Positions 1 to 64,000 of a stretch of 64,000 bases of DNA are shown here, one piece after another. Positions within the stretch are counted from its first letter, which is position 1; every line of letters starts with the position of its first letter. A program made the translations under genes and the position numbers. The notes beneath the pieces are model-generated. The model did not search any database, was not told the origin of the DNA, and saw only the letters and a program-made list of their open reading frames with translations. This stretch comes from a bacterium (GTDB lineage Bacteria; Desulfobacterota; DSWW01): assembly GCA_028277985.1 (NCBI GenBank), contig JANQFG010000265.1, forward strand, positions 6,832-70,831. Direction: 5' to 3'.

Positions 1-367
1 TGAGCAGGTCGTTGAACCACATCCCGAAGGCAAGGTCTCCCTCGAAAACGACCGTGCCGTTCATCATCGCCTCCATGAAGGCCTCATCCGTGCCCTTTGT
101 CATGACATCAATGGCGATGGGGATATCGCTGTAGACCATCGCATAGTCCGGGTTCGGGTGGGCGCCGCGGGCGATGCGGAGGGTGCCGTGAGCGATGTGA
201 AAACGCCAGGCAACAGCGTAATCCGAGGTCCTGATTTCCGCAATCCCGTTTCGCTCCCCGAGATCTTCCCTGAAGTCGCGATTCAGGGCCCTTACGAGAC
301 GCATGCTCACCGCGAGGCTCATCAGCATCGCTTCCAATCGTAATCTTTCTTTTAATCCGCTCAGCAT
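1..367 (-). CDS. SCP2 sterol-binding-domain-like protein, C-terminus cut by window edge
   Basis: Minus-strand frame starts at ATG 365-367 with GAGGAGAG about 7 nt upstream and runs off the left edge without a stop, so it is absent from the ORF track. Translation is MLSGLKERLRLEAML...TKGTDEAFMEAMMNGTVVFEGDLAFGMWFNDLL, which shows an SCP2-like terminal pattern. The listed ORF 108..476 is in a different frame and is Arg/Pro-rich. Confidence 0.5.
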   Translation of the reverse strand, partial: MLSGLKERLRLEAMLMSLAVSMRLVRALNRDFREDLGERNGIAEIRTSDYAVAWRFHIAHGTLRIARGAHPNPDYAMVYSDIPIAIDVMTKGTDEAFMEAMMNGTVVFEGDLAFGMWFNDLL

Positions 368-533
368 TCTTCAACTCTCCTCTAGGCAACGTGCGGTTAT
401 CGGTTCCGGAAGAAGCATAGGAAAAAGGTCTCTGTGCGTCAAGCGACCGGTTGTGTGAAGATGAAAGAGCCGGCACCGTTGAGGCACCGGCCCTTTTTGT
501 CTTTGAGGCTAGTTTACACCAGGGTATTCCGTC

Positions 534-1454
534 TTATTGCGCAACGGGTCCGCCCGCGCAAGATCCGCCGCAGGACTCGTCTCCGCCCACGCAGTCGTCG
601 TCCACTCCGTTTCCGCAGATCTCGGGAATGCCCGGATTCACCATCGGATTGTTGTCAACACAATCATCTCCGCCCGTGCACTGGACCCCGGTGTACCCAT
701 CCGCGTCATTGTCGCAGCACTGCGCACCACAGTCGATGGTGTCGTCCGTCCAAAGGATGGAGGTGCCAACACTGACTGCATTGTTCAGGCAGGGAACAAG
801 GGGGAGAGGACCGAAGTTGATGGAAGCACACACGACGGTGAAATAGGTTGCGGCTGCCGGGAGCTTGAGCCTGACCGACTCGAGATAGGCTTGTGAGTAT
901 GTGGCCGTGGCGCCGCAAACGAAATTCCCGCTGACGGGTGTGTCAGCGTCCAAGACCTTTCCATCGGTGGGGGTGGGAGGCATGGGGAGTGAGCCTCCGC
1001 CGGGCAGTGACATGAGGGTCTGCGAAGTCGCCTGGTAAACGCCCAGACCACAATTGTTCCCCGTGTTCGTTCCCGCAGGGTCCAGCTTGATTTTGACGGT
1101 GCCGGAACCGGGGATCGTCTCCGTCTGCGTCACATCGAGATAGGTCATGGTGAATCCGCCCGTGGGCTCTCCCATGCAGCGTACTTCCGATCCGAACAGG
1201 TACCCCACGGCCGGCGGACCGCATTGCGGGTCGGCGGGGTCCCATATGATGGATGTAATCGAATACGCTCCGGGCGTATTGTTCGCGTCCGGGGCATCAT
1301 CAGCGGTTCCCATGAGGAGATCGGCCCCCGGGCCATTTCCTGCATCCGCCGCGTAGGTGAAGTATTCCCATTCGACAGAATTGGCATTTGCCATGGTGAC
1401 CATTGCGAAGACGGTGATAACCGAAAGAAAGCTGAGAAGAAGTCCTCTTTTCAT
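534..1454 (-). CDS. Secreted protein with C-terminal Cys/Asp-rich putative metal-binding (MopE-like) repeats
   Basis: Start trimmed to MKRGLLLSFLSVITVFAMVTMANA, a clear signal peptide with a G-rich SD upstream. The C-terminus reads CCDNDADGYTGVQCTGGDDCVDNNPMVNPGIPEICGNGVDDDCVGGDESC, matching the DCDD..P.A.E.C.NG.DDDC type motif. Confidence 0.7.
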   Translation of the reverse strand: MKRGLLLSFLSVITVFAMVTMANANSVEWEYFTYAADAGNGPGADLLMGTADDAPDANNTPGAYSITSIIWDPADPQCGPPAVGYLFGSEVRCMGEPTGGFTMTYLDVTQTETIPGSGTVKIKLDPAGTNTGNNCGLGVYQATSQTLMSLPGGGSLPMPPTPTDGKVLDADTPVSGNFVCGATATYSQAYLESVRLKLPAAATYFTVVCASINFGPLPLVPCLNNAVSVGTSILWTDDTIDCGAQCCDNDADGYTGVQCTGGDDCVDNNPMVNPGIPEICGNGVDDDCVGGDESCGGSCAGGPVAQ

Positions 1455-1684
1455 GTGTACCCCCCTTTTTGGATGTTCAGCCTGTTCGAAAATCGAGTTG
1501 GTTGGTGTTGCAGTCTCTTCAATGCGGTTGGATTCGCCTGTGATCACCTCCTTTCGGACCGTGGAAAGATGGATTCTGTATAAGGGTCATCCTCCAAGTC
1601 GGAACCGGAGCCCTTTGACGATCGAATTTTATGTATTCGTATTAAAACTATGACTTGGCAGATGAACCTGTGTCAAGAACAATT

Positions 1685-1700
1685 TATTGACCAGTCAATA
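1685..1700. promoter_or_regulatory. 16-bp palindrome TATTGACCAGTCAATA (core TGAC-N2-GTCA), candidate operator
   Basis: Perfect 7-bp arms, read directly in the 450-bp AT-richer leader upstream of the FAD-protein gene at 2002. A third half-site, ATTGACCGG, follows at 1706-1714. Confidence 0.45.
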
Positions 1701-1900
1701 TAGAAATTGACCGGACGGTGGCTTATGGATTTCTTTAATGGAAATAGGTGAATAGGGGGGAGCGTTCGACGGAACCGAAGAGGAAGAACTGGGAGAAATC
1801 CCGTTTTGTTGAGACAGCTTCCTCCGTGGTTGTCGGTTCTCTTCTTGGTGGGCCGGAAAGGAGGGCAGGCTGAATATTGGCCGGCTAACAAGTTTTTTGG

Positions 1901-1911
1901 TTGACCGGTCA
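1901..1911. promoter_or_regulatory. TTGACCGGTCA: perfect 10-bp palindrome TGACCGGTCA overlapping a -35-like TTGACC
   Basis: Read directly, about 90 nt upstream of start codon 2002. It has the same TGAC-N2-GTCA core as 1688-1697, 56134-56143 and 59661-59670. Confidence 0.4.
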
Positions 1912-2001
1912 CTCAATATGGTGTAACTGTAGCATGAGGGCAAGGTCCGTCCGGAAGAGACAACGGGAGAATTGCAGGCTCACTCGAGAGAGGGGGTAAA
2001 C

Positions 2002-4917
2002 ATGCAAGGGGTAAAGCTGGATCTCCTGAAATCCATCGTAGGGGAGCAGAACGTTTCTCTCGGGTGCGATGGGGGGCGCAAGTTTCTTCGACCTGGACAA
2101 GCGGCCCCGCATCTGATTGTCGTGAGCCCATCGGATGACGAAGAGGTGCAGAGGATAGTCAATCTGGCGCGCGAGGAGAAGACCGCGATCGTTACGGTCA
2201 ACGACCGCTATCTGCTGGAAGAGGACCTGGAAAAGGAGGGGATTCTTCTCGATTTCTCACGGATGGACAAGATCGAGAGAATCGACGCGCCGAACCTGAT
2301 CGCCCACGTCCAGCGAGGCGTGACCTGGGAGCAACTCAACGCGGAGTTGGGTAAGCAGGGCCTGAGAGCGGTCGCGCCGGTTGCAGCCAACTCGGAATCG
2401 GTTGCCGAATCCTGTGCCGCTAGAGCGGTCGGGAAGGCCGCAGCGAAGTACTGGGATTATTCCGTCACCAACTTGAGGGTCGTCCTTTCGAACGGAAGGA
2501 TTCACAAAACAGGAACCCACGGTTTCAATGAAGAAGCGAGTGACGGGAGGAGCGAGGGGGGGCCGAACCTTTCGAACTGGTTCACCTGCTCGGACGATAT
2601 TTTCGGTGTGATGACCCGGGCCACGATCATGCTCTGGCCCGCCTACGAGACCCGTACCTGCCTTGTTGTATCTTTCGAAGATCAGGATGAATTGCTCAGG
2701 GCCATGAGGGACCTTCCCCGCACGGAGCTCGGTGTAGAATACGTGGGACTCAACGGCGCCTACCTGAAGAACCTCCTGGGAGAAAATGCGGAGGCGTCTC
2801 CTTCCTGGGCCCTGGTAATAGGTCTCGAAGGGCGTTCCAGGCTGGTAGAGCATCATCGGGATAGACTTCTGAGCCGTCTGAAGGAATACAACTGCAGCGA
2901 GATAGAGAATCTGGTCGGCCCGATGACCGAGAAACTGGACCTCCCGTGGATGGAGGCGAGCGAGAATCACACCGCCTTCTTCACCTTGTTCTCCAGGTTG
3001 AAGAAAATGGATGCAGCGGTGGACAAGGCAGCCTCCTCTGCGGATGTCTCCTCGGGGAAAGTGGGCAAGGTCTTCGTGTCCTTTGACTGCGGAAGGGCGG
3101 TGTACGCTGTCTATGATTGGTTCGTGGACCCGCACCGGGGTGAAGAGATCAAGACCCTGAACCTGGCACTGTCAGATCTGGGGGCGTGTTTCGAGCGGCC
3201 CCACGGGAAGCTTGGGCGAAAGATCTATACGAGTATCCAGAATCACCTGCCGGTGCTGAAGCAGATCAAGGGGGTCCTGGACCCGGAGAACATCATGAAT
3301 CCCGGCCGCATTCTCACGGAGGAGGACGCGGGTTGGGAACCGCTTCAGGTGGGTAAGGGGGATACGGAACTTACCGTATCGAAGGTCCATGAAGTCAAAG
3401 AAAGACTGTCCGAGGCGGTTGGCGAGGAGTGGGTGAGCGACAATCCCGCCGACTTGAGCTCTTACGGCCGCGATTTCACTATCTTCTCCGGAGAGCGGCC
3501 GAACATCGTGGCGATGCCTGCATCCACCGAAGAAGTGCAGAAGATCGTTCGTATCGCATACGAATACGGGATTCCCGTGGTCCCGCAGTGCAGCGGCTTC
3601 AATCACGGAGGCCTATCGATCCCCCGAAAGGGCGGGATCCTGGTGGACCTTCGTCGCATGGACCAGGTGTGCGAGATCGACGAAGAATCGATGACGGTTA
3701 CAGTGAGTCCGGGCCTGCGCATGCGATACGTCTGGTGGGAGGCGGTCAAACACAGGGCAACGGACGGATTTCACTTGAAGCCGATCCTGCCCATGACATT
3801 CGGCAGCGTCTCCCTGCTCTCCAACTATGTTTCCCGCGGCGGTGCGGGCATGGCGGTCAAGTACGGAATCAACGCGGATCTCTCGTCGGACATGACCTGG
3901 GTGCTCCCGAACGGAGAGATCCTCAAGGTGGGTGCGAGCGCGATCCCGAAGGTGGGCAAGGTTCCTCTCCATTACTCCCCGGGTCCCGACCTGTTCGGCA
4001 TGTTTTTCAATGCGGACGGAATGTTCGGCATCTGCACGGAACTGACGGCCAAGCTCTACCCGGAACGGGACGAAACCGAGGGGCTCGAGGAGATCATCAC
4101 CTGCGCCAATTTCGGGGACGACCACCATCGTGCATTCTGCCTGGCCGTCGAGGCGATCCGAGACATCGCACAAGAGAACCTGGCGGACTTCATGTACAAG
4201 GCCCATCCCGGCATGGTTGCCCTGACGATCGTCAACAACCTCGAGGGCTTCACGGTCCCGGGTGTTATCGGCATGTCACCTCAGCACCCCCTTTCGATCC
4301 TGGTCTGCGGATACGACGCGGAGGAGACGGCGATCAAGAAGGAGATCGTGAGCGAGATCGTGGCGAAGCATGAGCTCATGGTGATGGATCCGGCCATGTT
4401 CGGCCAGGAAATGCAGGATGCTGCGGGAAGCATGGATCCCCTGAAGAAGAGCCTGGGCATCAAGGACAATTTCCTCGGAACCTATCAAGGGGCGTTCCAG
4501 TGGACCGCCTGCTTCATGAAGCTGGAGAAGATTCCGCAATATGCTGTCGAATATGACGCGTTGGTGAAGAAGTACTGGAAGACATCGGACCCGAAGATCG
4601 CCACCGAACACGCCATGACGGGCACCGACATCCAGGGGCCACTGCCCTTCGGCCGCTTCAGCGGCGTGGAGATAGACTTCTGGTGGGATCAGGGGAACCC
4701 GGAATCGGTGAAGCGCGCCACCGTCATCATGCACAAGGCGCACAAGCTGATGTTGAAGCACGGGGGGTTTCTGTATCGGAACATGTTCGGTTCGGGAGAG
4801 TATCATCTTCCTCTATGGGGAGAGTATTACGATATGCTGAAGAAGACGAAGCAGACCTTCGATCCTGCGAACCTGATGCATCCTGATGTCCTGCCGCTCA
4901 CGGATGATTATGTCTGA
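2002..4917 (+). CDS. Internally duplicated VAO/PCMH-type FAD-binding oxidoreductase (paralog 1 of 3, 971 aa)
   Basis: Start set at ATG 2002 (SD GAGAGGGGG). There are two tandem FAD_binding_4-like units. The C-terminal half is canonical (PNIVAMPASTEEVQKIVRIAYEYGIPVVPQCSGFNHGG...GSVSLLSNYVSRGGAG). The N-terminal half aligns to it but is degenerate. Strong paralogy to 47846-50770 and 56418-59339. Confidence 0.85.
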   Translation: MQGVKLDLLKSIVGEQNVSLGCDGGRKFLRPGQAAPHLIVVSPSDDEEVQRIVNLAREEKTAIVTVNDRYLLEEDLEKEGILLDFSRMDKIERIDAPNLIAHVQRGVTWEQLNAELGKQGLRAVAPVAANSESVAESCAARAVGKAAAKYWDYSVTNLRVVLSNGRIHKTGTHGFNEEASDGRSEGGPNLSNWFTCSDDIFGVMTRATIMLWPAYETRTCLVVSFEDQDELLRAMRDLPRTELGVEYVGLNGAYLKNLLGENAEASPSWALVIGLEGRSRLVEHHRDRLLSRLKEYNCSEIENLVGPMTEKLDLPWMEASENHTAFFTLFSRLKKMDAAVDKAASSADVSSGKVGKVFVSFDCGRAVYAVYDWFVDPHRGEEIKTLNLALSDLGACFERPHGKLGRKIYTSIQNHLPVLKQIKGVLDPENIMNPGRILTEEDAGWEPLQVGKGDTELTVSKVHEVKERLSEAVGEEWVSDNPADLSSYGRDFTIFSGERPNIVAMPASTEEVQKIVRIAYEYGIPVVPQCSGFNHGGLSIPRKGGILVDLRRMDQVCEIDEESMTVTVSPGLRMRYVWWEAVKHRATDGFHLKPILPMTFGSVSLLSNYVSRGGAGMAVKYGINADLSSDMTWVLPNGEILKVGASAIPKVGKVPLHYSPGPDLFGMFFNADGMFGICTELTAKLYPERDETEGLEEIITCANFGDDHHRAFCLAVEAIRDIAQENLADFMYKAHPGMVALTIVNNLEGFTVPGVIGMSPQHPLSILVCGYDAEETAIKKEIVSEIVAKHELMVMDPAMFGQEMQDAAGSMDPLKKSLGIKDNFLGTYQGAFQWTACFMKLEKIPQYAVEYDALVKKYWKTSDPKIATEHAMTGTDIQGPLPFGRFSGVEIDFWWDQGNPESVKRATVIMHKAHKLMLKHGGFLYRNMFGSGEYHLPLWGEYYDMLKKTKQTFDPANLMHPDVLPLTDDYV

Positions 4918-4961
4918 ATATGCATGAAGTAGATCTGATCCATAAGGGAGGAGGCGTCGAC

Positions 4962-5411
4962 GTGGAGAAAAGACCCAAGGGTTTGTTTGCAGTGGACAAG
5001 TTTTTTGACCGTACGCCGGATGGCCCGGTTCTGGTGGGCTCCCGGTGTACCGAGTGCGGGAAGGTCGCATTTCCCCGGAAGAAAGTGTGCATCAAGTGTT
5101 TTCGAAACGACTGCATGGAGGTGCACCCTCTGTCGAAACGCGGGGAGATCGTGACTTATTCGATCGCTCACATGAGCCACATCGGCATGGCCACGCCGTA
5201 CGCGTTCGGATATGTCTATCTACCTGAAGACAACATAACGATCTACAGCCTGTTCGAAGACTGGGACCCCCCGGAGGAGAAACTGTTCATCGGGCAGCAG
5301 GTCGAACAGTGCGTGGATGTGTTCCGAGAGGATCCATGGGGGAATTCGATTGTCACCTATCTCTATCGGTGTATCGGTACAAAACCGGATTCTCAAGCTG
5401 CCGCGAAGTGA
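4962..5411 (+). CDS. DUF35-type Zn-ribbon/OB-fold protein (thiolase partner)
   Basis: Contains CTECGKVAFPRKKVCIKC, a four-Cys zinc ribbon, followed by an OB-fold-like region, and sits directly upstream of an SCPx-type thiolase. Start placed at GTG 4962, 7 nt after a strong SD AAGGGAGGAGG. ATG 4920 is the alternative start. Confidence 0.75.
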   Translation: MEKRPKGLFAVDKFFDRTPDGPVLVGSRCTECGKVAFPRKKVCIKCFRNDCMEVHPLSKRGEIVTYSIAHMSHIGMATPYAFGYVYLPEDNITIYSLFEDWDPPEEKLFIGQQVEQCVDVFREDPWGNSIVTYLYRCIGTKPDSQAAAK

Positions 5412-5450
5412 AGTCCCGGGAAAAGGACGCGTATCACAGGAGGAGCTGTA

Positions 5451-6638
5451 ATGGGAAGACCAGGAACCGATGTGTACGTCGCGGGCGTCGGGATGACCCG
5501 TTTTGGTATACACATGGACAGGGATATCCGTGATTTGTGCGAAGAGGCGTTCTTCGAGGCGATGGAGGACGCAGGGGCGTATCCGGACGATATCGAGGCC
5601 GGCTACATCGGAACGGTGGGATTTGCGTGGGATGCGCCTATCATGGCGGGACAGATCGCCTTTGAGCAGGTCGGTGTGACAGGGATTCCGATCACACGGA
5701 TCGAGAACGCGTGCGGGAGCGGCTCGAACGCGATCCGTGAGGCATGGCTGGCGGTCAAATCCGGGGAATACGACGTGGCCATGGCAAGCGGAGTGGAGAC
5801 GATGAATCGTCCGCTCCAGGACCAGATTCCTCGGTTCGCCATGTTCGGGGGGGGAGATGCCATGATGGAGGGAACCATGGGCCTGTTCCCGCCCGGGATC
5901 TTTGCGATGGTGGCGCAGCGTTACCTGAACGAAGGGTGGATCACACGGGAGGACATGGGGATCATAGCGGTAAAGAACGCCTATCACGGATCGATGAACC
6001 CGAAAGCCCATTATCAACGGACGTTGACCATGGAGAAGGTGCTGGATGCCCGCATGATTTGCTACCCTCTCGGGCTCCTCGACTGTTGCCCCACCACCGA
6101 CGGCGCAGCCGCTGTCGTCATGTGCTCGGAAGAAGCTTTGCCTCGTTTCCGGAAGCATGCGCCGGTGAGGATACGGGCCCTCACCCAGACTTCGGGCACC
6201 TACTGCGAGGACAATCCGCGGGAATTCACTGCTGACAGCGTGGTGCGAGCAGCAAGGATGGCGTATGAAAAGGCGGAGGTTTCGCCGGAAGACATCGACT
6301 TTGTGGAATGTCACGATTGTTTCACCATGGCCGAAATCGTGCACACCATCGATCTGGGCTTCTGCGAGAGAGAAGAGGTGGGCAGGTTCATTCGGGATGG
6401 AAACACCCAACTAGACGGGAAGATACCTTTCAGCGTGTCCGGCGGCCTGATGAGCAAGGGACATCCACTGGGGGCGACCGGTCCGGGTCAGTATCACGAG
6501 GTGGTCACACAGTTGCGTGGCGAGGCAGGAAAGAGGCAGGTGAAGGATGCTCGGCTCGCTCTGCACGAAAACGGAGGTGGTTTTCGGCACGGCGATACGG
6601 GAATCGTCTGTGTATCCATCCTCGAAAGGGCTGATTGA
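5451..6638 (+). CDS. SCPx/nonspecific-lipid-transfer-type thiolase
   Basis: Motifs DVYVAGVGMTRFG, NACGSGSNAIREAW (nucleophilic Cys), ECHDCFTMAEI and GGLMSKGHPLGATG. SD AGGAGGAG upstream. Confidence 0.9.
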   Translation: MGRPGTDVYVAGVGMTRFGIHMDRDIRDLCEEAFFEAMEDAGAYPDDIEAGYIGTVGFAWDAPIMAGQIAFEQVGVTGIPITRIENACGSGSNAIREAWLAVKSGEYDVAMASGVETMNRPLQDQIPRFAMFGGGDAMMEGTMGLFPPGIFAMVAQRYLNEGWITREDMGIIAVKNAYHGSMNPKAHYQRTLTMEKVLDARMICYPLGLLDCCPTTDGAAAVVMCSEEALPRFRKHAPVRIRALTQTSGTYCEDNPREFTADSVVRAARMAYEKAEVSPEDIDFVECHDCFTMAEIVHTIDLGFCEREEVGRFIRDGNTQLDGKIPFSVSGGLMSKGHPLGATGPGQYHEVVTQLRGEAGKRQVKDARLALHENGGGFRHGDTGIVCVSILERAD

Positions 6639-6662
6639 AGAACCGGGAAGGGGATCGTTCAG

Positions 6663-7088
6663 ATGAACAAAAAGGGCTTTCAGAAGAAGAGCGAGGCGTT
6701 TTTCAAGCGGAACAAGAAGGCGATGGCCAGAGTCGTGCACATGCTGCCGGCCCCGCCCATGATCTACCTGATGTTCGATGTGACCCTGCCTCGGATCGTC
6801 AAGAAGAAAGAGTACAAGAAGTTCAAGGGAACCAAGATGGATTTCCAGTTCACCTTCACCGAGATGCCCGGCAGGAAATCCTGGGTGGTGGACATCGACG
6901 ACGGCAGGGTGCGGGTCTTTCGGGGTGAGAAGGACTATCCCCAGATGGTGATCAACGCCTCGGCCCGCGATTTCGTGGACATGACCACGGGCTACCTTCC
7001 CGAAACCAAGGCAATGCAGTCCGGACGATTGGCCGTGAACGGAGGGCCCGTAACCAAGATGAAGACGGTCATGGGCCTTTTCGGTTGA
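6663..7088 (+). CDS. SCP2 sterol-binding domain protein
   Basis: Contains WVVDIDDGRVRVFRG...INASARDFVDMTTGYL...AMQSGRLAVNGGPVTKMKTVMGLF, a typical SCP2 topology. Confidence 0.7.
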   Translation: MNKKGFQKKSEAFFKRNKKAMARVVHMLPAPPMIYLMFDVTLPRIVKKKEYKKFKGTKMDFQFTFTEMPGRKSWVVDIDDGRVRVFRGEKDYPQMVINASARDFVDMTTGYLPETKAMQSGRLAVNGGPVTKMKTVMGLFG

Positions 7089-7103
7089 ATACAGGGGTCA
7101 GGG

Positions 7104-8213
7104 CTATTTCGATCCTTCCGTAGCCCCCTGGAGCGACTCCATGATGGCCGCGTCGAGGGCCTTGTGATCCCACGGCGGGGAAGGGGCGTCTTCCCGCGGC
7201 TCCATGGAGAGGGCCTCGGACGGGCATGCCGAATTGCAGAGCCCGCATCCGATGCAGCGTTTGAGGTCCACTCGGACGAGCTCGTCTTCAACGGCGAGGG
7301 CGTTCGTCGGGCAGCGTTCCACGCAATCCTCACAGCCGATACATGCCTCTTCGTCAATCTTGAGCCGGTAACTGGACACGGCCCCTATGGACGGCATGTC
7401 CAAATCCTGTAGGCTCTTCACGATCCCGCAGTGGCAGGCGCAGCAGTTGCATATGAAGTCGATGTACTTGGATGTGTTGGAAGACATGTGAACCAGACCA
7501 GCCTCCTCCGCCTCCTCGAGGACCTTGAGCGCCTCCTCCCTGGAAACGAGTTGGCCGTAGCCTCTCTCATCGGCAAACTTGGCGTTGGGTCCGAAGGCCA
7601 TGCAATTCTGCTTCGGCTTTTCGCATGGCTCTCCCAACAATTCGCCATAGTGACGGCAGTAGCAAGTGGACAGGGATATGTACTCCGAGTTCCGGACATA
7701 CTCGGATAGGGCCTGGTAAGGGAGAATCTCGCTTCCGCCTGCAACTTCCTTCTCCACCGGGATCACTCTGGAGAAGGGAGTGATCTTTCGCATGAACTCG
7801 AGGTTTGCGCCCACGGTGAACTCCGACATCTTGTCGAAGTATGCCTTGAACAGGCGGGCCATCTTCTGGTCGTGTTCGGTGGTTCCGCCCTTCATGAACT
7901 GGAACTCGAAGAAACCGGGCAGGACCGCCATCAACTTGTAATGGGGCTTCTCCTTTCGTACCTGGTGGAAGACCAGCCCATTGTCTGCCATGCTCTCCAG
8001 CAAAGGCACGATTTCATCGACAGGCCGATCCGTGTGTTCGCTGATCGCCTCAACGGTCTGCATGCCCAGAGGCATTGCTGCAGCCAGTTCCGCTTCCTCA
8101 GGGTTGAAGAGTGCGCGGATCAGTGCGGTGAACTCATCGCACTTGAAGATCGGGATTGCTCCACCAATCAGCATGAGGTTCTCGATGAGTCTGTCGTATA
8201 CGGTGTCGCTCAT
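7104..8213 (-). CDS. 4Fe-4S dicluster domain protein with extra CNCCACHC cysteine motif
   Basis: Start trimmed to MSDTVYDRL (SD GAGGAG). The C-terminus has CIGCEDCVERCP and CIGCGLCNSACP. Upstream cysteines are STCYCRHYG..PCEKPKQNC and FICNCCACHCG. Confidence 0.75.
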   Translation of the reverse strand: MSDTVYDRLIENLMLIGGAIPIFKCDEFTALIRALFNPEEAELAAAMPLGMQTVEAISEHTDRPVDEIVPLLESMADNGLVFHQVRKEKPHYKLMAVLPGFFEFQFMKGGTTEHDQKMARLFKAYFDKMSEFTVGANLEFMRKITPFSRVIPVEKEVAGGSEILPYQALSEYVRNSEYISLSTCYCRHYGELLGEPCEKPKQNCMAFGPNAKFADERGYGQLVSREEALKVLEEAEEAGLVHMSSNTSKYIDFICNCCACHCGIVKSLQDLDMPSIGAVSSYRLKIDEEACIGCEDCVERCPTNALAVEDELVRVDLKRCIGCGLCNSACPSEALSMEPREDAPSPPWDHKALDAAIMESLQGATEGSK

Positions 8214-8601
8214 GGCGTTCTCCTCGGGGCCTATGGGATTCAAAGGACGATTGAAACAGGCTAGCAACGTCCTCATTGGCGTGTCAAGGGAGCAGCATCT
8301 GACACGTTCCCCGAATGCATACAAAATGTCCAGTGACCTTTCTTTCTTGACACACTATTCTTCATGACCTAACCTGATTCCGTCCGAACAGATTTCCTGT
8401 CTCACGGACGACGTGACCTTCCTGAAACACGAAAGGGATCAAGTCGTTCTCAGCAACCTGTTCGGGGACGAGGTGAAGGGGAAGAAGGAAGAGATCCGGT
8501 TCATGGATCAGAAGATTCTGCTCAGTGAAGCCATCTAGCGGGAAGACTCGTATTCCCAGCGTGGCCGTAGAGCTGCGAAGCCCATTCCGCGGTACCGAGC
8601 C

Positions 8602-10302
8602 ATGAAGTTCTTGACCAGCCAGATCCTGTCTCTCGTCTCGCGGGGCGAGGCGCGACGTAACGCCCAGACCCTGGCGAAGTACATGCTTCTGCTGCTCGGC
8701 ACCATCTCCCTCTACGCCACCGGGTTCCGCTTCGTCATGCGCTACGCCGAGGGCCAGGAGCACTCCTGGGTCACCGGATTCTACTGGACCCTGACGGTGA
8801 TGACCACCCTGGGCTTCGGCGACATAACGTTCCACACCGACATCGGACGGCTGTTCAGCATCTTGGTGCTCCTGACCGGGGTGGTCCTCCTCCTCATCAT
8901 GCTCCCCTTTGTCTTCATCCGTTTCTTCTACGCACCCTGGCTCGAGGCGCGCACGCGTCTTCAGGCGCCCCGTAGCGTCCCTCCTGGAACCCGCGACCAC
9001 GTGATCCTGTGCAGCCTCGACAGCATGGCCACGGCCCTCATGACCCGGCTCAAGCTCCAGGGGATCCCCCACTACCTCATTGAGCCCGACCCGGTACGTG
9101 CGTCCCAACTCCATTTGGACGGCCTTCCGGTGCTGGTCGGTACGGTGGAGAACCTGACCACCTACGAGGCGCTCCAGGCGGAACATGCACGTATGGTGGT
9201 CGCCAACTGCGGGGACACGATCAACACGAACATCACGCTAACACTCCGGGAATTGACCCCGGACGTACCCATCGCCTCTGTGGCGGAAAACGAGGAATCC
9301 GAGGACCTCCTGGAACTCAGTGGAAGCACCCACGTGATGCCCCTCAAGCGACGCCTTGGGGACCACCTGGCCAACCGGATCAACGCCGGTCACCTCCAGG
9401 GCAACGTCATCGGCAGGTTGGGCGATCTCTTCATTTCCGAGTTCCCGATTCACAATACTCCCCTGGCAGGACGGACCCTCCGGGAGGCGCACATGCGCCA
9501 AAACTTCGGGCTCAACGTGTTGGCCGTGTGGCAGCGCGGCCGTCTCGCTCCGGCGACCCCGGACACCCTGCTGGAGGACAGCAGCGTGCCGGTCGTGATG
9601 GGCACCGGCGAGAAGATGGAAGAACTGAACACCTACCTGGTCATCTACAACACCAACTTCAACCCGGTCCTGGTCATCGGCGGAGGCAAGGTGGGGTGCG
9701 CTTCCATCAGAGCCCTCAAGTCCCGGGGCGTAGAGGTACATTTGATCGAGCGCGACGAGGCCCTGCGCGGCCGCCTAGAAGGCGTTGCGGACCGCCTCTT
9801 CATCGGCGACGCCGCAGACCGAGACCTGATCATGGGTGCGGGACTGGACAAGACACCCACCGTGCTTCTGACCACCAACGACGACGCCATGAACATCTAC
9901 CTGACGGTGTACTGCCGACGCCTGAATCCGGGCCTGCGCATCGTCAGCCGCATCACCCACGAACGGAACATCGAGGCCATTCACAGGGCCGGGGCGGACT
10001 TCGTTCTGAGCTACGCCTCACTGGGCGCCGGTGCGGTGCTCTCTCTCCTCCAGGGCCGGGAGTCGGTAATCCTTGGAGAGGGATTCGACCTCTTCTACTA
10101 CCCCCTGCCCGCGAGTCTCGAGGGCCGGACGCTGGCCCAGAGCGAGATTCGCGTCCGGAGCGGGCTCAATGTGGTGGCCGTCCGCTCCCCGGACGGTGAG
10201 GTCGCCGCAGCCGCGGCCGGCACGATTCTGGAGCCCGGGAGCGAACTGGTATTGCTGGGAAGCGAGACCCAGTTCCGGACCTTCACCGCGACGTTCCGAT
10301 GA
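8602..10302 (+). CDS. Potassium channel with two RCK (TrkA-N/TrkA-C) modules
   Basis: Two TM helices flank the selectivity filter TTLGFGD. Two Rossmann-like RCK units follow (VILCSLDSM..., VLVIGGGKVGCA...). Confidence 0.85.
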   Translation: MKFLTSQILSLVSRGEARRNAQTLAKYMLLLLGTISLYATGFRFVMRYAEGQEHSWVTGFYWTLTVMTTLGFGDITFHTDIGRLFSILVLLTGVVLLLIMLPFVFIRFFYAPWLEARTRLQAPRSVPPGTRDHVILCSLDSMATALMTRLKLQGIPHYLIEPDPVRASQLHLDGLPVLVGTVENLTTYEALQAEHARMVVANCGDTINTNITLTLRELTPDVPIASVAENEESEDLLELSGSTHVMPLKRRLGDHLANRINAGHLQGNVIGRLGDLFISEFPIHNTPLAGRTLREAHMRQNFGLNVLAVWQRGRLAPATPDTLLEDSSVPVVMGTGEKMEELNTYLVIYNTNFNPVLVIGGGKVGCASIRALKSRGVEVHLIERDEALRGRLEGVADRLFIGDAADRDLIMGAGLDKTPTVLLTTNDDAMNIYLTVYCRRLNPGLRIVSRITHERNIEAIHRAGADFVLSYASLGAGAVLSLLQGRESVILGEGFDLFYYPLPASLEGRTLAQSEIRVRSGLNVVAVRSPDGEVAAAAAGTILEPGSELVLLGSETQFRTFTATFR

Positions 10303-10381
10303 ACTCAGATAGTCAAGACCCGGGCCCCCGCACAATCGATCGCAGAGAGGGCCTCCTCAAGCGGGATTTGATGCAGATCCG

Positions 10382-10906
10382 TCATTCGAGCTCTGATCGC
10401 AGCTTGTCACACACGAACTGAAAGACATCGACGATCCTGAGGATTCCTACGGGGTCGCGTCCTCGCATGACAATGAGGGACAGGAAACGGTTGTCGAGGA
10501 GCCGAGAAACAGCTTCATCCAAGCTAGCGTCTTCGCCGATATACTCGCCTATGTTGAGAGCTCTTATAATGTCTTTGGCTCTCAGGTTTTGAGCTTTGGA
10601 TGCGAGATGCGCCAGTGGCCCTGCCCAGGCGTCGTAACGCTCAACCATGGCGAGAGGATCTACCCTTTTCATTGATTGGGGTTTGAGGGCCAGCAGAACG
10701 TCCCAAGCTGCAAGTCTGCCGACCACCCGCCCATCCTTGTCAAAGACGAGCACCGCAAAGTCACGTGCTTCTTCGGGATCCGCTTTTTCGCGCCCTTTGA
10801 GAGCCCCTTCGAGGGCCAAGAAGACCTCCTCGAGCGTCGCTTCTTCCGAAACACTGGTGTATTTCTCGAGCGGAAGCATGATGTCTTTGACTTTGAGATT
10901 GCTCAT
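10382..10906 (-). CDS. CBS domain-containing protein
   Basis: 174 aa with paired CBS-like repeats (VKDIMLPLEKY...; AKDIIRALNIGEYIGEDASLDEAVSRLLDNRFLSLIVM). Confidence 0.65.
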   Translation of the reverse strand: MSNLKVKDIMLPLEKYTSVSEEATLEEVFLALEGALKGREKADPEEARDFAVLVFDKDGRVVGRLAAWDVLLALKPQSMKRVDPLAMVERYDAWAGPLAHLASKAQNLRAKDIIRALNIGEYIGEDASLDEAVSRLLDNRFLSLIVMRGRDPVGILRIVDVFQFVCDKLRSELE

Positions 10907-10934
10907 GGTCCGTTCAACCTTGGGCGCGCACGCC

Positions 10935-12515
10935 TCACAAGAAATGCCCTGCTACCCCCGCGATGACTCCATACAGAATCATCGGCAGTATCGTTCTCTT
11001 CAGAATGAATCCTTCCTGATTCGCAATGCCCAGAATAGAGCAAACGGCAACAATATTGTTTATGCATACCATGTTTCCCAGGGCCCCGCCAACGGACTGC
11101 AGGGTCAGGACGACGATTCGATCGAGTGCAAGGTCTGTCGCAATGGAGTACTGGATGCCGCCGAAGGTCAGATTCGAAATCGTCGCCGAGCCTGAAAAGA
11201 AAGAGCCAAGCGCTCCGAGGAAAGAGGCAACGTATACCCAGGAGTTGCCCGCCACACCAGCGAAGCCGTGCCCGATAGTGAGCACCATGGAGCGATCTCC
11301 ACCTACCATCAGGAGCTTCACCATCACCAATGCGCCGAGTAGGGCGATGATTGTGTAGACCATGCGCGTATAGGATTCTGATGTGATGCGTATCATGACA
11401 GGTGTTTTCAGTCGGTACACAACGAAGGACAGCCCCGAGACAAGAAAGAAAGGGATGAATGCGGGAACATAGAGGGCTTGGAACACCCAGGTGCTTTGTG
11501 CCTGAAAGATATCTTTGAGAACCAGAACAAGTGAGAGGCTCGCGGTGAAGTTCCCCAGGGAGCCCAAGCCGATTTCCATGGCGGGCGTAGCGTCATTGAG
11601 AAAGCTTTTGATCCCCAGTTGTTCGATCCGCGTAACGAGAAGCACCAGGACGGTTGCCCACAGGGGAAAGAGTGCCCTGATCAACTGACCATAAGAGGTG
11701 CGTGCCGCGCTCTCGCGTCTTTCGCTGCTCGAGGAGAGCCCGATCCCTGAGCGTGCCAGAGCAACTGAAATCAGAAAGCCGATCATTCCCGCAAGAAGCG
11801 CAGGGAACTCGTAGTTGTAACGCGCCACGAGCACATAAGGGGCGACACAGCTCAGGATAGAGAGGTAAACGAATACCAGATTCGACCGGAGCTCTCGCCA
11901 ATCGACCACAGCCAACAAGGCAATGACCGGGATAACGAGCGCAGCAAAGGCATGGACCACGGCAGAGTTGAAACCGATCCGCAACATCTCGGCTTCGCTG
12001 AGACCCAGCTGCCCCATCCCAAACCAGGTTGGTGTGCCGACGGCACCGAATGAGACCGGGACAGAGTTCATGATGAGTGCGAGCACCGCTACCCGTACGG
12101 CGGGGAAACCCAAACCGACCAGGATCGGCGCGGCAAGAGCCGCAGGCGTTCCAAAACCGCTTGCTCCTTCAATCATGAAGGAGAAGGCCCAGCCAATGAT
12201 CATGAGCTGTGCAATCCGATTGCTGCTGACACCATTGAGCCAGTCCCGGACAATCGTCATGGCCCCGGAATGTTCCATGGTCTTGAACATGAAGATGGCG
12301 CCCCAGATGATAAGAATGGGCGTCAAGGCGGTGAGCAGTCCGTTCAGAACCGTTGCGTTGATCAGGTTGGCATTATCGCCGAAGTACACGAGCTTTATGA
12401 GGTAAACAAGCACTGCAACGGCTGGAAGCGCGATGTGGGACGGTGTTCCGTTCTTCTTGGTCATCAAGAAGATGAGAATGGCAATCGGAGCAATGGAGAC
12501 GAGAAGGTCGGCCAT
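10935..12515 (-). CDS. L-lactate/glycolate permease family (LctP) transporter
   Basis: 526-aa polytopic membrane protein whose N-terminus and length are typical of the LctP family. Confidence 0.7.
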   Translation of the reverse strand: MADLLVSIAPIAILIFLMTKKNGTPSHIALPAVAVLVYLIKLVYFGDNANLINATVLNGLLTALTPILIIWGAIFMFKTMEHSGAMTIVRDWLNGVSSNRIAQLMIIGWAFSFMIEGASGFGTPAALAAPILVGLGFPAVRVAVLALIMNSVPVSFGAVGTPTWFGMGQLGLSEAEMLRIGFNSAVVHAFAALVIPVIALLAVVDWRELRSNLVFVYLSILSCVAPYVLVARYNYEFPALLAGMIGFLISVALARSGIGLSSSSERRESAARTSYGQLIRALFPLWATVLVLLVTRIEQLGIKSFLNDATPAMEIGLGSLGNFTASLSLVLVLKDIFQAQSTWVFQALYVPAFIPFFLVSGLSFVVYRLKTPVMIRITSESYTRMVYTIIALLGALVMVKLLMVGGDRSMVLTIGHGFAGVAGNSWVYVASFLGALGSFFSGSATISNLTFGGIQYSIATDLALDRIVVLTLQSVGGALGNMVCINNIVAVCSILGIANQEGFILKRTILPMILYGVIAGVAGHFL

Positions 12516-12824
12516 GACGGTGATTTATGCCTCAGCTTTCGGAAGAGCGGCGTAGATCCTGTTCAACGTCTGCCCTGATGGCTGTCTAGAGATGGGACGA
12601 GCAGAGAGGCAACTAAGACCTTGGATGAAGCTGTTGGCCGAGAAGTTCCAATGGTTTCCCATGTCCGGCTTCCTCGGCGCAACCGTCCTGAGTGTGCTCG
12701 GATGAAATCTCGGGCTTTTCGTCAGCAGGTTGAATTTGCAGGGATATCAACTATCATCGTAGAGGCTTGCATCGTGGAGTGCTCGTCCCAGGCCGTGAGG
12801 TTGGGCAAACAGGAGGTATCGGTC

Positions 12825-14273
12825 ATGAAGAAAGTCATTGTCATTGGAACCGGCGTCGGCGGAGCCGCGGTCTCCGCGCTTCTTGCTCAGAAGGGTTTCT
12901 CGGTGACTGTCTTCGAAAGGAGCGACTTTGAAGGGGGAAAGGCCGCGAGCTATGAGAGGGACGGGTTCGTCTGCGACATGGGGGTGCACTTCACGGCACG
13001 GGGGTCAAACGGCCCCCTGGGGGAAGTAGCGCGCCTCGTGGATGCGGACCTAAGGTTCTGCGAACCGGACCCGGTCATGCGGATCGTGACGCCGTCCCGG
13101 AGCTACGATTTCTCCCCGCACCTTCTCAGGCCTCTCTCCCTCGTCAAGCAGGCGCTTATTGCGGGTGTGAAGGCGTGGAACCTCCCCGGTGCGCTCCGGT
13201 TGTTCCGGCAGATTGTCAACATCAGCCGGGAACGGGACGCGACTGTCCACGACTCGGTTTCCATGCGGGACTTTCTTCTCCGGTACACGGGCGACGAGGG
13301 TATCCACCGACTCGTGAACATCTTCTCCGGGCTCATGTTCGTCATTCCCCTTGAGGACGCCTCGGCTGGTGAGTACCTCTGGTCCTTTGTGGGTATGGCC
13401 AGAACCGGGTCCCTGGGGTACCCAATCGGCGGCTTCGGCCAGATCGCAAGATCGTACCTGCGGGCCTGCGAACGCAACGGCGGTGAGGTTCATTTGAAGG
13501 AGGGCGCCCGATCGATCCGGGTGGAGAATGGAAAGGTTGTGGGGGTCGAGACCGAGAAGGGGTTCTACGAAGCGGACCTGGTGGTGAGCAACGTTGGGAT
13601 CCGGAAGACGATCGCCATGGCTGGGGAGGATTGTTTTCCCGCGTCCTACACGGCGGACGCAAAGAAACTCAGGGATTCCCTCGGGGCCGTAACCGTCAAG
13701 TATGCACTGGATCGCCGGCCTTTCGATATCCCCATTCTCGTATACATGCCTGAGGACATGGACTGGAGCCGGAACATGGAGATGATGTCAAGGGGCGAGG
13801 CACCGGAGGATATCCCGATCTTCCTTCCTTGCCCTACCAACTGCGACCCTTCACTGGCACCCCCGGGCAAGCACGTTCTTCTGGCCGGTACAGCGGTCCC
13901 GGCAGACCTGTCGGCCTCGGACATGGCCGACACGATCCTGGACCGGATGGAACGGAGAATCCCCAAGCTACTTCCGGGAATCGAGAAACACATCCTCTGG
14001 AAGCACCGCACGAACCTCTCCTACATCGACGGGATGGGAGGCCGCGGAGCGGGTGAGGTGATTGGCCTTGCCCAGTCGTACGACCAGGTGGGGGAGAACA
14101 AGCCGGACCCGCGCACGCCGGTGGAGGGGCTCTACCTGGTAGGCTGCGACGCGGGGGGACGCGGCATCGGCACCGAACAGGCCGCCGACAGCGCACTCAA
14201 GGTAAGAGAGATGATCCTGTCGGAAACGCAGACCCCTGAAATGGTCGTGGCAGAAGCGCAGGTCCCCCGGTAA
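12825..14273 (+). CDS. CrtI/phytoene-desaturase-family NAD(P)/FAD-dependent oxidoreductase
   Basis: Start trimmed to ATG 12825 (SD AGGAGG). Reads MKKVIVIGTGVGGAAVSALLAQKGFSVTVFERSDFEGGKA, with C-terminal LYLVGCDAGGRGIGTEQAADSA. Confidence 0.8.
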   Translation: MKKVIVIGTGVGGAAVSALLAQKGFSVTVFERSDFEGGKAASYERDGFVCDMGVHFTARGSNGPLGEVARLVDADLRFCEPDPVMRIVTPSRSYDFSPHLLRPLSLVKQALIAGVKAWNLPGALRLFRQIVNISRERDATVHDSVSMRDFLLRYTGDEGIHRLVNIFSGLMFVIPLEDASAGEYLWSFVGMARTGSLGYPIGGFGQIARSYLRACERNGGEVHLKEGARSIRVENGKVVGVETEKGFYEADLVVSNVGIRKTIAMAGEDCFPASYTADAKKLRDSLGAVTVKYALDRRPFDIPILVYMPEDMDWSRNMEMMSRGEAPEDIPIFLPCPTNCDPSLAPPGKHVLLAGTAVPADLSASDMADTILDRMERRIPKLLPGIEKHILWKHRTNLSYIDGMGGRGAGEVIGLAQSYDQVGENKPDPRTPVEGLYLVGCDAGGRGIGTEQAADSALKVREMILSETQTPEMVVAEAQVPR

Positions 14274-14348
14274 CAGGGTGCCGAGATCGGCAACAAGCGT
14301 AGTTTCACCTAGCTGTGAGAGTGCGGAATCCTTGGTCCAACACGCGAG

Positions 14349-15554
14349 CTAATCGGCTGCCGGGATCCTGTAGCGGCGAAAGACGAGCCGGTGCAGCATG
14401 TTCTTGAGCACCGTGTCTCCCATGCCCTGGACCTCGAATTCGTTCCGAAGGAAGTCAGCGGTGTCCCGGATGGCCTTTGCCTTGTCGGCGAGGCTCAATC
14501 CATGAAGCATGCCGGGTTGCTTTGCCATGGATGAAGCGCTCGAAGCCTTCATCCGCAGAGGATTGAACTGGTCAAGGGCTGTTACCATTTCCGGTTTGAC
14601 GAGTTGCTTGTAGAGAGTCAGGGCATCGACACCCTTGTGGACAGCCTGGATCACGGCCTCCCCGGCATAGCCGCCGCTTGCGAGCGCACAGGAGATTCCT
14701 TCTCCGCCCTGGTGCATGAGCCCCATGGCATCCCCTACCATCAGCACGTTGCCACGGCCCGGGAAGAAGCGGTTCAGAGGGGTCATCGTGTTGGAGGGGC
14801 AGGCCTCCATGGCCAGTTCGCGTTTGATCTGGAGGCCGAGGTTCTTCTTGAGGAAATCGACAAAGAGCTGGAACCGGCTCTGGAAGTTGTGGCCCTTTAC
14901 CAGGGCCAGGCCGATGATGATCTGGTCGTCCTTCAGGTTCATCCACGGGAAAGGTCCCATGTTCCGGGTGAGGAACCAGTGCAGATAACGGTCGTCGGCG
15001 TCGATCTTCCCCTCGAAGTACTTCTGACATGCGTAGGCCCATGGCAGGCCCTGGTAGACATCTGGGGCAAAGGTGCGGATCACGCGGGAGTTGCCTCCGT
15101 CGGCACCGATGAGGTATCGGGCCCTGACCTTCGTGATCTTTTCGTTCCGTTTGAGATGGGCGACGACTTCCGCGCCGTCGTGTTCCAGGTGTAGAAACCT
15201 CGTACGGTCCCGAAGCACCGCCCCGGATGACTTGGCCAGGAAGTGATCGAACTTGTCTCTCCAGACGTAGAGGTTGTAGCAATCCACGTCCGTGTAGACC
15301 ATACCGACCGTTGGGAAGTAGAAACCCATTCCCCTCGAGATGTTCGGCCTGCTGAAGGCCTTCTCCGGTATGGGTCCGAAGTTCTCGAACACGTAATTCT
15401 GTGAAACGTTCGAGATAATCCCGGAACAGGCTTTTCTCCTGGGCAGTTTGTGCTTGTCGATCAAGAGGGTCTTCAAACCCCCGTCTACGCACTTCCTTGC
15501 TGTGGCCGAACCTCCGGGTCCTGCGCCTACAACGAGAACGTCGAACTTCTGCAT
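14349..15554 (-). CDS. Geranylgeranyl-reductase-family FAD-dependent oxidoreductase
   Basis: Contains MQKFDVLVVGAGPGGSATARKC...LLIDKHKLPRRKACSGIIS and ...VLMVGDAMGLMHQGGEGI. Confidence 0.75.
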   Translation of the reverse strand: MQKFDVLVVGAGPGGSATARKCVDGGLKTLLIDKHKLPRRKACSGIISNVSQNYVFENFGPIPEKAFSRPNISRGMGFYFPTVGMVYTDVDCYNLYVWRDKFDHFLAKSSGAVLRDRTRFLHLEHDGAEVVAHLKRNEKITKVRARYLIGADGGNSRVIRTFAPDVYQGLPWAYACQKYFEGKIDADDRYLHWFLTRNMGPFPWMNLKDDQIIIGLALVKGHNFQSRFQLFVDFLKKNLGLQIKRELAMEACPSNTMTPLNRFFPGRGNVLMVGDAMGLMHQGGEGISCALASGGYAGEAVIQAVHKGVDALTLYKQLVKPEMVTALDQFNPLRMKASSASSMAKQPGMLHGLSLADKAKAIRDTADFLRNEFEVQGMGDTVLKNMLHRLVFRRYRIPAAD

Positions 15555-15621
15555 GCTGCCTCCTTCAAGAGCTGTCGAGCATCGACTGGGTTCACGGAAC
15601 GGCGGAACAAGAAATTACTAT

Positions 15622-15646
15622 AATCGAATAATACATAATTCGAAAT
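15622..15646. promoter_or_regulatory. AT-rich direct repeat TAATCGAAT-N7-TAATTCGAAA (TAWTCGNAA boxes 16 bp apart)
   Basis: Read directly in the divergent intergenic region. Related boxes lie at 56011-56035, 59540-59564 and 1620-1641. Confidence 0.4.
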
Positions 15647-15735
15647 AAAAGATATGGATAGCAATGTCGGCCGCTTATGTCAAGGCATTTGTCGCACAGG
15701 GAGGCCGAAAGGAGGCTCCTGAGGCGCGTGACAAA

Positions 15736-15778
15736 AGGAAATTTCCTGTTGACAATTTTGCTACGAAATTGGTATTTT
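15736..15778 (+). promoter_or_regulatory. Sigma70-like promoter of the CrtI-GltD operon with abutting 12-bp perfect palindrome
   Basis: AGGAAATTTCCT (15736-15747) sits next to TTGACA (15749-15754), followed by a 17/18-nt spacer containing TACGAAATTGG and then TATTTT (15773-15778). An imperfect inverted repeat GATATTAG/CCAATATC lies at 15781-15804. Confidence 0.55.
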
Positions 15779-15844
15779 TTGATATTAGAAATTTTACCAA
15801 TATCGAAAGACAGGCGAGAACGCACCCATGCGGAGAGGGTGAGC

Positions 15845-18745
15845 GTGCGCATTCTGGAAGATGCGACCCTGCGGGATCGCTATCAAGTGGTCGTGGTCGG
15901 TTCGGGCATCGGGGGCCTGACGGCCGGGGCCCTGCTGGCCAAGAGGGGGCTCGAACCGCTCGTGATCGAGCAGCACTATCTGCCGGGTGGTGCCTGCACC
16001 ACCATGCGGCGCAGGGGCATAACCTTCGACGTGGGCGTGGGCATGATGTTCGGTTTCGGGGAAAGAGGGTTCAACCCCCATCGTTTCGTGATGAACGAGA
16101 TCGAGGAAGAAATCGATGTGATCCCCCACGAGTGCCTGTACCAGATGAAGATCATGGGGCGGGACCTCACCTTCTGGCGGGATTTCGAACGGTACTTTTC
16201 GGAGTTGGCGGCCCTGTTCCCCCAACAGGAGAAGGAGTTGCGGGATCTGTACGACTACTTCTACGAGCTGTACGAAGAGATGATCCTCAAGAATGAAGTG
16301 GTCGTGCCCCCAACGGAAATACCGGTGAGGGAGAGCCTCAAGAGCTTCCTGAAGAACCCCCTGGGCATGGTTCGGATCATCCCCCTCATGTTCAAGAACA
16401 CGGAAAGCCTCGTCAAGAGATTCATCACGGATCCGGACGTCATCGCCTTCTTCAACATGCTCACCTGTACCTACTGCTACTGCGACGCCAGAGAGACCCC
16501 GGCGATGCTTTCCGGCGCCCTGTTCTGCGACAACCACGAGGGGGGAGCCTTCTATCCGGCCGGTTCGCCCCAGATGCTCTCGAACAAGCTGGAGAGGGCC
16601 ATTGAGAAGCACGGCGGCCGGGTGCTCTATCGCCGCCTGGTGGATGAGATCCTGATCGAGAGCGGAGAAGCCTACGGGGTGAGGCTCGACGACGGCACCG
16701 AGATCCTGGCCGACCGGGTAGTGGCGAACGCCACGATCTGGAATCTGTACGGAAAACTGGTGAAGCCGCGACACATCGAACCGGAACGAATGGCCTGGGC
16801 TCAGGGCTTCGTACCGACCTTCGGAAGCCTTGTCCTGTATCTGGGAGTGGATGCGGAAGCGGTCCCGGAGGGGACTCCGCCGATCCTGATGTTCGTCGAA
16901 GATATGTACAATATCACGGGGAATGACATTACCGTCTACATATCCTCGGTCGACGATCCAACCTTGTGCGCACCCGGCATGCATTCGATCACCGTTGTCC
17001 AGCCCTCCATGGTCGAATGGCCTCGCCCCTCTGACCCGGAATACGCGTCAGAGAAGTATCAACGCTTGAAACGTGAAGAGGCCGACAAGCTGCTCGATCA
17101 GGTGGAAGAGCATTTTCCGGCTCTACGGAAGCATATCCGGGTCATGGAGGTAGGCACGCCGACCACCATAGAGCGCTTCACCCTCAAGAACTGGGGAGCG
17201 GTCGGTGGGCCGAAGATGATGATGGGGCAGGACATGATGAAACGCCTCCATGCCCGCAGCGACTGGAAGAACCTCTACGTTTGTGGTGATTCCACGGTCA
17301 TGGGCATCGGAATCCCTGCTACGACCGTGTCGGGCGTGGGTGCCGCCAACAGGGTCCTGCGTGACTTGGGGCAAGAGGAATATGCTCCCCGCTCTTTTGT
17401 CCGGGAGTATATCCACTATGTGAAAGGACAACCCTGGACCCCGGCGCCGGACGCCTCGGCACCGATCACAGAGGATTCGGCCGGACGAATTGCCCGGGAA
17501 TGCCAGCATTGCGAAGAGCCTTCCTGCCGGAACGCCTGCCCGGCAGGCATCGAAACGAGCTATTTCGCGCGCCGTGTGGAAGCCGGCAACTTCGAGGGCG
17601 CGGCCCGTGCCCTGAGAGAGGTGAATCCCTTTTCCGAGGTCTGCGGTGTCATCTGTCCGGCCGAACGATTCTGTGAAAAGAGCTGCAGTCGTCTGGATTT
17701 CGATGAGAAGCCGGTAAGGATCAGAGATCTGCACGGCTGGGTCTGCAGTCACGTTTCAAGATCACGCGGATGGGACCGCTGGATTCCGGCACAGAAGAAC
17801 CTCAAGGTGGCGGTCGTCGGTGCCGGTCCCGCCGGCCTCACCTGTGCCCATTATCTGGCCCGGCTCGGCTATCGGGTGGATATGATGGACAAGGCATCGA
17901 AGCCCGGGGGGATGCTGAACCATGCGATCCCCGTCTTCCGACTGGGGGACGACGTCGTGGCGAGGGAAGTCGAGGGATTGACCATTCCCGGAATGAGGTT
18001 TCATGGCGGCAGGGCTCTGGGAGAAGACTTCACCGTTGAAGAACTGGAATCGGACTATCGTGCAGTGTTCCTGGCGCCGGGGTTGTGGTCCGGGCAGCAA
18101 CTGGACATACGGGGTGCAGACAAAGTCAATACGACGGATGCCCTGGATTTTCTGAAGAACTGTCGGACATCCGGAACAACAACGGTCGGGAAGAGGGTGC
18201 TGGTCATCGGGGGAGGCAGTGTGGCATCGGACGCGGCTCTGTCGGCCGGTCGTGTCGGCGCTGCAGAGGTTGCGTTGGTCTGCCTCGAGACCCGGGAAGA
18301 CATGCCCTGTCTCGAGAGTGAAGTGGATGAGATGAACCGCAGGGGAATCCGGATCGAAGACGGATGGGGCCCCCGGGAAATCCTCTCCGGATCGGAGATG
18401 TCCTTTGTCCGTTGCACTTCCGTGTTCGATGATCACGGGGGATTCGATCCCGTGTTCGACGAGTCCGAGGCGATGGAAATGGAATTCGACCAGGTGATTC
18501 TCGCGGTGGGTCAGCGCGTAGAGCCCGGCCTGGCCGGGTACCTGGAAGAGGCCTTTGGCCGGGGCGATCGGCTGGAGGTGGATCGGGAGTCCATGCAGGT
18601 GGTCGGCCGAAGCCGGGTATTTGCCGGTGGAGACATCGTTCGTGGCGCGGGCACCGTGGTGGAGGCGGTGGGGGACGGCAGGCGCGCGGCCATGGGAATT
18701 GACAGGCGGCTGGGCGGTAGCGAGACGCTACAGGTCACGGAGTGA
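15845..18745 (+). CDS. CrtI-like flavoenzyme fused to GltD-like 2x[4Fe-4S]/FAD/NAD(P)H module (paralog 1, 966 aa)
   Basis: GTG start at 15845 aligns exactly with the paralog N-termini (V/M-RILEDATLRDRYQVVVVGSGIGGLTAGALLAKRG), with SD GGAGAGGG upstream. The CrtI part ends at GDSTVMGIGIPATTVSGVGAAN. It is followed by CQHCEEPSCRNACPAG, NPFSEVCGVICPAERFCEKSC, VVGAGPAGLTCAHYL, VIGGGSVASDAA and VFAGGDIVRGAGTVVEAVGDGRRAA. Confidence 0.85.
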   Translation: MRILEDATLRDRYQVVVVGSGIGGLTAGALLAKRGLEPLVIEQHYLPGGACTTMRRRGITFDVGVGMMFGFGERGFNPHRFVMNEIEEEIDVIPHECLYQMKIMGRDLTFWRDFERYFSELAALFPQQEKELRDLYDYFYELYEEMILKNEVVVPPTEIPVRESLKSFLKNPLGMVRIIPLMFKNTESLVKRFITDPDVIAFFNMLTCTYCYCDARETPAMLSGALFCDNHEGGAFYPAGSPQMLSNKLERAIEKHGGRVLYRRLVDEILIESGEAYGVRLDDGTEILADRVVANATIWNLYGKLVKPRHIEPERMAWAQGFVPTFGSLVLYLGVDAEAVPEGTPPILMFVEDMYNITGNDITVYISSVDDPTLCAPGMHSITVVQPSMVEWPRPSDPEYASEKYQRLKREEADKLLDQVEEHFPALRKHIRVMEVGTPTTIERFTLKNWGAVGGPKMMMGQDMMKRLHARSDWKNLYVCGDSTVMGIGIPATTVSGVGAANRVLRDLGQEEYAPRSFVREYIHYVKGQPWTPAPDASAPITEDSAGRIARECQHCEEPSCRNACPAGIETSYFARRVEAGNFEGAARALREVNPFSEVCGVICPAERFCEKSCSRLDFDEKPVRIRDLHGWVCSHVSRSRGWDRWIPAQKNLKVAVVGAGPAGLTCAHYLARLGYRVDMMDKASKPGGMLNHAIPVFRLGDDVVAREVEGLTIPGMRFHGGRALGEDFTVEELESDYRAVFLAPGLWSGQQLDIRGADKVNTTDALDFLKNCRTSGTTTVGKRVLVIGGGSVASDAALSAGRVGAAEVALVCLETREDMPCLESEVDEMNRRGIRIEDGWGPREILSGSEMSFVRCTSVFDDHGGFDPVFDESEAMEMEFDQVILAVGQRVEPGLAGYLEEAFGRGDRLEVDRESMQVVGRSRVFAGGDIVRGAGTVVEAVGDGRRAAMGIDRRLGGSETLQVTE

Positions 18746-18806
18746 GGGGAGGGATGAGGGGGCAGGCCCTGGTACGCCATCTCCCATTGTCCTCGTCCCC
18801 GATTTC

Positions 18807-18826
18807 GGGCACAGGCACGGGCACGG
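18807..18826. repeat. Hexamer micro-repeat (GGCACR)3
   Basis: GGGCACAGGCACGGGCACGG lies 23 nt upstream of start 18849. The same family occurs at 37831, 38736 and, inverted, at 46676. Confidence 0.6.
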
Positions 18827-18848
18827 ACAAAAGAGAAAAGAGGAGCCC

Positions 18849-21737
18849 ATGAAACTACTGAATGATGCAGTGATCAGGGATCGATATGACGTTGTGGTCG
18901 TGGGAGCCGGGATTGGCGGGCTGACCGCTGCCGCTCTGCTGGCGAAGAGGGGACAGAGGGTTCTCGTTCTCGAGCAACACTATATCCCCGGGGGGTGCTG
19001 CACGGCGATCCGGCGCAACGATGTGGCCATCGACGTGGGTGCGGCCCTGCTGTTCGGATGGAACGACGAGACGAGCGCGCACCCCTTCGTGATGAACGAG
19101 CTCGAAGAAGAAATCGACCTGATTCCACACGATTCGACATACCGCATTCACCTCGGGAAGAAGACGGTCACGTTCTGGCGGGACCTGGACCGGTATCTCG
19201 ACGAATTGACGGCGGTGTTTCCGAACCAGGACAGGGAGATTCGTGCCCTCTACCGGGAGTGCAGCGAGTTGTACGAGATCATGATGGGAATGGCCAAGTT
19301 CCCCGTGCCCCCCACGGAGATACCCCCCCTGGACGGGCTCAAGATGGCGCTCAAGGATCCCATCGGGATGATGAAGATGCAGAAGCTCATGTCCATGTCC
19401 GGTGAGGATCTGCTCAAGAAGCACATCACCGATCCGAAAACGACCGATTTCTTCGACTTTCTCGTTGCCTCGTGCACGACCTGTACCGTCAAGGAGAGCC
19501 CTGCGAGCATGGTGGTCGGTATCTTCATGAACATCCATCTCGGTGGGACCTGCTACCCTTCGGGTTCCCCCCAGATGTTTCCGAACAAGCTCGAAAGGGC
19601 CCTGGAGAGATTCGGCGGCCAGATCGTTTACCGGAAGATGGTGGACGAGATCCTGATCTGGCAGGGGAAGGCCTACGGGGTTCGCTTGTCCGACGGAACC
19701 GAGATCCTGGCGGACACCGTGGTTTCCAATGCGGACGTCTGGACCCTCTACGGCACGTTGGTCAACCCGAAGCACATCAAGCCCGACCGGATGGAGTGGG
19801 CGCAGGGGTTCGATCCGACCCCGGCCATCCTGGTGCTCTATATAAGTGTGAAGGAGGAAGCCATTCCGGGAGGAACGCATCCGATCGAATTCTATGTACG
19901 AAGTCTCCACGATGTGCAGGGGGATAACTTCATGGTCTATATCCCCTCCCTCGAAGACCCGACCATTGCTCCGACGGGTACCCATTCCATCACGATCATG
20001 GGATCGAGCAAGATCGATTGGCCCCGTCCTCAGGATCGGTCCTATCGGTCGGACGAGTACAACCGGATGAAAGAAGAGGAGGCGGAGAGGGTCCTTGATC
20101 TGCTCCAGGCGAACTATCTGCCGAACCTGAAGGAAAACATCATCAGCATGGACGTCGGAACCGCATCGACCATCGAACGGTACACACGGAAGTACAAGGG
20201 GAACATCGGTGGGCCGAAAGTCACGACGGAACAGTTCTTCTTCAACCGGCTGAAGGCCCGCAGCGAATGGAAGAATCTCTACTGTGTGGGCGACTCGACC
20301 GCCATGGGCGAAGGGGTTGTTTCCGTGACCATGTCGGGTGTGGGGGCGGCCAACCAGATCTTGAAGGACAAGGGGCTCTTGCCGTACCGGCCTCGTGCGT
20401 TCTCCAAGCATTTCGTCAACATGATCGAGGGCAAGCCCTGGGTCGCGAGCCCGGATCCGGCAGATCCGATTACCGAAGAGGCGGCCATAAGAATCGGCAG
20501 GGACTGCCAGCACTGCGAAGATCCTGAATGTCAGAATGCGTGTCCGGCAGACATCGAGACGAGCCTTTTCGCCCGGCGCATAGAATCCGGGAATTTCGTG
20601 GGTGCCGCGAGGGTGTTGCGGGAGGTGAACCCCCTTTCGGAAGTCTGTGGATACATCTGTCCGGCAGAGCAATTCTGCGAAAAGAAATGCAGCCGGCTGG
20701 ACTTCGACGACCGACCCGTGCGAATCCGCGAGCTCCATGGGTGGGTCTGCGGTCACGCGTCCCGATTCGAGGGGTGGGATCGCTCCGTTCCAGGCCTTAA
20801 CGGCCATAAGGTGGCCGTTGTGGGCGCCGGACCGGCAGGCCTCACCTGTGCCCATTATCTGGCACGACTTGGTTACCGGGTGGACATCATGGAGAAAGCG
20901 AAGGCGTCCGGAGGGATGCTGACACATGCGGTTCCGGCCTTCCGTCTGCCGGACGAGGTCGTGGAGCGCGAGATAGAGGGTTTGAGCCTTCCGGGGATGG
21001 CATTCCAGTACGCAAAGGCCCTTGGCAAGGACTTCAGGATTGCGGAACTGGAGGCGGATTATGATGCCGTCTTCCTGGCACCCGGGTTGTGGTCGGGCCG
21101 AACGCTCGACATCCCCGGCCTGGAGAAGGCGAAGATGACGGACGGGCTGAGGTTCCTCCAATCCTGCCGGGGAAAGAAGAAGGGGAAAGTCGGAAAGAAT
21201 GTGGTGGTTGTAGGAGGGGGGAGCGTGGCGTCGGATGCAGCTGTTTCCGCCGTTGAATGCGGAGCAGAGAAGGTGACACTGGTGTGCCTCGAAGGTCCGG
21301 AGGAGATGCCGTGCCTCAAGAGTGAAATCGTTGAAATGAAGAATCACGGGATCGAGGTGCAGAACGGGTGGGGCCCGAAAGAAGTCACATCCGAATCGAA
21401 GATTTCCTTTGTATGCTGTACCTCGGTGTTCGATGAGACCGGAGCCTTTCGCCCTGTTTTCGATGAATCGAAAACCATGGAGTTGGATTTCGATCAGCTG
21501 ATTCTGGCCGTGGGGCAGCGAACGGAACCGGCTCTTGCCAAATACTTGAAGAAGGAATTCGGGCGGGATGACGGGCTGGATGTGGATCCGCAGACCATGG
21601 AGGTGATCGGCCGAAGCGGGGTATTTGCCGGCGGAGACATCGTGCGTGGAGCCGGAACCGTCGTGGAGGCAGTAGGGGACGGACGTCGTGCCGCCATGGC
21701 CATCGACGAGCAGGTGAGGGATGACCCGGGGTTCTGA
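18849..21737 (+). CDS. CrtI-like::GltD-like fusion flavoprotein (paralog 2, 962 aa)
   Basis: ATG 18849 (SD AAGAGGAG). Reads MKLLNDAVIRDRYDVVVVGAGIGGLTAAALLAKRG and has the same motif series as paralog 1, including CQHCEDPECQNACPAD and NPLSEVCGYICPAEQFCEKKC. The listed ORF start 18555 is an upstream open-frame extension. Confidence 0.85.
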   Translation: MKLLNDAVIRDRYDVVVVGAGIGGLTAAALLAKRGQRVLVLEQHYIPGGCCTAIRRNDVAIDVGAALLFGWNDETSAHPFVMNELEEEIDLIPHDSTYRIHLGKKTVTFWRDLDRYLDELTAVFPNQDREIRALYRECSELYEIMMGMAKFPVPPTEIPPLDGLKMALKDPIGMMKMQKLMSMSGEDLLKKHITDPKTTDFFDFLVASCTTCTVKESPASMVVGIFMNIHLGGTCYPSGSPQMFPNKLERALERFGGQIVYRKMVDEILIWQGKAYGVRLSDGTEILADTVVSNADVWTLYGTLVNPKHIKPDRMEWAQGFDPTPAILVLYISVKEEAIPGGTHPIEFYVRSLHDVQGDNFMVYIPSLEDPTIAPTGTHSITIMGSSKIDWPRPQDRSYRSDEYNRMKEEEAERVLDLLQANYLPNLKENIISMDVGTASTIERYTRKYKGNIGGPKVTTEQFFFNRLKARSEWKNLYCVGDSTAMGEGVVSVTMSGVGAANQILKDKGLLPYRPRAFSKHFVNMIEGKPWVASPDPADPITEEAAIRIGRDCQHCEDPECQNACPADIETSLFARRIESGNFVGAARVLREVNPLSEVCGYICPAEQFCEKKCSRLDFDDRPVRIRELHGWVCGHASRFEGWDRSVPGLNGHKVAVVGAGPAGLTCAHYLARLGYRVDIMEKAKASGGMLTHAVPAFRLPDEVVEREIEGLSLPGMAFQYAKALGKDFRIAELEADYDAVFLAPGLWSGRTLDIPGLEKAKMTDGLRFLQSCRGKKKGKVGKNVVVVGGGSVASDAAVSAVECGAEKVTLVCLEGPEEMPCLKSEIVEMKNHGIEVQNGWGPKEVTSESKISFVCCTSVFDETGAFRPVFDESKTMELDFDQLILAVGQRTEPALAKYLKKEFGRDDGLDVDPQTMEVIGRSGVFAGGDIVRGAGTVVEAVGDGRRAAMAIDEQVRDDPGF

Positions 21738-21773
21738 GACGAGGACGAGGATGAGGACGACGACGAGGACGAT
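21738..21773. repeat. Codon-periodic (GAC/GAG/GAT)12 tract immediately after the TGA stop
   Basis: GACGAGGACGAGGATGAGGACGACGACGAGGACGAT is in frame with the preceding gene and would read DEDEDEDDDEDD. Confidence 0.6.
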
Positions 21774-21796
21774 AGCTTGGGAAAGGAAAGCAACAA

Positions 21797-24691
21797 GTGC
21801 AGCTACTTGACAATGCAGTGATCAGAGATCGTTACGATGTGATTGTTGTAGGAGCCGGTATCGGGGGGCTGACTGCCGCCGCCCTGTTGGCCAAGAAGGG
21901 GATTCGCGTTCTGGTCATCGAGCAGCATTACATGCCGGGTGGTGTCTGCGGCGGTATCCGGCGCCGGGGCGTCACGATGGACGTGGGAGCGACGGTCCTC
22001 TATGGGTTCGGGGAAAGAGGATACAACACCCACCGGTTCGTGATGAACGAGCTGGAAGAAGACATCGACATGATTCCCCGGGAAGCGATCTATCACATGC
22101 ACGTCGAGGACTACAGCATCATCTTCTGGCTGGAGTTCGAGCCCTTTTTCAAGCAGCTGGTGGAGCTGTTTCCTGACCAGGAGAAGGAACTCAGGCATTT
22201 CTATGACTATCTTTTCGACCTCTATGAAGGGACGATCCTGAAGAACGAAACGATTGTTCCGCCCACAGAGATGTCGCCGAAAGACAACCTGAAGCTCTTT
22301 GTGAAGAACCCCTTGGGCACGATCAAGATGGTTTCGATGATGTCCAAGAGTGCGGAAAGCGTCTTCGAGAAATTCTTCACAGACCGAAAGGTCATAGACT
22401 TCTTCGACATGCTGACCCGCACTTTTTCTTACGTGGATGCGGATGAGTGCCCTGCGATTCTCTCTGTCACCATGTTTGCAGACAACCACATCGGCGGCGC
22501 CTATTATCCGTCAGGCTCTCCGCAGATGCTTTCCAACAAACTGGAAAGGGCGATCGAACGGCATGGAGGCCAGATCCTTTACCGCCACCTGGTGGATGAG
22601 ATTCTCATCACGGACGGAAAGGCCCATGGTGTTCGGCTGGCAGACGGCACCGAGATCCATGCCGACCGGGTCGTCTCGGATGCGGCGATCTGGAACCTCT
22701 ATGGAAAACTGGTGCGACCCGAGCACATCGAACCGAAACGCATGAAATGGGCGCAGGACTTCATTCCGTGTCACAGCAACGTGATCCTTTACATCGGTGC
22801 GGACGCAAAGGGGATCCCGGAGGACGCTCGCCCGATGGAAATCATCATCGAGGATCCGAACAAGGTGGACGGCCACGGGATCACCGTATACATCCCCACC
22901 CTCGTGGACCCGACCGTGAGCCCTCCGGATACCTGCTCGATAACGATCACTGCTGTTTCCACCCTGGAATGGCCCCGTCCGGGTGACCCTGGTTACCAAT
23001 CTGAAGCATACCGGCAGATGAAGGAGGAGGAGGCAGAGAAGATCCTGGACAGGCTGAAACCTCGGTTTCCGAGCTTGAGAAAACACATCAACACAATGGA
23101 TATCGCTACGCCGAGCACCATAGAGCGATACACCCTCAAGAGCTGGGGGAATGTGGGTGGCCCGAAACAGATGCTCGGCCAGGACATGATGAAACGGCTC
23201 AAGGCTCGGAGCGATTGGAAGAACCTGTACCTCGTGGGGGACTCCACGGTCATGGGGTTGGGGGTCCTGCCGGCCACAACGTCCGGGGTCGGTGCAGCCA
23301 ACATGATCTTGAAGGATGTGGGGCTCAAAGAGTACGCACCTCGCACGTTTGCGCGACAGTTCGTCCATTTCACGGAAGGAAAGCCCTGGACCCCCGAGCC
23401 GGACGATTCGGAGCCGATCACGGAAGACTCGGCCATGCGTATGGCCCGTGCCTGTGATCACTGCGAAGAAGCGGGCTGTATCGGGGCCTGTCCGGCAGGG
23501 ATCGATCTCGTGGGGTTTCACCGGCGGGTCGAGTCCGGCAATTTCGCCGGGGCGGCCCGGTCCATGCGGGATATGAACCCGCTTGCAGAGATCTGCGGCC
23601 ACGTCTGCCCGGCGGAGCGGTTCTGTCAAAAGCAATGCAACCGCCTGGACTATACCGACAAGCCGGTGCGTATAGCGGATCTTCATGGATGGGTGTGCGG
23701 GCATGTCCCGCAGGACGAGGGCTGGGAACAGTATGTCCTCCCCTTGAACGGTCGGCGGATTGCTGTTGTGGGATCGGGCCCGGCCGGCTTGACCTGCGCC
23801 CACTACCTGGGCCGTCTTGGATGCAGGGTGGATGTGCTGGAGAAAGCGGAGAAGCCCGGCGGGATGCTGGCAATGGCCCTTCCTCCGTTCCGCATTTCCG
23901 ATGACGTGCTTGCGCGGGAAATCGATGGGATGACCCTTTCAACCATGCGTTTCGAGTACGGAAAGACACTGGGCAAGGACTATTCGGTCTCCGATCTGGA
24001 GGATGACTACGATGCCGTCTTCCTGGCCCCGGGATTGTGGTCCGGCCGGGAGGTGGAGGTGCCGGGTGCGGACAAGGCGGAAACGATCGACGCCCTCGGT
24101 CTCCTCTGTTCCTACCGGTGCGAGGGTCGGGTGGAAATGGGGAAGAGGGCTGTCATCATCGGAGGGGGGAGCGTGGCTGCGGACGCAGCCCTTGCAGCAA
24201 AAGACTCGGGAGCCGAGAAGGTTTCGCTGGTCTGTCTGGAGGGGGAGGGCGAGATGCCGGCGCTTTCCGGAGAGCTGTCCGAGTTGAGGAGATTGGGAGT
24301 CGAGATTCTTCACGGATGGGGTCCCCGGGCCTTTCTTGACTCGAAGAAAATCTCTTTCAAGGCGTGTGAGCGCGTTTTTGACGAACAGAACCGGTTTCAG
24401 CCGACCTACGATGAATCGAGATCGATGGAGATGGACTTTGACACCTTGATCTGGGCGGTCGGGCAGGAGGTGGAGCCATCGCTGGCGGATTACCTGAAGA
24501 GCGAGTTCGGATGCGTTGGCTTGATCCCGGTTGAACAGGACACGATGCAGGTCACGGGCCGCCCCGGCGTCTTTGCCGGTGGCGACATCGTTCGAGGAGC
24601 AGGGACGGTCGTGGAGGCTGTCCGCGACGGTCGTCTCGCAGCAATGGGTATCGAGGCCTGGCTGACCGAACAGGTCAAAGATCAAAGGTGA
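21797..24691 (+). CDS. CrtI-like::GltD-like fusion flavoprotein (paralog 3, 964 aa)
   Basis: GTG start. Reads (M)QLLDNAVIRDRYDVIVVGAGIGGLTAAALLAKKG, with CDHCEEAGCIGACPAG, NPLAEICGHVCPAERFCQKQC, VVGSGPAGLTCAHYL and VFAGGDIVRGAGTVVEAVRDGRLAA. Confidence 0.85.
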   Translation: MQLLDNAVIRDRYDVIVVGAGIGGLTAAALLAKKGIRVLVIEQHYMPGGVCGGIRRRGVTMDVGATVLYGFGERGYNTHRFVMNELEEDIDMIPREAIYHMHVEDYSIIFWLEFEPFFKQLVELFPDQEKELRHFYDYLFDLYEGTILKNETIVPPTEMSPKDNLKLFVKNPLGTIKMVSMMSKSAESVFEKFFTDRKVIDFFDMLTRTFSYVDADECPAILSVTMFADNHIGGAYYPSGSPQMLSNKLERAIERHGGQILYRHLVDEILITDGKAHGVRLADGTEIHADRVVSDAAIWNLYGKLVRPEHIEPKRMKWAQDFIPCHSNVILYIGADAKGIPEDARPMEIIIEDPNKVDGHGITVYIPTLVDPTVSPPDTCSITITAVSTLEWPRPGDPGYQSEAYRQMKEEEAEKILDRLKPRFPSLRKHINTMDIATPSTIERYTLKSWGNVGGPKQMLGQDMMKRLKARSDWKNLYLVGDSTVMGLGVLPATTSGVGAANMILKDVGLKEYAPRTFARQFVHFTEGKPWTPEPDDSEPITEDSAMRMARACDHCEEAGCIGACPAGIDLVGFHRRVESGNFAGAARSMRDMNPLAEICGHVCPAERFCQKQCNRLDYTDKPVRIADLHGWVCGHVPQDEGWEQYVLPLNGRRIAVVGSGPAGLTCAHYLGRLGCRVDVLEKAEKPGGMLAMALPPFRISDDVLAREIDGMTLSTMRFEYGKTLGKDYSVSDLEDDYDAVFLAPGLWSGREVEVPGADKAETIDALGLLCSYRCEGRVEMGKRAVIIGGGSVAADAALAAKDSGAEKVSLVCLEGEGEMPALSGELSELRRLGVEILHGWGPRAFLDSKKISFKACERVFDEQNRFQPTYDESRSMEMDFDTLIWAVGQEVEPSLADYLKSEFGCVGLIPVEQDTMQVTGRPGVFAGGDIVRGAGTVVEAVRDGRLAAMGIEAWLTEQVKDQR

Positions 24692-24776
24692 AAGATCAAT
24701 AAAGACCCCGGGACGGAGTGGTCACCCGTGGTCCTTCTGTTTCTTGTCACCTCGACATGGCAAAGGGGGGAGGCAT

Positions 24777-26333
24777 ATGACCGACAAGGTCGACGTCGTG
24801 ATCATCGGGGGAGGGATCGCCGGCCTTTGTACCGGGCTCTACCTGCAGAAGATGGGCAAGCGGTCCATCATCCTGGAGCACGGCAAGCAGGTGGGCGGCA
24901 ACATGTCCGGCATCTGGCGGAAGGGCTTCTACTTTGATTGCGGCGACCAGTCCACCGAGGAGGTCGGGATCCTGTTCCCCGTTCTGAAGGAGTTGGATCT
25001 CTATGACCCTGATGACTGGGTCCGGGCGAGATTTCGTTACGTGACGCCCGATTGCGATGTCATGATGTACGACTATGACGAGATGCGGGAAGGGTTCAAG
25101 AAGGCCTTTCCGGGATCCAAGGCGGAACTGGACAGGTGGTTCGACTTCATCAAGCCCCAGTGCGAGAGCATGCGGCGAATGATGGGAGAGGGAGCCTTCA
25201 ACCTGCTTCTCGAGGGCAAGGAGAAAGTGCGGGCAAACCTCAGGATGTTGATCAACTCCGCCTCCATGGGCACCACGGGGATGAAGATGATGTCCATGAC
25301 CGGGGAAGAAAAGGCCCTCGAGTATTTCCCGGACGAGCCGCGTCTGTCGTACCTCTTCGGAGTGGGCGGAGCCGAGAACATGCTCCTCATGATGCATATG
25401 ACCTTCTGGTACAGCTTCGTCCAGGACTACTGGTACCCGAGCGCGGGCCTGCAGGGGTTCATGTACAAGCTGGCTGACGCCTACCAGGAGCGGGGAGGGG
25501 TGATCCACCTGAAGTCGACTGTGGACAAGGTGATTACCTCGGGTCCCTGGGTGACCGGGGTAGAGACCTCAGGGGGGGAGCGATTCCGTGCGGATCATTA
25601 CGTCAACACGGGAAACCCCAAACGCCTCATCAACGAGATGCTGGACGACAACAGGGTGTGGCCCTACAGGGACCGACAGATAACCACGGCGGCACCCGTG
25701 TCCCAGTCGATCTGTTCCGCCTTCCTCGGGGTCGATATGGATGCGGAGGAGCTGAAGAAACACATGAAAGACCACCATACCCTGTACTGGCGCAGCTATG
25801 AATCCGTCGGCTTGGACATGTACGACCCGGAAGCCCACAACAAGGGCTGGGCCATGCTTAGCGCCCCTTCTCTTCATTTACCGCACCTGGCTCCTGAAGG
25901 GAAGAGCTCTTTGAATATCCAGGTGAACACCTCTTACCACTGGCAGAACGGCTGGGCGACCGGCACGGACGACCCCTTTTCCCGTACGCCCCAGTACCGA
26001 AAACTCAAGAAGAAGGTGCTGGACGATATCATCCGTGAGAGCGAATACATCATTCCAGGGCTGTCGGAGAAGATCGTCTACAAGGAGATGGCCACGCCCC
26101 GGTCCTTTTCCCGATGGACCTTGAATCCGGAGGGGGCGATCATGGGGTGGACCTATGACTCCCTCAAGGCCCACATGGCAAAGACGTATGCGCGGTTCCG
26201 CACGCCTTACAAGAATCTGTTCATGGCGGGGCAGTACGCGACGTGGCCGGCGGGCGTCGTCTTTTCGGCAATGTCCGGGAAGATCGTGTCCAAGGGGATC
26301 TACGGGGGGTTCTGGCGTCAGCTTCTCTACTAG
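24777..26333 (+). CDS. CrtI-family NAD(P)/FAD-dependent oxidoreductase
   Basis: ATG 24777 (SD GGGGGGAGG). Reads MTDKVDVVIIGGGIAGLCTGLYLQKMGKRSIILEHGKQVGGN, with C-terminal NLFMAGQYATWPAGVVFSAMSG. Confidence 0.75.
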   Translation: MTDKVDVVIIGGGIAGLCTGLYLQKMGKRSIILEHGKQVGGNMSGIWRKGFYFDCGDQSTEEVGILFPVLKELDLYDPDDWVRARFRYVTPDCDVMMYDYDEMREGFKKAFPGSKAELDRWFDFIKPQCESMRRMMGEGAFNLLLEGKEKVRANLRMLINSASMGTTGMKMMSMTGEEKALEYFPDEPRLSYLFGVGGAENMLLMMHMTFWYSFVQDYWYPSAGLQGFMYKLADAYQERGGVIHLKSTVDKVITSGPWVTGVETSGGERFRADHYVNTGNPKRLINEMLDDNRVWPYRDRQITTAAPVSQSICSAFLGVDMDAEELKKHMKDHHTLYWRSYESVGLDMYDPEAHNKGWAMLSAPSLHLPHLAPEGKSSLNIQVNTSYHWQNGWATGTDDPFSRTPQYRKLKKKVLDDIIRESEYIIPGLSEKIVYKEMATPRSFSRWTLNPEGAIMGWTYDSLKAHMAKTYARFRTPYKNLFMAGQYATWPAGVVFSAMSGKIVSKGIYGGFWRQLLY

Positions 26334-26423
26334 TGGAAAACCGGATCGAGAGCTGGCTGGGCGATGGTAGATATTGCGAAGGCGTGTGCGGAAGCGAATG
26401 TTCTGATCAGGGAGTGAGCTGCT

Positions 26424-27935
26424 ATGGGAACGACGGACTACGACGCCATCGTGATCGGGGCAGGGTGCGGCGGCATTACCTGCGCGTCCATTCTGGCCAA
26501 AAGGGGAATGAAAACCCTTCTGCTCGAGCAGAACGACATCATCGGGGGGTGCTGCTCCACCTTTGAAGCGGAGGGGTTCCACTTTGATACGGGAGCGTCC
26601 ATCGTGGAGATGCCGGAAGGCATTGACGTCATCTTCGAGCGCCTTGGGAGGAAGCGGCAGGATTACATCGATCTTCGGCCTTGCGACCCGATGTACTCGT
26701 TCCGGACGCCGGAGGGCGAGTATCTGGATATCCCCACCGATTTCGATGCCATGTACGAGCTGATCAAATCTTACTCGCCCGAGGACGCGGAAGGGTGGCG
26801 TGACTATTGCGCATATTGGAAGGTGAGCATAGAGGAAGGGATGAAGACTTACCTTCACAGCGACATGCAGTCCTGGAAGAGCATGCTCAAGATGTCCATG
26901 CGCTCGCCCAAGATGCTCAAGTACATGTCCAACTTCTACCTGACCTATGAGATCCTCATAAAGAAATGGTTCAAACATCAGACGACCCTGGACTCCCTGG
27001 GATTCCAGTCGTTCTGGATCGGGTTGCCGCCGCGGCTCTGCCCGGGTCTGTATGCGGGGATCACATACTCGGAGCACGAGGGGATCTACTACCCCATGGG
27101 CGGGATGATCTCCGTACCCCAGGGGATCCTGACCGTGGGGCAGGAGTTCGGGTTGGAGGTGCGGCTCGATACCGAGGTCACCAAGGTGATCGTTCGGAAC
27201 GGGAAGGCCCGAGGAGTGGAGCTCAAGGACGGGACCAAGCTGGGTGCCAAGGTGGTGGTCTCCAATATCAACGCGAAGGTTCTGTACTTGAAGTTGATCG
27301 GAGAAGATCATCTCCCCGCACGGGTCAAGAAAGGGGTTGAGAGCTACAAGCTCTCGTTGTGCATGCCGATGATCTACCTCGGGATCAAGGGAGAGGTGCC
27401 CCTGCGAGCCCATCACAACCTGCAACTGGGCCGCTTTCAGACCATGAACGAGATGTGGGAGAAGTACTTCCTGGCCGGACGCTTCCCGGAAGACCCGGTC
27501 AGTCTTCTGGCCTGGCCTACGGAAACGGATCCGTCCCTGGCGCCGGAGGGCCACCATGTCGTCAATGTGGGGGCCATGGGGTCCTATCACCTGGACCACG
27601 GGACCTGGGACGAGCGCGGGGAAGAATACACCGACCTGATTCTGGGGTACGTGGACCAGACCCTCTGGCCGGGAATCCGTGATCAGATTGTCTACCAGAA
27701 CCTATCGACCCCCCTGGATTTTGAACGGAGGCTCTTGAGTCCTGAGGGCGCCGTGTACGCCCTTCAGAATGACATCCCCTCGACCATGATCTTTCGGCCC
27801 TCCAACCGGTCCAAGAGCATAGAGGGGCTCTATCTGACCGGCGCCTCCACACATCCGGGCGGAGGGGTCGTGATGACGATCGCCAGTGGCGGCATTTCCG
27901 CGGACCTGATCGAGAGGGACCTGCCCCATTTATAA
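26424..27935 (+). CDS. CrtI/phytoene-desaturase-family oxidoreductase
   Basis: Reads MGTTDYDAIVIGAGCGGITCASILAKRGMKTLLLEQNDIIGGCCSTFE, with C-terminal LYLTGASTHPGGGVVMTIASG. Confidence 0.8.
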   Translation: MGTTDYDAIVIGAGCGGITCASILAKRGMKTLLLEQNDIIGGCCSTFEAEGFHFDTGASIVEMPEGIDVIFERLGRKRQDYIDLRPCDPMYSFRTPEGEYLDIPTDFDAMYELIKSYSPEDAEGWRDYCAYWKVSIEEGMKTYLHSDMQSWKSMLKMSMRSPKMLKYMSNFYLTYEILIKKWFKHQTTLDSLGFQSFWIGLPPRLCPGLYAGITYSEHEGIYYPMGGMISVPQGILTVGQEFGLEVRLDTEVTKVIVRNGKARGVELKDGTKLGAKVVVSNINAKVLYLKLIGEDHLPARVKKGVESYKLSLCMPMIYLGIKGEVPLRAHHNLQLGRFQTMNEMWEKYFLAGRFPEDPVSLLAWPTETDPSLAPEGHHVVNVGAMGSYHLDHGTWDERGEEYTDLILGYVDQTLWPGIRDQIVYQNLSTPLDFERRLLSPEGAVYALQNDIPSTMIFRPSNRSKSIEGLYLTGASTHPGGGVVMTIASGGISADLIERDLPHL

Positions 27936-27984
27936 TGAAGCGTGAGGAACCGAAAGCCGACGGAGGCCGGAAGAGGAGAGTGAC

Positions 27985-28146
27985 ATGGGTTTCATTCTAG
28001 CCGTGTTCAAGTGGGTGGTTCTCATTGCGGTGGCTTACTACACCTTCAAGATCGTTCGAGCGTTGATCCGGGAACCGAATCTGCGGCTCTATCTGGTGAA
28101 GACGGCGAAGGAGGCGAAGAACATGTACTATCGATATCATGTATGA
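27985..28146 (+). CDS. Small (53 aa) single-TM protein, hypothetical
   Basis: Below the ORF-track cutoff. ATG 27985 lies 4 nt after SD AAGAGGAGAG. Reads MGFILAVFKWVVLIAVAYYTFKIVRALIREPNLRLYLVKTAKEAKNMYYRYHV, a hydrophobic helix followed by a basic tail. It closes the CrtI operon. Confidence 0.45.
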   Translation: MGFILAVFKWVVLIAVAYYTFKIVRALIREPNLRLYLVKTAKEAKNMYYRYHV

Positions 28147-28164
28147 GGCGGGGCGAATCACTGG

Positions 28165-28193
28165 TTGACAATATATTACGAAAATGGTAGTTT
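28165..28193 (+). promoter_or_regulatory. Sigma70-like promoter upstream of marR-family gene
   Basis: TTGACA, then the 17-nt spacer ATATATTACGAAAATGG, then TAGTTT. It is nearly superimposable on the 15749-15778 promoter (TTGACAAT...TACGAAAWTGGTA.TTTT). Confidence 0.55.
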
Positions 28194-28286
28194 TGGAAAA
28201 CGGTAGTAACAAGCGTATGCCTGGAGGGCTTGCTGGGTTTGTTTTATTATTAAATAGTTACAGACTAAATGTAAGGAGTAGCTTGA

Positions 28287-28802
28287 ATGAAAGGAAGCGA
28301 TCGAGTGAAGGTGATTCAAGACTATTTCAACCTGATGGGAAAGACCTACATCATCCTCCTGAGCAGCCTCGATGAATTCCTCGGGTCTCCTCTCTCCACG
28401 AACGAGAAGGTGGTCCTGCAGATCCTTGATGAGGAACCGATCTCGATCAAGGAGGTCTCTCTCAGGACTGGGCTGGCCTTGTCCACCCTCACGAATGTCT
28501 TCGACAAGATGGAGGACAAGCGTCTGGTGAAGAGGCGGCACTCTCGCACGGATCGCCGCATGGTGAAGATCGAGCTGGACGTGGCCGGCCGTCGCCTTCA
28601 GTCCAGGTTCAACGATCTGATCAAGCAGATCTCTTCCACCTGGCTGGAAAGAGTTCCGGAGGAAGATGGCCGGAATTTCACTTCCGCCCTGGAGAAGACG
28701 GGGTTCTTCCTCTCTGTGGACAGTGAAGATTTTCAGGATGGATTGAGCTCTCTGATCGAGCCCCTGCAGATCACGCTGGCAAAGCAGTTCAAGAAAAGGT
28801 GA
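28287..28802 (+). CDS. MarR-family transcriptional regulator
   Basis: Winged-helix region: TNEKVVLQILDEEPISIKEVSLRTGLALSTLTNVFDKMEDKRLVKRRHSRTDRRMVKIELD. Confidence 0.85.
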   Translation: MKGSDRVKVIQDYFNLMGKTYIILLSSLDEFLGSPLSTNEKVVLQILDEEPISIKEVSLRTGLALSTLTNVFDKMEDKRLVKRRHSRTDRRMVKIELDVAGRRLQSRFNDLIKQISSTWLERVPEEDGRNFTSALEKTGFFLSVDSEDFQDGLSSLIEPLQITLAKQFKKR

Positions 28803-28856
28803 TGAAGGTTCTCTTAGTGAGAAGAAGTCTATTGTGAACAGCACCTTTGGAGAGAA

Positions 28857-30917
28857 ATGACGATGCAGAAGAAACCAACGAAGCTGTTTGAACCGATCAT
28901 GGTCGGGAACATGCAACTGAGGAACCGGATCAAGATGCCTGCCATGGCCATCGCCATGGGAGAGGACGGAGGCATGTCCGAGGCGGCCAAGGCCTTCTAC
29001 GTCGAGCGGGCCAAGGGTGGCGTTTCGCTGATGGGTGTGAGTTGTACGGCGACCCCGTTGATCGAAGACCCGATGCTGGGTTTGTACGACGACCGGTTCC
29101 TTCCCGGCTTGAAGGACCTGGTGGATTCGGTTCGCCCTTACGGGGCGAGACTCTACACCCAGATGGGTGTGGGTTACAGCTGGGCCTTTGGGGACGGGCC
29201 GGTCGAACTGGTGAGCCCTTCGGGCCTGACCTGCTGGGGACGCCCCGGGACCCCTTTCCGCATGGGAGGGCCTTTCGAACCGACCATGCCGAAAGAACTC
29301 ACCGTGGAGGAGATTCAGCAGATCGTGGAGGCTTACGGTGACGGGGCCCGTCGAACCCAGGAGGCGGGCTTCGATGCGGTGGAGGTCATCGCTTCCGTGG
29401 GATACGTGACTGCCCAGTTCATCTCGCCCAAAACGAACAAACGCCAGGACCAGTACGGTGGTAGCCTGGAGAACCGGATGCGTCTCTTCCTCGAGATCAT
29501 CGAGAACATCAAGAAGAAGACGGGCGGCGATTTCCCGATCCTGGTGCGCATCAGCGGGGCCGATCTGCTGAACGATGGGGGATATGACCTGGAAGACACC
29601 AAGAAGATGGCGCCCATGCTGGAAAAGGCAGGGGTGAATCAGATCGATGTGATGGCGGGTTGGCACAATGCGCCCGTTGCCATGATCCAGACGCAAGTGG
29701 CCCAGGGGTCCTGGGTACACCTGGCGGAAGGGGTGAAGAGCGTCGTGAACATCCCCGTTGCCGCAGGGACACAGATCCAGGACATCGACGTGGCGGAACG
29801 GGTGGTGGCGGAGGGGCGCGTGGACATGGTCTACATGGCACGCGGCCTGGTGGCGGATCCTGAACTGCCTCGCAAGGCCCAGCAAGGCCGGCTCAAGGAC
29901 ATCCGACCCTGCATGAACTGCTGCCGTTGCATGTCCGCGTCCGACAATCCGCCGGTCCACTGCACGGTGAACGGACGCATGGGCAGGGAGTGGAAGTACC
30001 CGGAGGAACGGCCCGCCAAAGAGAACAAACGAGTGCTGGTTGTCGGGGGCGGTCCGGGCGGCATGGAGGCTGCCCGCGTTGCGACGCTGAGGGGCCATCG
30101 TGTGACCCTTTGCGAGAAGAATCCGAAATTGGGCGGAGCCATGCTCCTGAGCTCGATCACCAACCCACGGATCGGGCCTGTACTGAAGTACATGACGAGA
30201 CAGATCAAGGAGCTTTCCATCGATGTCAGGTTGAATACCGAAGTGACTCCGGCAGTCGTGAGGGAGGTAAACCCGGACGTGCTCGTGGTGGCACAAGGGG
30301 GCAAGGCTGCGCCGATGAACGTACCCGGTATCGATAAGGACATCGTGTTGAGTCGCAGCGACGCAGAGTCGATCCTTGGGGGAGGCCTGCCGCAGAAGGG
30401 AGGGCTGGTCCGCAGACTGCTTTCCCTGGGCGCTGCCCTGTTCGTCCGGCTCTTCTACAATCCGAAGGTGTTGCGGAAGCTCCTTCGGTTCCCCTTCCCC
30501 TTCAAGAAGCGGGTGGCCATCCTGGGAGGCGGGTTTGCGGGTGTGGAACTGGGAGAAACCCTGGTGGAGAATGGAAAGAAGGTTGCCATCGTTGAACCCT
30601 CCAAACGGATGGGCAGCGACATCGAGATCATCCACCGATGGGTCTTTCTGAAGCACTTGAGGGACGCGGGCGCGAATCTTCTCACCGAAGCGGAAGTCGT
30701 GGAGATTACAGACCAAGGGGTGAAGATCACGCAGGAAGGTTCACCTCAATTCATCGAGGCGGATACCGTGGTGCCGATCAACATCACCGCCAACAAGGAG
30801 CTGGCCGACACCTTCGAAGGCAGGGGGCCGCAGGTATTCGTCGTTGGGGATTGTGCGGAACCTGCGAAGCTCCAGGAGGCGATTACCGCGGGCTTTGTGG
30901 CGGGGCATGAGATGTAA
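28857..30917 (+). CDS. OYE-like FMN / [4Fe-4S] / FAD-NAD(P) oxidoreductase (2,4-dienoyl-CoA reductase FadH family)
   Basis: N-terminus LFEPIMVGNMQLRNRIKMPAM. Cys cluster PCMNCCRCM...VHC. Then VLVVGGGPGGMEAA and VAILGGGFAGVELG. ATG 28863 is the likelier start given the SD spacing. Confidence 0.85.
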   Translation: MTMQKKPTKLFEPIMVGNMQLRNRIKMPAMAIAMGEDGGMSEAAKAFYVERAKGGVSLMGVSCTATPLIEDPMLGLYDDRFLPGLKDLVDSVRPYGARLYTQMGVGYSWAFGDGPVELVSPSGLTCWGRPGTPFRMGGPFEPTMPKELTVEEIQQIVEAYGDGARRTQEAGFDAVEVIASVGYVTAQFISPKTNKRQDQYGGSLENRMRLFLEIIENIKKKTGGDFPILVRISGADLLNDGGYDLEDTKKMAPMLEKAGVNQIDVMAGWHNAPVAMIQTQVAQGSWVHLAEGVKSVVNIPVAAGTQIQDIDVAERVVAEGRVDMVYMARGLVADPELPRKAQQGRLKDIRPCMNCCRCMSASDNPPVHCTVNGRMGREWKYPEERPAKENKRVLVVGGGPGGMEAARVATLRGHRVTLCEKNPKLGGAMLLSSITNPRIGPVLKYMTRQIKELSIDVRLNTEVTPAVVREVNPDVLVVAQGGKAAPMNVPGIDKDIVLSRSDAESILGGGLPQKGGLVRRLLSLGAALFVRLFYNPKVLRKLLRFPFPFKKRVAILGGGFAGVELGETLVENGKKVAIVEPSKRMGSDIEIIHRWVFLKHLRDAGANLLTEAEVVEITDQGVKITQEGSPQFIEADTVVPINITANKELADTFEGRGPQVFVVGDCAEPAKLQEAITAGFVAGHEM

Positions 30918-31006
30918 GCCCAAGGGATTGCTGCGAGGCTTTTCCCCGGAGTACATATCCTTGCTTCTCGGTATCAATCGCTTCTACGCACACGGGAGGC
31001 TACGGC

Positions 31007-32083
31007 ATGTCCAGAGTGATCGTGAGGAATTCGGACTTCGAGAGCCTGCGGGGAGCGATCGATCGTATCTTTCAAGACCTGGAGGTGGATCTGAAGGGAA
31101 AGAGCGTCCTGATCAAGCCGAATTTCGGCGCGGCCGTTGGGCCGGAGAAATCGGCGCTGACAGACGCTAGGGTGGTCAAGGCGGTGCTGGACGCCTGCCT
31201 CGAGCAGACCGGTGAGGTCATCATCGGGGACAACCCGGGAAATCTTGACACCAGAGCCATGCACACGATCGGGATGTCCGGGATTCTGGAACTGGCGAGC
31301 GACTTCTATTGCAACATCAGCCAGGGGGGGCAGTTTGTCGACATCGGCTCCGAGATCATCCCCAGGGTCTTCCTGTCCAGTCAGGTCACGGATGTGGACT
31401 ATGTGATCAACGTGCCGAAGATGAAGACCCACGTGCTCTGCGGACTATCCTGTTGTATCAAGAACCTCTACGGGTACGTGGTAGGCGCGCAGAAGGCGAG
31501 ATACCACCTGGAGTCGGGGAGCCTGAAGCGTCTCACCCAGTTGTGGCTCGACCTCTACAAATACCGAGCACCGAACCTGAACATCGTGGATGCGATCGTG
31601 GCCATGGAGGGTGGCGGCCCCACACACGGCAAACCGAGGCCCGTCGGAAAGATCGTGGCCGGAACGAACGGGTTTGAAGTGGATGTGGTGCTCACGACCA
31701 TGATGGGGTGGGACCCGAGGACGATGAAGATGCTGGAAATGGCCTGCGAACAGGGGTTGGGTGAGATCGATGTGGAGAGAATCGAGGTAGAGGGTGACTT
31801 CGAGATCCTCCCCGAGTTCGAGAAACCGCCTACCTTTGCAGCCATCGATCCGAAGTTCAACCCATACGAGGAAATCGTTCGTATTCGACCGAGCCTGGAC
31901 GAAGAGAAATGCGTCCTCTGCAGGCTCTGCGGGGACGAATCCTGTCCCGCAGAGGCGATATCCTTTGAAGAGTATCCAATCATCGATCCGGAGAAATGCA
32001 TCTCCTGCTACTGTTGTGTCGAATTCTGTCCCGAGGGGGCCCTGTTCGTCGAGTATGACAAGGAAATATTCGAGATTGCATAG
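31007..32083 (+). CDS. DUF362 domain protein with C-terminal 2x[4Fe-4S] ferredoxin domain
   Basis: Contains VLIKPNFG...PKMKTHVLCGLSCCIKNLYG...IVDAIVAMEGGGP, then CVLCRLCGDESCP and CISCYCCVEFCP. Confidence 0.7.
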   Translation: MSRVIVRNSDFESLRGAIDRIFQDLEVDLKGKSVLIKPNFGAAVGPEKSALTDARVVKAVLDACLEQTGEVIIGDNPGNLDTRAMHTIGMSGILELASDFYCNISQGGQFVDIGSEIIPRVFLSSQVTDVDYVINVPKMKTHVLCGLSCCIKNLYGYVVGAQKARYHLESGSLKRLTQLWLDLYKYRAPNLNIVDAIVAMEGGGPTHGKPRPVGKIVAGTNGFEVDVVLTTMMGWDPRTMKMLEMACEQGLGEIDVERIEVEGDFEILPEFEKPPTFAAIDPKFNPYEEIVRIRPSLDEEKCVLCRLCGDESCPAEAISFEEYPIIDPEKCISCYCCVEFCPEGALFVEYDKEIFEIA

Positions 32084-32100
32084 TGTGAGGGATGTTCGTC

Positions 32101-33417
32101 ATGCCTAAAAGCAAAGTGGATGCGCTCGTCATCGGGTCCGGTGTTGGAGGTCTCTGTGTGGCCGCCAGGCTGGTCGAGCAGGGGCTGAGTGTTTCGGTCA
32201 TTGAGAAGCTGCCTTATCTGGGAGGGCGGTTTTCTACCCGGGACATCAAGGGATTCAAGATCACGACCGGCGCCATCATGGTCCCCTTCGGCGAACGAAG
32301 CGCCTTCCATGAGACCTACCGTCTGATGGAGGCCCCGTTCAACGTGAGGGAAGGGAAGGGAGGATTCAGATACCGACTGAGTCACGGAGAGTACGATCCT
32401 CCTGCCGAAGGTGGAGGGGGGCTTCTCGGCATGCTCGAGTTCGCCACGGGGGATGAAGCAGCCGCCAAGGCGCTCTTTCGGCACTTCAGGCGTGCTCTCG
32501 GCTGGTGGGAACCCTCGGACACGATTTCTTTCGAAGAATGGCTGTCTCAGCATACGAGTCATCCGGAAGTCCATAACCTGCTTCAGGGGTTCTGCGCGGC
32601 CTTTATCGGTACCAGCATCAACGAGGTCCCGGCGGGCGAGTACTTCCGTTTCCTGAAGGCCATGGGAAGAAACAACCGGTATGGCATCGCGGTGAACGGG
32701 AACATCGAGCTCATGGAGTCCCTGGCCGAGTCCGTGGCGAACAGAGGGTCATCAGTCGTCACCAATGCCGCATGCAAGGGAATCCTGGTGGAAAAGGGCA
32801 GGGTTCGAGGGGCCCTGGTCGTTCGGGATGCAGTGGAGGAGCGTGTGGACGCGGATTTCGTGATCAGCAATGCCGGTCCGAATCGGACCATCCGGTTGGC
32901 GGGCGAGGAGAACTTCGAGAAGAGTTATCTGGCCCTTCTCAGGGAGCACCCGCATGCCACTCCGGTCTTTCACGTCTGTATTCGGAGCCCGGAGCCGCTG
33001 GATCCGTATCCCGGGATCATCAACTTCGGAAACACCCGGAGGCTCATCTTCCTCGAATGCCCGACCCTGACCTGTCCGGAGCTGGCGCCGGAAGGAATGC
33101 ATATCACCACCACCTTCAGCGTGCCGGAATCCTCAACCCCGCCCATCAAACGAAGGCAGACGATCGAGGAGATCATGGTCGATCTGGAGGAGAACTTCCC
33201 GTCCTTCCACAGAAAGAAAGCAGACGTGATGGTCACTGCCCATCACGCGGAGTGGCCATCCATGCGCAGGTGGCCGGGGCATCCGATGCCGACGAAGACA
33301 CCGGTCGAGAATCTATACAATGTGGGCGATGGATGCATGCCGCCGGGCACAGTGGGAATCGAGGCGTGTGCCTTGTCCGCAAAAGACGTGGCCCGACAGA
33401 TTTCGTCGGGCAGGTAG
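32101..33417 (+). CDS. CrtI-family FAD-dependent oxidoreductase
   Basis: Reads MPKSKVDALVIGSGVGGLCVAARLVEQGLSVSVIEKLPYLGGR, with C-terminal NLYNVGDGCMPPGTVGIEACALSA. ATG 32092 is the alternative start. Confidence 0.75.
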   Translation: MPKSKVDALVIGSGVGGLCVAARLVEQGLSVSVIEKLPYLGGRFSTRDIKGFKITTGAIMVPFGERSAFHETYRLMEAPFNVREGKGGFRYRLSHGEYDPPAEGGGGLLGMLEFATGDEAAAKALFRHFRRALGWWEPSDTISFEEWLSQHTSHPEVHNLLQGFCAAFIGTSINEVPAGEYFRFLKAMGRNNRYGIAVNGNIELMESLAESVANRGSSVVTNAACKGILVEKGRVRGALVVRDAVEERVDADFVISNAGPNRTIRLAGEENFEKSYLALLREHPHATPVFHVCIRSPEPLDPYPGIINFGNTRRLIFLECPTLTCPELAPEGMHITTTFSVPESSTPPIKRRQTIEEIMVDLEENFPSFHRKKADVMVTAHHAEWPSMRRWPGHPMPTKTPVENLYNVGDGCMPPGTVGIEACALSAKDVARQISSGR

Positions 33418-33458
33418 TCCGTTGGAACGAGGTTTCGAGAAAGAGAGAGGGGAGCGAG

Positions 33459-34808
33459 ATGGGTAACTGGGATGTTGTGATTGTTGGAGCGGGATTCGGA
33501 GGGCTTTGTTCTGGGGCGCTGCTGGCCCATGCGGGAAAGAAGGTCCTGGTGCTGGAGAAGGACAGCGCCATCGGAGGGCGCGCCAAGAGCATCCTGTATT
33601 CGGGCCAGGTCCTCGATGACGGCGCCCACATCCCCTCGAGGGCAGGGCACCTTGAATCGATCTTTGAAGACCTGGGAATTCCCTATCCGGAATTGGCGCA
33701 CATGGGCAAGAGCGAAATCTACCACGATGGGAAGTGGTGGGGGCCGAAAGAGCTCTTCACCAAAGACATGTACAAGAAGGTCTTCGGTGAGATGCTGCGC
33801 CTGTCCAAGGAGGAGATCGTCCAACTCGACGATCTGCCGTTGAGTGAATGGGTCAAGAGCGTGTCCGACGACCCGGGCATCCAGAAGCTGTTCTTCTATC
33901 TGGCCTGCTCGACGAGTGTGGGAAATCGTTTCGAGACCTACTCTGCCGGAGAGATGATCTACATCCTTCGGGAGTTCATTGACGGCGGTCGCAGCCTCAC
34001 GGAAATCGGGGGCGTGATCAAAGGCGGGATGAACAACATCCTGCAGCCCCTCACCGACTACATCAACGCCCACGGGGGCGAAGTGAGGCTGAATACACGG
34101 GTGGACAGTGTAGAGACCCGGGACGGAGAAGCTGTAGGGGTGAATCTGGAAGTGGGGGAACGTCTCTTCCACAGCCAGGTCCTGGACGTTGAGACGGAGA
34201 AGGCTGATTTTGTTATCGTCACGCTTCCGCTCAATGATCTATTCACCGTAATGGACGAGGACGCCTTTCCTAACTGGTGGGTGGACTGGGTGAACTACAT
34301 CGGCACCAAGGTCAGCCACGCCTGGAGCATCATCTACGGCCTGGACGAACCTCTGTTCGACACACAGACCTTCCGGTGGGCTCCGAACCTTCCTGAATCC
34401 GGATTCTCCGGGATCTTCTATCCCATGCCCTCGTATGGAGACGACGTGAACCAGTACCAGTTCCACGTCTCCTACCAGGGGCACTACGACGAAATGCCGG
34501 ATCTGCTCAAGGGGAGCCGGGCGCGGGTCAGACGACAGATTCGAGATACGATTGCCATGCTGGAGCGGGAGTCGATTGCATTCTTCCCACAGTTGAAGGA
34601 CAAATACCGCTGGCGAGTTGCCCATGCGGGGGTCTACGGGATTGCACAGTCGCCCGGATTCGTGGGCACCAAACGGCCGTCCATGAAGGTGCCGGGATAC
34701 AGCAATCTCTACGTGGTGTCGAACACCGTGCAGGAAGCGAGAGGCATCAGCATGTCTGCCATTGGACGATGTGCGCGGATGGCAAGTGAGGCCATTGTAA
34801 ATACATAG
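33459..34808 (+). CDS. CrtI-family FAD-dependent oxidoreductase
   Basis: Reads MGNWDVVIVGAGFGGLCSGALLAHAGKKVLVLEKDSAIGGRA. The listed ORF 32772.. is an upstream open-frame extension that overlaps the previous gene. Confidence 0.75.
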   Translation: MGNWDVVIVGAGFGGLCSGALLAHAGKKVLVLEKDSAIGGRAKSILYSGQVLDDGAHIPSRAGHLESIFEDLGIPYPELAHMGKSEIYHDGKWWGPKELFTKDMYKKVFGEMLRLSKEEIVQLDDLPLSEWVKSVSDDPGIQKLFFYLACSTSVGNRFETYSAGEMIYILREFIDGGRSLTEIGGVIKGGMNNILQPLTDYINAHGGEVRLNTRVDSVETRDGEAVGVNLEVGERLFHSQVLDVETEKADFVIVTLPLNDLFTVMDEDAFPNWWVDWVNYIGTKVSHAWSIIYGLDEPLFDTQTFRWAPNLPESGFSGIFYPMPSYGDDVNQYQFHVSYQGHYDEMPDLLKGSRARVRRQIRDTIAMLERESIAFFPQLKDKYRWRVAHAGVYGIAQSPGFVGTKRPSMKVPGYSNLYVVSNTVQEARGISMSAIGRCARMASEAIVNT

Positions 34809-34832
34809 TTGGCGAGAAAGGTCACAAGGAAT

Positions 34833-35285
34833 ATGCCCAAGAAATTGCTCTCTAAACCGGCTCTGTGCGTGAATTGCAGGACGTGCGAGATGTCCTGCTC
34901 CCTCGAGAAGAGCGGCATGTTCAACCCGGTCAAGGCGAGAATCTGGATCCAGAAGAACAAGAAGGGCCTGGATGCGCCCATGATCTGTAGGCACTGTCTG
35001 GCTCCTCCCTGCGAAAAGGCATGCCCTGTCGAGGAGGAGAAGCCGATCTTGCGCGACAAGCAGACGGGCATCGTCCGTGTTTCACTGAAGACCTGCATTG
35101 GGTGCTATGAGTGCGTCTCGGCATGTCCCTTTGGTGCCATGCGAGTAGATCCCCACACGGGCCAGGTCTTCAAGTGCGATCTCTGCGACGGAGATCCGGA
35201 GTGTGTGAAGTGGTGCCCCACCGGGGCGATTCAGTATGTGGACACAAAAGCGATCGGCACGGTGAGTTCAGCCGACAAAGGGTAG
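34833..35285 (+). CDS. Polyferredoxin (multiple 4Fe-4S motifs), AOR electron-transfer subunit-like
   Basis: Contains CVNCRTCEMSC, CRHCLAPPCEKACP, CIGCYECVSACP and CDLCDGDPECVKWCP. It sits immediately upstream of the AOR gene. Confidence 0.8.
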   Translation: MPKKLLSKPALCVNCRTCEMSCSLEKSGMFNPVKARIWIQKNKKGLDAPMICRHCLAPPCEKACPVEEEKPILRDKQTGIVRVSLKTCIGCYECVSACPFGAMRVDPHTGQVFKCDLCDGDPECVKWCPTGAIQYVDTKAIGTVSSADKG

Positions 35286-35303
35286 GACAACGGAGGATTC
35301 GCA

Positions 35304-37211
35304 ATGTACGGCTGGGCCGGAAGCCTGTTACGCGTCAATCTGACGGATCGGAAGATACAGAAGGAGGAATACCCGGAGGCCCTGAGGCATCAATTCATCG
35401 GTGGGAGAGGCGTGAACTCGCGCCTGCTCTACAGTGAGGTCAAGCCCGGGATCGATCCGCTGGGGCCCGAAAACAAGCTCTTCTTCGGCACCTCGCCCCT
35501 GACGGGTACCGGCCTGATTACCTCGGGGAGGATCCACGTCACGGCCAAGTCGCCGCTCACGGGGATCCTGGGGGATTCGAACGCAGGGGGACATTTCGGT
35601 CCCGAGCTGAAGTGGGCGGGATATGACCACATCATCATCGAGGGAGCCGCAGACAAGCCTGTCTACTTGTGGATCGACGACGATCAGGTGGAGATCCGGG
35701 ACGCCGGCCATGTCTGGGGGAAGGTGGTTTCCGAGACCTATGCGACCCTCTGGGACGAACTGGGGGACCCTCGCATTCGGATTGCCACCATCGGACCGGG
35801 AGGAGAGAATCTCGTCCGGTTCGCATCCCTCATGACGGATTACGGAAACGCCTGCGGCAAGACCGGCATGGGCACGGTGATGGGGTCGAAGAATCTCAAG
35901 GCCGTCGCGGTTCGGGGGACGAAGGGCTTTCGGGTGGCGGACCCGGAGCGATTCAAAGAGATCGCCAGAGATTGGATCAGAAAGATCAAGAAAGGGCCTA
36001 CCTACGAGAGCTTCTCCAAGTTCGGCACCTTGTCGTACCTGACGCAGTATCATTCCCAGGGAAGGTCCGTCGCGAGGAATGCCCAGGTGACGGCCGATAT
36101 CGACTACATCGACAACTACGATGCGAAGAGCATGATGAAGCATATGACGAGGAGCGTCGCGTGCTTCGGCTGTCCGATACACTGCAAACACGAATTCAAG
36201 GTCAAGAAGGGCCCGTTTGGGGGAGAACACGGTCACGGCACCGAATTCTGCATCATGAGCGCACATGGACCTGCCTGTGGCAACACCGATGAGGCGGCCG
36301 TGCTGAAGATCAACAATATCTGCAACGAATACGGAATCTGCGGAGATACATCCGGGATCACCATGGCTGCGGCCTTTGAATGGTATCAGCGGGGGATCAT
36401 TTCCAAGGAAGACACGGACGGGATTCCTCTCGAATGGGGCAACGCAGAGGCCCAGATCGAGATGTTGATGAGGACGATCCGGAGAGAGGGGTTTGGGGAC
36501 CTCCTGGCGGATGGTTCGGCCCTGGCAGCGGAAAAGATAGGAAAGGGGGCTGAGAAGTACATATCCCACACCAAAGGGAGCGACATCGATCAGGTTGACA
36601 TTCGAACGCTCAAGGGATGCGCCCTGTCGGACGCTGTTTCGAGTCGCGGCGCGGACCCGCAGAGGGGATGGCCGGGGGTCGAGTTCTATCCCATGAAACC
36701 GGCAACCGCAATGAAGCTCTTCGGAAACGAAAACGCAGCGAACCCGAGGTCCTATGAAGGCAAGGGCTCGCTGGTAGATTTCTACACGTCCATCTGCACC
36801 ATGTGCGATGCCCTGGGGATCTGCAAGTTCTCCAGCGCATGGTTCAGTACGCCCATCTATCTGAAGCACATGGGGCAATTGGTCGAGGCTGCTACCGGCG
36901 TGGATTTCAACGAGAAGAAGATGACGGAGATCGCCGCGAGGATCAACAACGTGGAACGAGCCTACCTCGTCAGAGAAGGGATCACGCGCAAAGACGATAC
37001 GATCCACGGCAGGGCCATGGAGGAGCCGGTTCCGTCGGGCCCGTACGAGGGCGAGCGGTTGGATCAGGAAGGCTTGGACAGGATGTTGGACGACTACTAC
37101 AAGGTTGTCGGGTGGGACAAGAAGACAGGTGCACCCACCCGGAAGACACTCGAAAACCTGGGGTTGCAGGATGTCGCGGATGAGCTCGCGGACATGGGCA
37201 AGATCACATAG
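35304..37211 (+). CDS. Tungsten-type aldehyde:ferredoxin oxidoreductase (AOR family)
   Basis: Canonical N-terminus MYGWAGSLLRVNLTDRKIQKEEYP...FIGGRGVNSRLLY...GPENKLFFGTSPLTGT. Length is 635 aa. Confidence 0.9.
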   Translation: MYGWAGSLLRVNLTDRKIQKEEYPEALRHQFIGGRGVNSRLLYSEVKPGIDPLGPENKLFFGTSPLTGTGLITSGRIHVTAKSPLTGILGDSNAGGHFGPELKWAGYDHIIIEGAADKPVYLWIDDDQVEIRDAGHVWGKVVSETYATLWDELGDPRIRIATIGPGGENLVRFASLMTDYGNACGKTGMGTVMGSKNLKAVAVRGTKGFRVADPERFKEIARDWIRKIKKGPTYESFSKFGTLSYLTQYHSQGRSVARNAQVTADIDYIDNYDAKSMMKHMTRSVACFGCPIHCKHEFKVKKGPFGGEHGHGTEFCIMSAHGPACGNTDEAAVLKINNICNEYGICGDTSGITMAAAFEWYQRGIISKEDTDGIPLEWGNAEAQIEMLMRTIRREGFGDLLADGSALAAEKIGKGAEKYISHTKGSDIDQVDIRTLKGCALSDAVSSRGADPQRGWPGVEFYPMKPATAMKLFGNENAANPRSYEGKGSLVDFYTSICTMCDALGICKFSSAWFSTPIYLKHMGQLVEAATGVDFNEKKMTEIAARINNVERAYLVREGITRKDDTIHGRAMEEPVPSGPYEGERLDQEGLDRMLDDYYKVVGWDKKTGAPTRKTLENLGLQDVADELADMGKIT

Positions 37212-37237
37212 GGTTCTTCGTCGAAGAGGGGGGGCAT

Positions 37238-37627
37238 ATGGAAGACCAAGTTAGACAGACGATTGAGTCGTATTTTCGGCTGGTGAACGAGGAGAAGTTC
37301 GACGAGTTCTTCGATCTGTTCGACCCGGACGTGGAGTTCAAGGCACCCTTCAATTTCACCGCCCGGGGGCTCGAAAATGTGAAACCCTTCTATCTGCAGG
37401 TCCCGGTGAACTATCCCCATCACGTGGATACGCCTGAAGAGATCCTCGTCTCGGGGAACAGGGCAGCGGTCTTCATCGACTTCGTGGGCACCTCCAAAGA
37501 GGGGATTGCCATGGCCTTCAAGGCAACGGACTGGTTTCGCATCGAAGACGGGAAGATCAAATCGCTGAACATCTTTTACGACAGCCATCATCTCGCGAGG
37601 GTAGGATCGGGGAAGAAGAAAAGTTAG
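37238..37627 (+). CDS. NTF2/SnoaL-like (ketosteroid-isomerase-fold) protein
   Basis: 129 aa. Contains IESYFRLVNEEKFDEFFDLFDPDVEF...WFRIEDGKIKSLNIFYD. Confidence 0.65.
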   Translation: MEDQVRQTIESYFRLVNEEKFDEFFDLFDPDVEFKAPFNFTARGLENVKPFYLQVPVNYPHHVDTPEEILVSGNRAAVFIDFVGTSKEGIAMAFKATDWFRIEDGKIKSLNIFYDSHHLARVGSGKKKS

Positions 37628-37631
37628 TGTC

Positions 37632-37673
37632 AAGTGGCAAGTGGCAGGTGGCGAGTGGCAAGTGGCGGGCGGC
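37632..37673. repeat. Heptamer tandem array (RRGTGGC)x6
   Basis: AAGTGGC AAGTGGC AGGTGGC GAGTGGC AAGTGGC GGGCGGC begins 5 nt after the TAG stop of the NTF2 gene. Confidence 0.75.
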
Positions 37674-37703
37674 AAGATGTGAGCAAGGCACCTGGTGAGG
37701 GGG

Positions 37704-37775
37704 CAGGCCGAAACTATCAACCCTAGTCACACTCGGTTCGTCAGCCGTGCCACCAGGGTTGATAGTTTCGGCCTG
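37704..37775. repeat. 21-bp perfect inverted repeat with 30-nt loop
   Basis: CAGGCCGAAACTATCAACCCT (37704-37724) and AGGGTTGATAGTTTCGGCCTG (37755-37775), verified base by base. Confidence 0.8.
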
Positions 37776-37830
37776 ACCCCATTTTGGCTGCAGAGTCCCG
37801 GCAGGCCGTCATGACGGTTTGGGCGAAGTG

Positions 37831-37846
37831 GCGGGCACGGGCACGG
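37831..37846. repeat. Hexamer micro-repeat GCGGGCACGGGCACGG
   Basis: Preceded by another GAAGTGGC heptamer copy at 37824-37831. It lies 59 nt upstream of the SDR gene start. Confidence 0.55.
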
Positions 37847-37904
37847 ATGGGGAGGAATACCTGACAGGTTATTGAGTGGGAGGAAGAGAGGGGAAGGGTT
37901 CTCC

Positions 37905-38729
37905 ATGGGCTTGCTCGACGGCAAAGTGGCGGTTGTGACGAATTCCGGTACCGAGGTGGGGCAGGCCATCGCCCTCCTGATGGCCGACGAAGGCGCCCGC
38001 CTGGTGGTGCACGATTCCGAAACCCTTGCGCAGGAGATCCGGGAAAGGGGAAGTGAGGCTGTGGCCTTCATGGTACCCGTGTCCTCCTGGGAAGGAAGCC
38101 ACGATCTGGTCCAAACCGCAGTGGAGCATTTCGGTCGGCTGGATATGCTGGTCAACAACGCGGACCACACCACGGGCATCCGGGATCGGTTGCTATCCGA
38201 CATGAGCAAAGAGGAGTGGGAGGGAGTTGCGAAGGCTCAACTCAAGGCCTCGTTTCTCTGTGCCCGGGCCGCGGCTCCGCAGATGCGAAGCCAACGTCAG
38301 GGCCGCCTCATTCACTTTGCCCTTCCCGAAGCTCTCATCGGGGGCACGGGGCGTACCCATCAGGGGGCAGCCCAGATGGCTGTCGTAGGTCTAAGTCGCA
38401 ACGCAGCCATAGAACTGGAGCGATACCATGTAACCTCGAATTGTATCGTCCCCTGCGACGGGCCCGGAGGGGGGCCGGAGCCGACGGATGTGGCCCCGCT
38501 GGCCGTCTTCCTGGGCAGTGATGCTGCCGAGGGCATTTCCGGCCAGATCTTCGGTGTTAGGGCAAAGGAGATCTTCCTCTTCTCCCAGCCCCGTATCCAA
38601 CGTAGCATCCACAATTCACGGGGGTGGACGCCGGAGAGGCTTTCTGCGATATTCGAAACGACCATGGGGCCCCATTTCACTCCCTTGGAGTCCTCGGACG
38701 CTTATTTCTCGTGGGATTTGGACCTGTAG
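37905..38729 (+). CDS. SDR-fold protein lacking the catalytic and cofactor motifs (predicted pseudoenzyme subunit)
   Basis: Paralog of the next gene, but TGAGRGLG is replaced by TNSGTEVG, NNAG by NNAD, and NYGAAK by HQGAAQ. Confidence 0.75.
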   Translation: MGLLDGKVAVVTNSGTEVGQAIALLMADEGARLVVHDSETLAQEIRERGSEAVAFMVPVSSWEGSHDLVQTAVEHFGRLDMLVNNADHTTGIRDRLLSDMSKEEWEGVAKAQLKASFLCARAAAPQMRSQRQGRLIHFALPEALIGGTGRTHQGAAQMAVVGLSRNAAIELERYHVTSNCIVPCDGPGGGPEPTDVAPLAVFLGSDAAEGISGQIFGVRAKEIFLFSQPRIQRSIHNSRGWTPERLSAIFETTMGPHFTPLESSDAYFSWDLDL

Positions 38730-38735
38730 GGGGGT

Positions 38736-38765
38736 GGCATGGGCACGGGTACGCGTACGGGCAGG
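38736..38765. repeat. Hexamer micro-repeat GGCATG GGCACG GGTACG CGTACG GGCAGG
   Basis: Read directly in the spacer between the two SDR genes. Confidence 0.55.
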
Positions 38766-38834
38766 AGAGGGACATGACCGTCAAACGTCAACAAACCCTG
38801 TTTGAGAATCTGGAGCAAGGCAAAGGGGTGCCAA

Positions 38835-39752
38835 GTGGGCATACTCGATGGTAAGGTTGCTGTGGTCACGGGTGCCGGCAGGGGACTCGGCCGGGGCATG
38901 GCCCTTCATCTAGCCCGTGAAGGGGCAAGGGTCGTGGTGAATGATCTAGGGGGGTCCGTGCACGGAGAGGGCAAGGACGGATCGGTAGCCGAACAGGTGG
39001 TGGATGAGATCAGGGCAGACGGCGGCGAAGCCGCGGCAAATGCCGATACGGTGGCTTCCTGGGAGGGTGGACAGCGAATCGTGCAAACGGCCTTCGATCT
39101 GTATGGTCGTTTGGACATCCTGATCAACAATGCCGGCATTCTGCGGGATCAGCCCTTTTGGAGGATGACCGAAGAGGAATGGGATGCTGTTCTTGACGTA
39201 CATCTCATGGGTTCGTTCCACTGTACGCGTGCTGCGGTACCCTTCATGCAGCAACAGAAATGGGGGCGGGTCCTTTTCATCACTTCCACCGCCGGGTTCA
39301 TCGGGACCATAGGACAGTGCAATTACGGTGCAGCCAAGATGGGGGTGCTCGGGCTGAGCCGCAGCCTCGCTGTGGAAATGCAGGAATACAACATCACCTC
39401 CAACTGTATCGCCCCTTTTGCCTGGACGAGGATCCCGGCCTCCATTCCTGCGGTAACGGATGAGATCAAGGAAAGTGTGGATCGTCTGTTCAAGGACATG
39501 GAGCCGGAGGACGTGTCACCCCTGGCCGTCTTTCTCGCGGGGGAGGGCGCGGATGGGATATCGGGGCAGGTTTTCGGTGTTCGGGGCAAGGAGATCTACA
39601 CATTCAACCAGCCCCGGGTGGTACGCAGCATTCACAAGGCGGAAGGCTGGAGCGCACGGGATCTCGCCGATCTGATCGGGCCCACGTTCAAACAGCATTT
39701 GACACCTCTAGATAATTCGATCACCTTTTTCGATTGGGACGCTCTCTTGTAG
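38835..39752 (+). CDS. SDR-family dehydrogenase, MFE-2/hydroxyacyl-CoA-dehydrogenase-like (catalytically intact)
   Basis: GTG start. Motifs TGAGRGLGRGMA, NNAGILRD, ITSTAG and NYGAAKMGVLGLSRSLAVE are all present. Confidence 0.8.
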   Translation: MGILDGKVAVVTGAGRGLGRGMALHLAREGARVVVNDLGGSVHGEGKDGSVAEQVVDEIRADGGEAAANADTVASWEGGQRIVQTAFDLYGRLDILINNAGILRDQPFWRMTEEEWDAVLDVHLMGSFHCTRAAVPFMQQQKWGRVLFITSTAGFIGTIGQCNYGAAKMGVLGLSRSLAVEMQEYNITSNCIAPFAWTRIPASIPAVTDEIKESVDRLFKDMEPEDVSPLAVFLAGEGADGISGQVFGVRGKEIYTFNQPRVVRSIHKAEGWSARDLADLIGPTFKQHLTPLDNSITFFDWDALL

Positions 39753-39769
39753 CAAAGGATCGTCACGCA

Positions 39770-40960
39770 ATGAGCGAGGAAAGAGAGGAATCTGAGGGGC
39801 ATCTGGATATTCCGATTCCCTTTGAAGAGTTGCCTCCCCACAGACAGAAACGGATCCGACGGTACGTCTATCTCGGTGGTCTGGTGTTTCTGGTGCTGGT
39901 CGTTACCTTCGTGGCCGGACTGTTTGGCGTTACGGCGAAGAAGAAGCGGCAGGCGGTGGAGGAGTGGCAGTCTCCGGGCATACCGGTGAGGGTGCTCGAA
40001 ATGGCGGCTGTCGACCTGAACGAGGTCGTAGAGGCGACCGGTGTGATTCAGGCCCGACAGGAGGTCACCGTGTACCCGGAGGTCACGGCCAAGGTGACGC
40101 GAATCGAGGCGGACCTGGGCGACACGGTTGGGAAGGACTCGCCCCTGGTCATCCTGGACGACGAGTTGATGGGCCTGCGGGTAAAGCAGATTCGGGCCCA
40201 GATCACGAAGCTCACGGCCATGTGCGAGGACGCCGAGAAGAGCCTGAAACGAAAGGAGAAGCTCTTTCGGCGGAAGACCGTCTCCGAGTCGGATCTGGAT
40301 CAGGCGATTCTGGCCGATCAGACGAATCGAGGATTGCTCGAAGAGGCGAATGCACAACTCGAAATGGCACTCTACGATCTTCGACATGCGACGGTCCGGT
40401 GCCCGATTCAGGGGAACGTTACGGAACGATTCCTCGAAGTGGGCAGCCTCGCCTCGCCCAAAACGGCGGTAGCCAGAATCGTCAATATCGACCAGGTCAA
40501 GGTCGAGGTCGGGTTGGTCGACGATGAGGTGAAGCGGGTGCGGGTGGGCCAGGAAGTGGACCTCCGGGTGGACGCCTTTCCGGATCAAGTATTCATGGGA
40601 CACGTGACCGCCGTCGGGAGCCAGGCGGATGCCCAGACCCTGACATTCCCCGTCCGCGTAGAGTGGGAAAACAGAGAGCATCAGCTCCTGCCCGGTATGA
40701 TCGCGAGGGTTTCGATCCGGGTCGAGCGCCACAAGGGGGCTCTCGTTGTTCCAAGAGAGATTATTCGCGACGAGGGAGGTCGCCTCGCCGTGTTTGTTGT
40801 CGAGGATTCAACAGCCAGGAAGCGTTTCGTCACCCTGGGCCCCCGGGAAAAGGAGAATGTGGTTGTATCCTCCGGACTCGAGGAAGGGGACAGGGTGGTT
40901 TGGGTAGGGCACGAAATCCTCGACGATGGATTGAAAGTTCAGATCGACACGGGAGAATGA
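39770..40960 (+). CDS. RND efflux periplasmic adaptor (HlyD/MFP family)
   Basis: N-terminal TM helix, a coiled-coil hairpin region, and a barrel region (VRCPIQGNVTERFLEVGS...VFVVEDSTARKRFVTLG). Confidence 0.8.
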   Translation: MSEEREESEGHLDIPIPFEELPPHRQKRIRRYVYLGGLVFLVLVVTFVAGLFGVTAKKKRQAVEEWQSPGIPVRVLEMAAVDLNEVVEATGVIQARQEVTVYPEVTAKVTRIEADLGDTVGKDSPLVILDDELMGLRVKQIRAQITKLTAMCEDAEKSLKRKEKLFRRKTVSESDLDQAILADQTNRGLLEEANAQLEMALYDLRHATVRCPIQGNVTERFLEVGSLASPKTAVARIVNIDQVKVEVGLVDDEVKRVRVGQEVDLRVDAFPDQVFMGHVTAVGSQADAQTLTFPVRVEWENREHQLLPGMIARVSIRVERHKGALVVPREIIRDEGGRLAVFVVEDSTARKRFVTLGPREKENVVVSSGLEEGDRVVWVGHEILDDGLKVQIDTGE

Positions 40961-41005
40961 CCCGTTCATTTCACTGCTGTCTGAAGACCGGGAGTCCCTT
41001 TCCGC

Positions 41006-44000
41006 GTGAGCGTTGCCGAGTTCTCCGTAAGGAATACAGTGCTCGTGAACATCCTGATGATCGCCATCCTGGTCATCGGTGTGTTCTCTTTTATCCACCT
41101 TCCTCGTGAACTGCTCAGTGAAGTCTCCCTGAACTGGGCCATGGTCATCGCCCCGTATCGTGGAGCCTCGCCCAAGGAAATCGAACAGCTCGTTACGATT
41201 CCGATCGAAGACGAGATCAAGGACATCGACGGCATAGACTTCATCTCCTCCAAATCCACCGAAGGCTACACGGTCTTGGATGTCAAGTTCGAGGAGATGA
41301 GCAAAGCGGACTTCCGCTATGCCATCCAGGAACTCAAGAGCCGTGTGGACGGCATCGATGACCTGCCCGAGGATGTGGATGACATCGAGGTGAACGAGTT
41401 CGACACCTCGGATGTGCTTCCGGTCATCAACATCACGGTGAGCGGCAGCATTCCGGAAAGGCAGCTCAGGGACATTGCGGATCACCTTACCGATCAGATC
41501 AGGGACATCCCACACGTATCCCAGGTGGAGAAGATGGGGATGCGGGATCGAGAGATCTGGGTGGAGGTGGACCCGCAGCGGATGTACAACTTCGACCTGA
41601 CGTTTCCGGAAGTGATGCAGGCTGTGGCGGTCAAGAACCTGAATGTGCCGGGTGGGAAGCTGCGGTCCGGACGAAGCGAGTTTCTGCTTCGGACCGTGGG
41701 GGAGATCGACGCCGCCGAAGACCTGAGACAGGTGATCCTTCGCCAGACCCCGGGCGGCCGACAGGTGGCGGTCAGCGATGTGGCCGAAGTGAACGAGACA
41801 TACGACAGCGACATGGGGACGATCTCACGCATGGATGGGCGTCCGTCCATCACCCTGTCCGTTTCCAAGAAGTCGGCCGGGAATTCGTTAAGAATCATTG
41901 AAGAGGTCAAGCAGGTCGTCAGGGAGACGAGCGACCGACTCCATGGCGAGGTGAACCTCGGGGGAACGGTGGAGTTCGACGTAGACAGCCGTGAGCACTT
42001 TCTGAAGTTCACCTCCTCCTGGGACAGTTCGATCGATATCGAGGACAGCCTGGGTACGCTCGAGAACAATGCGATGGTGGGACTCGGTATCGTGCTGGTG
42101 CTGCTCTACTTCTTCCTCGGACTCAGGTATGCCTTCATCGCTGCACTCGGAATGACCCTCTCCTTTCTGGGTACCTTCATCTTCATGTCCTATACCGGCA
42201 TTTCGTTCAACGGGAATTCCCTTTTCGGGCTCGTCCTGGTCATGGGAATCGTAGTGGACGACGCAATCATCATCCTCGAGAACTGCTATCGGTACCTCGG
42301 GATGGGTTTCAGCTCCAGGGAAGCCGCCATACGGGGGGCGAACGAGGTGGTTGCCCCGGTAACCTCTGCGATCCTGACGACGATCTCCGCGTTCCTGCCC
42401 CTTATGTTGTTACCCGGCGTGATCGGCAGATTCATGCGGGTCATCCCCCTGGTGGTCTCTATGGCCCTGATCGCTTCGCTGATAGAGGCATTCGTCATTC
42501 TCCCCACGCATTTTGCCGAATGGACCGGGTCGAAACCGTCGGTCAAGAAGAATCGCCTTCTGGATTTGCTGAACCACTACTATCCTCGGATTCTGAGAGG
42601 GAGCCTGCGGTTTCGGTATGTCTTCGTCGGTGTGGGCCTTCTGACCTGTCTCGCTTCCGCTTTCCTGATTCCGTCTCTCGGAGTCGACCTGTTCCAGGGC
42701 GATGAGTTGCCGCGATTCATGGTGTACGTGGAGATGCCCACAGGTACGAGCCTCGAGGTCACAGACGGTGTGATTCGACGCATCGAGGAGGAAGCGCTGA
42801 CCCTGCCCAGGGACGACGTCACTTCCGTGGTGGCCGTCGCCGGACTCATGCAGGAGGAGGACTGGACGGTCACGTCCTCTGTGGGCCAGATCATCGTGGA
42901 TCTGAAGCCTGCCTCGGAACGAAAGCGCAGTGTCGAGGAATTGATGGACATGCTGCGCCGCAGGACAGCGCACATCAGCGGGCCGAAAAACGTTCGATTC
43001 AAGAAGATGATCAGCGGACCGCCGACCGGCAAGCCGGTGGAGATCAAGGTGAAGGGAAAGGACTTCGTCAAACTGAAGGAAATAGCGGATCTGCTCAAGG
43101 CGGAGCTGCGAAAGATGCCGGGCGTGTACGACGTGGGCGACAATTTCTCTCCGGGCAAGCAGGAAATCAAGATTCGGCTCGACGAGGACAAGGCGGGGCT
43201 CTTCGGCCTGAGTGTAGCCCAGGTGGCGGAGACGATCCAGGCCGCGTATCAGGGAGGGGAGGCCTCGATCTGGCGGGACAAGGATGAGGAGGTGAAGATC
43301 TACGTGAAGCTCGCAGAGCAATGGCGCAGACACCCGGAGGATCTCCTGCGCCTCAAGATCGGGACCCCCACCGGGTTTCACGTGCCTTTGAGCAAGATAG
43401 CCCATCTGGATATCGAACAGGGATACGCGGAGATCAGGCGCTTCAAGAACGAGAGGGCCATCACCGTACATGCGGAAATAGACAAGAAACAGACGAGCGC
43501 CATCGAGGTGAACAGCGAAATCGAGGAGAAGGGGGGAGATCTCCTGGCTCGCTTCCCCGGATACCAGATCGATTTCGAAGGGGAGTTCAGAGAGTTTCGA
43601 GAAACCTTCGACAACATCCTGCAGCTCTTCATGGTCGGTGTGTTCCTCATCTACCTGATCCTGTCCGGACAGTTCCGGAGTTTTGTCCAACCTCTGATCA
43701 TCCTGTTCACCGTTCCCTTCGCATTCCTGGGCGCCATGGTGGGGATTCTGATCATAGGGGCCAAGTTCTCGACGATCACCATGTACGGAATCGTGGCGCT
43801 GGCAGGGATCGCGGTGAACGATGCGATCGTGCTGATCACGTTCATCAACAATGCCAGGGCGCGAGGGGCGAGCCGGTATGCTTCGGTGGTGGAGGCGGGG
43901 ATGCTCAGGCTACGGCCGATCATTCTGACGAGTTTTACCACGATCGGCGGGCTGCTCCCCATGGCGGTCGGTCTGGGCGGACATTCGGAGAGTTGGGCGC

Positions 44001-44158
44001 CTCTGGCGAATACGATCATCTGGGGAATGATGTCGGCCACAACCCTGACCTTGTTGATCATACCTGCCGTGTACACGATCATTGTCGACGATATCGCTAC
44101 ACCGATCCGGCTGAGAATTCGATCGCTGTTGAACCTCCCGGAGGAAGCCCACCCATAA
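41006..44158 (+). CDS. RND efflux permease (AcrB/HAE family)
   Basis: 1050 aa with 12-TM RND topology. N-terminus reads FSVRNTVLVNILMIAILVIGVFSF. Conserved GIVVDDAIIILEN and GIAVNDAIVLI motifs are present. Confidence 0.9.
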   Translation: MSVAEFSVRNTVLVNILMIAILVIGVFSFIHLPRELLSEVSLNWAMVIAPYRGASPKEIEQLVTIPIEDEIKDIDGIDFISSKSTEGYTVLDVKFEEMSKADFRYAIQELKSRVDGIDDLPEDVDDIEVNEFDTSDVLPVINITVSGSIPERQLRDIADHLTDQIRDIPHVSQVEKMGMRDREIWVEVDPQRMYNFDLTFPEVMQAVAVKNLNVPGGKLRSGRSEFLLRTVGEIDAAEDLRQVILRQTPGGRQVAVSDVAEVNETYDSDMGTISRMDGRPSITLSVSKKSAGNSLRIIEEVKQVVRETSDRLHGEVNLGGTVEFDVDSREHFLKFTSSWDSSIDIEDSLGTLENNAMVGLGIVLVLLYFFLGLRYAFIAALGMTLSFLGTFIFMSYTGISFNGNSLFGLVLVMGIVVDDAIIILENCYRYLGMGFSSREAAIRGANEVVAPVTSAILTTISAFLPLMLLPGVIGRFMRVIPLVVSMALIASLIEAFVILPTHFAEWTGSKPSVKKNRLLDLLNHYYPRILRGSLRFRYVFVGVGLLTCLASAFLIPSLGVDLFQGDELPRFMVYVEMPTGTSLEVTDGVIRRIEEEALTLPRDDVTSVVAVAGLMQEEDWTVTSSVGQIIVDLKPASERKRSVEELMDMLRRRTAHISGPKNVRFKKMISGPPTGKPVEIKVKGKDFVKLKEIADLLKAELRKMPGVYDVGDNFSPGKQEIKIRLDEDKAGLFGLSVAQVAETIQAAYQGGEASIWRDKDEEVKIYVKLAEQWRRHPEDLLRLKIGTPTGFHVPLSKIAHLDIEQGYAEIRRFKNERAITVHAEIDKKQTSAIEVNSEIEEKGGDLLARFPGYQIDFEGEFREFRETFDNILQLFMVGVFLIYLILSGQFRSFVQPLIILFTVPFAFLGAMVGILIIGAKFSTITMYGIVALAGIAVNDAIVLITFINNARARGASRYASVVEAGMLRLRPIILTSFTTIGGLLPMAVGLGGHSESWAPLANTIIWGMMSATTLTLLIIPAVYTIIVDDIATPIRLRIRSLLNLPEEAHP

Positions 44159-44174
44159 CGAGAAAGAGGACACC

Positions 44175-44600
44175 ATGGACGAGAAGAAACTTCAGACGCT
44201 GCTGGACCGAATGGAGATCATCGACACACAGAATCGCTACGCAACCGGAGTCGACACCCGGGACCGGGATTTGTATCGTTCCTGCTTCACGGACGAAATG
44301 GAATTGGACATGTCCGGGATGGGCCTGGGTGAGCCGATGACCCTATCCGCGGACATGTGGGTTGACCAGGCCATATCGCTGGTCAGCGGGTTCGAATCTA
44401 CCCAGCATATCATCACCAACCACGTGATCAGCATCGAAGGGGATAGGGCGACCTGCGTCGCCTATCTGCAGGCTCAGCACTATAACCCTGAGAACATGTA
44501 CACGGTGGGAGGCTACTACAGCAACTCGCTTGTCAGAACCCCTGACGGCTGGAAAATCAGCAAACTCAAGCTGACCCCTGCCTGGACGCAAAACACATAG
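44175..44600 (+). CDS. NTF2/SnoaL-like domain protein
   Basis: 141 aa. Contains LLDRMEIIDTQNRYATGVDTRDRDLYRSCFTDE...GGYYSNSLVRTPDGWKISKLKL. Confidence 0.65.
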   Translation: MDEKKLQTLLDRMEIIDTQNRYATGVDTRDRDLYRSCFTDEMELDMSGMGLGEPMTLSADMWVDQAISLVSGFESTQHIITNHVISIEGDRATCVAYLQAQHYNPENMYTVGGYYSNSLVRTPDGWKISKLKLTPAWTQNT

Positions 44601-44714
44601 CAGAGTGATACGGAGTGCTCTTTCGGGCGCCGGCGTGGGTCCAGGCGGGAAAGATGGGCCGAAGAGCCTGCAAACGGAACGGGGGAAACGCGTTCGCAAG
44701 GGGAGAGGAGATCC

Positions 44715-46559
44715 ATGATGGCGTACAGAGTAGACATGAGAGATATCCACTTCAATCTGTTTGAGAAACTCGACATTGGGAACCTATGTGCCTTCGAGGC
44801 TTACAAGGACTTCTCCACGGACGACTACAAGATGATCTTGAACGAAGCTGAAAAGCTCGCCGTCAATGTGATTGCGCCCACCCTGGCACCTACGGACAAG
44901 GATGGGGCGAAGTTCGTGGAAGGGCAGGTCGTGGTTCCGGAGGAGGTGCGGGACACACTGCATAAGTTCAACGAGGGAGGCTGGGGAGCAGTGAGCGCCT
45001 CCCCTGAATTCGGAGGGCAGGGCCTGCCGGCGACCCTGGCCGTGGGTACAGGGGACATACTCGTTGCCGCCAATACGGGCTTCAGCGGCTATCAGGGGCT
45101 AACGAGTGCCACGGCCAATCTGATCGCGGAAGAAGGATCGGACTACCTGAAAGAGACCTATTGCGAAAAGATGCTCACAGGAGTCTGGGCCGGGGCCATG
45201 GTCCTCACCGAGGCCCAGGCGGGCAGCGCCGTAGGCGATATCAAGACCTCGGCCAAACGAGATGGAGACACCTATCTCCTGACAGGCAACAAGATATTCA
45301 TCTCCGGCGGGGATCACGACATGAACGAGAACATGGTCCATGTCCTTCTGGCCCGCGTGGAAGGGGCCCCGCCGGGTATCAAGGGTCTGAGCCTGTTCGT
45401 GGCGCCCAAATATCTTGTCAACCCGGATGGGACGATCGGCCAATTCAACCATCTGAAGGCTACAGGCGTAGAAGAGAAAATGGGGATGCACGCTTCTGCA
45501 ACCTGTTCGATCTCGTATGGAGAAGACGGCCCGTGCAGAGCCTGGATTATCGGTGAGGAGAACCAGGGTATCCAGATCATGTTCAAGCTGATGAACCATG
45601 CACGCCTTGGAGTCGGCATGCAGGGGGTTTCTCAGGCGGCGGCCGCGTATCAGCTTGCCCTTGACTACGCCAAAGAACGCATTCAAGGGACTCGCATTGA
45701 AGACGTGAGAGATGCTTCCGCGCCGAGCGTGCCCATTGTCGAGCATCCGGATGTTCGTCGCATGCTGTTGACCCAGAAGGCTGTCGTCGAAGCCACTCGG
45801 AGCCTGGTCTATTCTGTTTCCTATTGGCTCGATCGTGTGAACAACACCACCGATGATGAAGAAAGGCAACGTTACAGCGATCTCGTGGAGTTGCTCACGC
45901 CCATTTGCAAGGGTTATTCCACGGAGATGGCTTTCCATTCCATCACCCTCGCGTTACAGGTTCACGGCGGGTACGGATACTGCGAGGAATACGGAGTCTC
46001 CGTACTCCTGCGAGACGCAAAAATCGGTACCATCTATGAAGGCACCACCGGCATCCAGGCTATGGATCTCCTGGGACGCAAAGTGGCGATGCAGAAGGGT
46101 CGGCTGTTCCAGAATTTTGTAGGCCTGTTGAGTGATTTTGTGAAGAGCAACATCGCTCATCCGGAGCTGGAAAGGCATTTCAAGCTCCTGGGTGAGGCGA
46201 AGGACCAGCTGGTTGCTACCACGATTACGTTGGGAACAAAAGGAATGGGAGGCGATATCGCCTATCCATTGCAGTATGCCACCCCTTATCTGTTCATGTT
46301 CGGTCATGTGGCCTGCAGCTATTTCATCCTTGATCAGGCCCTGCTGGCGTATGAGAAGCTGCAAGCCATATACGAGGAAAAGGGGATTCGGGACGACGGG
46401 GGGAAAGCGCAGCTGGTGCAAGCACATGGCGACGCGAAATTCTATTTCAACAAGATCGAGACAGCCAAGTTCTTTGTTGCCAACATCCTGCCGGATGTGT
46501 ACGGGATCGCCAGGTCGGCGGAATCGGACGACAAGAGTCCGATGCATATCGTTTTTTAG
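44715..46559 (+). CDS. Long-form acyl-CoA dehydrogenase (~600 aa class)
   Basis: Contains GWGAVSASPEFGGQGLP, TEAQAGSAVGDIKTSA, KIFISGGDHD and MQGVSQAAAAYQLALDYAKERIQG. Confidence 0.85.
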   Translation: MMAYRVDMRDIHFNLFEKLDIGNLCAFEAYKDFSTDDYKMILNEAEKLAVNVIAPTLAPTDKDGAKFVEGQVVVPEEVRDTLHKFNEGGWGAVSASPEFGGQGLPATLAVGTGDILVAANTGFSGYQGLTSATANLIAEEGSDYLKETYCEKMLTGVWAGAMVLTEAQAGSAVGDIKTSAKRDGDTYLLTGNKIFISGGDHDMNENMVHVLLARVEGAPPGIKGLSLFVAPKYLVNPDGTIGQFNHLKATGVEEKMGMHASATCSISYGEDGPCRAWIIGEENQGIQIMFKLMNHARLGVGMQGVSQAAAAYQLALDYAKERIQGTRIEDVRDASAPSVPIVEHPDVRRMLLTQKAVVEATRSLVYSVSYWLDRVNNTTDDEERQRYSDLVELLTPICKGYSTEMAFHSITLALQVHGGYGYCEEYGVSVLLRDAKIGTIYEGTTGIQAMDLLGRKVAMQKGRLFQNFVGLLSDFVKSNIAHPELERHFKLLGEAKDQLVATTITLGTKGMGGDIAYPLQYATPYLFMFGHVACSYFILDQALLAYEKLQAIYEEKGIRDDGGKAQLVQAHGDAKFYFNKIETAKFFVANILPDVYGIARSAESDDKSPMHIVF

Positions 46560-46590
46560 TGGCCGTGGCGAGTGACGAGTGACAAGTGGT
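46557..46590. repeat. Heptamer array TAGTGGC CGTGGC GAGTGAC GAGTGAC AAGTGGT starting on the TAG stop
   Basis: Same RAGTGRC unit as at 37632, again anchored at a TAG stop codon. Confidence 0.65.
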
Positions 46591-46659
46591 TCGGGGAAAA
46601 ACGCGATGTTTAGGGGCTTCTTACGCGAGTTAGGAGGCGGGGAGGGCCTGTTGACACCG

Positions 46660-46691
46660 GCCACTTGCCACTCTCGTGGTGCCTGTGCCTG
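46660..46691. repeat. Inverted copy of the heptamer (GCCACTT GCCACTC) plus inverted hexamer repeat (GTGCCTGTGCCT)
   Basis: Read directly in the convergent intergenic region. Confidence 0.55.
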
Positions 46692-46739
46692 AAATCGAGA
46701 TCCTGAGCGGTAATCGGTCTGTGGAGAGAAGCAGAGAGA

Positions 46740-47792
46740 TCAATCCCGGGTGAACTCCTCCATCCAGTCGCGCGGGTACCCCGGAATACCGCGGCCCATC
46801 CGGCCGAAGAGGACTTTCGAGTATTTGTAGTAGGCCGGCATGGAGGTGAGCATCTTCAGTTTGACCATGGGCGGGAGCCGGGTGATCGCCTCGAAAACGC
46901 GATAGAGATACATATGGTTGCGGTTCATCCGGTCGAACAGGACCTGGGCGCCGTCCCGATCCCGGAGGGCCAGCGCAGAGACCTTGCCGGATGTAAGGGC
47001 CCCGACGATACCGTAGCCGCAGTAAGGGTCGTAGCTGCCCGAGGCTGACCCGGTCATGATGTACCTGTTTCCCGGCCCGAAGAAGAGACGAGTGCCGATC
47101 ATCGTTTCGCAGTAGAAGGGCTTCCAGCCCTCGATTTCAATGCCTGCCCGCTCTCGAAATTGCCGGTCGATGGTCTTCAAGGCCTTCTCCTCGATCCGTG
47201 TTCGCCGGCCGAAGACAAGCCCGTAGAGGATGCCGTTCATGGCCACCGCGTAGAAATAGTCGGGCGAGTAGGTATCCGCGAACTGCCAGTTGGCAGGCCC
47301 AAGCTTGGTGTCCATGACAAAAGCGTAGCCGTATCCGTCTATGAGTTTGTGTACGGAAAAATCCTCCACCGTACACATCGTGCCGGTCGCCACGATACTG
47401 CCGGGTGGAATGTCCTTCAGCCTGTTGACCGGATGACCGAACTCGAACGCAACCCCGTGATCGAGGCAGATCTTGTACAGAAACGTGTCGATGGCCGTCT
47501 CCCGATCGCCTCGCTCCACGCCGTAGTGGTTCAGGTTCGGGAAGAGCCGCTTGTCCCGGATCCACAGTTGGGTCTCCGACAAGAGCTGGAAACAGCTCGA
47601 GACGTCGATACCGATGAGGTCCGACGTATACTGGAGGTCGATTGGTGTTGCATGAAGGGACGGATGATATGCCGGCGATCCGCCTATGGCCTTCTCCTTC
47701 TCCAGGACGAGAACCTCATCCCCCTGTCGCGCCAGATCGATGGCAGCAACCATCCCGGAAAGGCCCGCACCCACAACGGTTCTCTTCGGCAT
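46740..47792 (-). CDS. NAD(P)/FAD-dependent oxidoreductase (Rossmann GxGxxG, subfamily unassigned)
   Basis: Start set at ATG 47792, 7 nt after GGAGGA. Reads MPKRTVVGAGLSGMVAAIDLARQGDEVLVLEKEKAIGGS. Confidence 0.65.
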   Translation of the reverse strand: MPKRTVVGAGLSGMVAAIDLARQGDEVLVLEKEKAIGGSPAYHPSLHATPIDLQYTSDLIGIDVSSCFQLLSETQLWIRDKRLFPNLNHYGVERGDRETAIDTFLYKICLDHGVAFEFGHPVNRLKDIPPGSIVATGTMCTVEDFSVHKLIDGYGYAFVMDTKLGPANWQFADTYSPDYFYAVAMNGILYGLVFGRRTRIEEKALKTIDRQFRERAGIEIEGWKPFYCETMIGTRLFFGPGNRYIMTGSASGSYDPYCGYGIVGALTSGKVSALALRDRDGAQVLFDRMNRNHMYLYRVFEAITRLPPMVKLKMLTSMPAYYKYSKVLFGRMGRGIPGYPRDWMEEFTRD

Positions 47793-47845
47793 AGCCATAT
47801 CCTCCACAGTGTCTAGGGTCTTCTGATCATCACGTCCTGGAACAC

Positions 47846-50770
47846 CTACACGTAATCATCGGTGACCGGAAGCACGTCCGGGTGCATCAGGTTGGCCGGA
47901 TCGAATGCCTTCTTCGTGTCCTTCAGAATCGTTAGATACTCCCCATGTTCGGCATACAGGGGGATGTGATACTCGCCGGCGCCGAACATGTTCCGGAAGA
48001 GAGAGCCTCCAAGCTCGAGCATGAGCTTCTGCGTCTTGTGCATCATGGTCGTAGCACGCTTCACATCCTCCGGGTTGCCCTGATCCCACCAGAAGTCGAC
48101 CTCGACGCCGCCCATGCGACCGTACGGCAGCGGTCCCTGGATGTCCGTGCCGGTCATGGCATGCTCCACGGAGACGGTCGGGTCCGAGGTCTTCCAGTAC
48201 TTCTGGACCAGCGCATCATATTTCACTGCAAACTCGGGGATCTTGTCCATCTTCATGTTGCACGCGGTCCACTGGAAGGCTCCCTTGTAGGTCCCGGCAA
48301 AGTTCTCTCTCACTCCGAGACTCATCTTGGTGGGGCCGGTGGTCTGCATTTCCGCCATCTCGTCTCCGAACATGCTACGATCGATGACCAGGAGACCGTA
48401 TTTCTGGACGATCTCGGTTACGATCTCCTTCTTGATCTCCAGTTCCTCGGCATCATACCCGCTGACAAGAGTCGCCAGAGGGTGTTGAGGGCTCATTCCG
48501 ATGACCCCCGGTACGGTGAGGCCTTCGAAGGCACTAACCATGGCCAGTGCAAAGAGCCCGGGATGTGCCTTGTAGATGAAGTCGGTGACGTTCTCCTGGG
48601 CAAGGTCGTGAATTGCTTCCAGGGTCTGGCAGAATGCATGATGAGAATCCGAGTCATAGTTGGCCGATACGACGTAATCCTCGAGGCCGTCTATCTTGTC
48701 GTTCTCCGGGTAGAGCTTTGCCGTCAACTCGGTGCAGACACCGAACATGCCGTCGGCGTTGAAGAACATCCCGAAAAGGTCGGGACCGGGCGTAAAATGC
48801 AGGGGAAGATTCCCTACATTCGGGATGGCGCTGGCGCCGGCCCGGTAGACTTCACCATTCGGCAGCACCCAGGTCATTGCGGAAGTCAATTCACAATTCG
48901 CGCCATACTTGAAGAGGGTCCCTGCGCCCCCCCGGGACACGTAGTTGGAGAGCAGAGAGACGCTCCCGAAGGTCAAGGGAAGAATCGGTTTCAGATGGAA
49001 CCCGTCCCTTGCCCTTCGCTCGACAGACTCCCACCATATGGAACGCATGCGGATGCCTGGATTCACGGATACGGTCATGGACTCTTCGTCGATCGACAGG
49101 AGGGAGTTGGCTCGCTTCAGATCGATCAGGATGCCGCCCTTGCGCGTGATCGCCAGGCCGCCATGATTGAACCCGGTGGACAGGGGTACGACCGGAACGC
49201 CATGTTCATAGGCGATCCGGATGACACGCTGCACCTCTTCGGTTGTCTCGGGGAGGACCGCGATGTTCGGACGTTCCCCGGAAAAGATGGTGAAGTCTCT
49301 GCCGTAGCTGCTCAAATCCACGGGGTTGTCGCTCACCCAGTTCGATCCAACCGCATCCCTGAGTTTCTCCTTTACGGCCTTCAAGTTGGATTCCGTCAGG
49401 CCGGTCTCGCCGCTCCCGACCCCGAGGGGCTGCCATTCCGGATCCCCGTCCTTGAGAATGCGGCCGGGATTCATGATGTTGTCCGGATCCAGGAACCCCT
49501 TGATCCGCTTGAGGAGTTTCAGGTGGTTCGGGATGCTCGTGTAGATCTTTCTTCCCAGTTCACCATGGGGGCGGTTGAAGAATGCCCCCAGGTCGGCCAG
49601 CTTTAGATTCAATGCGTCAACGGGTACGACCGGCTCCTGTCCGTCGGAGAACCAGTCGTACACGGCATGGACGCACCGGCCATGATCATAGGCGGTGTAG
49701 ATCTTGCCGGTCTGATCTTCAGGCAATCCGGCGGCGGACGCGGTCCTGGCTGTCTGGGCATCCAATGCCCCAAGTTTCGTAAACAGGGCATAGAACCCTG
49801 TGTGGCTCTCCCCGGCCTCCATCCAGGGTTGGTCGAGTTGTGGGGTCATGACGTCTACTAGATCTTTCTCAGGCCGGCACCTGTACGCCTGCAGATGCTT
49901 CTCGACCCTGTCCACGTTGTGCGCCACGTGCTTGGCCCTCCCCTCGAACCCGACGACCAGCACCCAGGGAGGATAGTCTTCTGCCGCACCTCGGAGCAGA
50001 TTCTTCAGGGACACATCGTTCATTCCCAGATACTCCCGGCCGAGCTCGGTGCGGGGCACCTCCTTCAACGCCCTGAGCAGCTCTTCCGAGTCGTCGAAAC
50101 CATATACGAGACAGGTTCGGACTTCACACACCGGCCACAGCAGGATCGTGGCGCGGGTCATGATGCCGAAGATATCATCGGACCCGAAGAACCAGTTCGA
50201 AAGGTGGGGGCCTCCGTCGCTCCTTCCATCCGACGGGTCTTTGGAAAAGCCGTGGGTCCCGGTCCTGTGAATGCGACCGTTCGGCATGATGAGCCGAAGA
50301 TTGCTCAGCGGATAATCCCAGAACTTGGACGCAGCCTTCGAGACCATGCGTGCCGTGTGGCATTCGGCAACCGAATCCGAGTTCGCTGCCAGAGGAGCGG
50401 CAGCTTTGACGCCCTGTCCCCGCAACTCAGCGTTCAGTTGCTCCCATGTGACGCCCCTCTGGACGTGGGCCATGAGGTTGCGGGCGTCGACCTGTTCGAT
50501 CCTGTTCATGCGGGAGAATTCGAGAAGAATCCCTTTCTTCTCCAGGTCTTCGGGAAGTAGATACCGATCGTTGGCGGTAATGATCGGCGTGGCGTTCTCA
50601 TGGGCCAGGTTCACGATCTGTTGGACCTGTTCATCGCAGGAAGGTGAGGCCACGACCATGTTGGGTGCCTGTTGTCCGGCTGCGAGGAGCTTCTTTGCAG
50701 CGAGAGGTCCCGACGATACGTTCTCTTGCCCAAGGATCGACCCTAGGCCTTCCAGGAGTGTCTGTTCCAT
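47846..50770 (-). CDS. Internally duplicated VAO/PCMH-type FAD-binding oxidoreductase (paralog 2, 974 aa)
   Basis: Start trimmed to MEQTLLEGLGSILGQENVSSG (G-rich SD). Collinear with paralogs 1 and 3 throughout. C-terminus reads HPDVLPVTDDYV. Confidence 0.85.
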   Translation of the reverse strand: MEQTLLEGLGSILGQENVSSGPLAAKKLLAAGQQAPNMVVASPSCDEQVQQIVNLAHENATPIITANDRYLLPEDLEKKGILLEFSRMNRIEQVDARNLMAHVQRGVTWEQLNAELRGQGVKAAAPLAANSDSVAECHTARMVSKAASKFWDYPLSNLRLIMPNGRIHRTGTHGFSKDPSDGRSDGGPHLSNWFFGSDDIFGIMTRATILLWPVCEVRTCLVYGFDDSEELLRALKEVPRTELGREYLGMNDVSLKNLLRGAAEDYPPWVLVVGFEGRAKHVAHNVDRVEKHLQAYRCRPEKDLVDVMTPQLDQPWMEAGESHTGFYALFTKLGALDAQTARTASAAGLPEDQTGKIYTAYDHGRCVHAVYDWFSDGQEPVVPVDALNLKLADLGAFFNRPHGELGRKIYTSIPNHLKLLKRIKGFLDPDNIMNPGRILKDGDPEWQPLGVGSGETGLTESNLKAVKEKLRDAVGSNWVSDNPVDLSSYGRDFTIFSGERPNIAVLPETTEEVQRVIRIAYEHGVPVVPLSTGFNHGGLAITRKGGILIDLKRANSLLSIDEESMTVSVNPGIRMRSIWWESVERRARDGFHLKPILPLTFGSVSLLSNYVSRGGAGTLFKYGANCELTSAMTWVLPNGEVYRAGASAIPNVGNLPLHFTPGPDLFGMFFNADGMFGVCTELTAKLYPENDKIDGLEDYVVSANYDSDSHHAFCQTLEAIHDLAQENVTDFIYKAHPGLFALAMVSAFEGLTVPGVIGMSPQHPLATLVSGYDAEELEIKKEIVTEIVQKYGLLVIDRSMFGDEMAEMQTTGPTKMSLGVRENFAGTYKGAFQWTACNMKMDKIPEFAVKYDALVQKYWKTSDPTVSVEHAMTGTDIQGPLPYGRMGGVEVDFWWDQGNPEDVKRATTMMHKTQKLMLELGGSLFRNMFGAGEYHIPLYAEHGEYLTILKDTKKAFDPANLMHPDVLPVTDDYV

Positions 50771-50887
50771 GATCCGTCCCCCCTTTTTGATGAGGTGATC
50801 AAGCGGCAATCATGGTAAGCATCCAGATCCATATCCGGTCGTCAGGAACTACGTTCCGTCCGCACATCTCAACACAGGATTCGTGTC

Positions 50888-53047
50888 CTAGCAAGAAGCA
50901 GACGGTCCGGGATGAATATTGACAGGAATCGCCGTCATCTGGGCAAGCCCGGTCACCGGATCGTATCGAACATCGTCGGGAATGAGGCGTTGCACATTGC
51001 TTCCCTTTTCCCGCACGTTCCGTTGGTCGGAAGGGTCTCCCCAGCCGAACGCGAGTCCGACCACATCCGGCTTCAGGTCCTCGGTCGATTCGACAACAGC
51101 CTCGACCGTGCCGAAGCCGCTGTCAACCACCACGATGTCATCGTCCTCGAGGCCGAGGGACTCCATGGCTGTCGGATGCATCAGTAAGGGGTTGAAAGAG
51201 CGCTTCTGCCGGAGAGACGGCAAATTCTGCCCCTGCGTGCAATACGCCTCTGGCATACGATAAGCGATCAAACGGAATCTGCATTCCTCTTCCGGCTCGT
51301 AGCCTCCGCCGGCGATCACCGGCTCGGCGCGGAGCACGCGCAGGTCTTTCAGAATCGCCGGGTGCCCGACCGCCATCTTCTTGTCTTCGTGCCCGATCAT
51401 GCTCGGGATGAGACCGCCGGCCTTGAGCTCTCGTTCGCCCCACACGTGGCCCCCCGGGTGCTGCTTGATTTCCCCCAGCGGTATACGCTTCATCGGCTGG
51501 AGAGCATCCATGAGTGCGTCGGCCGTCGGTCGGGAATCCATGCTCGTATTCGGAATATTCAGGTCGAGATCGAGCCGCCCGGCAAGACCCCAGAACACTT
51601 CCCAGTCCTCCAGAACACCTTCAGGGGGATCTACGAGCGGCGGTGAATACTGGCCGAAGGGGAAAGGGAAAGCGATATCGCCGAGCCTCGTCACATCCGG
51701 TCGCTCAAAAGGATGCCTCACCGGGAAGACATAGTCGGCAAACTTCGCCGTAGCAGACAGGAAGAGATCGTTGACCACGAGTAGATCAAGATCCTTCAAG
51801 GCTTGGACCGTGGACGCCTCATCCGGAAGTACAAGGGCGGGATTGCCGCCAAGCACGAAGAGGGCCCGGATCTTGCCCTCACCCGGGGTGAGCATCTCGT
51901 CCGTAAGGGTGTTACTCGGCAACTCGGCAAAACCACCCAGGACATTGAATATCCCCTTTACTTCCCTGATGCGGGATGTTTCGCCGCTTTCGAGGGCCAG
52001 GGGAAGCGGGCCCATACCATCCGGAAGCTCGAACCCGAGGGCGCCTTCGTTCCGGCCCATGCCTCCGGGGCGATCGAAGCGCCCGCACAGGGCGTTCAGG
52101 GTCATGACGAGGTGTACCGCGAGGTTCTGGTGACGCGCCATGTGCACTCCCTGACCGCTCAGAGCGCCGCCTTTCTTCGCAGCGGCAAACGCCCGAGCCG
52201 CTTCGAGAATCAGCTGCTCCGGCACTTGTGAACGTCTGGAAACATAGGGAAGGTCGAAGTCCTCGAGGGATGCACGGAGTTCGTTCACGCCGCCCACATT
52301 GTCGAGAACGTACTGCCTGTCGTAAAGCTCCTCTTCCAGGATGACCCTGACCATTCCGGCCAGGAGGGCAGGGTCCTCCCCCGGTTTCACCTGCAGGTGG
52401 ATATCCGCCAGCTTGGCGATGGAACTTCGCCTGGGATCGACGACGATGACCTTCATGCCTCTCTTGCGGCCGTCCGTCAGTCGTTTGAGGGGATTCGACT
52501 GGGGCATGATCAACTGTTTCGAATCGACCGGATTCGTGCCCACGAACATGGCAACATCGGCCCTGTGCACATCGAACAGGCTCACAGGGACGGGACCGCC
52601 GAACAAACGGAACAAGGCAACCGAATAAGCGGGCGAGTCGATGGTGAAGCAGGTATAGAAGCTCGGCGATCCGAGGGCCTCGATGAACTTGGAGGCGAAC
52701 CAGGGACCCGCGGCTGAGTTGCGATACCCCCCGCACCCGACGTATGCGGCAACGGATCGGGGGCCGTATTGGTCTACGATTTCTTCCAGTTTTTGAGCGA
52801 TCTCGTCCAGGGCCTGCTCAGAGGGGAGTTCGCTTCTGTGGCCGTCCGCGAGCTTCCGGGTAGACAGGAGTCGGTCCGGATGGTAGATGCGTTCAAGCTC
52901 CGATCTGCCTTTGATACACGTATAGCCTTCTGAAACGGGATTGTCCGGATCTCCGCGAACCGCCACGGCACGGTTGTCGTCTACGTCCACCTCGATTCCA
53001 CAGGAGGCGTGGCAGAACCGACAGAATGACTTCTTCGTTTCAACCAT
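50888..53047 (-). CDS. Cytoplasmic Mo/W-bis-pyranopterin (MopB superfamily) oxidoreductase, catalytic subunit only
   Basis: Start trimmed to MVETKKSFCRFCHASCGIEV...GYTCIKG, giving an N-terminal CxxCxxxC...C [4Fe-4S] motif. There is no twin-arginine signal. The C-terminus has a molybdopterin dinucleotide-binding barrel (DDDIVVVDSGFGTVEAVV). Confidence 0.8.
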   Translation of the reverse strand: MVETKKSFCRFCHASCGIEVDVDDNRAVAVRGDPDNPVSEGYTCIKGRSELERIYHPDRLLSTRKLADGHRSELPSEQALDEIAQKLEEIVDQYGPRSVAAYVGCGGYRNSAAGPWFASKFIEALGSPSFYTCFTIDSPAYSVALFRLFGGPVPVSLFDVHRADVAMFVGTNPVDSKQLIMPQSNPLKRLTDGRKRGMKVIVVDPRRSSIAKLADIHLQVKPGEDPALLAGMVRVILEEELYDRQYVLDNVGGVNELRASLEDFDLPYVSRRSQVPEQLILEAARAFAAAKKGGALSGQGVHMARHQNLAVHLVMTLNALCGRFDRPGGMGRNEGALGFELPDGMGPLPLALESGETSRIREVKGIFNVLGGFAELPSNTLTDEMLTPGEGKIRALFVLGGNPALVLPDEASTVQALKDLDLLVVNDLFLSATAKFADYVFPVRHPFERPDVTRLGDIAFPFPFGQYSPPLVDPPEGVLEDWEVFWGLAGRLDLDLNIPNTSMDSRPTADALMDALQPMKRIPLGEIKQHPGGHVWGERELKAGGLIPSMIGHEDKKMAVGHPAILKDLRVLRAEPVIAGGGYEPEEECRFRLIAYRMPEAYCTQGQNLPSLRQKRSFNPLLMHPTAMESLGLEDDDIVVVDSGFGTVEAVVESTEDLKPDVVGLAFGWGDPSDQRNVREKGSNVQRLIPDDVRYDPVTGLAQMTAIPVNIHPGPSASC

Positions 53048-53069
53048 ACAGAAGACCCCACTCTGAAGA

Positions 53070-55028
53070 TCATATCTCCCGACCGATCGCCGCGGCGTCT
53101 GCAGTGGCCTGGAGTGCAGTGGCAGGGTGCCGGGCATCGCCGATCACATGGACTTCGGGCACCTTGTCCTTGATCGCTGCAGAGAGGTTGTCGCCCGACT
53201 TCGCGCCTGTAGCCAGAATGATATACTCTGCACCCTGAACGGACACCTCCTGGCCGTCTTTCGTGTATACCACGCCCCCATCCACGATTTCCTTGGCTTT
53301 TGCCCCGAGCAGAATCTCCACTCGCTTTTCGTGCAGCCTCTCCATGAGCAGGTGCCTCGCCTCTGAGTTGCCGTCCAGAGCGAGCCTGTCCTGCATCTCC
53401 AGGATGGTCACGTGGGTGGCCGCCACCCCCATATTGTCCGTGGTTTGTGCCAGGAAGTCCGCCGTTTCGCAACCAACAAGGCCGCCCCCGATGATGACGA
53501 CGTTGCCGGCCAAAGAAGCCTCGTGGCCGGCCAGGACCTCCCAGGCCGTGACGACATTGTCCTTGTCGGTCCCCTCAAGACCTTCCGGAACCAGGGGTGT
53601 GGCCCCTGTGGCTACGACGAGCACATCCGGCTTGCGTTCGTCGATGAGTTCCGGGGTCACCTCCCTGCCCAGCTCCACCTGTACGCCCGCCTTCTCTGCC
53701 TGTGTGGATAGGTACTGGATGAGCTGGCTGATCTCCTGCATGAAGGGGGGTACGCTGGCGATGTTGATCTGACCGCCCAGCTTCTCTTCCTTCTCACAGA
53801 CCGTCACCTTGTGGCCCCTCAGGGCCGCCACCCGAGCTGTTTCGAGCCCGGCCGGGCCTCCGCCCACAACCAGGACCTGCTTAGGTTCGTCCGCGGGGAC
53901 GAGGGCCATCTCCTTCTCCCTTCCCGCCGCCGGATTCACGATGCAGGTGGCGAGTTGACCCTGTACAACCGTGCCGATACATCCGATGTTGCAGGCAATG
54001 CATGGGGCGATGTCATCCAGGTTACCTTGAGCCGCCTTGTTCGGCAGCTCAGGGTCTGCGTGGAGCGCGCGTCCCATGGACACCATATCCGTCTTTCCGG
54101 TTTCCAGAACGAACTCCGCCACCCGGGGGGTGTTGATCCTTCCTACGCAGATGACCGGTATGTCGACAACCTCTTTGATGCCATGGGCGAAGTCTGCATT
54201 GAGTGCGAGAGGGGTTCCCGAAGGGGCAACAACGGCCCAGAAGACGTTGGGGATGGTGCCGCCGGATACCTCGATGGCGTCTACACCTGCGTCGACGAGA
54301 ATGCGGGCGACGAACTGGCTCTCCTGGAGGGTTCGACCACCGGTCCGCCGCTCGTCACCGGCGATGCGAACGATGATGGGGAAGTCGGGTCCGACCTTGT
54401 CCCGGGCCGATTGGATGATGTCCAACAGGATCTTCGCTCTCCGTTCCAGGGAACCACCATAGGCGTCCGTTCGCTTGTTGAAGAAGGGGGACATGAAGGA
54501 CCCGACCAGGGCATAACCGTGCGCGGCATGGATCTCCACCGCGTCGACGCCGGCTTGCTGGGCCCGCCGGACCGCCTGGCCGAAGTCCTCTACAATGGCC
54601 TCGATTTCGCTGCTGCTGAGCTCTCTGGGCATACTTCGAAAGATGCCCCGGCTGGCAACGGGCGACGGGCCGAGAGGATCCGCCCCGGTCAGGACCTTCA
54701 TCGCCTCGGGCCCGGGGTCCATGAGTTGCGCCGCCAGCTTGCCGCCCTGGCGATGTACCGCATCCGCCAACTCCTTCCAGCTCGGGATCACGTCATCATC
54801 GAACAAAGCGAGCGGGACCACCCCGTACTTGCGTCCGGGATGCACGGCGCAAGCCTCGGTGATGATGAGACCCACACCACCCTTTGCGCGAGCTTCGTAG
54901 TAGTCGCGGTATCTCTCCGTGACGCTTCCGTCCATGGCACCATAGCCCATGTGCATGGGAGGCATGACGATTCTGTTTCGTACGACCATGCTTCCGATTT
55001 CGATGGGGGTGAACAAGTGTTTGAACAT
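53070..55028 (-). CDS. OYE-like FMN / [4Fe-4S] / FAD-NAD(P) oxidoreductase (FadH family), second copy
   Basis: N-terminus MFKHLFTPIEIGSMVVRNRIVMPPM. Cys cluster CIACNIGCIG...ATC. Then VLVVGGGPAGLETA and VVIIGGGLVGCETA. Confidence 0.85.
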   Translation of the reverse strand: MFKHLFTPIEIGSMVVRNRIVMPPMHMGYGAMDGSVTERYRDYYEARAKGGVGLIITEACAVHPGRKYGVVPLALFDDDVIPSWKELADAVHRQGGKLAAQLMDPGPEAMKVLTGADPLGPSPVASRGIFRSMPRELSSSEIEAIVEDFGQAVRRAQQAGVDAVEIHAAHGYALVGSFMSPFFNKRTDAYGGSLERRAKILLDIIQSARDKVGPDFPIIVRIAGDERRTGGRTLQESQFVARILVDAGVDAIEVSGGTIPNVFWAVVAPSGTPLALNADFAHGIKEVVDIPVICVGRINTPRVAEFVLETGKTDMVSMGRALHADPELPNKAAQGNLDDIAPCIACNIGCIGTVVQGQLATCIVNPAAGREKEMALVPADEPKQVLVVGGGPAGLETARVAALRGHKVTVCEKEEKLGGQINIASVPPFMQEISQLIQYLSTQAEKAGVQVELGREVTPELIDERKPDVLVVATGATPLVPEGLEGTDKDNVVTAWEVLAGHEASLAGNVVIIGGGLVGCETADFLAQTTDNMGVAATHVTILEMQDRLALDGNSEARHLLMERLHEKRVEILLGAKAKEIVDGGVVYTKDGQEVSVQGAEYIILATGAKSGDNLSAAIKDKVPEVHVIGDARHPATALQATADAAAIGREI

Positions 55029-55070
55029 GGTGGCTCCTTTCTGACGAAGAGTACCTCGACTGTGGGTCCT

Positions 55071-55892
55071 CTAGTCGCGACGAATCTTTCGGAAGGCCTT
55101 TATCGCTTCTCTGTTCATGAGGTCCATGGCGTTCGGATGGATGCGCTGGAGCCACCACATGAACCGGGCATGGAACGGGAACACCATGATTCCCTTGTTG
55201 CGTTCCACCCCTTTCAGGATCTCCCCTGCCGCCTTGGTTACGTCCATCCGTTTGAAGGGTACCTGAGCGTAGAACTCATCATTGTCCGCCTTGCGTATGG
55301 TGGCGGCATCGTAGAGGCCGGTCTGCACGAATCCCGGGCAGACTACGCTGACCTTGACTCCCAGGGCGGCTCCTTCGGCCCGCAGAGAGGTGGAGAGACC
55401 CACAATGGCGTGTTTGGTGGTGACATAGAGGCAGTTGGTCGGGATCGAGACGAGGCCCAGGACCGAGGCCGTGTTCACGATGTGACCGAAACCCTGTTCG
55501 ACCATGAGTGCGTAGGCAGCGACGGTACCATGGAGGGCCCCCAGAAGGTTGATACGGATAATGCGGTCCCAGTGTTCCTTTTCCATGTCTCGCGCCTCGC
55601 CCTGGATGGCGATGCCCGCGTTGTTGAACATGTAGTCCAGCCGTCCGTGTTCGGCCGCGGTCTGTTCGATCAACTTCTTGATATCCTCTTCCGAGGTCAC
55701 GTCCAGGTGCGTCGGCTGGGCCTTGCCCCCGTTTTCCAGAATCCCCTCGGCAACCTTGTTCGCCCCCTCAACGTCGATGTCGGACACGACGACCGTTGTT
55801 CCGCGTCTGCCCAGGGCCTGGGAGACGGCACGTCCGATACCTGACGATCCTCCCGTGACGATCGCTACTTTTCTTTCGAAGGGATTCTTCAT
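55071..55892 (-). CDS. Classical SDR-family oxidoreductase
   Basis: Contains KVAIVTGGSSGIGRA, NNAGI and YVTTKHAIVGLS (YxxxK). Confidence 0.85.
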   Translation of the reverse strand: MKNPFERKVAIVTGGSSGIGRAVSQALGRRGTTVVVSDIDVEGANKVAEGILENGGKAQPTHLDVTSEEDIKKLIEQTAAEHGRLDYMFNNAGIAIQGEARDMEKEHWDRIIRINLLGALHGTVAAYALMVEQGFGHIVNTASVLGLVSIPTNCLYVTTKHAIVGLSTSLRAEGAALGVKVSVVCPGFVQTGLYDAATIRKADNDEFYAQVPFKRMDVTKAAGEILKGVERNKGIMVFPFHARFMWWLQRIHPNAMDLMNREAIKAFRKIRRD

Positions 55893-56003
55893 CTCGAGTC
55901 ACTCCGCCCGACTTGGTTTGCCGGCACGTCCCTCAAGGGAATTGATCCGCCGAGCCATTTCTATCAAGAAACCGAGCAGGAAACGACCGGGATCCTAGCT
56001 TGT

Positions 56004-56148
56004 CCTTCGGTATTCGGAATTTATACTATTCGTAACATAGCAGGGGCGGCCTGTCAACAAAAACTATTCATTTTGCAATTTCTTTGATTAAGTAATATAT
56101 TGACATATATATATAAATACACGGTCTTGAGAATGACATGTCATTCTC
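56004..56148. promoter_or_regulatory. Regulatory module copy A: TATTCGGAA/TATTCGTAA boxes, ATATATTGACATATA box, perfect 20-bp palindrome GAGAATGACATGTCATTCTC
   Basis: Blocks lie at 56004-56038, 56094-56108 and 56129-56148. The same blocks, in the same order and with the same spacing, recur at 59533-59675. Confidence 0.7.
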
Positions 56149-56245
56149 ACGACCAACCGAACAGAGGGGGGCTCTGAGACCGAAAATCGGGTGAGATCGG
56201 TTGATTCCGCTCAGGGGCCTTGGATTCCCTTCCCGTGGACCTCTA

Positions 56246-56274
56246 TTGACAGACGGGACAGAAGGCTCTACAAA
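56246..56274 (+). promoter_or_regulatory. Sigma70-like promoter (TTGACA-17-TACAAA)
   Basis: TTGACA (56246-56251), a 17-nt spacer, then TACAAA (56269-56274), about 145 nt upstream of start 56418. Confidence 0.45.
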
Positions 56275-56417
56275 TAGAGCATAGGAAACTTGACCGATGG
56301 GACAATTTTTTCGTTGACCCCCCAATGAAACGGCATGCCGGGGCAAGGGGGTTGGCGAATCATTCGGGGTCCGAGGGTTTCAAATCCCCAATGAGCAGCC
56401 AGGAAGGAGTCGTCACC

Positions 56418-59339
56418 ATGGAAGGACAGATCTTGAACGAGCTGAAGGCGATCGTTGGAGAGGAGAACGTTTCAGAGGGGACCGCCGGAACCCAGCGATT
56501 CCTGCGCCCGGGCTGGGAAACGCCTTTCCTGGTGAGCGTGCGTCCGAAGAAAGACGAAGAAGTGCAAAAGATCGTGGATCTGGCTCGGGAGAATCGAACA
56601 CCGATCGTGACGACGAATGATCGTTATCTCCTTGAAGAAGACCTGGAGAAGGAAGGCATCTTCCTGGATTTTGAATGCATGAATGAGATCGAGGTCATAG
56701 ACGGCTACACGTTGATGGCCCACGTTCAAAGGGGTGTAACCTGGCATCAGCTCAATGAAGCTCTGAGGACCCATGGAATGAAAGCGGCCGCCCCTGTTGC
56801 GGCCAATTCCAATTCCGTGGCGGAATCGCATGCGGCCCGGGTCGTCGGCAAGGCGTCGTCAAAATACTGGGACTATCCTGCCACTAACCTGAGATTGGTG
56901 CTGGCCAATGGTCGGGTTCATCGGACCGGGACCCATGGGTTCAGCGACGAGTCGGACGGCAGAAACGAGGGGGGGCCGAACCTGTCCAACTGGTTCTTCG
57001 GCGCCGATGATGTTCTTGGAGTCATGACCAGGGCCTCCATCATGCTCTGGCCTGTACGTGAGAGTCGTACTTGCCTGGTGTACGGATTCGAAGATGTCGA
57101 TGAAATGCGAAGTGCCATGAAGAATGTTCCCCGCACGGAGCTGGGGGTAGAGTTTGTGGGCATGAACCGGGTCTCCATGGCGAACCTGCTGGGCGGAGAC
57201 CCCCAAGATTATCCTGCCTGGAGCCTGACGATCGGTTTTGACGGACGGGCCAAGCGAGTCGAACACAATACGGATCGAGTGGGCAAGCTCATGCAGAAGT
57301 TCGAGTGCCGGCAGGAAGACCGGCTCGTCGCGCCCATGACCGAGCAGCTGGATCTGCCCTGGATGGAAGCGAGTGACTACCACACGGGTTTCTATGCCCT
57401 CTTCTCCAAGATGAAGGCGCTTGACGCCGAGGTTGACAAGTCATCGGCTGCGGCGGGCCTTTCACCCGAGAAGGTAGGGAAGATCTATTCTTCTTTCGAC
57501 CACGGAAGAGCCGTGTACGCCGTTTATGACTGGTTTTCCGATGATCCGGCCCATGGTTCTGCCATGGACGCTATGAATATGTCCCTGGCAGATCTGGGCG
57601 CTTTCTTTGATCGTTCCCATGGAGAGCTCGGGCGTAAGATCTATACGAGCATTCCGAATCACTTGCCGGTGCTGAAACACATAAAGAAGATGCTCGATCC
57701 CGAAAATGTGATGAATCCGGGTCGCATCATGAAGGAGGAAGATCCGGAGTGGCAGCCCCTCGAGACCGGAAACGGCGAAATCGGATTGACGGTCTCCAAT
57801 ATAGAAGAGGTCAAGAACAAGCTGGCTGAATGTGTCGGCCAGGAGTGGGTGAGCAACAACCCGGTCGACCTGAGCGCCTACGGCCGGGATTTCACCATCT
57901 TCTCCGGTGAGCGACCGAACATTGCGGTTCTACCCCGGACCACCGAAGAGGTCCAGGCCGTTATCCGGACGGCTTATGAACATGGCATCCCGGTGGTTCC
58001 CCTGACTTCGGGATTCAATCATGGAGGCCTGGCCATTACCCGCAAGGGCGGCATCCTCATCGATCTCAAGCGTATGGCTGACCTGATGTCCTTTGACGAG
58101 GAGGCCATGTCCGTCTCGATAGGCCCTGGGATCCGGATGCGCTCGCTCTGGTGGGAATCGGTACGACGCAGAGCGTACGAAGATTTTCATTTGAAACCGA
58201 TTCTGCCGCTGACGCTGGGCAGTGTATCGCTCCTGTCGAACTATGTCTCCCGTGGAGGAGCCGGCTCCCTGTTCAAGTACGGGTTGAACCCCGAGTTGAC
58301 GGCCGGCATGACCTGGGTGCTGCCGAATGGCGAGGTGTTGAAGGTCGGTCCGAGCGCTGTGCCGAATGTGGGGAACCTTCCCCTCCACTTCACGCCGGGT
58401 CCGGATTTGTGCGGTATGTTCTTCAATGCGGACGGCATGTTGGGTGTTTGCACCGAGTTGACGGCAAAGCTCTATCCGGAGAAGGACAATGCCGCGGATT
58501 TCGAGGATTACGTGACTGCAGCCAACTATGATCCGGATTTTCATCATGCCTTCAGCCAGACAGTCAAGGCCATTCATGAAATCGGCCAGGAGAACATAAC
58601 CGACTTCATCTACAAGGCCCATCCCGGCCTCTTCGCCCTGGCAATGGCTGAAATGTTTGAAGAGGTGACCGTCTCGAGCGCTATCAACGTGGCCCCGCAA
58701 CATCCTGTCTCGTCGGTGGTCAGCGGGTATGATGAAGAAGAGCTGGAAATCAAGAAGGAGATCGTGGCCGAGATCGTCCAGAAATATGGGCTCATGGTGA
58801 TTGATCCCGCCATGTTCGGCGAAGGATTGGCGGAAGCGCAATCAACCGATACCACGAAGATGAGTCTCGGAATCAAGGACAACTATGTGGGAGCTTACAA
58901 GGGGGCGTTCCAGTGGACCGCCTGCAACCTGAGGATGGACAAGATTCCGGAATTCGCGCGGAGGTATGATCAGCTGGTGCAGAAATACTGGAAGACCTCT
59001 GATCCGAAGATTTCCGTGGAGCACGCCATGACCGGAACGGACATTCAGGGACCCCTTCCATTTGCACGGGCGGGAGGTATCGAGGTGGACTTCTGGTGGG
59101 ACCAGGGCAACCCGGAAGAGGTGAAAAGAGCAACCACCATGATGCACAAGACCCAGAAGCTCATGCTGGAATTCGGAGGGGCCCTCTTTCGAAACATGTT
59201 CGGCGCAGGTGAATACCATATGCCGCTCTGGGGCAAAGTAAGTGAGTACTACAATATCTTGAAGGACACGAGAAAGGCCTTTGATCCGGCCAACCTCATG
59301 CACCCGGACGTGTTGCCGTCTACGGACGACTATATCTAG
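56418..59339 (+). CDS. Internally duplicated VAO/PCMH-type FAD-binding oxidoreductase (paralog 3, 973 aa)
   Basis: ATG 56418 (SD AGGAAGGAG). Reads MEGQILNELKAIVGEENVSEG and is very similar to paralog 2 across long blocks. C-terminus reads HPDVLPSTDDYI. Confidence 0.85.
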   Translation: MEGQILNELKAIVGEENVSEGTAGTQRFLRPGWETPFLVSVRPKKDEEVQKIVDLARENRTPIVTTNDRYLLEEDLEKEGIFLDFECMNEIEVIDGYTLMAHVQRGVTWHQLNEALRTHGMKAAAPVAANSNSVAESHAARVVGKASSKYWDYPATNLRLVLANGRVHRTGTHGFSDESDGRNEGGPNLSNWFFGADDVLGVMTRASIMLWPVRESRTCLVYGFEDVDEMRSAMKNVPRTELGVEFVGMNRVSMANLLGGDPQDYPAWSLTIGFDGRAKRVEHNTDRVGKLMQKFECRQEDRLVAPMTEQLDLPWMEASDYHTGFYALFSKMKALDAEVDKSSAAAGLSPEKVGKIYSSFDHGRAVYAVYDWFSDDPAHGSAMDAMNMSLADLGAFFDRSHGELGRKIYTSIPNHLPVLKHIKKMLDPENVMNPGRIMKEEDPEWQPLETGNGEIGLTVSNIEEVKNKLAECVGQEWVSNNPVDLSAYGRDFTIFSGERPNIAVLPRTTEEVQAVIRTAYEHGIPVVPLTSGFNHGGLAITRKGGILIDLKRMADLMSFDEEAMSVSIGPGIRMRSLWWESVRRRAYEDFHLKPILPLTLGSVSLLSNYVSRGGAGSLFKYGLNPELTAGMTWVLPNGEVLKVGPSAVPNVGNLPLHFTPGPDLCGMFFNADGMLGVCTELTAKLYPEKDNAADFEDYVTAANYDPDFHHAFSQTVKAIHEIGQENITDFIYKAHPGLFALAMAEMFEEVTVSSAINVAPQHPVSSVVSGYDEEELEIKKEIVAEIVQKYGLMVIDPAMFGEGLAEAQSTDTTKMSLGIKDNYVGAYKGAFQWTACNLRMDKIPEFARRYDQLVQKYWKTSDPKISVEHAMTGTDIQGPLPFARAGGIEVDFWWDQGNPEEVKRATTMMHKTQKLMLEFGGALFRNMFGAGEYHMPLWGKVSEYYNILKDTRKAFDPANLMHPDVLPSTDDYI

Positions 59340-59532
59340 GGATCATCTTTGCGGTGGACGGCGTGCCTGAATACATCTGCTCGGTGCGTTCATCGTGACT
59401 CAGTGGTTTCACGGCCCCTGGGTCTCCAAAGACTCCCTGGCCGCGATTCGCTGAACCATCTCGAACAGAATCGGTGGACGGCAGGCTCTCGGTGCCGAAA
59501 AGCCATGGAAATCGAGCACCTACCTTCCTTTT

Positions 59533-59675
59533 CCTTCGGTATTCGGAAATTATAGGTTCCGTAACATGTGCGTGATCCCTGCCTACAGAATCCGTATATC
59601 TGATTCTATTGAGTTTAATTAATATATTGACATATAAAAGAAAATGGACCATCATGAGAATGACATGTCATTCTC
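59533..59675. promoter_or_regulatory. Regulatory module copy B, ending in the identical 20-bp palindrome (59656-59675)
   Basis: CCTTCGGTATTCGGAAATTATAGGTTCCGTAACAT at 59533-59567, AATATATTGACATATA around 59621-59636, and GAGAATGACATGTCATTCTC at 59656-59675, directly upstream of the TetR gene. Confidence 0.7.
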
Positions 59676-59699
59676 ATGAGCGTGAAAGGGATGGATAGG

Positions 59700-60335
59700 A
59701 TGAAGCCGGAATACAGACGAAAACAGATCATGGAGGTCGCAAAGAAGGTCTTTGCGGCGAACGGGTACCACAAGACGAATATCGAGATGATCTGCAAGAA
59801 GGCAGGGACCGGCAGGGGAACGATCTATCGTTATTTCAAGAACAAGGAAGCGATCTTCGCCGTAATCCTGGAAGAGAACCTCGAGGACATGAACCGGCAG
59901 ATGATCGATGGATATGAATTCAGATCGCTCCTCTTTGACACCAAGGAGGAACTGGTGAACGCCTATGTGGAGAGCCTGGAACGGCTCCTGACCTTCATAC
60001 TCGCAGATCGTGACTTCGCAAGGATCGCGCTGGATGTGTCATCCGGTGAAAGCAAACGATTTACACAGATCCGTCAAGAGTATGAACGGAAGAATATTTC
60101 CCTGATCAAGACGATGATGGACCAGTGGAAATGCAACGAGTTCGTGAGAGAGGACCTGGATACGGAGCTGGCGGCCATCCGGCTGAGTGGGGCCATGGAA
60201 AAGATCGCCAGGACCTATCTGTTCGAGAAGAAGAAGAAGTTTGACAAGCAGGAGATCCGGGCCCTGGCGGAGAAGAACGCGGAAATCGACCTTCACGGGA
60301 TGCTCGTGCCCGAGTGCCGGGCCTCCCACGGCTGA
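59700..60335 (+). CDS. TetR/AcrR-family transcriptional regulator
   Basis: Reads MKPEYRRKQIMEVAKKVFAANGYHKTNIEMICKKAGTGRGTIYRYFKNKEAIF, an HTH region. ATG 59676 abuts the palindrome, so I prefer ATG 59700, which lies 9 nt after GAAAGGG. Confidence 0.85.
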   Translation: MKPEYRRKQIMEVAKKVFAANGYHKTNIEMICKKAGTGRGTIYRYFKNKEAIFAVILEENLEDMNRQMIDGYEFRSLLFDTKEELVNAYVESLERLLTFILADRDFARIALDVSSGESKRFTQIRQEYERKNISLIKTMMDQWKCNEFVREDLDTELAAIRLSGAMEKIARTYLFEKKKKFDKQEIRALAEKNAEIDLHGMLVPECRASHG

Positions 60336-60368
60336 TCTCGACTCTCCAATCTTCAAGGAGACGGAACC

Positions 60369-61283
60369 ATGAGTTCAGATCCTCTCGATCAGCGCCCAAG
60401 AAGAACGCAAGCCAAACCGCCTCCGCCCAGGATCAAGCAGGACCTATGTACCGGCTGCGGGCTCTGCTCCTCTGTTTGTGTGGTGATGGAAAAACGGAAC
60501 CGGAAGGTGGTCATCACGAGGCCCGAACTCTGCATCCGTTGTGGCCATTGTGGATCGATCTGTCCGTCGCGTGCGATCGTTGGGCCGTCGGTGGAGCCAA
60601 AGCGACTGACGGATCGGGCCCGCGCCGTCGCACCCTCTGCTGCTTCCCTTCAGTTTCTTCTTCGATCCCGAAGGTCTGTCCGGCGATACAAGCGGAAACC
60701 GATCAGCAGGAAGGATATGGACAAGATACTCGAGGCCGGCAGGTATACGCCCACGGGCACGAACACCCAGGGCATCGAGTACATAGTGATCACGGACCCG
60801 AACAAGATAGCGGAGCTGCGAGAGATGACCATGCCGGCCGTGATCCGGCTGTTCGGTATGGCGGTGCGCGTCTCCAAGATCCCGGTCCTGTCCGATTTTC
60901 TCCTGGGCGACCAAGCAGCGGACAACTTCCAGAAGATCTACACGCCTGCACTCAAGGCGATTGATGCATATACCCAGCGAGGTGACGACAGGCTCTTCTA
61001 TCACGCGCCGGCCATCATGCTGGTGCACGGTGAGAAGCTGGATGATATGGCCTTTTCCTGCTCGGCGGCCCTGTTCAGCTGCTACCTGATGGCCCATACG
61101 CTGGGTGTCGGGTGTTGCCTGAACGGGTTTCTGGTTCTGGCGGCCAACCGCGACCCGAAGGTGAAGAAATGGCTGGGTATACCCAGACAGCACAAGTGCC
61201 ACGCTGCCATGACCCTGGGTTACCAGGATGTGAAGTACAACCACCTGGTCAAGCGAAACCCGGCCAGGGTCAGATGGATATGA
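60369..61283 (+). CDS. Ferredoxin (2x[4Fe-4S]) fused to nitroreductase-family flavoprotein
   Basis: Contains CTGCGLCSSVCV...CIRCGHCGSICP, then LLRSRRSVRRYKRKPISRKDMDKILEAGRYTPTGTNTQG. Confidence 0.8.
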   Translation: MSSDPLDQRPRRTQAKPPPPRIKQDLCTGCGLCSSVCVVMEKRNRKVVITRPELCIRCGHCGSICPSRAIVGPSVEPKRLTDRARAVAPSAASLQFLLRSRRSVRRYKRKPISRKDMDKILEAGRYTPTGTNTQGIEYIVITDPNKIAELREMTMPAVIRLFGMAVRVSKIPVLSDFLLGDQAADNFQKIYTPALKAIDAYTQRGDDRLFYHAPAIMLVHGEKLDDMAFSCSAALFSCYLMAHTLGVGCCLNGFLVLAANRDPKVKKWLGIPRQHKCHAAMTLGYQDVKYNHLVKRNPARVRWI

Positions 61284-61317
61284 AGGTTCTCGTATGACCC
61301 ATTGGGGGGCATGAGTC

Positions 61318-62655
61318 ATGGAAGAAGACAAAGATCTCGGGCGGGTGTTGGAGATTCACGAGGCACTGAGGGAAATATCCCGGCTCTGGGTCCAGGGCGA
61401 GGACTGGGAAGAGGCGGCGGCGGAGCGTCTGAGGGAGGAAGCCGTACTGCTGAACCACAGACGGTACTTCAGGAGCATTCCCGCCTATCGCGCGGTGGCG
61501 GAGGATGCGGGGTTGGGGGAGGATATTCCGGACACAGAGGTCATCAAGACCGATCTCATGTTCGCTACGGACATTTTCAAATCTTATGATCCGGTGCTCA
61601 TAGACAACGCAGAGTGGCAGGAGATGACAAGTTGGCTGAAAACCGTCTTCACCGGGGACCTGCCGGGCGATTATTCAGACGTGAAGAATCTCGAGGAATG
61701 GATTGAAAGGCTCACGGCAGCGGAACTCAATATCATGACCAGCAGCGGAACCTCGGGTCAGTACTCGTTCGTCCCACGGGACAACAACACCCGGATGGGC
61801 CTCATGATGAATTCCGCGCTCGTGTTTCAACCTTTTTTCGGGAAGGTTCTCGAGAACATATCCGAATACGACGCAGCGATCATGAATTTCAAGGGCGGTT
61901 CCGCCGGCGTCCAGGCTGCCAGCAACAGCATCGCCAACATCGTGCAGCACTCTTACTGTCTTTACGACATGGTCATGCCCGCTGACGCGGTGCGGATTCT
62001 TCAAAGAGGACCGAGAAACGACGAGGAAAGGACCTTCATCGACGAATTCGACCGGGTGATGACCAGGGAAAAGGATCAAAGGTACGAGGTGATGCTGGAC
62101 AACATCCGTGCCTCTCTGAAGAACGGGCAGAAGATCCTGATGCAGAGCGCCTGCTATCAGCTGAAGGAGCTCTGCAAGAAGGCGGTGGAGCAGGGGGGGC
62201 TGATCTTGCCTGAAGGAAGCATCCTCCTGTTTGGGGGAGGGTGGAAGACCTTCGAGGGCGAGAAGATGGAGAAGTCGGAGTTGATCGATTTGATCGAAGC
62301 GGCCTTCGGCTTGAAGGGAGAGAGTGCGGTCGAGGGCTACTCCATGATCGAGATGAACACGATGATGACCTGCTGCAGCCAGGCCAGATTTCACATCCCT
62401 CCGTTGATGGAGCCGATCGTTTTCGATGAAGATCTGACGCCCATAGACGGAACCGGTACGGCAGGGATATTCGGCTTTCTGGATCCCTTTGCCCTGTCCT
62501 ACCCGGGATTTCTCGTCTCCGGAGATGAAATCCGTCTCTGGCATGGGGACTGCCCGTGCGGGAGAAAGGGATATGCCATCGACGGGGAGATCCGGAGGGT
62601 GGCCGGGAAGGAAGTGAAAGGATGTGGAGGCATTATGGCTTCGGTGAAGGCATAG
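61318..62655 (+). CDS. LuxE/PaaK-like adenylate-forming acyl-protein/acyl-CoA synthetase
   Basis: Contains TSSGTSGQYSFVPRD, a P-loop-like AMP motif, and a C-terminal CPCGRKGYAIDGEIRRVAGKEVKGCG. It sits next to a LuxC-like gene. Confidence 0.55.
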   Translation: MEEDKDLGRVLEIHEALREISRLWVQGEDWEEAAAERLREEAVLLNHRRYFRSIPAYRAVAEDAGLGEDIPDTEVIKTDLMFATDIFKSYDPVLIDNAEWQEMTSWLKTVFTGDLPGDYSDVKNLEEWIERLTAAELNIMTSSGTSGQYSFVPRDNNTRMGLMMNSALVFQPFFGKVLENISEYDAAIMNFKGGSAGVQAASNSIANIVQHSYCLYDMVMPADAVRILQRGPRNDEERTFIDEFDRVMTREKDQRYEVMLDNIRASLKNGQKILMQSACYQLKELCKKAVEQGGLILPEGSILLFGGGWKTFEGEKMEKSELIDLIEAAFGLKGESAVEGYSMIEMNTMMTCCSQARFHIPPLMEPIVFDEDLTPIDGTGTAGIFGFLDPFALSYPGFLVSGDEIRLWHGDCPCGRKGYAIDGEIRRVAGKEVKGCGGIMASVKA

Positions 62656-62664
62656 CCGGGAGAC

Positions 62665-64000
62665 ATGACATTGTCCACCATTGAGGATCTTTGCCGGGAG
62701 CATGATCTCCTCGTTTTGGGGCAGGACGGTATCGTAAGGATCCCTTTCCTGGTGAAAGGGACCCTGCGGGTGCCCCCGGTGGTGGGAATGAGCAGAATCC
62801 AGGAGGCTTTTTCAGCCAAGGAAGGTGCGACCGGAAGACCTGCGAATGCAGTGACCACGGTCCGCCTGGAAGACGCACAGGTGCTCAGGGAGCCCGTGAT
62901 CGACCGGGACACCATGAGAGTGACGGACGAGTTCATCTATCAGGTTCTCCCGGTATTTGATCCGGAGGAGCTGATCGAACAGGATCTCGACCGCGTAGTA
63001 AACGAGCTCTATAATCTGCCCTTCGAGCATGTCTTGGACTTTCTGGGCAGGGTTTCCTCCGCCCTGTCATCTTGCCCGGAACGCCTGGAGGCCCTGCAGC
63101 AACTGTTCAGGCACACAGCGACCGTAGCAGACCTCTACATAGATTTCTCCTTTGCGAGCCTCGGGGTTCTGCTGAATCCGGAATCCGCCAGGGAGATGGT
63201 AGATCGTGAGCTCTCGAGTTTCGGCATCCAGGGCTCTCGTTTCATGGATTCCTGGGTAGAGGTTTCGGACAACAGCATGGGGGGGCTGTCTGAGGAGTTG
63301 TCGCCCACGGAAGCGCAGGAGACTTCCGGGGATTGCACGAGCCCGGAGAAGATGTATCTCAGAGCCATGCCGACCCGACAGCTGCATCTCACTGCAGGGA
63401 ACGCTCCGGCGATCCCCATTATCTCCACGGCAAGAGCCATCAGTCTCAAATCCCCTGCGGTCATTAAATCCCCTTACGGAGCCACGTTGGGGGGAGCGTT
63501 GGTGAGCCTGGCTGCTTGTGCCGTTGCGCCCGATCATCCGAGCGTCCGGAACCTTTCCATCGTCTACTGGCCGGGGGGAGACGAGAGAGTGGAAGACGTC
63601 TTTTTTCGTCCGAACGCCTTTGACAGGATCGTGGTATGGGGAGCCCCCGACGCAGTCGAAAGCGTGAAATCCCGTGCCATGTTCACGAAGCTCATCACCC
63701 TGAACCCCCGGTACGGAATGAGCTGGATCGGCAGGGAAGCGTTCGAGAGCGACGACTTCATGGAAGCTGCCAGACGTGGCGCCGTGGACACGATGATCTG
63801 GAATCAGAAGGCCTGCATCGCTTCCTCGGTGCACTACGTGGAAGGGGATGAAAATCAGGTCAGGGCGTATGCGCAGGCCCTTCAGAAGGAGCTCGCCGAA
63901 TGGGACCGGATTGCTCCGAATTTTCTCGACCCTGCGGCCCAGGGTCAGATCCGCAGGCTGCGTCGCGGGAAACTGCTCAATGCCGAATGGATGGTCAACA
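62665..64000 (+). CDS. LuxC-like acyl-CoA/acyl-protein reductase (aldehyde-forming), 3' end cut by window edge
   Basis: I translated by hand 445 codons from ATG 62665 and found no stop. The gene is absent from the ORF track because it has no stop in the window. Contains RQLHLTAGNAPAIPIISTARAISLKSPAVIKSPYG and NQKACIASSVHYVEG. Confidence 0.6.
   Translation, partial: MTLSTIEDLCREHDLLVLGQDGIVRIPFLVKGTLRVPPVVGMSRIQEAFSAKEGATGRPANAVTTVRLEDAQVLREPVIDRDTMRVTDEFIYQVLPVFDPEELIEQDLDRVVNELYNLPFEHVLDFLGRVSSALSSCPERLEALQQLFRHTATVADLYIDFSFASLGVLLNPESAREMVDRELSSFGIQGSRFMDSWVEVSDNSMGGLSEELSPTEAQETSGDCTSPEKMYLRAMPTRQLHLTAGNAPAIPIISTARAISLKSPAVIKSPYGATLGGALVSLAACAVAPDHPSVRNLSIVYWPGGDERVEDVFFRPNAFDRIVVWGAPDAVESVKSRAMFTKLITLNPRYGMSWIGREAFESDDFMEAARRGAVDTMIWNQKACIASSVHYVEGDENQVRAYAQALQKELAEWDRIAPNFLDPAAQGQIRRLRRGKLLNAEWMVN

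Follow-up and report, generated by a model that had tools for sequence, protein, structure and literature searches.

A CrtI-like paralog set in a candidate isoprenoid-transforming gene island of uncultured Thermodesulfobacteriota

Eight CrtI-like genes and their cofactor motifs

The window analyzed here is a 64,000-nucleotide stretch of DNA, in which eight CrtI-like genes, three fusions (A, B and C) and five stand-alone copies (C1, C5, C6, C7 and C8), lie at positions 12825–34808. In a Pfam scan, all eight match Amino_oxidase (PF01593), the fold family of CrtI, near end to end with E-values of 1.7e-15 to 5.2e-25, and all also match NAD_binding_8, which bears out the original prediction of eight CrtI-family genes within 22 kb. 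The N-terminal GxGxxG...E...GG dinucleotide motif expected in the stand-alone copies is present in each of them and in the fusions, with its first residue at 8–19 (75 in the long ORF of fusion A), and every copy carries the C-terminal 'LYxxG(D)' FAD motif. The cofactor motifs are intact in all eight copies. However, the CrtI assignment holds for the whole set at the level of the fold family only. The NCBI curated crtI_fam threshold is passed by C6 alone (338.6 versus 238.1 bits), while the remaining copies belong to the superfamily but score under all curated cut-offs; no gene reaches a curated equivalog threshold, C6 being the sole exception at subfamily level.

Pairwise identity is 20–27% among the stand-alone copies, and among the fusions it is 51–60% in the CrtI-like half and 58–68% in the reductase half. 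The tree splits the copies into three deep clades: the CrtISO/CrtD-like domains of the fusions, C6 with its distant partner C5, and the archaeal-type C7, C1 and C8. Since the copies are so diverged, fall into three deep clades and have their own orthologs at 77–93% identity in the same order elsewhere, sequence comparison supports the earlier view of an ancient, differentiated paralog set.

The fusions are tandem proteins of ~960 aa on the plus strand (A, 15677–18745; B, 18849–21737; C, 21797–24691). By domain and family matches, all three share one order: a CrtISO/CrtD-like FAD domain, Fer4_20 (PF14691) with 2x[4Fe-4S], and Pyr_redox_2 with FAD and NAD(P)H sites. In fusion A, conservation sets in near 15839, although database entry P0031 (1022 aa) takes 15677 as the start; a promoter-like site at 15749–15778 falls within the long ORF. 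For fusion B, the most likely start is 18849 (MKLLNDAVIRDRYD, as in homologs) and not the ORF start, 18555. The N-terminal halves score highest against carotenoid isomerase (286–304 bits) and CrtD models and cluster in the tree with CrtH-like proteins of Chlorobi and cyanobacteria. The C-terminal halves match NfnB/NfnI-L, GltD and DPD sequences with E-values of 1e-38 to 6e-61. The AF2 model of fusion C is compact (pLDDT 87, pTM 0.87), and its C-terminal half compares with the NfnI-L, GltD and DPD folds at a TMt of 0.79–0.82. Eight invariant Cys residues and the GGG nucleotide motif are retained across 24 homologs.

All stand-alone copies are also on the plus strand. C1 (12825–14273) belongs to the archaeal, 3ka7-like clade (PF01593, E=5e-25; 3ka7, E=5e-22) and is 27% identical to C7. 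C5 (24777–26333, 518 aa), a distant family member with a full-length PF01593 match, is 25% identical to C6 (26424–27935, 503 aa). C6 matches TIGR02734 at the score given above and Pantoea CrtI 4dgk over its full length (E=4e-64); with its THPGGG motif, its sequence identifies it as a true CrtI, a member of the phytoene-desaturase family. C7 (32092–33417) matches M. mazei 3ka7 over its full length (E=6e-40) and PF1083 3nrn (E=1e-18), and these group together in the tree. C8 (33459–34808) matches PF01593 at E=1e-23 and 3nrn at E=1e-11.

Neighboring genes in the window

The 'GGR-like reductases' of the original prediction reduce to one gene. A 401-aa GGR-superfamily flavoprotein is encoded at 14349–15554 on the minus strand, divergently from the fusions; it matches TIGR02032 with E=4.6e-37 but at 128 bits, below the cut-off of 158.8, and its top solved relative is the Thermoplasma DGGGPL reductase 3oz2 (E=9e-15). 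The second candidate, R355 (46740–47807, minus), lies outside the 22-kb span. It is a small Rossmann flavoprotein with an 'AYHPSLHA' motif that matches GGR/CrtI models over its ~35-residue Rossmann start only, and it is paired with a double-VAO gene.

Downstream of C6 on the plus strand are genes for a 53-aa single-helix membrane peptide (27985–28146) and a MarR-family regulator (28287–28802; 90–92% identical to an L002 gene annotated PF12802/PF01047), both conserved and both absent from the original prediction. They are followed by OYE1 (28857–30917; PF00724 and PF07992), an enoate-reductase-type protein with FMN, Fe/S and FAD/NAD(P)H sites resembling FadH, BaiCD and BilR-long, which scores 364–404 bits against the BaiCD, mycofactocin-OYE and BilR-long models, all under cut-off. 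The DUF362 protein with 2x[4Fe-4S] (31007–32083; PF04015, E=9e-46, and Fer4) is a possible electron partner of C7/C8. Beyond C8, still on the plus strand, lie a Fer4_11 polyferredoxin (34809–35285; PF13247), a tungsten-type aldehyde:ferredoxin oxidoreductase (AOR, 35304–37211; AFOR_N, E=4e-82; AFOR_C, E=2e-103), a SnoaL-like protein (37238–37627), two SDRs (37872–38729 and 38802–39752), an RND efflux pair of HlyD-type adaptor and AcrB-type pump (39734–44158; PF16576; PF00873, E=8e-194), a SnoaL_4 protein (44175–44600) and a long acyl-CoA dehydrogenase (ACAD, 44715–46559).

A minus-strand block at 47846–55892 holds a double VAO/PCMH flavoprotein (47846–50809), a cytoplasmic molybdopterin oxidoreductase (MoOR, 50888–53137), OYE2 (53070–55028) and SDR3 (55071–55892). 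The outer parts of the window encode, on the plus strand, another double VAO flavoprotein (1972–4917), a DUF35/ChsH2-like protein (4920–5411), an SCPx-type thiolase (5451–6638) and SCP2 (6663–7088), followed on the minus strand by a 406-aa Fe/S protein (FeS406, 7104–8324); at the other end, on the plus strand, are a third double VAO flavoprotein (56325–59339), a TetR (59676–60335), a nitroreductase with Fer4 (60369–61283) and a LuxE/PaaK-like acyl-adenylate ligase (61318–62655). Short co-directional gaps suggest an operon structure; promoter and terminator scans did not rise above chance.

Conservation of the gene order

In the window, the order is GGR, fusions, C5, C6, 53-aa peptide, MarR, OYE1, DUF362, C7, C8, Fer4_11 and AOR. 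Two other Thermodesulfobacteriota-type contigs (L002 and L005) carry FeS406, GGR, two fusions and then C5 through C8 in this order at 77–93% identity. Within it, fusion B orthologs are 82% identical, C5 88–90%, C6 92–93%, OYE1 87–89% and the DUF362 protein 84–87%. L002, L005 and L089 carry the peptide ORF at the corresponding place with 77–79% identity, and L003, which has three fusions followed by C5 and C6, also has a 53-aa gene after C6. C1 sits within a TrkA–CBS–LctP insertion relative to L002/L005, and the syntenic loci examined showed no ortholog of it. Eight PF01593 genes within 22 kb, in an order kept in other contigs, are far beyond chance.

Among 24 non-redundant fusion-bearing loci, 18 carry at least one further homolog of the window set: FeS406 in 10, MarR in 8 (after a fusion or C5), SDR in 8, GGR in 7, C5 in 6, AOR with Fer4_11 in 4 and ACAD in 4. 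Of the CrtI-type proteins, C5 accompanies the fusions most often (81–85% identity in L086/L108/L110), and the fusion A ortholog of L093 is 84% identical. The 401-aa GGR ortholog is directly upstream of a fusion in L002, L005, L085, L086, L093, L108, L119 and L144, and adjoins FeS406 in all of these but L085 and L119, where DUF35–thiolase–SCP2 precedes GGR–fusion (69–84% identity). C8 is always followed by Fer4_11–AOR in related loci (C8–Fer4_11–AOR–SnoaL in L085/L097, C8–AOR in L008). Fusions are adjoined by an ACAD of 604–624 aa in L086, L087 and L101, by MoOR in L006/L087 (66% identity) and by nitroreductase–Fer4 homologs in L008 and L098. SnoaL-like/SDR families recur in L085, L086, L108, L110 and L119, and the double VAO–R355 pair in L002 and L093. 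Parts of the island recur in many metagenome contigs, beside FadL/TodX channels, the thiolase/SCP2 pair, ACAD and SDRs; L085 has two Toluene_X/FadL channels, TetR, thiolase and SCP2, and L086 and L087 have DUF1329/DUF1302, ACAD and AOR.

This context makes ordinary carotenoid biosynthesis an unlikely role for the set, in agreement with the original prediction. Pfam gave no match to polyprenyl synthase, phytoene/squalene synthase or lycopene cyclase families among 39 window ORFs scanned, nor to an isoprenoid, PKS or NRPS synthase of any type within the window, and the annotated syntenic loci likewise lack a carotenoid synthase or cyclase. The neighbors are instead catabolic (thiolase/SCP2/DUF35, ACAD, AOR, SDRs, RND pump, MarR/TetR), and homologous loci add FadL/TodX-type channels. 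Against a degradative role, no Atu/Liu-type carboxylase or lyase, needed for 3-methyl-branched chains, is found within the window. Fusions are also seen without the other island genes, in surroundings that are not catabolic, or in aerobes and phototrophs (Deltaproteobacteria bin23, with housekeeping neighbors; Microthrixaceae; Prochlorococcus MIT0707), so their basic activity is not tied to the island or to anaerobic catabolism. Neither the fusion nor the island, nor a pathway of this kind, is described in the literature searched.

Proposed role and comparison with known systems

The 22-kb set forms the center of a conserved island, at least 45 kb long, in an uncultured, sulfate-reducer-type bacterium of the Thermodesulfobacteriota (Desulfobacterota). 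We consider the chances about even that this island serves the O2-independent transformation or degradation of a hydrophobic polyunsaturated, probably isoprenoid, substrate, in which the fusions would be self-sufficient, NAD(P)H-driven saturases of C=C bonds. The substrate and the reaction direction we infer; most likely, the island enzymes saturate, hydrate or desaturate double bonds of an imported oily, isoprenoid-type compound without oxygen. If the fusions work like dihydropyrimidine dehydrogenase, electrons would pass in them from NAD(P)H via FAD and 2x[4Fe-4S] to the catalytic FAD and the substrate C=C. They would then saturate non-activated or conjugated double bonds without a separate reductase, and each paralog might handle its own position or intermediate. 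CrtISO depends on FAD in its reduced state, and RetSat, a relative of CrtISO in animals, is a C=C saturase. However, CrtISO itself is a non-redox isomerase, and the reductase module may therefore only activate the flavin.

The GGR-like enzyme and its polyferredoxin-like partner could reduce further isoprenoid double bonds, and the two FadH/BaiCD-like OYE enzymes enoyl/dienoyl double bonds. Positions beside double bonds may be desaturated, hydrated or hydroxylated by the C6/C5 pair and by C7/C8 together with the DUF362-Fe/S protein; water or an Fe/S acceptor would take the place of O2. The SDRs and AOR would convert alcohol and aldehyde to the acid, the LuxE/PaaK-like ligase would activate it, and ACAD with SCPx-type thiolase/SCP2/DUF35 would shorten the branched chain. 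MarR and TetR are candidate sensors of the compound, which the RND pump may handle.

The stepwise hydrogenation or dehydrogenation of a polyunsaturated lipophilic skeleton, as first suggested, fits the fusion module and the GGR-like and OYE-type C=C reductases, but is probably too narrow, since anaerobes also have members of the CrtI family that add water to double bonds (Has) or use it to hydroxylate allylic methyl groups (CtmAB), and C7, C1 and C8 are archaeal-type. A further precedent for the proposed role is Delta24-SD, which acts in anaerobic sterol side-chain degradation. Among reductases, the M. acetivorans GGR depends on a ferredoxin encoded beside it, and IsrA, an NfnB/GltD-like Fe/S flavoprotein, is implicated in isoprene C=C reduction; the C-terminal module of the fusions is of the NfnB/GltD/DPD type (2x[4Fe-4S], FAD, NAD(P)H site). 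Finally, CtmAB is encoded in a monoterpene island with ferredoxin, ferredoxin reductase, MarR, ACAD and 2,4-dienoyl-CoA reductase, and the two adjacent pairs C6/C5 and C7/C8, with ~22–25% identical subunits within each pair, resemble the CtmAB arrangement.

Family membership and divergence of the CrtI-like genes

Open reading frames (ORFs) were called across the 64-kb window (GC ~58%), and the 39 candidate genes were scanned against Pfam. The original prediction had placed eight CrtI-family genes within 22 kb, namely the fusions A, B and C [15677-18745, 18849-21737 and 21797-24691 (+)] and five stand-alone genes, C1 (12825-14273), C5 (24777-26333), C6 (26424-27935), C7 (32092-33417, with 32101 as the originally predicted start) and C8 (33459-34808). 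All eight match PF01593 (Amino_oxidase), the fold family containing CrtI, with E values of 1.7e-15 to 5.2e-25 and scores of 57.7-89.1 bits against a cut-off of 19.8, covering profile positions ~1-443. Loss of FAD-binding residues from most of the copies was looked for; instead, the N-terminal GxGxxG...E...GG motif and the C-terminal 'LYxxG(D)' motif are intact in all eight. The set of eight is thus borne out by full-length PF01593 matches and FAD motifs, although the start codons in the earlier gene list need small corrections. Against the crtI_fam model (TIGR02734, cut-off 238.1 bits), C6 alone lies above the cut-off with 338.6 bits. The fusions (160-169), C1 (108.6), C5 (102), C7 (65.7) and C8 (60.5) score below it; these seven are therefore members of the superfamily and not of the family. 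Judged by profile score, membership in the CrtI family proper holds for C6 only. The best NCBIfam models for the N-terminal halves of the fusions are carotenoid isomerase and CrtD, and the remaining copies match weakly.

In all-vs-all BLASTP, the stand-alone copies share 20-27% identity, and the values for the fusions are 51-60% (N-terminal half) and 58-68% (C-terminal half). A neighbour-joining tree was built from the window copies, PDB references and CrtH-like genes from Chlorobi and cyanobacterial genomes. In clade A, the N-terminal domains of the fusions (window, Microthrixaceae and Prochlorococcus) are sister to CrtH/CrtISO-like proteins. Clade B contains C6, CrtI and the CrtD-like protein 4rep, with C5 and a 544-aa relative from other loci nearby, and clade C groups C7, C1 and C8 with archaeal proteins. 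The solved relatives are as follows: C6 matches Pantoea CrtI (4dgk) with E=4e-64 and 30% identity, and C5 matches CrtI and 4rep at ~1e-7 only. C7 matches the uncharacterised Methanosarcina mazei protein 3ka7 (6e-40) and Pyrococcus PF1083 (3nrn; 1e-18), C1 matches 3ka7 (5e-22) and C8 matches 3nrn (1e-11). The low identities and the three clades uphold the earlier view of the stand-alone copies as an old, strongly diverged set. Comparisons with CtmA/B, Has, RetSat, CrtN and HpnE were made through profile scores, one published motif and PDB relatives.

The published motif is the covalent-FMN histidine motif near the N terminus of CtmAB and Delta24-SD, G-F-[LR]-x-[NS]-[TL]-H-A (PMC11061730). It is absent in all eight window proteins, which have a GFxFDxG type instead, and membership of the stand-alone pairs in the CtmAB/Delta24-SD group was rejected because of this absence; the architectural analogy is kept. 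CtmAB-like proteins are encoded by two adjacent subunit genes that are ~26-27% identical, and adjacent pairs of this kind are found in C5/C6 (25% identical over 529 aa) and C7/C8 (~22% identical over 283 aa), which may each form a heterodimer.

More than one reductase like geranylgeranyl reductase (GGR) had also been predicted. This stands for the GGR-superfamily gene at 14349-15554 (-), but not for R355, a 355-aa protein [46740-47807 (-)] that flavoprotein models match at the Rossmann start only and that lies outside the 22-kb span. The GGR gene scores 128.3 bits against TIGR02032 (E=4.6e-37; subfamily cut-off 158.8), and its best solved relative is the Thermoplasma DGGGPL reductase 3oz2 (E=9e-15, residues 1-308). 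Among the catalytic motifs, KACSG and LMVGD are present by eye, and there is no clear PxxYxWxFP.

The original prediction held ordinary carotenoid biosynthesis unlikely and saw no prenyl synthase, phytoene synthase or cyclase gene in the window. The Pfam scan agrees: polyprenyl synthase, phytoene/squalene synthase, cyclase, PKS and NRPS families have no match among the 39 window ORFs, and no gene-level PF00348, PF00494 or PF05834 was found among these ORFs or in four other contigs bearing fusion homologs (L002, L085, L086 and L087). With no crtE, crtB, hpnCD or cyclase linked within the window, and no synthase or cyclase in the four contigs, a carotenoid biosynthesis cluster was rejected. The genes could still make or remodel a lipid or pigment of the cell itself, for example a (partly) saturated isoprenoid, a quinone side chain or an unusual carotenoid, and not be catabolic at all. 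The CrtI and GGR families are classically biosynthetic, the CrtI-family protein Has and archaeal GGRs serve lipid synthesis, and the fusion has a housekeeping context in one MAG. However, prenyl, phytoene and squalene synthases, cyclases, prenyltransferases and radical-SAM proteins are missing from the 64 kb and from the annotated syntenic loci, and the neighbours are a thiolase, an acyl-CoA dehydrogenase (ACAD), an aldehyde:ferredoxin oxidoreductase (AOR), an RND pump and MarR/TetR regulators, with FadL-type uptake channels elsewhere; we consider a role in the cell's own lipids quite unlikely. Tandem CrtI homologs could also cyclise or reduce a polyene chain in a natural-product cluster, as PhyDH/OX do in polycyclic tetramate macrolactam (PTM) biosynthesis, and PTM clusters hold one to three adjacent CrtI homologs with an alcohol dehydrogenase. 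The hybrid PKS/NRPS that adjoins PTM-type PhyDH genes was found neither in the window nor in the syntenic loci, and no other scaffold-forming gene is present there. Because PKS/NRPS genes are absent across several independent loci, a natural-product cluster is disfavoured, to the point of being extremely improbable.

Architecture of the fused proteins

In each fusion, the PF01593 domain is followed by Fer4_20 (PF14691) and Pyr_redox_2 (PF07992) in the Pfam scan. By sequence, the relatives of the C-terminal ~420 residues are NfnB/NfnI-L, GltD and the N-terminal portion of dihydropyrimidine dehydrogenase (DPD), at E values of 8e-38 to 6e-61. When 24 full-length homologs (50-80% identity) are aligned, eight Cys residues in two CxxCxxxxCxxxC(P)-like groups and the nucleotide-binding glycines (GGG) of both Rossmann domains are invariant. 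The nucleotide site of the same alignment has a GxGxxAxxxA fingerprint and an invariant C-L-E past the second Rossmann strand, which, judged by GltD/NfnB motifs, may point in different directions on NADH/NADPH preference. The AlphaFold2 model of fusion C calculated from this alignment is compact and confident (pLDDT 87, pTM 0.87). In a Foldseek search of the PDB, its C-terminal half matches NfnI-L (5jca_L, E=9e-37, TMt 0.79), T. maritima NfnB (4ylf_B, TMt 0.82), GltD (6s6s_E, 0.82) and also DPD, and no solved chain in the PDB spans more than ~41% of the model. By sequence and by modelled fold, the C-terminal half is therefore best described as a predicted Fe/S flavoprotein module of the NfnB/GltD/DPD type, with two 4-Cys clusters and FAD and NAD(P)H Rossmann domains. 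Neither the NfnA nor the GltB family was found among the window genes, and for want of these partner subunits a classical Nfn transhydrogenase or glutamate synthase was rejected; the fused CrtISO-like domain stands as the partner.

This architecture is common but unnamed. A search for relatives gave at least 831 matches, and the best 120 of these are almost all full-length (~950-1000 aa) at >=50% identity, labelled only as 'FAD-dependent oxidoreductase', 'carotene isomerase', 'phytoene dehydrogenase-like' or 'glutamate synthase beta-subunit-like'. Full-length fusions occur in GTDB genomes of Thermodesulfobacteriota, a Deltaproteobacteria MAG, Microthrixaceae and other Actinomycetota, Chloroflexota/Anaerolineales and Prochlorococcus sp. 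MIT0707. The last is an oxygenic phototroph, in which a full-length CrtISO-like::Fer4_20::Pyr_redox_2 fusion (L011 9983-12817, NZ_CP138938.1) is 37-41% identical to the window fusions and lies in an island-like, uninformative neighbourhood. A literature search, with most subscription journals outside its coverage, gave no account of a CrtISO-like::NfnB-like fusion or of the island.

Plant CrtISO is a non-redox isomerase that requires reduced FAD. The fusions might likewise be isomerases, catalysing a non-redox cis-trans or positional C=C isomerization, with the NfnB/GltD-like module merely keeping the flavin reduced. Carotenoid isomerase (TIGR02730) is the top family of the N-terminal halves, the nearest clade is CrtH-like, and the hosts of the fusion also include Prochlorococcus and aerobic Actinomycetota, which could plausibly use a polyene isomerase. 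However, the TIGR02730 scores of 285.8-303.9 bits are about half of the equivalog cut-off of 586.9, and membership of the fusions in the CrtISO/CrtH equivalog was rejected. A stoichiometric NAD(P)H module with two clusters and two flavins is the design of true reductases such as DPD and GltD, and the three tandem paralogs beside GGR- and OYE-type C=C reductases suggest net reduction. We therefore regard pure isomerization as unlikely and retain C=C reduction as the preferred activity of the fusions.

Inside the long ORF of fusion A, at 15749-15778 (+), lies TTGACA-18-TATTTT with TG, the region's best sigma-70-like site. Since the site precedes the start of conservation (~15839), the annotated start of the 1022-aa fusion A at 15677 appears to be too far upstream.

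Conserved neighbourhood and partner genes

Conservation of the neighbourhood across genomes, proposed earlier as a check, was analysed by tblastn of all window proteins against loci bearing fusion homologs. The nearest genome is an uncultured Thermodesulfobacteriota MAG (L005), with fusion C 78% identical and 77-93% identity across 12 syntenic genes. The order FeS406(-)-GGR(-)-F-F-C5-C6-53aa-MarR-OYE-DUF362-C7-C8, where F is a fusion and FeS406 is a 406-aa Fe/S protein [7104-8324 (-) in the window], is kept at 77-93% identity in this MAG and in an ENA contig (L002). The more distant L003 (57-82% identity) keeps F-F-F-C5-C6-53aa, and more divergent contigs (49-62%) have the fusion beside varying subsets of the same gene set. 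For example, L085 contains TetR, DUF35, thiolase, SCP2, two Toluene_X/FadL-type outer-membrane channels, GGR(-), F and MarR, followed by two SDRs, an Fe/S protein, a C8-like protein, Fer4_11, AOR, SnoaL and an R355-like protein. L086 contains DUF1329, DUF1302, ACAD, Fe/S, the 544-aa CrtI-like protein, FeS, GGR(-) and F, followed by C5, MarR, Fer4_11, AOR, SnoaL_4 and SCP2, and L087 contains FeS, SnoaL_4, a Mo-oxidoreductase(-), F, DUF1329, DUF1302 and ACAD.

Linkage was counted over 24 non-redundant loci of at least 9 kb with a full-length fusion (at least 45% identity). Homologs of window genes were found for FeS406 (10 of the 24 loci), MarR and SDR (8 each), GGR and C6 (7 each), C5, R355 and SnoaL (6 each), C8 (5), and AOR with Fer4_11 and ACAD (4 each); the fusion is by itself in 6/24. 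The solitary contexts, in Deltaproteobacteria bin23, Prochlorococcus MIT0707, Microthrixaceae and Actinomycetota, are uninformative. The linkage is conserved across loci; the swarm thus belongs to a modular set that is inherited together, and is not an accident of one genome.

FeS406 directly abuts GGR in the sister contigs and is ~6 kb away in the window, where a TrkA-type K+ channel, a CBS protein, a lactate permease and C1 (8602-14273) are extra relative to L002 and L005. The 544-aa CrtI-like protein [L086 5361-6995 (-); also in L005, L108 and L144] has a lipoprotein signal (LPSC) and a CtmAB-like histidine motif, 'YRFEVSLHA'. Its gene lies between SDR3/double-VAO genes and FeS406-GGR in sister loci and is missing from the window. 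The core S-L-H-A occurs only in R355 and in the 544-aa protein of L005, L086, L108 and L144. In R355, 'AYHPSLHATP' lies ~25 residues past its GxGxxG...E...GG and fits the core of the CtmAB/Delta24-SD motif; it is FHPSVHATP in the L085 and L097 homologs and absent in those of L002, L005, L006 and L093. R355 may be a small, covalently flavinylated protein.

Three paralogous double-VAO proteins of ~1000 aa each [1972-4917 (+), 47846-50809 (-) and 56325-59339 (+)] have two tandem VAO/PCMH FAD_binding_4 domains and score far below the cut-off of every curated model. One of them is paired with R355, and the pairing recurs in L002 and L093. Directly 3' of C6, a 53-aa ORF with one hydrophobic helix [s53, 27985-28146 (+)] is 77-79% identical in the same place in L002, L005 and L089, and could be a membrane anchor or small subunit. 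The gene at 50888-53137 (-) encodes a molybdopterin/tungstopterin enzyme that is cytoplasmic, has a single subunit and carries a 4Fe-4S motif at its N terminus. Its best solved relatives are thiosulfate/polysulfide reductase, formate dehydrogenases and acetylene hydratase, and it might be a water-dependent hydroxylase or hydratase. A 66% identical ortholog adjoins the fusion in L006 and L087, with a SnoaL_4 gene. Downstream of TetR, 60369-62655 (+) encodes a member of the nitroreductase family whose N terminus has a 2x[4Fe-4S] domain, and then a LuxE/PaaK-like acyl-adenylate ligase; nitroreductase-Fe/S homologs adjoin fusions in L008 and L098. Rfam and tRNA scans of the region found nothing. 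The promoter/terminator scan gave chance level with two suggestive sites only, the fusion A site and a hairpin past the 53-aa gene (28219-28238), and the operon structure of the island is a putative one.

The window partners include an SCPx-type thiolase with SCP2 and a DUF35/ChsH2-like protein, a long ACAD, a tungsten-type AOR with a polyferredoxin, SDRs, the LuxE/PaaK-like ligase, an RND pump, MarR and TetR regulators, and two FadH/BaiCD/BilR-long-like OYE Fe/S flavoenzymes [OYE1, 28857-30917; OYE2, 53070-55028 (-)]; sister loci add FadL/TodX channels. To judge from their families, the partner genes are probably for catabolism and transport of hydrophobic compounds. The compounds could be steroids, bile-acid-like or other polycyclic triterpenoids, with double bonds in ring and side chain, in place of acyclic isoprenoids or carotenoids. 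OYE2 scores 546 bits on the BaiCD model; the metabolism of steroid side chains and rings typically involves SnoaL/NTF2-type proteins, SDRs, a DUF35/ChsH2-like protein with thiolase and SCP2, a long ACAD and a Mo enzyme, as encoded here; and the syntenic loci encode the exported CtmAB/Delta24-SD-like protein, where Delta24-SD acts on stigmasterol. Against these features, all steroid-related models score far below cut-off, the window has no full-length PF00890 KstD-type, AtcABC-type or S25DH-type enzyme, and C6 is a genuine CrtI relative, so that we see a steroid substrate as improbable. The double bonds might also act as an electron sink, with reducing equivalents dumped on or respired with polyunsaturated lipids, as proposed for isoprene reduction in acetogens, and the carbon not assimilated. 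The many independent C=C reductase types (three fusions, GGR and two OYE enzymes) would suit this, as would the NfnB-like module, of a kind used in electron bifurcation, and IsrA is a precedent. Nevertheless, the loci also conserve beta-oxidation-type genes (thiolase, ACAD and ligase) along with AOR, and no membrane-bound energy-conserving module is linked; a pure electron sink seems very doubtful.

Proposed function and comparison with known systems

The preferred reading, about as likely as not, is that this well-linked gene set serves to transform or break down a hydrophobic polyunsaturated compound, probably an isoprenoid, with no need of oxygen. Several enzyme families present (CrtI/CrtISO/RetSat and GGR) have members that act on isoprenoid double bonds, as does DHCR24 of the VAO family. 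From the O2-independent precedents (CtmAB, Delta24-SD, Has, GGR and IsrA) and the partner genes, we infer the following scheme. By analogy with DPD, electrons in the fusions would pass from NAD(P)H to FAD, to 2x[4Fe-4S] and to the catalytic FAD, for saturation of a non-activated or conjugated C=C. NAD(P)H-driven reduction is thermodynamically sensible, and alkyl desaturation onto NAD(P)+ is strongly uphill. Further double bonds would be reduced by the OYE enzymes and by GGR together with its Fe/S protein, and the C5/C6 and C7/C8 pairs would carry out desaturation, hydration or hydroxylation. Lastly, SDR, AOR, ligase, ACAD and thiolase would oxidize the product to an acid and shorten the chain. 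The substrate, reaction directions and heterodimers proposed here derive from gene composition, cofactor motifs and linkage. Tentatively, we suggest as a possibility that the fusions form a new, widespread class of self-sufficient polyene/isoprenoid saturases, with metagenome relatives in the hundreds and maybe with flavin-based bifurcation, and that the island encodes the first O2-independent pathway of hydrogenation and degradation of carotenoid-, squalene- or polyprenyl-type polyenes in bacteria of the sulfate-reducer type.

Among the major lipids that become buried in anoxic sediments are squalene, carotenoids, phytol-derived alkenes, polyprenols and sterols. Gaskell and Eglinton (1975, cited in PMC12179283) reportedly described rapid sterol hydrogenation in a contemporary lake sediment, and we know of no environmental enzymes identified so far for such hydrogenation. 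To our knowledge, anaerobic attack on a non-activated isoprenoid C=C has few known cases: CtmAB on limonene, Delta24-SD and Mo hydroxylases on sterol side chains, and a putative isoprene reductase. The island offers concrete conserved candidates. One is the architecture of the proposed 'polyene saturase', a fusion of NAD(P)H, Fe/S and FAD modules whose uncharacterised relatives number in the hundreds and come from Desulfobacterota, Actinomycetota, Chloroflexota and even from Prochlorococcus; another is the set of CrtI-, GGR-, OYE- and VAO-type flavoenzymes that are inherited together. If the proposal is true, C=C reduction would gain a new enzyme class, from which biocatalysts that hydrogenate polyenes selectively might be drawn. 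Anaerobic lipid turnover would gain a new pathway, and isoprenoid lipids in anoxic sediments would have a biological route by which they are hydrogenated and removed early, with a bearing on the interpretation of lipid biomarkers.

We compared the island with known systems. CrtISO/CrtH and retinol saturase perform chemistry on polyene double bonds via reduced FAD, and they are the best-scoring family and nearest clade of the N-terminal halves of the fusions. However, the fusions are only 27-33% identical to Chlorobi and cyanobacterial CrtH-like proteins, have a fused reductase and lie beside no carotenoid pathway. The GGR of Methanosarcina acetivorans requires a ferredoxin encoded beside it, and similarly the GGR-superfamily flavoprotein lies next to a polyferredoxin-like Fe/S protein in syntenic loci; the window GGR differs in scoring below the TIGR02032 cut-off, in its bacterial, catabolic context and in the ~6-kb distance of the Fe/S gene. 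Has (hydroxyarchaeol synthase) of Methanosarcina belongs to the CrtI family and adds water to a C=C, which shows this superfamily to be capable of hydrating an isoprenoid double bond without O2. The likeness to the window is drawn through the similarity of C7 and C1 to M. mazei 3ka7, at 24-29% identity only, and C7, C1 and C8 cluster with the archaeal 3ka7/PF1083 proteins. IsrA of Acetobacterium wieringae, an NfnB/GltD-like Fe/S flavoprotein, is a candidate isoprene reductase (PMC10134865). It is likewise implicated in isoprenoid C=C reduction in an anaerobe, but has extra Fe/S clusters, Ni-insertion partners and no CrtI-like domain.

DPD, GltD and NfnB share with the fusions, by sequence and fold, a Fer4_20 domain with two 4-Cys clusters and FAD and NAD(P)H Rossmann domains, and in DPD this module feeds C=C reduction. 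In the fusions, unlike these enzymes, the catalytic partner is a CrtISO-like FAD domain at the N terminus of the same chain. The genes for CtmAB, the limonene dehydrogenase of Castellaniella defragrans, share an island with those for a ferredoxin, a ferredoxin reductase, MarR, ACAD and dienoyl-CoA reductase (PMC4109377), and the related Delta24-SD desaturates sterol side chains (PMC11061730). The ctm/mrc island, with CtmAB and CtmEF, and the window island have in common adjacent subunit pairs of the COG1233/CrtI family with ~25-27% mutual identity, a dedicated electron chain of Fe/S protein and NAD(P)H flavoprotein, alcohol/aldehyde oxidation, ACAD, dienoyl-CoA reductase and MarR. The ctm/mrc island attacks an isoprenoid alkene without oxygen, and the same is proposed for the window island. 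The redox partner is fused and of the NfnB/GltD type in the window, whereas ctm uses a 2Fe-2S ferredoxin and a reductase; the window has eight copies in three clades, in a host of a strict-anaerobe lineage, and AOR where ctm has an NAD-dependent aldehyde dehydrogenase. In summary, the closest system by logic is the ctm monoterpene island, and the closest electron-transfer design is that of DPD, GltD and NfnB.

Follow-up and report, generated by a model that had tools for sequence, protein, structure and literature searches.

Electrons from NAD(P)H are passed by GltD-type modules through iron-sulfur clusters to a catalytic flavin. DPD (dihydropyrimidine dehydrogenase; the mammalian enzyme, and PreT/PreA in bacteria) follows this scheme: its GltD-type module, made up of Fer4_20 with two [4Fe-4S] clusters, FAD and a nicotinamide site, feeds electrons through iron-sulfur clusters to a second flavin, which reduces a C=C bond, and the whole chain can lie on a single polypeptide of ~1000 residues. 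FadH, BaiCD and bilirubin reductase are similarly self-sufficient, with electrons running from NAD(P)H through FAD, a [4Fe-4S] cluster and a further flavin to a C=C bond. The proteins described here are predicted to share these features.

Two other kinds of anaerobic enzyme are related to them in part. Limonene dehydrogenase CtmAB, together with the ferredoxin CtmE and the NADH:ferredoxin reductase CtmF, represents a split analogue belonging to COG1233 (PMC4109377). Both CtmAB and the steroid delta-24 desaturase (delta-24-SD) are phytoene-dehydrogenase-like enzymes that act anaerobically on isoprenoid hydrocarbons and are tied to an iron-sulfur protein and a flavin reductase (PMC4109377, PMC11061730). 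IsrA, a putative isoprene reductase from Acetobacterium wieringae, has a GltD/NfnB-like core with extra domains, which is proposed to hydrogenate a diene (PMC10134865).

The window, that is, the whole 64,000-nucleotide stretch of DNA analyzed, comes from a bacterium of the Desulfobacterota. It contains three tandem genes, A, B and C, which encode fusions of a CrtI-fold flavin domain with a GltD-type module. Judged from their sequences, these proteins may be self-sufficient NADH-dependent saturases of isoprenoid or polyene C=C bonds that work on the DPD/FadH principle, a reading with about an even chance of being right.

Three tandem fusion genes and their electron-input module

The open-reading-frame listing gives three frames on the + strand with stops at 18745, 21737 and 24691, which agrees to the base with the three consecutive same-strand genes of the original prediction.

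15749-15778, + strand: promoter-like site, TTGACA-18 nt-TATTTT with TG, 67 nt upstream of the gene A GTG
15845-18745, + strand: gene A, 966 aa, GTG start at 15845
18849-21737, + strand: gene B, 962 aa, ATG start at 18849
21797-24691, + strand: gene C, 964 aa, GTG start at 21797

The N-termini of A, B and C can be aligned with each other and the starts are in frame (VRILEDATLRDRY, MKLLNDAVIRDRY and MQLLDNAVIRDRY, respectively), with a purine-rich Shine-Dalgarno-like stretch 5' of each start. A longer gene A frame from the ATG at 15677 is probably over-extended, because the promoter-like site would fall inside it and the orthologs of the fusion proteins have 956–968 residues. This site has 10 of 12 consensus matches and is located in an AT-rich divergent intergenic region of 290 bp; promoter signal over the whole region was not enriched relative to shuffles, so the site gives only a positional hint.

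The three genes are tightly spaced, with 59–103 nt between them. The expected paralogy is borne out by a pairwise protein identity of 56–59%, while nucleotide identity is 63–65% and identity at third codon positions, which are near saturation, is 43–46%. A, B and C are therefore old paralogs and not assembly duplicates, and they would not collapse on read mapping. That they are an assembly artefact or decaying duplicates has practically no probability and is refuted by the nucleotide identity, the intact frames, the ligand cysteines and glycine-rich motifs retained in all three, and the finding of the same arrangement in independent assemblies. The shared motifs quoted earlier are all present, with one-residue deviations in B (HPFVMNE) and in C, where one motif ends ...ACPAGID.

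In all three proteins Pfam places NAD_binding_8 and Amino_oxidase in residues 1–505, Fer4_20 in 539–636 and Pyr_redox_2 in 654–945, each scoring far above its gathering score, which confirms the proposed two-module layout.

15845-17371, 17459-17752 and 17804-18679, + strand: gene A, CrtISO-like FAD domain, Fer4_20, and GltD/NfnB-type FAD + NAD(H) module
18849-20375, 20463-20756 and 20808-21683, + strand: gene B, same three modules
21797-23323, 23411-23704 and 23756-24631, + strand: gene C, same three modules

In the AlphaFold model of A the whole protein, with the linker, forms a single compact rigid body (pLDDT 91.3, pTM 0.91). The proteins end ~20 residues past the Pyr_redox_2 domain, and Pfam detects in them neither a DHODH-like FMN barrel nor a C-terminal two-cluster domain as in DPD. 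The original statement that no characterized enzyme has the combined layout holds for the PDB searched by sequence, for the PDB searched by fold with A as query (best query TM-score 0.41, covering one half only) and for a literature search, in which no paper on this architecture was found. The architecture is real, conserved across many anaerobes and uncharacterized.

The C-terminal half is a GltD-type module, with 74–76 bits for PF14691 and 95–142 bits for PF07992. Motif search and alignment recover the two predicted cysteine clusters with GltD spacing: in A, Cys553/556/561/565 (C-x2-C-x4-C-x3-C) and Cys600/604/610/614 (C-x3-C-x5-C-x3-C). Seven of these eight cysteines do not vary among 72 family members, and Cys600 is kept in at least 90% of them; the GxGxxG motifs of both flavin sites and the nucleotide motif GGGSVA are conserved there too. 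The predicted Rossmann motifs are likewise in place: both dinucleotide-binding flavin sites are intact, and a third Rossmann motif is present for the pyridine nucleotide. His630 aligns with a Glu of NfnB and a Gln of DPD, each the non-Cys cluster ligand of its enzyme. This half superposes on GltD, NfnB and DPD with target TM-scores of 0.78–0.83 (0.83 for GltD, 6s6s_E), and its matches to PDB entries of the GltD/NfnB/DPD type have E values of 1e-42 to 1e-63 (1e-42 for the C-terminal half of A against DPD). The curated glutamate synthase small-subunit families (TIGR01317/TIGR01318, PRK12771 and others, cutoffs 447–516 bits) give A–C 143–338 bits, all below cutoff, and no GltB-like gene is found among the annotated open-reading frames of the window.

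At the nicotinamide site, after strand β2 of the second Rossmann fold, the five aligned PDB relatives all have the NADPH-type Y-R-R. This basic pair is absent from A–C, where C-L-E replaces it, as it does in the other 69 aligned long forms, with Leu814 and Glu815 invariant. This one motif makes NADH a likelier donor than NADPH.

The best PDB matches of the C-terminal half are bifurcating enzymes, namely NfnABC (9n5u), Nfn-ABC (9bov), StnABC (8oh5), NfnB (4ylf) and NfnI (5jca). It could be supposed that the NfnB-like FAD splits the electron pair of NAD(P)H, so that one electron runs downhill via the CrtISO-like flavin to the C=C bond and the other is driven uphill via the clusters to ferredoxin, which would conserve energy from the double-bond reduction; C=C reduction is exergonic enough, and the hosts are energy-limited syntrophs. 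Such bifurcation is highly improbable, as the non-bifurcating GltD and DPD fit equally well, and neither an NfnA-like [2Fe-2S]/FAD partner nor another second branch is present in the protein or recognized within the window. Moreover, along the sequence the only clusters separate one flavin from the other, an order suggestive of one linear wire.

The N-terminal flavin domain

The N-terminal half belongs to the amine-oxidase/CrtI superfamily, as indicated by PF01593 (71–80 bits, cutoff 19.8, residues 22–505), PF13450 (86–96 bits) and the invariant Gly19, Gly21 and Gly24 of the GxGxxG FAD motif. The best-scoring curated family is TIGR02730, the CrtISO/CrtH equivalog (residues 13–509), with 303.7 bits for A, 285.8 for B and 303.9 for C, about half of its 586.9-bit cutoff. 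TIGR02734 (CrtI, cutoff 238.1 bits) gives 164.6, 159.9 and 169.1 bits, respectively, and no curated family cutoff is reached by this half. Thus, of the original assignment to a CrtI-like family the fold stands, while CrtI as the nearest family gives way to CrtISO/CrtH (~165 versus ~300 bits). The nearest stand-alone relatives are “prolycopene isomerase”-type, CrtH-like proteins from Chlorobium and Chloracidobacterium with about 30–34% identity, which together with the CrtISO/CrtH score makes a carotenoid-type binding pocket plausible. RetSat, an animal relative of CrtISO that saturates one C=C bond, may resemble this domain as well.

The closest named relatives, CrtISO and CrtH, are redox-neutral isomerases and not saturases, which weighs against the saturase reading. 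Plant CrtISO is a non-redox enzyme that needs a reduced flavin, and A–C might by the same logic be cis-trans or positional polyene isomerases, with the iron-sulfur/FAD/NADH module only keeping the catalytic FAD reduced. The top rank of the carotenoid isomerase equivalog (286–304 bits) and the origin of the CrtH-type relatives in carotenoid-making phototrophs agree with this, yet it appears unlikely: scores at half the cutoff leave room for a change of function, re-reducing a flavin now and then would hardly call for a stoichiometric reductase of 430 residues and two clusters, and three paralogs beside GGR, OYE and β-oxidation-type genes better match net reduction and catabolism.

The N-terminal domains of A–C form their own clade, always tethered to Fer4_20, and the tether is kept in the long form, the short form and a second long form (29% identical). 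The iron-sulfur wire is therefore integral to the catalytic domain. The divergence between A, B and C is concentrated in residues 161–240 and 321–440 of this domain, apart from the parts of it that are conserved best and from the cofactor modules.

The NAD(H) couple lies at -320 mV and alkane/alkene couples lie near or above 0 mV and cannot donate to NAD; a nicotinamide-linked module therefore points to reduction as the direction of A–C. Some enzymes, such as Nfn, can run a GltD-type module in either direction, which weighs against the reductive reading. In the opposite direction, A–C would act as an O2-independent desaturase or allylic-methyl hydroxylase of the limonene-dehydrogenase/delta-24-desaturase kind, with electrons leaving through the iron-sulfur clusters and FAD to NAD+ or ferredoxin. 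COG1233 enzymes CtmAB and delta-24-SD perform such oxidations anaerobically, CtmAB being genetically tied to ferredoxin and ferredoxin reductase (PMC4109377, PMC11061730), and if the product were an alcohol or aldehyde, the AOR, SDRs and acyl-CoA dehydrogenase in the cluster could convert it further. However, the covalent-flavin motif common to both, G-F-[LR]-x-[NS]-[TL]-H-A (PMC11061730), was not found by a motif search of A, B and C, which at its apparent place (by eye, not from an alignment) read G-[IV]-[TA]-x-D-V-G with no His. Passing electrons on to NAD+ from couples of this kind is also strongly endergonic, and the hosts are strict anaerobes (Syntrophobacteria-type, Asgard) with no obvious high-potential acceptors, which makes oxidation improbable compared with saturation.

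Distribution and gene neighbourhood

At least 120 full-length relatives occur in Syntrophobacteria-type Thermodesulfobacteriota and one Asgard archaeon, and the fusion family is thus large and unannotated rather than rare. A still more numerous short form of about 630 residues comprises the N-terminal and iron-sulfur domains without the reductase module, and is found in other gene contexts (with GT2 and a small acyltransferase). In view of the missing nicotinamide module and the different contexts, the members of the family may not all catalyse the same reaction, which weighs against the saturase reading.

The A-B-C triplet is part of a conserved cluster, which contains a GGR-like gene, two further CrtI-like genes, MarR, an OYE/FadH-like enzyme and an SCPx-type thiolase set.

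4920-7088, + strand: ChsH2/DUF35-like protein, SCPx-type thiolase and SCP2 protein
14349-15554, - strand: geranylgeranyl-reductase-family (GGR-like) flavoprotein, TIGR02032, 128 bits (below cutoff 158.8)
24777-26333, + strand: stand-alone CrtI-like flavoprotein, likely ATG at 24777 with the stretch GGGGGGAGG upstream; the frame opens with TTG at 24744
26424-27935, + strand: phytoene-desaturase-family protein, 503 aa, TIGR02734, 338.6 bits (cutoff 238.1, exceeded)
28219-28238, + strand: terminator-like hairpin and T run after the fifth gene, consensus match only
28287-34808, + strand: downstream conserved block, same order and 78–92% identity in L096
28287-28802, + strand: MarR
28857-30917, + strand: OYE/FadH/BaiCD-like Fe-S flavoenzyme
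31007-32083, + strand: DUF362 + Fer4 protein
32092-33417 and 33459-34808, + strand: two more amine-oxidase-fold proteins
53070-55028, - strand: second FadH-type reductase gene in the window

The GGR-like gene is divergent from gene A, an arrangement kept in L003, L095 and L096, and the DUF35-like/SCPx thiolase/SCP2 set recurs beside the GGR/fusion cassette in L003 and L095. The stand-alone CrtI-like gene lies 3' of the fusions in every syntenic locus that reaches past them (L007, L008, L095 and L096), and the gene that follows it shows the strongest conservation within the cassette, with 82–92% identity in L007 and L096. The hairpin is possibly the end of an A-B-C-CrtI-like-CrtI operon. Taken together, the neighbours in the window (GGR, four CrtI-like, two OYE/FadH, SCPx thiolase with DUF35 and SCP2, ACAD, AOR, SDRs and RND efflux) are predicted to have C=C bonds or branched acyl chains as their targets. 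Against the saturase reading, no isoprenoid-specific marker is recognizable in the cluster, the GGR-like gene itself scoring under its family cutoff.

The A-B-C order recurs at about 68% identity in L095, and the A-B order at 70–81% in L003 and L007. A, B and C are separate orthogroups, with B up to 89% and C up to 86% identical elsewhere, and the arrays vary from two to three copies. This conserved order and the tight spacing would also suit subunits of one hetero-oligomer instead of three enzymes that each have their own specificity; in CtmAB and delta-24-SD two COG1233 paralogs form a heterodimer (PMC11061730), and DPD passes electrons between subunits. An assembly of this sort is rather unlikely, since L096, a close relative, has only B and C (the absence of A also weighs against the preferred reading), L006, L009 and L002 have single copies, and every cofactor motif is kept in each of the three proteins.

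Proposed reaction and comparison with known enzymes

From these features we infer a reductive direction, an electron path, a donor and a substrate class. Each gene product would be a self-contained oxidoreductase with two flavins and two [4Fe-4S] clusters, that is, the design of DPD or 2,4-dienoyl-CoA reductase in which a domain of CrtI fold has taken the catalytic place, and such a design should require neither O2 nor quinone. NADH, probably rather than NADPH, would reduce the FAD of the C-terminal GltD/NfnB-type module, from which electrons would pass in one-electron steps via the two clusters of Fer4_20 and arrive at the FAD in the CrtISO/RetSat-like domain at the N-terminus. This flavin would then hydrogenate a C=C bond in a long, hydrophobic substrate of isoprenoid or polyene type. 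The three paralogs may be sub-functionalized for different double-bond positions or related substrates, and would act alongside the GGR-like, other CrtI-like and OYE/FadH-like enzymes and the branched-chain SCPx-type thiolase system.

If so, A–C would represent a new class of CrtI-fold enzymes, widespread in strict anaerobes, that depend on neither O2 nor quinone and have a hard-wired iron-sulfur chain. They would offer a ready soluble-donor system for learning how electrons are supplied to CrtISO/RetSat-type flavoenzymes, and self-sufficient NADH-driven polyene saturases would be useful biocatalysts. The arrays of two to three copies, with divergence in two segments of the N-terminal domain, could serve as a natural experiment on specificity, whether for position or for substrate. 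The genes are also candidates for those with which microbes of anoxic sediments saturate or break down carotenoids, polyprenols and further isoprenoids, a process known mainly through its geochemical products.

A broader and doubtful extension is that the long and short forms are the missing enzymology of anaerobic hydrogenation of carotenoids and isoprenoid polyenes, with sediment Thermodesulfobacteriota and Asgard archaea using detrital polyenes as cytoplasmic electron sinks or readying them for β-oxidation. In a radical variant the NfnB-like flavin would bifurcate, coupling C=C reduction to that of ferredoxin. The broader extension would explain saturated biomarkers such as lycopane and carotanes and show how CrtISO/RetSat-type flavins receive electrons.

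Among known systems, CrtISO, CrtH and RetSat differ from A–C in having no iron-sulfur or reductase domain. GltD, NfnB, NfnABC and Stn share the fold and Cys spacing of the C-terminal half (28–34% identity), but for A–C no GltB or NfnA partner is recognized in the window, and they carry CLE for YRR. CtmAB and the delta-24 desaturase carry a covalent flavin attached via the His motif, perform oxidative chemistry and rely on a separately encoded [2Fe-2S] ferredoxin and an unrelated reductase. IsrA is comparable to A–C in its anaerobic setting and in the isoprenoid C=C bond proposed as its target (PMC10134865), but has an extra N-terminal domain of unknown fold, extra clusters and Ni-chaperone genes, and no CrtI-fold domain. 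FadH, BaiCD and their relatives use an OYE-type FMN barrel and a single cluster, and show no homology to the N-terminal half. In DPD the domain that acts on pyrimidines is an FMN-binding TIM barrel at the C-terminus, accompanied by two extra clusters, whereas in A–C the catalytic domain is N-terminal, FAD-binding and of CrtI fold, without an extra cluster domain and again with CLE for YRR.

Genes and domain anatomy

The original prediction of three same-strand genes for proteins of 966, 962 and 964 amino acids is borne out by the ORF listing of the window, which has ~58 % G+C. The genes, named A, B and C, encode a CrtISO-like flavin domain (N half) followed by Fer4_20 and a GltD/NfnB-type reductase module (C half).

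Fusion genes (ORF listing)
15845-18745, + strand, gene A, GTG start, 966 aa
18849-21737, + strand, gene B, ATG start, 962 aa
21797-24691, + strand, gene C, GTG start, 964 aa

With these starts the three N termini line up position by position, and a purine-rich stretch suited to ribosome binding lies ahead of every start. For gene A the reading frame stays open further upstream, to ATG 15677, and P0001, the public database copy of A (1022 aa), is 56 residues too long relative to the likely start. The ATG 15677 start is ruled out by paralog and ortholog alignment and by the promoter position; 15845 was kept because the orthologs have 956-968 aa and a promoter-like element (TTGACA-18-TATTTT, 15749-15778) lies inside the extension. 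ORFs are over-extended in the window at 15677-15844, 12621-12824, 24744-24776 and 32772-33458. The likely true starts elsewhere are ATG 12825, ATG 24777 and ATG 33459, and these, like 15845, have a good Shine-Dalgarno-like stretch upstream. The AT-rich divergent promoter region contains two short inverted repeats, TCGAAT-n8-ATTCGA (15624-15643) and GATATT-n12-AATATC (15781-15804), the second just downstream of the -10-like hexamer. MarR or TetR regulators of the cluster may bind them as operators, although 6-bp arms could also occur by chance.

The proteins share 56-59 % identity, which confirms their paralogy, and the genes 63-65 % nucleotide identity with only 43-46 % at third codon positions, so that A, B and C are old paralogs. 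Such divergence excludes assembly duplicates that would collapse to one gene, and with them an artefactual array. The sequence motifs originally quoted are all present, two of them with a single-residue deviation.

Pfam profile searches give the same domains in all three proteins: NAD_binding_8 and Amino_oxidase (residues 1-505), Fer4_20 (539-636) and Pyr_redox_2 (654-945). The assignment of the N half to the CrtI family thus holds for the amine-oxidase fold but not for the subfamily. In NCBIfam the N half scores best against the carotenoid isomerase equivalog TIGR02730 (286-304 bits), followed by CrtD (198-213 bits) and only then by the phytoene-desaturase family TIGR02734 (160-169 bits). By this ranking the N half is CrtISO/CrtH-like rather than CrtI-like; as all scores lie below the curated cutoffs, it falls outside all of these curated families.

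The C half, predicted to be of GltD type with two Cys clusters, proves to be so; its best match is the GltD-like PRK12771 (320-338 bits, below cutoff). All three paralogs contain C553/556/561/565 and C600/604/610/614 with the spacing C-x2-C-x4-C-x3-C, then C-x3-C-x5-C-x3-C, a spacing that matches the glutamate synthase small subunit. In the 72-sequence family alignment seven of the eight cysteines never vary, and C600 has a conservation of at least 90 %. The GxGxxG motifs of both flavin sites and the nicotinamide-site motif GGGSVA are conserved too.

Predicted structure and nicotinamide site

The AlphaFold2 model of A, built from the 72-sequence alignment, has a mean pLDDT of 91.3 and a pTM of 0.91, and linker residues 510-540 are also at about 90; because of these values both modules are predicted to pack as one defined body and not as beads on a string. 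Sequence searches of the PDB return relatives of the C half or of the N half, and none of both. The C half matches NfnABC (9n5u_A), Nfn-ABC (9bov_A), StnABC (8oh5_C), NfnB (4ylf_B), NfnI (5jca_L), GltD (6s6s_G / 2vdc_G) and DPD (1gt8), with E values of 1e-42 to 1e-62 for the whole protein and 1e-63 for the C half alone, while the N half matches CrtI (4dgk) and gamma-carotene desaturase (4rep) at about 1e-14. With the whole model of A, Foldseek gives a best query-normalised TM-score of 0.41; target-normalised scores reach 0.78-0.83 for GltD, NfnB and NfnI, where the C half alone is matched. No solved structure with the CrtISO-like plus GltD-type architecture is present in the PDB up to April 2026. 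The likeness to NfnB raises the option that the FAD of this module bifurcates electrons, which would be attractive for syntrophs but is less likely, as no second branch is recognised in the protein or the window and the non-bifurcating GltD fits equally well.

After beta-2 of the second Rossmann fold, the five best PDB relatives all read v-Y-R-R-x-x-x-e-M-P-A, where A has L-V-C-L-E-T-R-E-D-M-P. Across the 72 aligned long forms (full three-module fusions) neither L814 nor E815 varies, and C813 is kept in at least 90 %. In Rossmann folds generally, an acidic residue ending beta-2 selects NADH, whereas basic residues bind the 2'-phosphate of NADPH. With C-L-E in place of Y-R-R, this one motif predicts NADH rather than NADPH as the donor. 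The non-Cys cluster ligand is a Glu in NfnB and a Gln in DPD; in the alignment this position is occupied by His630 in A.

Distribution, gene order and context

A word-indexed search gives 617 proteins at E <= 1e-10. The best 120 are all at least 52 % identical; apart from one truncated protein, they contain 948-1108 aa and show the Pfam domains of A. Their annotations go no further than ‘FAD-dependent oxidoreductase’, ‘carotene isomerase’ or ‘glutamate synthase beta subunit-like’. The fusion is thus less singular than originally thought, with hundreds of homologs and with GltD-type modules fused to many partners, although it is correct that no enzyme of this architecture has been characterised in the PDB, the curated family libraries or the literature searched. 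No paper on the CrtI-fold plus GltD-type architecture was found in that literature, only the analogues CtmAB, delta-24-SD and IsrA. What is new to these sources is the combination; its modules, and the logic by which they are wired, are familiar.

Genome matches include a Syntrophobacteria MAG (85 % identity), a Thermodesulfobacteriota MAG (80 %) and a Promethearchaeia (Asgard) MAG, ABR06, with a full-length 955-aa copy (L002 1687-4554, 47-50 %); the complete ‘Deltaproteobacteria’ genome CP070770 has two copies. Judged by the nearest MAG matches, the source of the window is most likely a Syntrophobacteria-type organism. Only the start of a second Asgard copy is present, at a contig end (L004 10001-10492). 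The neighbours on L002, sugar kinase, proteasome and gelsolin genes, give no hint of function; gelsolin and proteasome back an archaeal origin of the contig over bacterial contamination, and a full-length long form beside them points to gene exchange of sediment Thermodesulfobacteriota with Asgard archaea. In a metagenome scan with alignment A1 the patterns fell in the GltD half, and 75 of the 80 loci are ordinary GltD-like genes, leaving only L015-L019 as useful.

An exhaustive HMMER search with residues 1-530 of A against 1.84 billion cluster representatives yields a tight set of top matches with more than about 340 bits, in which long forms stand beside many 620-660-aa proteins; after it the scores fall sharply to stand-alone ~500-aa proteins of about 30-34 % identity. 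The shorter proteins consist of the CrtISO-like domain and a C-terminal Fer4_20, where they end; both Cys groups are kept in most and degenerate in a few. These short forms are very numerous in Spirochaetia, Coriobacteriia, Anaerolineae, Coprothermobacterota and others. P0181 and P0182 (962 and 980 aa) are a second long family with the three-module layout and only 29 % N-domain identity. A rough neighbour-joining tree, which has no support values, unites the long, short and second-long forms in a single clade, apart from the stand-alone proteins and the other CrtI-like genes of the window, with P0181/P0182 branching outside both long and short forms. This branching gives a hint that the three-module fusion may have come first and that the reductase module was lost in the short forms. 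As all three forms carry Fer4_20, the two-cluster domain is the constant partner of the N domain and the NADH/FAD module an add-on of long forms. The nearest stand-alone relatives include Chlorobium and Chloracidobacterium proteins annotated as prolycopene isomerase or phytoene-desaturase family, which are CrtH-type enzymes of carotenoid-making phototrophs. The fusion family defines a large anaerobe-specific clade.

In relatives, the ~630-aa short form recurs as one gene of a trio (L010 8001-11678, L013 8001-11803, L011 4643-10357), whose other members encode a GT2/GT21 glycosyltransferase and a membrane acyltransferase of small size. This acyltransferase resembles PlsY (PF02660) in two Coriobacteriia, and in a Spirochaetia MAG it is CrtO-like (PF18927). 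Gene sizes and order are reminiscent of crtP-crtQ-crtO of glycosylated acylated carotenoids. The short-form loci L012 and L014 are without the trio.

A, B and C have separate orthogroups, with up to 85, 89 and 86 % identity in other assemblies.

Arrangement in other assemblies (GGR, geranylgeranyl-reductase-like gene)
L095 (JGI): SCP2-thiolase-ChsH2 ... SDR-GGR on the minus strand, then A 68 %, B 69 %, C 68 %, CrtI-like gene
L007/L008 (ENA): A 71 %, B 70 %, third copy, CrtI-like 68 %, 503-aa CrtI-family gene 82 %
L003: thiolase, ChsH2, SDR, GGR, then A and B
L019: B then C
L096 (502-kb contig, close relative): GGR, B 82 %, C 80 %, A absent; then CrtI-like 87 %, CrtI 92 %, MarR 92 %, OYE/FadH-like 89 %, DUF362 87 %, two amine-oxidase-fold genes

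From this arrangement, repeated on independent contigs, the triplication is seen to be old, with conserved gene order and a copy number of two or three; single copies occur at L006, L009 and L002. A hetero-oligomer joining A, B and C is weakened by the genomes with one or two copies. In the window, short gaps (103, 59, 85 and 90 nt along A-B-C-CrtI-like-CrtI) and a terminator-like hairpin after the fifth gene (28219-28238) suggest an operon of these five genes, divergent from the GGR-like gene.

The paralogs are most alike in their FAD, FeS and reductase parts and least alike in N-domain residues 161-240 and 321-440, which lie outside the best-conserved stretches of that domain and may form the substrate pocket. 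The pattern fits divergence in substrate handling.

Some MAG contigs have a fusion gene, or an ao_32092 ortholog, whose coding sequence is split over two or three frames (L003 6093-8941; L017 4-2881; L096 20817-22126), and a fusion gene of L003 is 81 % identical to A in its N half and only 57 % in its C half. These cases could be sequencing frameshifts, paralog assembly chimeras or recombination between tandem copies.

From 15845 to 46559 (about 31 kb) all annotated large ORFs (>=120 aa) are on the + strand. They include a MarR, an OYE/FadH/BaiCD-like Fe-S flavoenzyme, a DUF362 protein with a 4Fe-4S domain, a separate 4Fe-4S ferredoxin, a tungsten-type aldehyde:ferredoxin oxidoreductase, two amine-oxidase-fold genes, a SnoaL-like protein, two SDRs, an RND efflux pump and an acyl-CoA dehydrogenase; the region looks like one catabolic supercluster. 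Upstream of A are another CrtI-like gene (12825-14273) and an SCPx-type thiolase / DUF35 / SCP2 set. The 64 kb contain nine amine-oxidase-fold or NAD_binding_8-type genes, one GGR-like and two OYE/FadH-like genes. Such gene content would be expected of a system that processes many C=C bonds in a substrate that is hydrophobic and probably methyl-branched, and then passes it to beta-oxidation. No riboswitch or other RNA hinting at a ligand is found in the window by Rfam.

Further genes in the window
1972-4917 (+), 47846-50809 (-), 56325-59339 (+): dispersed ~1000-aa paralogs, 64-70 % identical mutually, each with two FAD_binding_4 domains and FAD-oxidase_C; an 83 % ortholog adjoins the cassette in L096
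10935-12515 (-): lactate-permease-family transporter, between thiolase set and cassette
7104-8324 (-): 406-aa 4Fe-4S dicluster protein, also between them; an 85 % ortholog lies beside the GGR gene in L096

Proposed electron path and known systems

In every characterised context known to us, a GltD-type module links NAD(P)H via FAD and [4Fe-4S] clusters with another redox center, as in glutamate synthase, DPD, Nfn and FadH-like logic. Because this module is here fused to a CrtI-fold flavin in a body predicted to be rigid, the simplest path would lead from NADH to FAD, through two [4Fe-4S] clusters to the second FAD and on to the substrate. Since alkene/alkane couples are about 300 mV more positive than NAD+/NADH, the physiological direction should be reduction. 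A, B and C are very probably self-contained two-flavin, two-cluster oxidoreductases; that they are NADH-driven saturases of isoprenoid/polyene C=C bonds is an evenly balanced proposal.

The resemblance of the N half to CrtISO would suit a redox-neutral isomerase whose flavin needs keeping reduced, but both the gene context and the expense of maintaining a stoichiometric reductase speak against this function. An oxidative enzyme of the CtmAB / delta-24-SD type is likewise disfavored, by thermodynamics and by a motif search, in which the covalent-flavin His motif of these enzymes (PMC11061730) is missing from A, B and C; CtmAB-type covalent flavinylation was dropped for this reason.

The proposed wiring is made more plausible by two precedents: limonene dehydrogenase CtmAB is a COG1233 enzyme, genetically ferredoxin-dependent and accompanied by a ferredoxin reductase (PMC4109377), and IsrA, a proposed isoprene reductase, has a GltD/NfnB-like core (PMC10134865). 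For enzymology the family is a good lead, and it may be connected with the anaerobic hydrogenation of carotenoids and isoprenoids. Its design principle is common to dihydropyrimidine dehydrogenase and 2,4-dienoyl-CoA reductase, whereas the catalytic domain in A, B and C is a different one.

What the first reader, a model, noticed from the sequence alone, without database searches (positions are those of the whole stretch)
37628..37904. Composite 277-bp intragenic-operon spacer: heptamer array + 21-bp perfect hairpin + hexamer array
Between the NTF2-like gene (TAG stop at 37625-37627) and the SDR pseudoenzyme gene lie three elements in order.
1. Six tandem heptamers (AAGTGGC AAGTGGC AGGTGGC GAGTGGC AAGTGGC GGGCGGC, 37632-37673).
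2. A 21-bp perfect inverted repeat, CAGGCCGAAACTATCAACCCT / AGGGTTGATAGTTTCGGCCTG, with a 30-nt loop (37704-37775).
3. Another GAAGTGGC followed by GGGCACGGGCACGG (37824-37846).

A 21-bp perfect stem is far stronger than a normal intrinsic terminator and is not followed by a U-tract. The 7-nt periodicity cannot be coding. Possible explanations are a structured RNA processing or stability element that sets differential expression inside the long operon, a protein-binding array, or a miniature non-autonomous repeat element.
Basis: seen in the sequence. Interest (0 to 1): 0.6.

Follow-up and report, generated by a model that had tools for sequence, protein, structure and literature searches.

The report
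Mosaic of dispersed repeats between genes
The 277-base gap between two genes of an uncultured sulfate-reducer-type bacterium from a coral metagenome is filled by three kinds of short repeat that also occur elsewhere in the same organism: a 7-base tandem array starting at the stop codon, an 82-base mobile-looking palindrome, and a 6-base array. This makes it a fairly ordinary repeat mosaic, not a unique regulatory RNA.

Summary
All three elements are present at the stated coordinates and are far beyond chance. None is unique to this spacer.

- **Heptamer array (37626-37676).** It begins inside the TAG stop codon. A second TAG-anchored array with an inverted partner lies at 46557-46673. Many other contigs of the source metagenome carry look-alike arrays.
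- **Hairpin (37699-37780).** The stem is really an 82-nt near-perfect palindrome with 26-nt arms and one mismatch. It belongs to a dispersed family. About 20 other contig ends in the source run, at the organism's own depth, carry the same arms with different flanks and with loops of roughly 7, 8 or 30 nt.
- **A relative's copy.** A JGI metagenome contig from a relative carries a copy with a compensatory A:T to T:A arm change. That copy also sits just beyond a TAG-anchored heptamer array.
- **Hexamer repeat.** GGCACR pairs recur in three other spacers of the window.
- **No conservation.** The syntenic spacer of the closest relative (L074) has none of these elements. Rfam finds nothing.

Best reading: slippage-made long simple repeats plus a new REPIN/MITE-like palindromic element. 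The hairpin probably acts incidentally as an mRNA decay barrier or leaky terminator inside the operon.

The parts
37625..37627 (+). TAG stop codon of the SnoaL/NTF2-like gene (37238-37627). Its AG is the start of the first heptamer unit.
   Evidence: PF12680 SnoaL_2, E 1e-15. The homologue in L074 ends at the same residue.
37626..37676 (+). Stop-codon-anchored heptamer array on the sense strand, about 7 units with consensus AGTGGCR. It is a long simple-sequence repeat.
   Evidence: TRF score 61-68. Motif count 6 against 0.17 expected. In run X1 the summed contig depth is about 600 here, against about 20-25 for unique sequence, and the matching contigs have different flanks.
37699..37780 (.). 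An 82-nt palindromic dispersed element. The 26-nt arms are GGGGKCAGGCCGAAACTATCAACCCT (perfect over 21 bp, 37704-37724 / 37755-37775). The centre of about 30 nt is variable and partly paired.
   Evidence: I10; -56.2 kcal/mol, z -7.3. Other copies in X1 differ only in the loop. A further copy lies in L131.
37781..37785 (+). AUUUU run directly after the extended stem. It gives only a weak terminator-like tail.
   Evidence: It does not pass the terminator scan. L131 has CAUUUC on one strand and no U run on the other.
37806..37817 (.). Small perfect 12-nt palindrome CCGTCATGACGG, preceded by GGCAGGCCGT, which resembles the first bases of the element's arm. Its significance is unknown.
   Evidence: Read directly. 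Not tested further.
37825..37832 (+). Solo heptamer-type unit GAAGTGGC, in direct orientation to the array.
37833..37846 (+). Hexamer repeat GGGCAC GGGCAC GG. It belongs to a GGCACR tandem motif that recurs in other spacers of the window.
   Evidence: TRF. GGCACRGGCAC occurs 10 times with up to 1 mismatch, against 2.6 expected. The 4 exact matches are all intergenic: 18808-18824, 37834-37844 and 46679-46689 on the minus strand.
37905..38729 (+). Downstream SDR-family gene; ATG at 37905.
   Evidence: adh_short, E 4e-29.
46557..46590 (+). Second heptamer array of the same type, again starting in a TAG stop codon (acyl-CoA dehydrogenase-like gene 44715-46559).
46658..46691 (-). Inverted heptamer units (AGTGGCAAGTGGCC) and inverted hexamer units (GGCACAGGCAC). 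They lie on the sense strand of the convergent gene 46740-47807 and can pair with the array at 46557-46590.
   Evidence: (I15, I23).

Best explanation
The spacer is a mosaic of three fast-evolving, lineage-specific non-coding repeats. It is not one purpose-built element.

1. **Heptamer array.** A slippage-type long simple-sequence repeat (AGTGGCR)n has grown on the sense strand from the stop codon. This is the same class as the stop-codon-proximal heptamer repeats of Xanthomonas, Nostoc and Geobacter.
2. **Palindrome.** An 82-nt palindromic element belongs to a previously undescribed dispersed family. The family is REPIN/MITE-like: conserved 26-28-nt inverted arms and a hypervariable centre. 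This copy inserted about 20 nt downstream of the array.
3. **Hexamer repeat.** A GGGCAC hexamer repeat of the kind that sits in several spacers of this genome.

Shown: each part is repeated elsewhere, the arms are conserved and the loops are variable, and none of it is conserved at the orthologous spacer.

Inferred: the element spreads by transposition or recombination using an enzyme encoded elsewhere. Once transcribed within the long plus-strand operon, the -56 kcal/mol hairpin acts as a barrier to 3'-to-5' exonucleases and as a pause site or leaky terminator. Under that model, transcripts of the upstream genes (up to AOR and SnoaL) would be more abundant than those of the downstream SDR-SDR-RND-ACAD genes. 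This is what REP elements are reported to do in the E. coli malEFG operon, which I cite from my own knowledge.
For: **Origin and relatives.**
- The window comes from a coral-metagenome organism: run X1 holds 0.95 of the sampled words.
- Its nearest relatives are Syntrophobacteria / Thermodesulfobacteriota MAGs, with 80-87% identity in the AOR protein.

**Heptamers.**
- A second TAG-anchored array and an inverted partner lie in the same window.
- Many X1 contigs at the organism's depth carry look-alike arrays with other flanks. One example is a 4482-nt contig at depth 26.7.
- Families built from tandem heptanucleotide repeats fill intergenic DNA in Geobacter metallireducens (PMC2700814).

**Hairpin.**
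- 23 X1 contigs lie on it.
- The organism's unique contigs have depth 23-29. Other hairpin-bearing contigs have depth 16.6-29.9.
- Summed depth on the consensus arm is about 697, roughly 28 arm copies or 10-15 elements.
- At least 8 different flanking sequences are seen.
- Every listed difference between copies falls in the loop, 37725-37754.
- Loops are about 7, 8 or 30 nt long.
- L131, a JGI metagenome contig, has a perfect 28-bp-arm copy in which GAAAC/GTTTC is replaced on both arms by GTAAC/GTTAC.
- The window organism's orthologue of the L131 locus is about 85% identical but does not align over the L131 hairpin or heptamers.

**No conservation.** The syntenic SnoaL-SDR spacer of L074 is about 150 nt, cannot be aligned, and has no repeat.

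**Hexamers.** All exact GGCACRGGCAC matches are intergenic.
Against:
- No target-site duplication flanks either complete copy.
- A single arm is not itself a palindrome: -4.5 kcal/mol, equal to shuffles. The element therefore fits neither the strict REPIN definition nor the classical MITE definition.
- Copy number and the assignment to the same genome rest on Logan contig depths, which are only indicative.
- Both hairpin copies whose context is visible lie 20-45 nt beyond a TAG-anchored heptamer array. Only 2 of 34 gene ends in the window carry such an array. This hints that array and palindrome may not be independent.
- The proposed RNA-level effect is untested, because no RNA run exists.
Confidence: 0.72

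Rival explanations
1. The heptamer array plus the palindrome form one composite 3'-end module, either mobile or selected. In this model the array, starting at the stop codon, is a platform for an RNA- or ssDNA-binding protein that reads a 7-nt register. HutP, for comparison, reads NAG motifs spaced 7 nt apart (my own knowledge). The hairpin would be the terminator or stabiliser that the protein controls, or the module would home to the base after stop codons.
For: The same order (gene, TAG, heptamer array, 20-45 nt, palindrome of the same family) is seen in the window and in L131, at non-orthologous loci of two related organisms. The heptamer units differ between the two, but NAG/UGG is in phase in both. 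Only 2 of 34 gene ends in the window carry an array, so a coincidence in both places is unlikely if the two were independent.
Against: - The sample is only two copies, and the second was noticed after the fact.
- The second array in the window (46557-46590) has no such palindrome.
- Neither the 884-nt hairpin contig nor the 4482-nt array contig shows the other element, though neither could: the first ends at the hairpin's edge and a differing heptamer unit would not align.
- The heptamer units are unrelated in sequence between the window and L131.
- No candidate binding protein is known.
Confidence: 0.13
2. The hairpin is a dedicated operon-internal intrinsic terminator or attenuator that separates the AOR/SnoaL unit from the SDR/RND unit. 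The other copies would be terminators of other genes.
For: The stem has a GC-rich base and is followed by AUUUU. It lies in the longest spacer of the plus-strand gene series. The SDR pair is a separable module: it is absent in L076 and present in L074.
Against: - The 26-bp stem and 30-nt centre are far outside terminator norms, and the terminator scan finds nothing.
- The U run is only 4 nt, and L131 has CAUUUC on one strand and no U run on the other.
- L074 has no hairpin in the same spacer.
- Near-identical arms at many loci with variable loops point to copying. Independently evolved terminators would not share them.
Confidence: 0.08
3. The G-rich arrays act through G-quadruplex formation in DNA or RNA, as proposed for the GGGNATC heptamers of Xanthomonas and Nostoc.
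For: The sense strand of the spacer is 39% G. The published G-rich heptamers occupy the same position, on the sense strand within 50 bp of the stop codon (PMC4692102).
Against: No run of four GGG tracts exists. Only weak two-tetrad GG-N5 patterns are present. The L131 array (TAGCTGT/TGGCTGT) is not G-rich.
Confidence: 0.04
4. A unique structured regulatory RNA, such as a riboswitch, an sRNA or a leader for the SDR gene.
For: The spacer is long (277 nt), and the whole stretch folds slightly better than shuffles (z -2.1).
Against: - No Rfam family reaches threshold. The only hits are sub-threshold generic miRNA hairpins.
- There is no conservation in the syntenic spacer of L074.
- Every conspicuous part is a repeat found elsewhere.
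- There is no credible small ORF.
Confidence: 0.03

Closest known systems
Heptameric long simple-sequence repeats of bacteria: GGGAATC in Xanthomonas and GGGGAYT in Nostoc (Rehm et al. 2015, PMC4692102); tandem heptanucleotide families in Geobacter metallireducens (Aklujkar et al. 2009, PMC2700814); TAACTGA repeats (MacGregor 2015, PMC4679880)
   Same: They are tandem 7-nt units in 2-26 copies, dispersed over many intergenic sites. They lie on the sense strand within 50 bp of the stop codon or overlap it, and they also occur as inverted pairs between convergent genes. Their function is unknown.
   Different: The unit sequence is AGTGGCR. There are no GGG tracts, so the quadruplex explanation does not carry over. 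TAACTGA repeats sit just upstream of start codons, not after stops. Here the array lies beside an unrelated palindromic element.
REPINs (REP doublets forming hairpins) of Pseudomonas fluorescens SBW25 and other proteobacteria (Bertels and Rainey 2011, PMC3116915, PMC3337134)
   Same: They are near-perfect hairpins of about 80-90 nt in extragenic DNA, present in many copies per genome. The two inverted ends are conserved, and the centre varies in length and sequence while still tending to pair. They are restricted to particular lineages.
   Different: Each arm here is not itself an imperfect palindrome. No GTAG-type head is visible. No RAYT could be sought. The copy number appears to be tens, not hundreds.
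Bacterial MITEs, for example Correia elements of Neisseria, ERIC and RUP (my own knowledge)
   Same: They are short non-coding elements with terminal inverted repeats, inserted between genes and co-transcribed. They can alter mRNA stability or termination.
   Different: No target-site duplication is seen at either complete copy. At 64-82 nt the element lies at the very small end of the range. A parent IS is not known.
BIMEs of E. coli and RIMEs of rhizobia, which are intergenic mosaic elements (my own knowledge)
   Same: The spacer is built as a mosaic of several different short repeat motifs. One motif is a palindromic unit located between genes of one operon. In malE-malF such a unit stabilises the upstream mRNA segment.
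   Different: There is no sequence relationship. The mosaic partners here are tandem 7-mers and 6-mers, not the defined BIME linker motifs. No IHF or gyrase binding is known.

Membership tests
Heptamer long simple-sequence repeats (stop-codon-proximal type) | Head-to-tail 7-nt units, three or more copies | tested here: met
   TRF finds period 7, 5.9 copies, 85% matches. My own scan gives the same result.
Heptamer long simple-sequence repeats (stop-codon-proximal type) | Intergenic, on the sense strand within 50 bp of the stop codon or overlapping it | tested here: met
   Both window arrays and the L131 array start in a TAG stop codon. The criterion is taken from PMC4692102.
Heptamer long simple-sequence repeats (stop-codon-proximal type) | Same unit dispersed at many sites of one genome | tested here: inconclusive
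   Three arrays lie in 64 kb, and many X1 contigs at matching depth carry them. The whole genome could not be searched. Similar arrays in X12 and X13 belong to other organisms.
Heptamer long simple-sequence repeats (stop-codon-proximal type) | Four GGG tracts able to form a G-quadruplex (Rehm-type subclass only) | tested here: not met
   No G3 quadruplex pattern is present, only GG tracts.
REPIN / REP | Many extragenic copies in one genome | tested here: inconclusive
   About 23 contigs and at least 8 different flanks are seen in X1, at the organism's depth. Only one copy lies in the 64-kb window.
REPIN / REP | Two conserved inverted ends separated by a less conserved centre of variable length, the whole forming a hairpin | tested here: met
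   Differences between copies occur only at 37725-37754. Loops are about 7, 8 or 30 nt. The fold gives z -7.3 for the window copy and z -12 for L131.
REPIN / REP | Each end is itself a short imperfect palindrome (a REP) | tested here: not met
   A single arm folds at -4.5 kcal/mol, against a shuffle mean of -4.4.
REPIN / REP | A cognate RAYT (Y1 transposase) gene in the genome, usually flanked by REPs | not testable with these tools
No transposase is evident in the window.
MITE (DDE-transposase dependent) | Terminal inverted repeats | tested here: met
   The inverted arms are 26-28 nt long.
MITE (DDE-transposase dependent) | Direct target-site duplication flanking the element | tested here: not met
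   The window flanks are GGTGA and ATTTT. The L131 flanks are CCCCT and CATTT. No direct repeat of 2-9 bp is present.
MITE (DDE-transposase dependent) | A parent IS with matching ends | not testable with these tools
There is no match in plasmids, phages or viral contigs.
Intrinsic (Rho-independent) terminator | Short GC-rich stem with a 3-8 nt loop, followed by a U-rich tract | tested here: not met
   The terminator scan finds no site here. Only 4 U follow the stem, and L131 has CAUUUC on one strand and no U run on the other.
Integron attC site | Outer R''/R' core sites (RYYYAAC ... GTTRRRY), extrahelical bases, and location in an array of promoterless cassettes | tested here: not met
   By inspection, GTTGAT/ATCAAC lie inside the arms, not at the outer ends, and the stem is perfect. 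Only one copy lies in 64 kb of ordinary operons. The criteria come from my own knowledge.
Any curated RNA family (Rfam 15) | Score at or above the family's gathering threshold | tested here: not met
   There are 0 hits in the whole window. The best sub-threshold hit is mir-55 at 25.9 bits against a threshold of 53.

The most novel reading that the evidence does not exclude
The stop-codon-anchored heptamer array and the 82-nt palindrome are two parts of one unrecognised 3'-end module. In this reading the module places itself, or is selected, immediately after stop codons. The 7-nt register would be read by a protein, and the palindrome would serve as the mobile or terminating part. The support is that the same gene-TAG-array-palindrome order is seen at non-orthologous loci of two related uncultured Thermodesulfobacteriota.
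Probability: 0.12. Interest if true: 0.6.

Novelty: new member of a known kind. Interest (0 to 1): 0.3.

Why it matters
Mostly it settles a question: the eye-catching spacer is repeat DNA, not a new riboregulator.

Three modest points of value remain.
1. It documents a new palindromic repeat family in an uncultured Syntrophobacteria-type lineage. The family is absent from 185,579 representative genomes.
2. It adds another lineage in which 7-nt arrays start exactly at stop codons, a widespread pattern that is still unexplained.
3. The array and the palindrome sit side by side in two organisms, which gives a cheap, testable lead on whether the two repeat kinds are linked.

For anyone annotating or expressing this catabolic island, a -56 kcal/mol hairpin inside the operon is a likely point of transcript discontinuity.

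Tried and rejected
- **Whole-genome tools.** I could not make a whole-genome copy count or look for a transposase or RAYT.
- **Rfam.** The permissive scan of the spacer and the gathering-threshold scan of the window gave only meaningless sub-threshold miRNA-hairpin hits.
- **Arm searches in representative genomes.** The exact arm, the paired core and the degenerate arm returned no family member. The 36 paired-core hits are unrelated hairpins, mostly one Microcoleus locus. The 4 single-arm hits are at chance level.
- **Other collections.** Viral contigs gave 0 and phages gave no match. In plasmids only the heptamer part matched, to generic (GGTGGCA)n or (GTGGCAA)n arrays in Mesorhizobium, Paracoccus and Klebsiella.
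- **Exact-protein look-up.** The SnoaL protein is not on record.
- **RNA runs.** None were found, so transcript ends could not be examined.
- **SDR protein as bait for syntenic loci.** It returned only relatives at 42% identity or less. The AOR bait worked.
- **Antisense or small ORFs in the spacer.** None has a Pfam hit or a credible start.
- **Sigma-70 promoter scan.** No site was found.
- **Sigma-54 reading of GGCAC repeats.** Rejected by inspection: the GG-N10-GC spacing is not met.
- **attC, Tn3-type inverted-repeat and retron readings.** Rejected by inspection: core sites, a 5-bp duplication and a reverse transcriptase, respectively, are absent.
- **Assembly artefact.** Rejected. X1 holds 95% of the words of 37200-38000. 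A 322-nt X1 contig matches through the whole hairpin with no difference. L074 has the same SnoaL-SDR adjacency.
- **Lead from earlier notes.** The notes suggest that heptamer arrays are the arms of cassettes carrying a small four-helix-bundle gene. No ORF lies between or beside the arrays here.

Full report
**Observation**

The sequence is as described.
- The SnoaL/NTF2-like gene ends with TAG at 37625-37627.
- Six to seven heptamers follow. Tandem Repeats Finder places the array at 37626-37676, period 7, 5.9 copies, score 61-68.
- A perfect 21-bp inverted repeat lies at 37704-37724 / 37755-37775 around 30 nt.
- GAAGTGGC plus GGGCACGGGCACGG lies at 37825-37846.

All of this is well beyond chance.
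- AGTGGCRAGTGGC with up to 1 mismatch occurs 6 times, against 0.17 expected.
- The hairpin folds at -56.2 kcal/mol with z = -7.3.

Two refinements are needed.
- In the repeat register the first unit (AGTGTCA) starts with the AG of the stop codon.
- The stem extends to 26-nt arms with one mismatch, and the centre is partly paired (pair I10). The unit is an 82-nt palindrome, 37699-37780, followed by AUUUU.

**Setting**

Pfam assigns the neighbouring genes: an aldehyde:ferredoxin oxidoreductase (35304-37211), SnoaL (37238-37627), two SDR genes, an HlyD-type adaptor and an AcrB-type pump. All lie on the plus strand.

The window comes from a coral metagenome, since run X1 holds 95% of its sampled words. 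Its closest relatives in the representative-genome collection are Syntrophobacteria / Thermodesulfobacteriota MAGs with 80-87% AOR identity.
- In L074 the order AOR-SnoaL-SDR-SDR is kept. The SnoaL-SDR spacer there is about 150 nt, has no tandem repeat or hairpin, and cannot be aligned with this one.
- In L076 the SDR pair is missing, and SnoaL abuts the adaptor gene.

The gene adjacency is therefore real, but the content of the spacer is not conserved.

**Heptamers**

The window holds a second array, TAG-TGGCC GTGGCGA GTGACGA GTGACAA GTGG at 46557-46590. It also begins in a TAG stop codon. An inverted partner lies about 70 nt further on, at 46658-46673, on the sense strand of the convergent gene.

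In run X1 the heptamer stretch collects a summed contig depth of about 600. Unique sequence has about 20-25. The contigs concerned have different flanks, and one is a 4482-nt contig at depth 26.7, the organism's own depth. Runs X12 and X13 lack the organism's unique sequence but also contain similar arrays.

Generic (GGTGGCA)n or (GTGGCAA)n arrays also occur in Mesorhizobium, Paracoccus and Klebsiella plasmids.

The published record fits.
- Heptamers are reported as the over-represented long simple repeat of many bacteria.
- Geobacter metallireducens carries families built from four or five tandem heptanucleotides in intergenic DNA (PMC2700814).

TAG anchoring is not special here, because TAG ends 17 of the 34 genes I listed in the window.

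**Hairpin**

It is a dispersed family.
- In X1, 23 contigs lie on it.
- Hairpin-bearing contigs other than the window's own have depths of 16.6-29.9. This matches the 23-29 of the organism's unique contigs.
- Summed depth over the consensus arm is about 697, roughly 28 arm copies. At least eight unrelated flanking sequences are seen.
- Every listed difference between copies lies in the loop, 37725-37754, and none lies in the arms.

- It has 28-bp perfect arms and folds at -62 kcal/mol.
- Compared with the window, GAAAC/GTTTC has become GTAAC/GTTAC on both arms, so the palindrome is maintained.
- L131 comes from a relative. A 4482-nt X1 contig is about 85% identical to its CooS / small-gene part, but does not align over the hairpin or the array. 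The element is therefore not at an orthologous site.

No family member exists in the representative genomes, viral contigs, phages or plasmids.

**Hexamers**

Exact GGCACRGGCAC occurs only in spacers: 18808-18824, 37834-37844 and, on the minus strand, 46679-46689. A degenerate run lies at 38736-38759, just after another TAG stop.

**What it is not**

- *Rfam family:* none.
- *Canonical terminator:* no. L131 has CAUUUC on one strand and no U run on the other.
- *Small ORF or antisense gene:* none credible.
- *G3 quadruplex motif:* none.
- *Strict REPIN:* no. A single arm is not a palindrome, and no RAYT could be sought.
- *Classical MITE:* no. There is no target-site duplication.
- *attC site:* no. 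The core sites are misplaced and the stem is perfect.

**Mechanism**

Shown: the spacer is a mosaic of three repeat kinds, each found elsewhere in the organism, and they turn over faster than the genes around them.

Inferred:
- The arrays arise by replication slippage and can expand only into non-coding DNA, so they abut the stop codon.
- The palindrome spreads by a trans-acting enzyme. The absence of a duplication favours a single-strand, hairpin-recognising type such as Y1/RAYT.
- Once transcribed, the very stable hairpin protects the upstream mRNA segment and lowers read-through into the SDR-RND part, as reported for REP elements in E. coli operons (my own knowledge).

One observation does not fit pure independence. 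Both copies with visible context lie 20-45 nt beyond a TAG-anchored heptamer array. I carry that as the main rival and as the novel case.

**Limits**

- No RNA data exist.
- Logan contig depths give only rough copy numbers.
- The contigs covering 37790-38830 were not among the 82% of X1 contigs that were read. The word index nevertheless shows that X1 holds them.

**Verdict**

It is best filed as a new member of known kinds: a heptamer simple repeat plus a REPIN/MITE-like palindrome. Interest is modest.

Noticed in passing
window, all listed genes: TAG is the commonest stop codon: 17 of the 34 ORF ends I listed, against 12 TGA and 5 TAA. This is unusual for bacteria and may be a lineage trait.
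   Followed up: partly
window 21738-21772: A (GACGAG)6 hexamer array starts directly after the TGA stop of the second CrtI-GltD-type paralogue. It is in frame with that gene and would read as an Asp/Glu tail. It may be a remnant tail or a read-through extension.
   Followed up: no
window 18746-18849: The spacer between paralogues 1 and 2 has the same layout as the finding. A G-rich hairpin directly follows the stop, and GGGCAC AGGCAC GGGCAC lies 21 nt before the next ATG. It shares an identical 14-mer, TGAGGGGGCAGGCC (18755-18768), with the left edge of the palindrome (37696-37709). It could be a decayed copy or a preferred target.
   Followed up: partly
window 38736-38759: A degenerate hexamer run (GGCATG GGCACG GGTACG CGTACG) begins 7 nt after the TAG stop of the first SDR gene.
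   Followed up: partly
L076 2774-4413 and L074 10006-12493: The SDR gene pair is present in L074 and in the window but absent in L076, where SnoaL overlaps the HlyD-type gene. The pair therefore looks like an inserted two-gene module.
   Followed up: partly
L131 205-238 and 234-497 (minus strand): In the relative's contig, an 87-aa ORF with no significant Pfam match lies downstream of a CooS-type CO dehydrogenase gene. It ends in a TAG that starts the array TAGCTGT TAGCTAT TGGCTGT TGGCTCT. The palindrome follows about 42 nt later.
   Followed up: partly
L071 about 480-650, L073 about 550-725, L072 600-642: Long pure (GGTGGCA)n arrays occur in Mesorhizobium and Paracoccus replicons: about 25 units at one site and 37 places in one plasmid. 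Klebsiella IncF plasmids carry a (GTGGCAA)6 array. Near-identical 7-mer units thus recur across phyla.
   Followed up: no
window 37806-37817: A perfect 12-nt palindrome, CCGTCATGACGG, is preceded by GGCAGGCCGT, which resembles the first bases of the element's arm.
   Followed up: no
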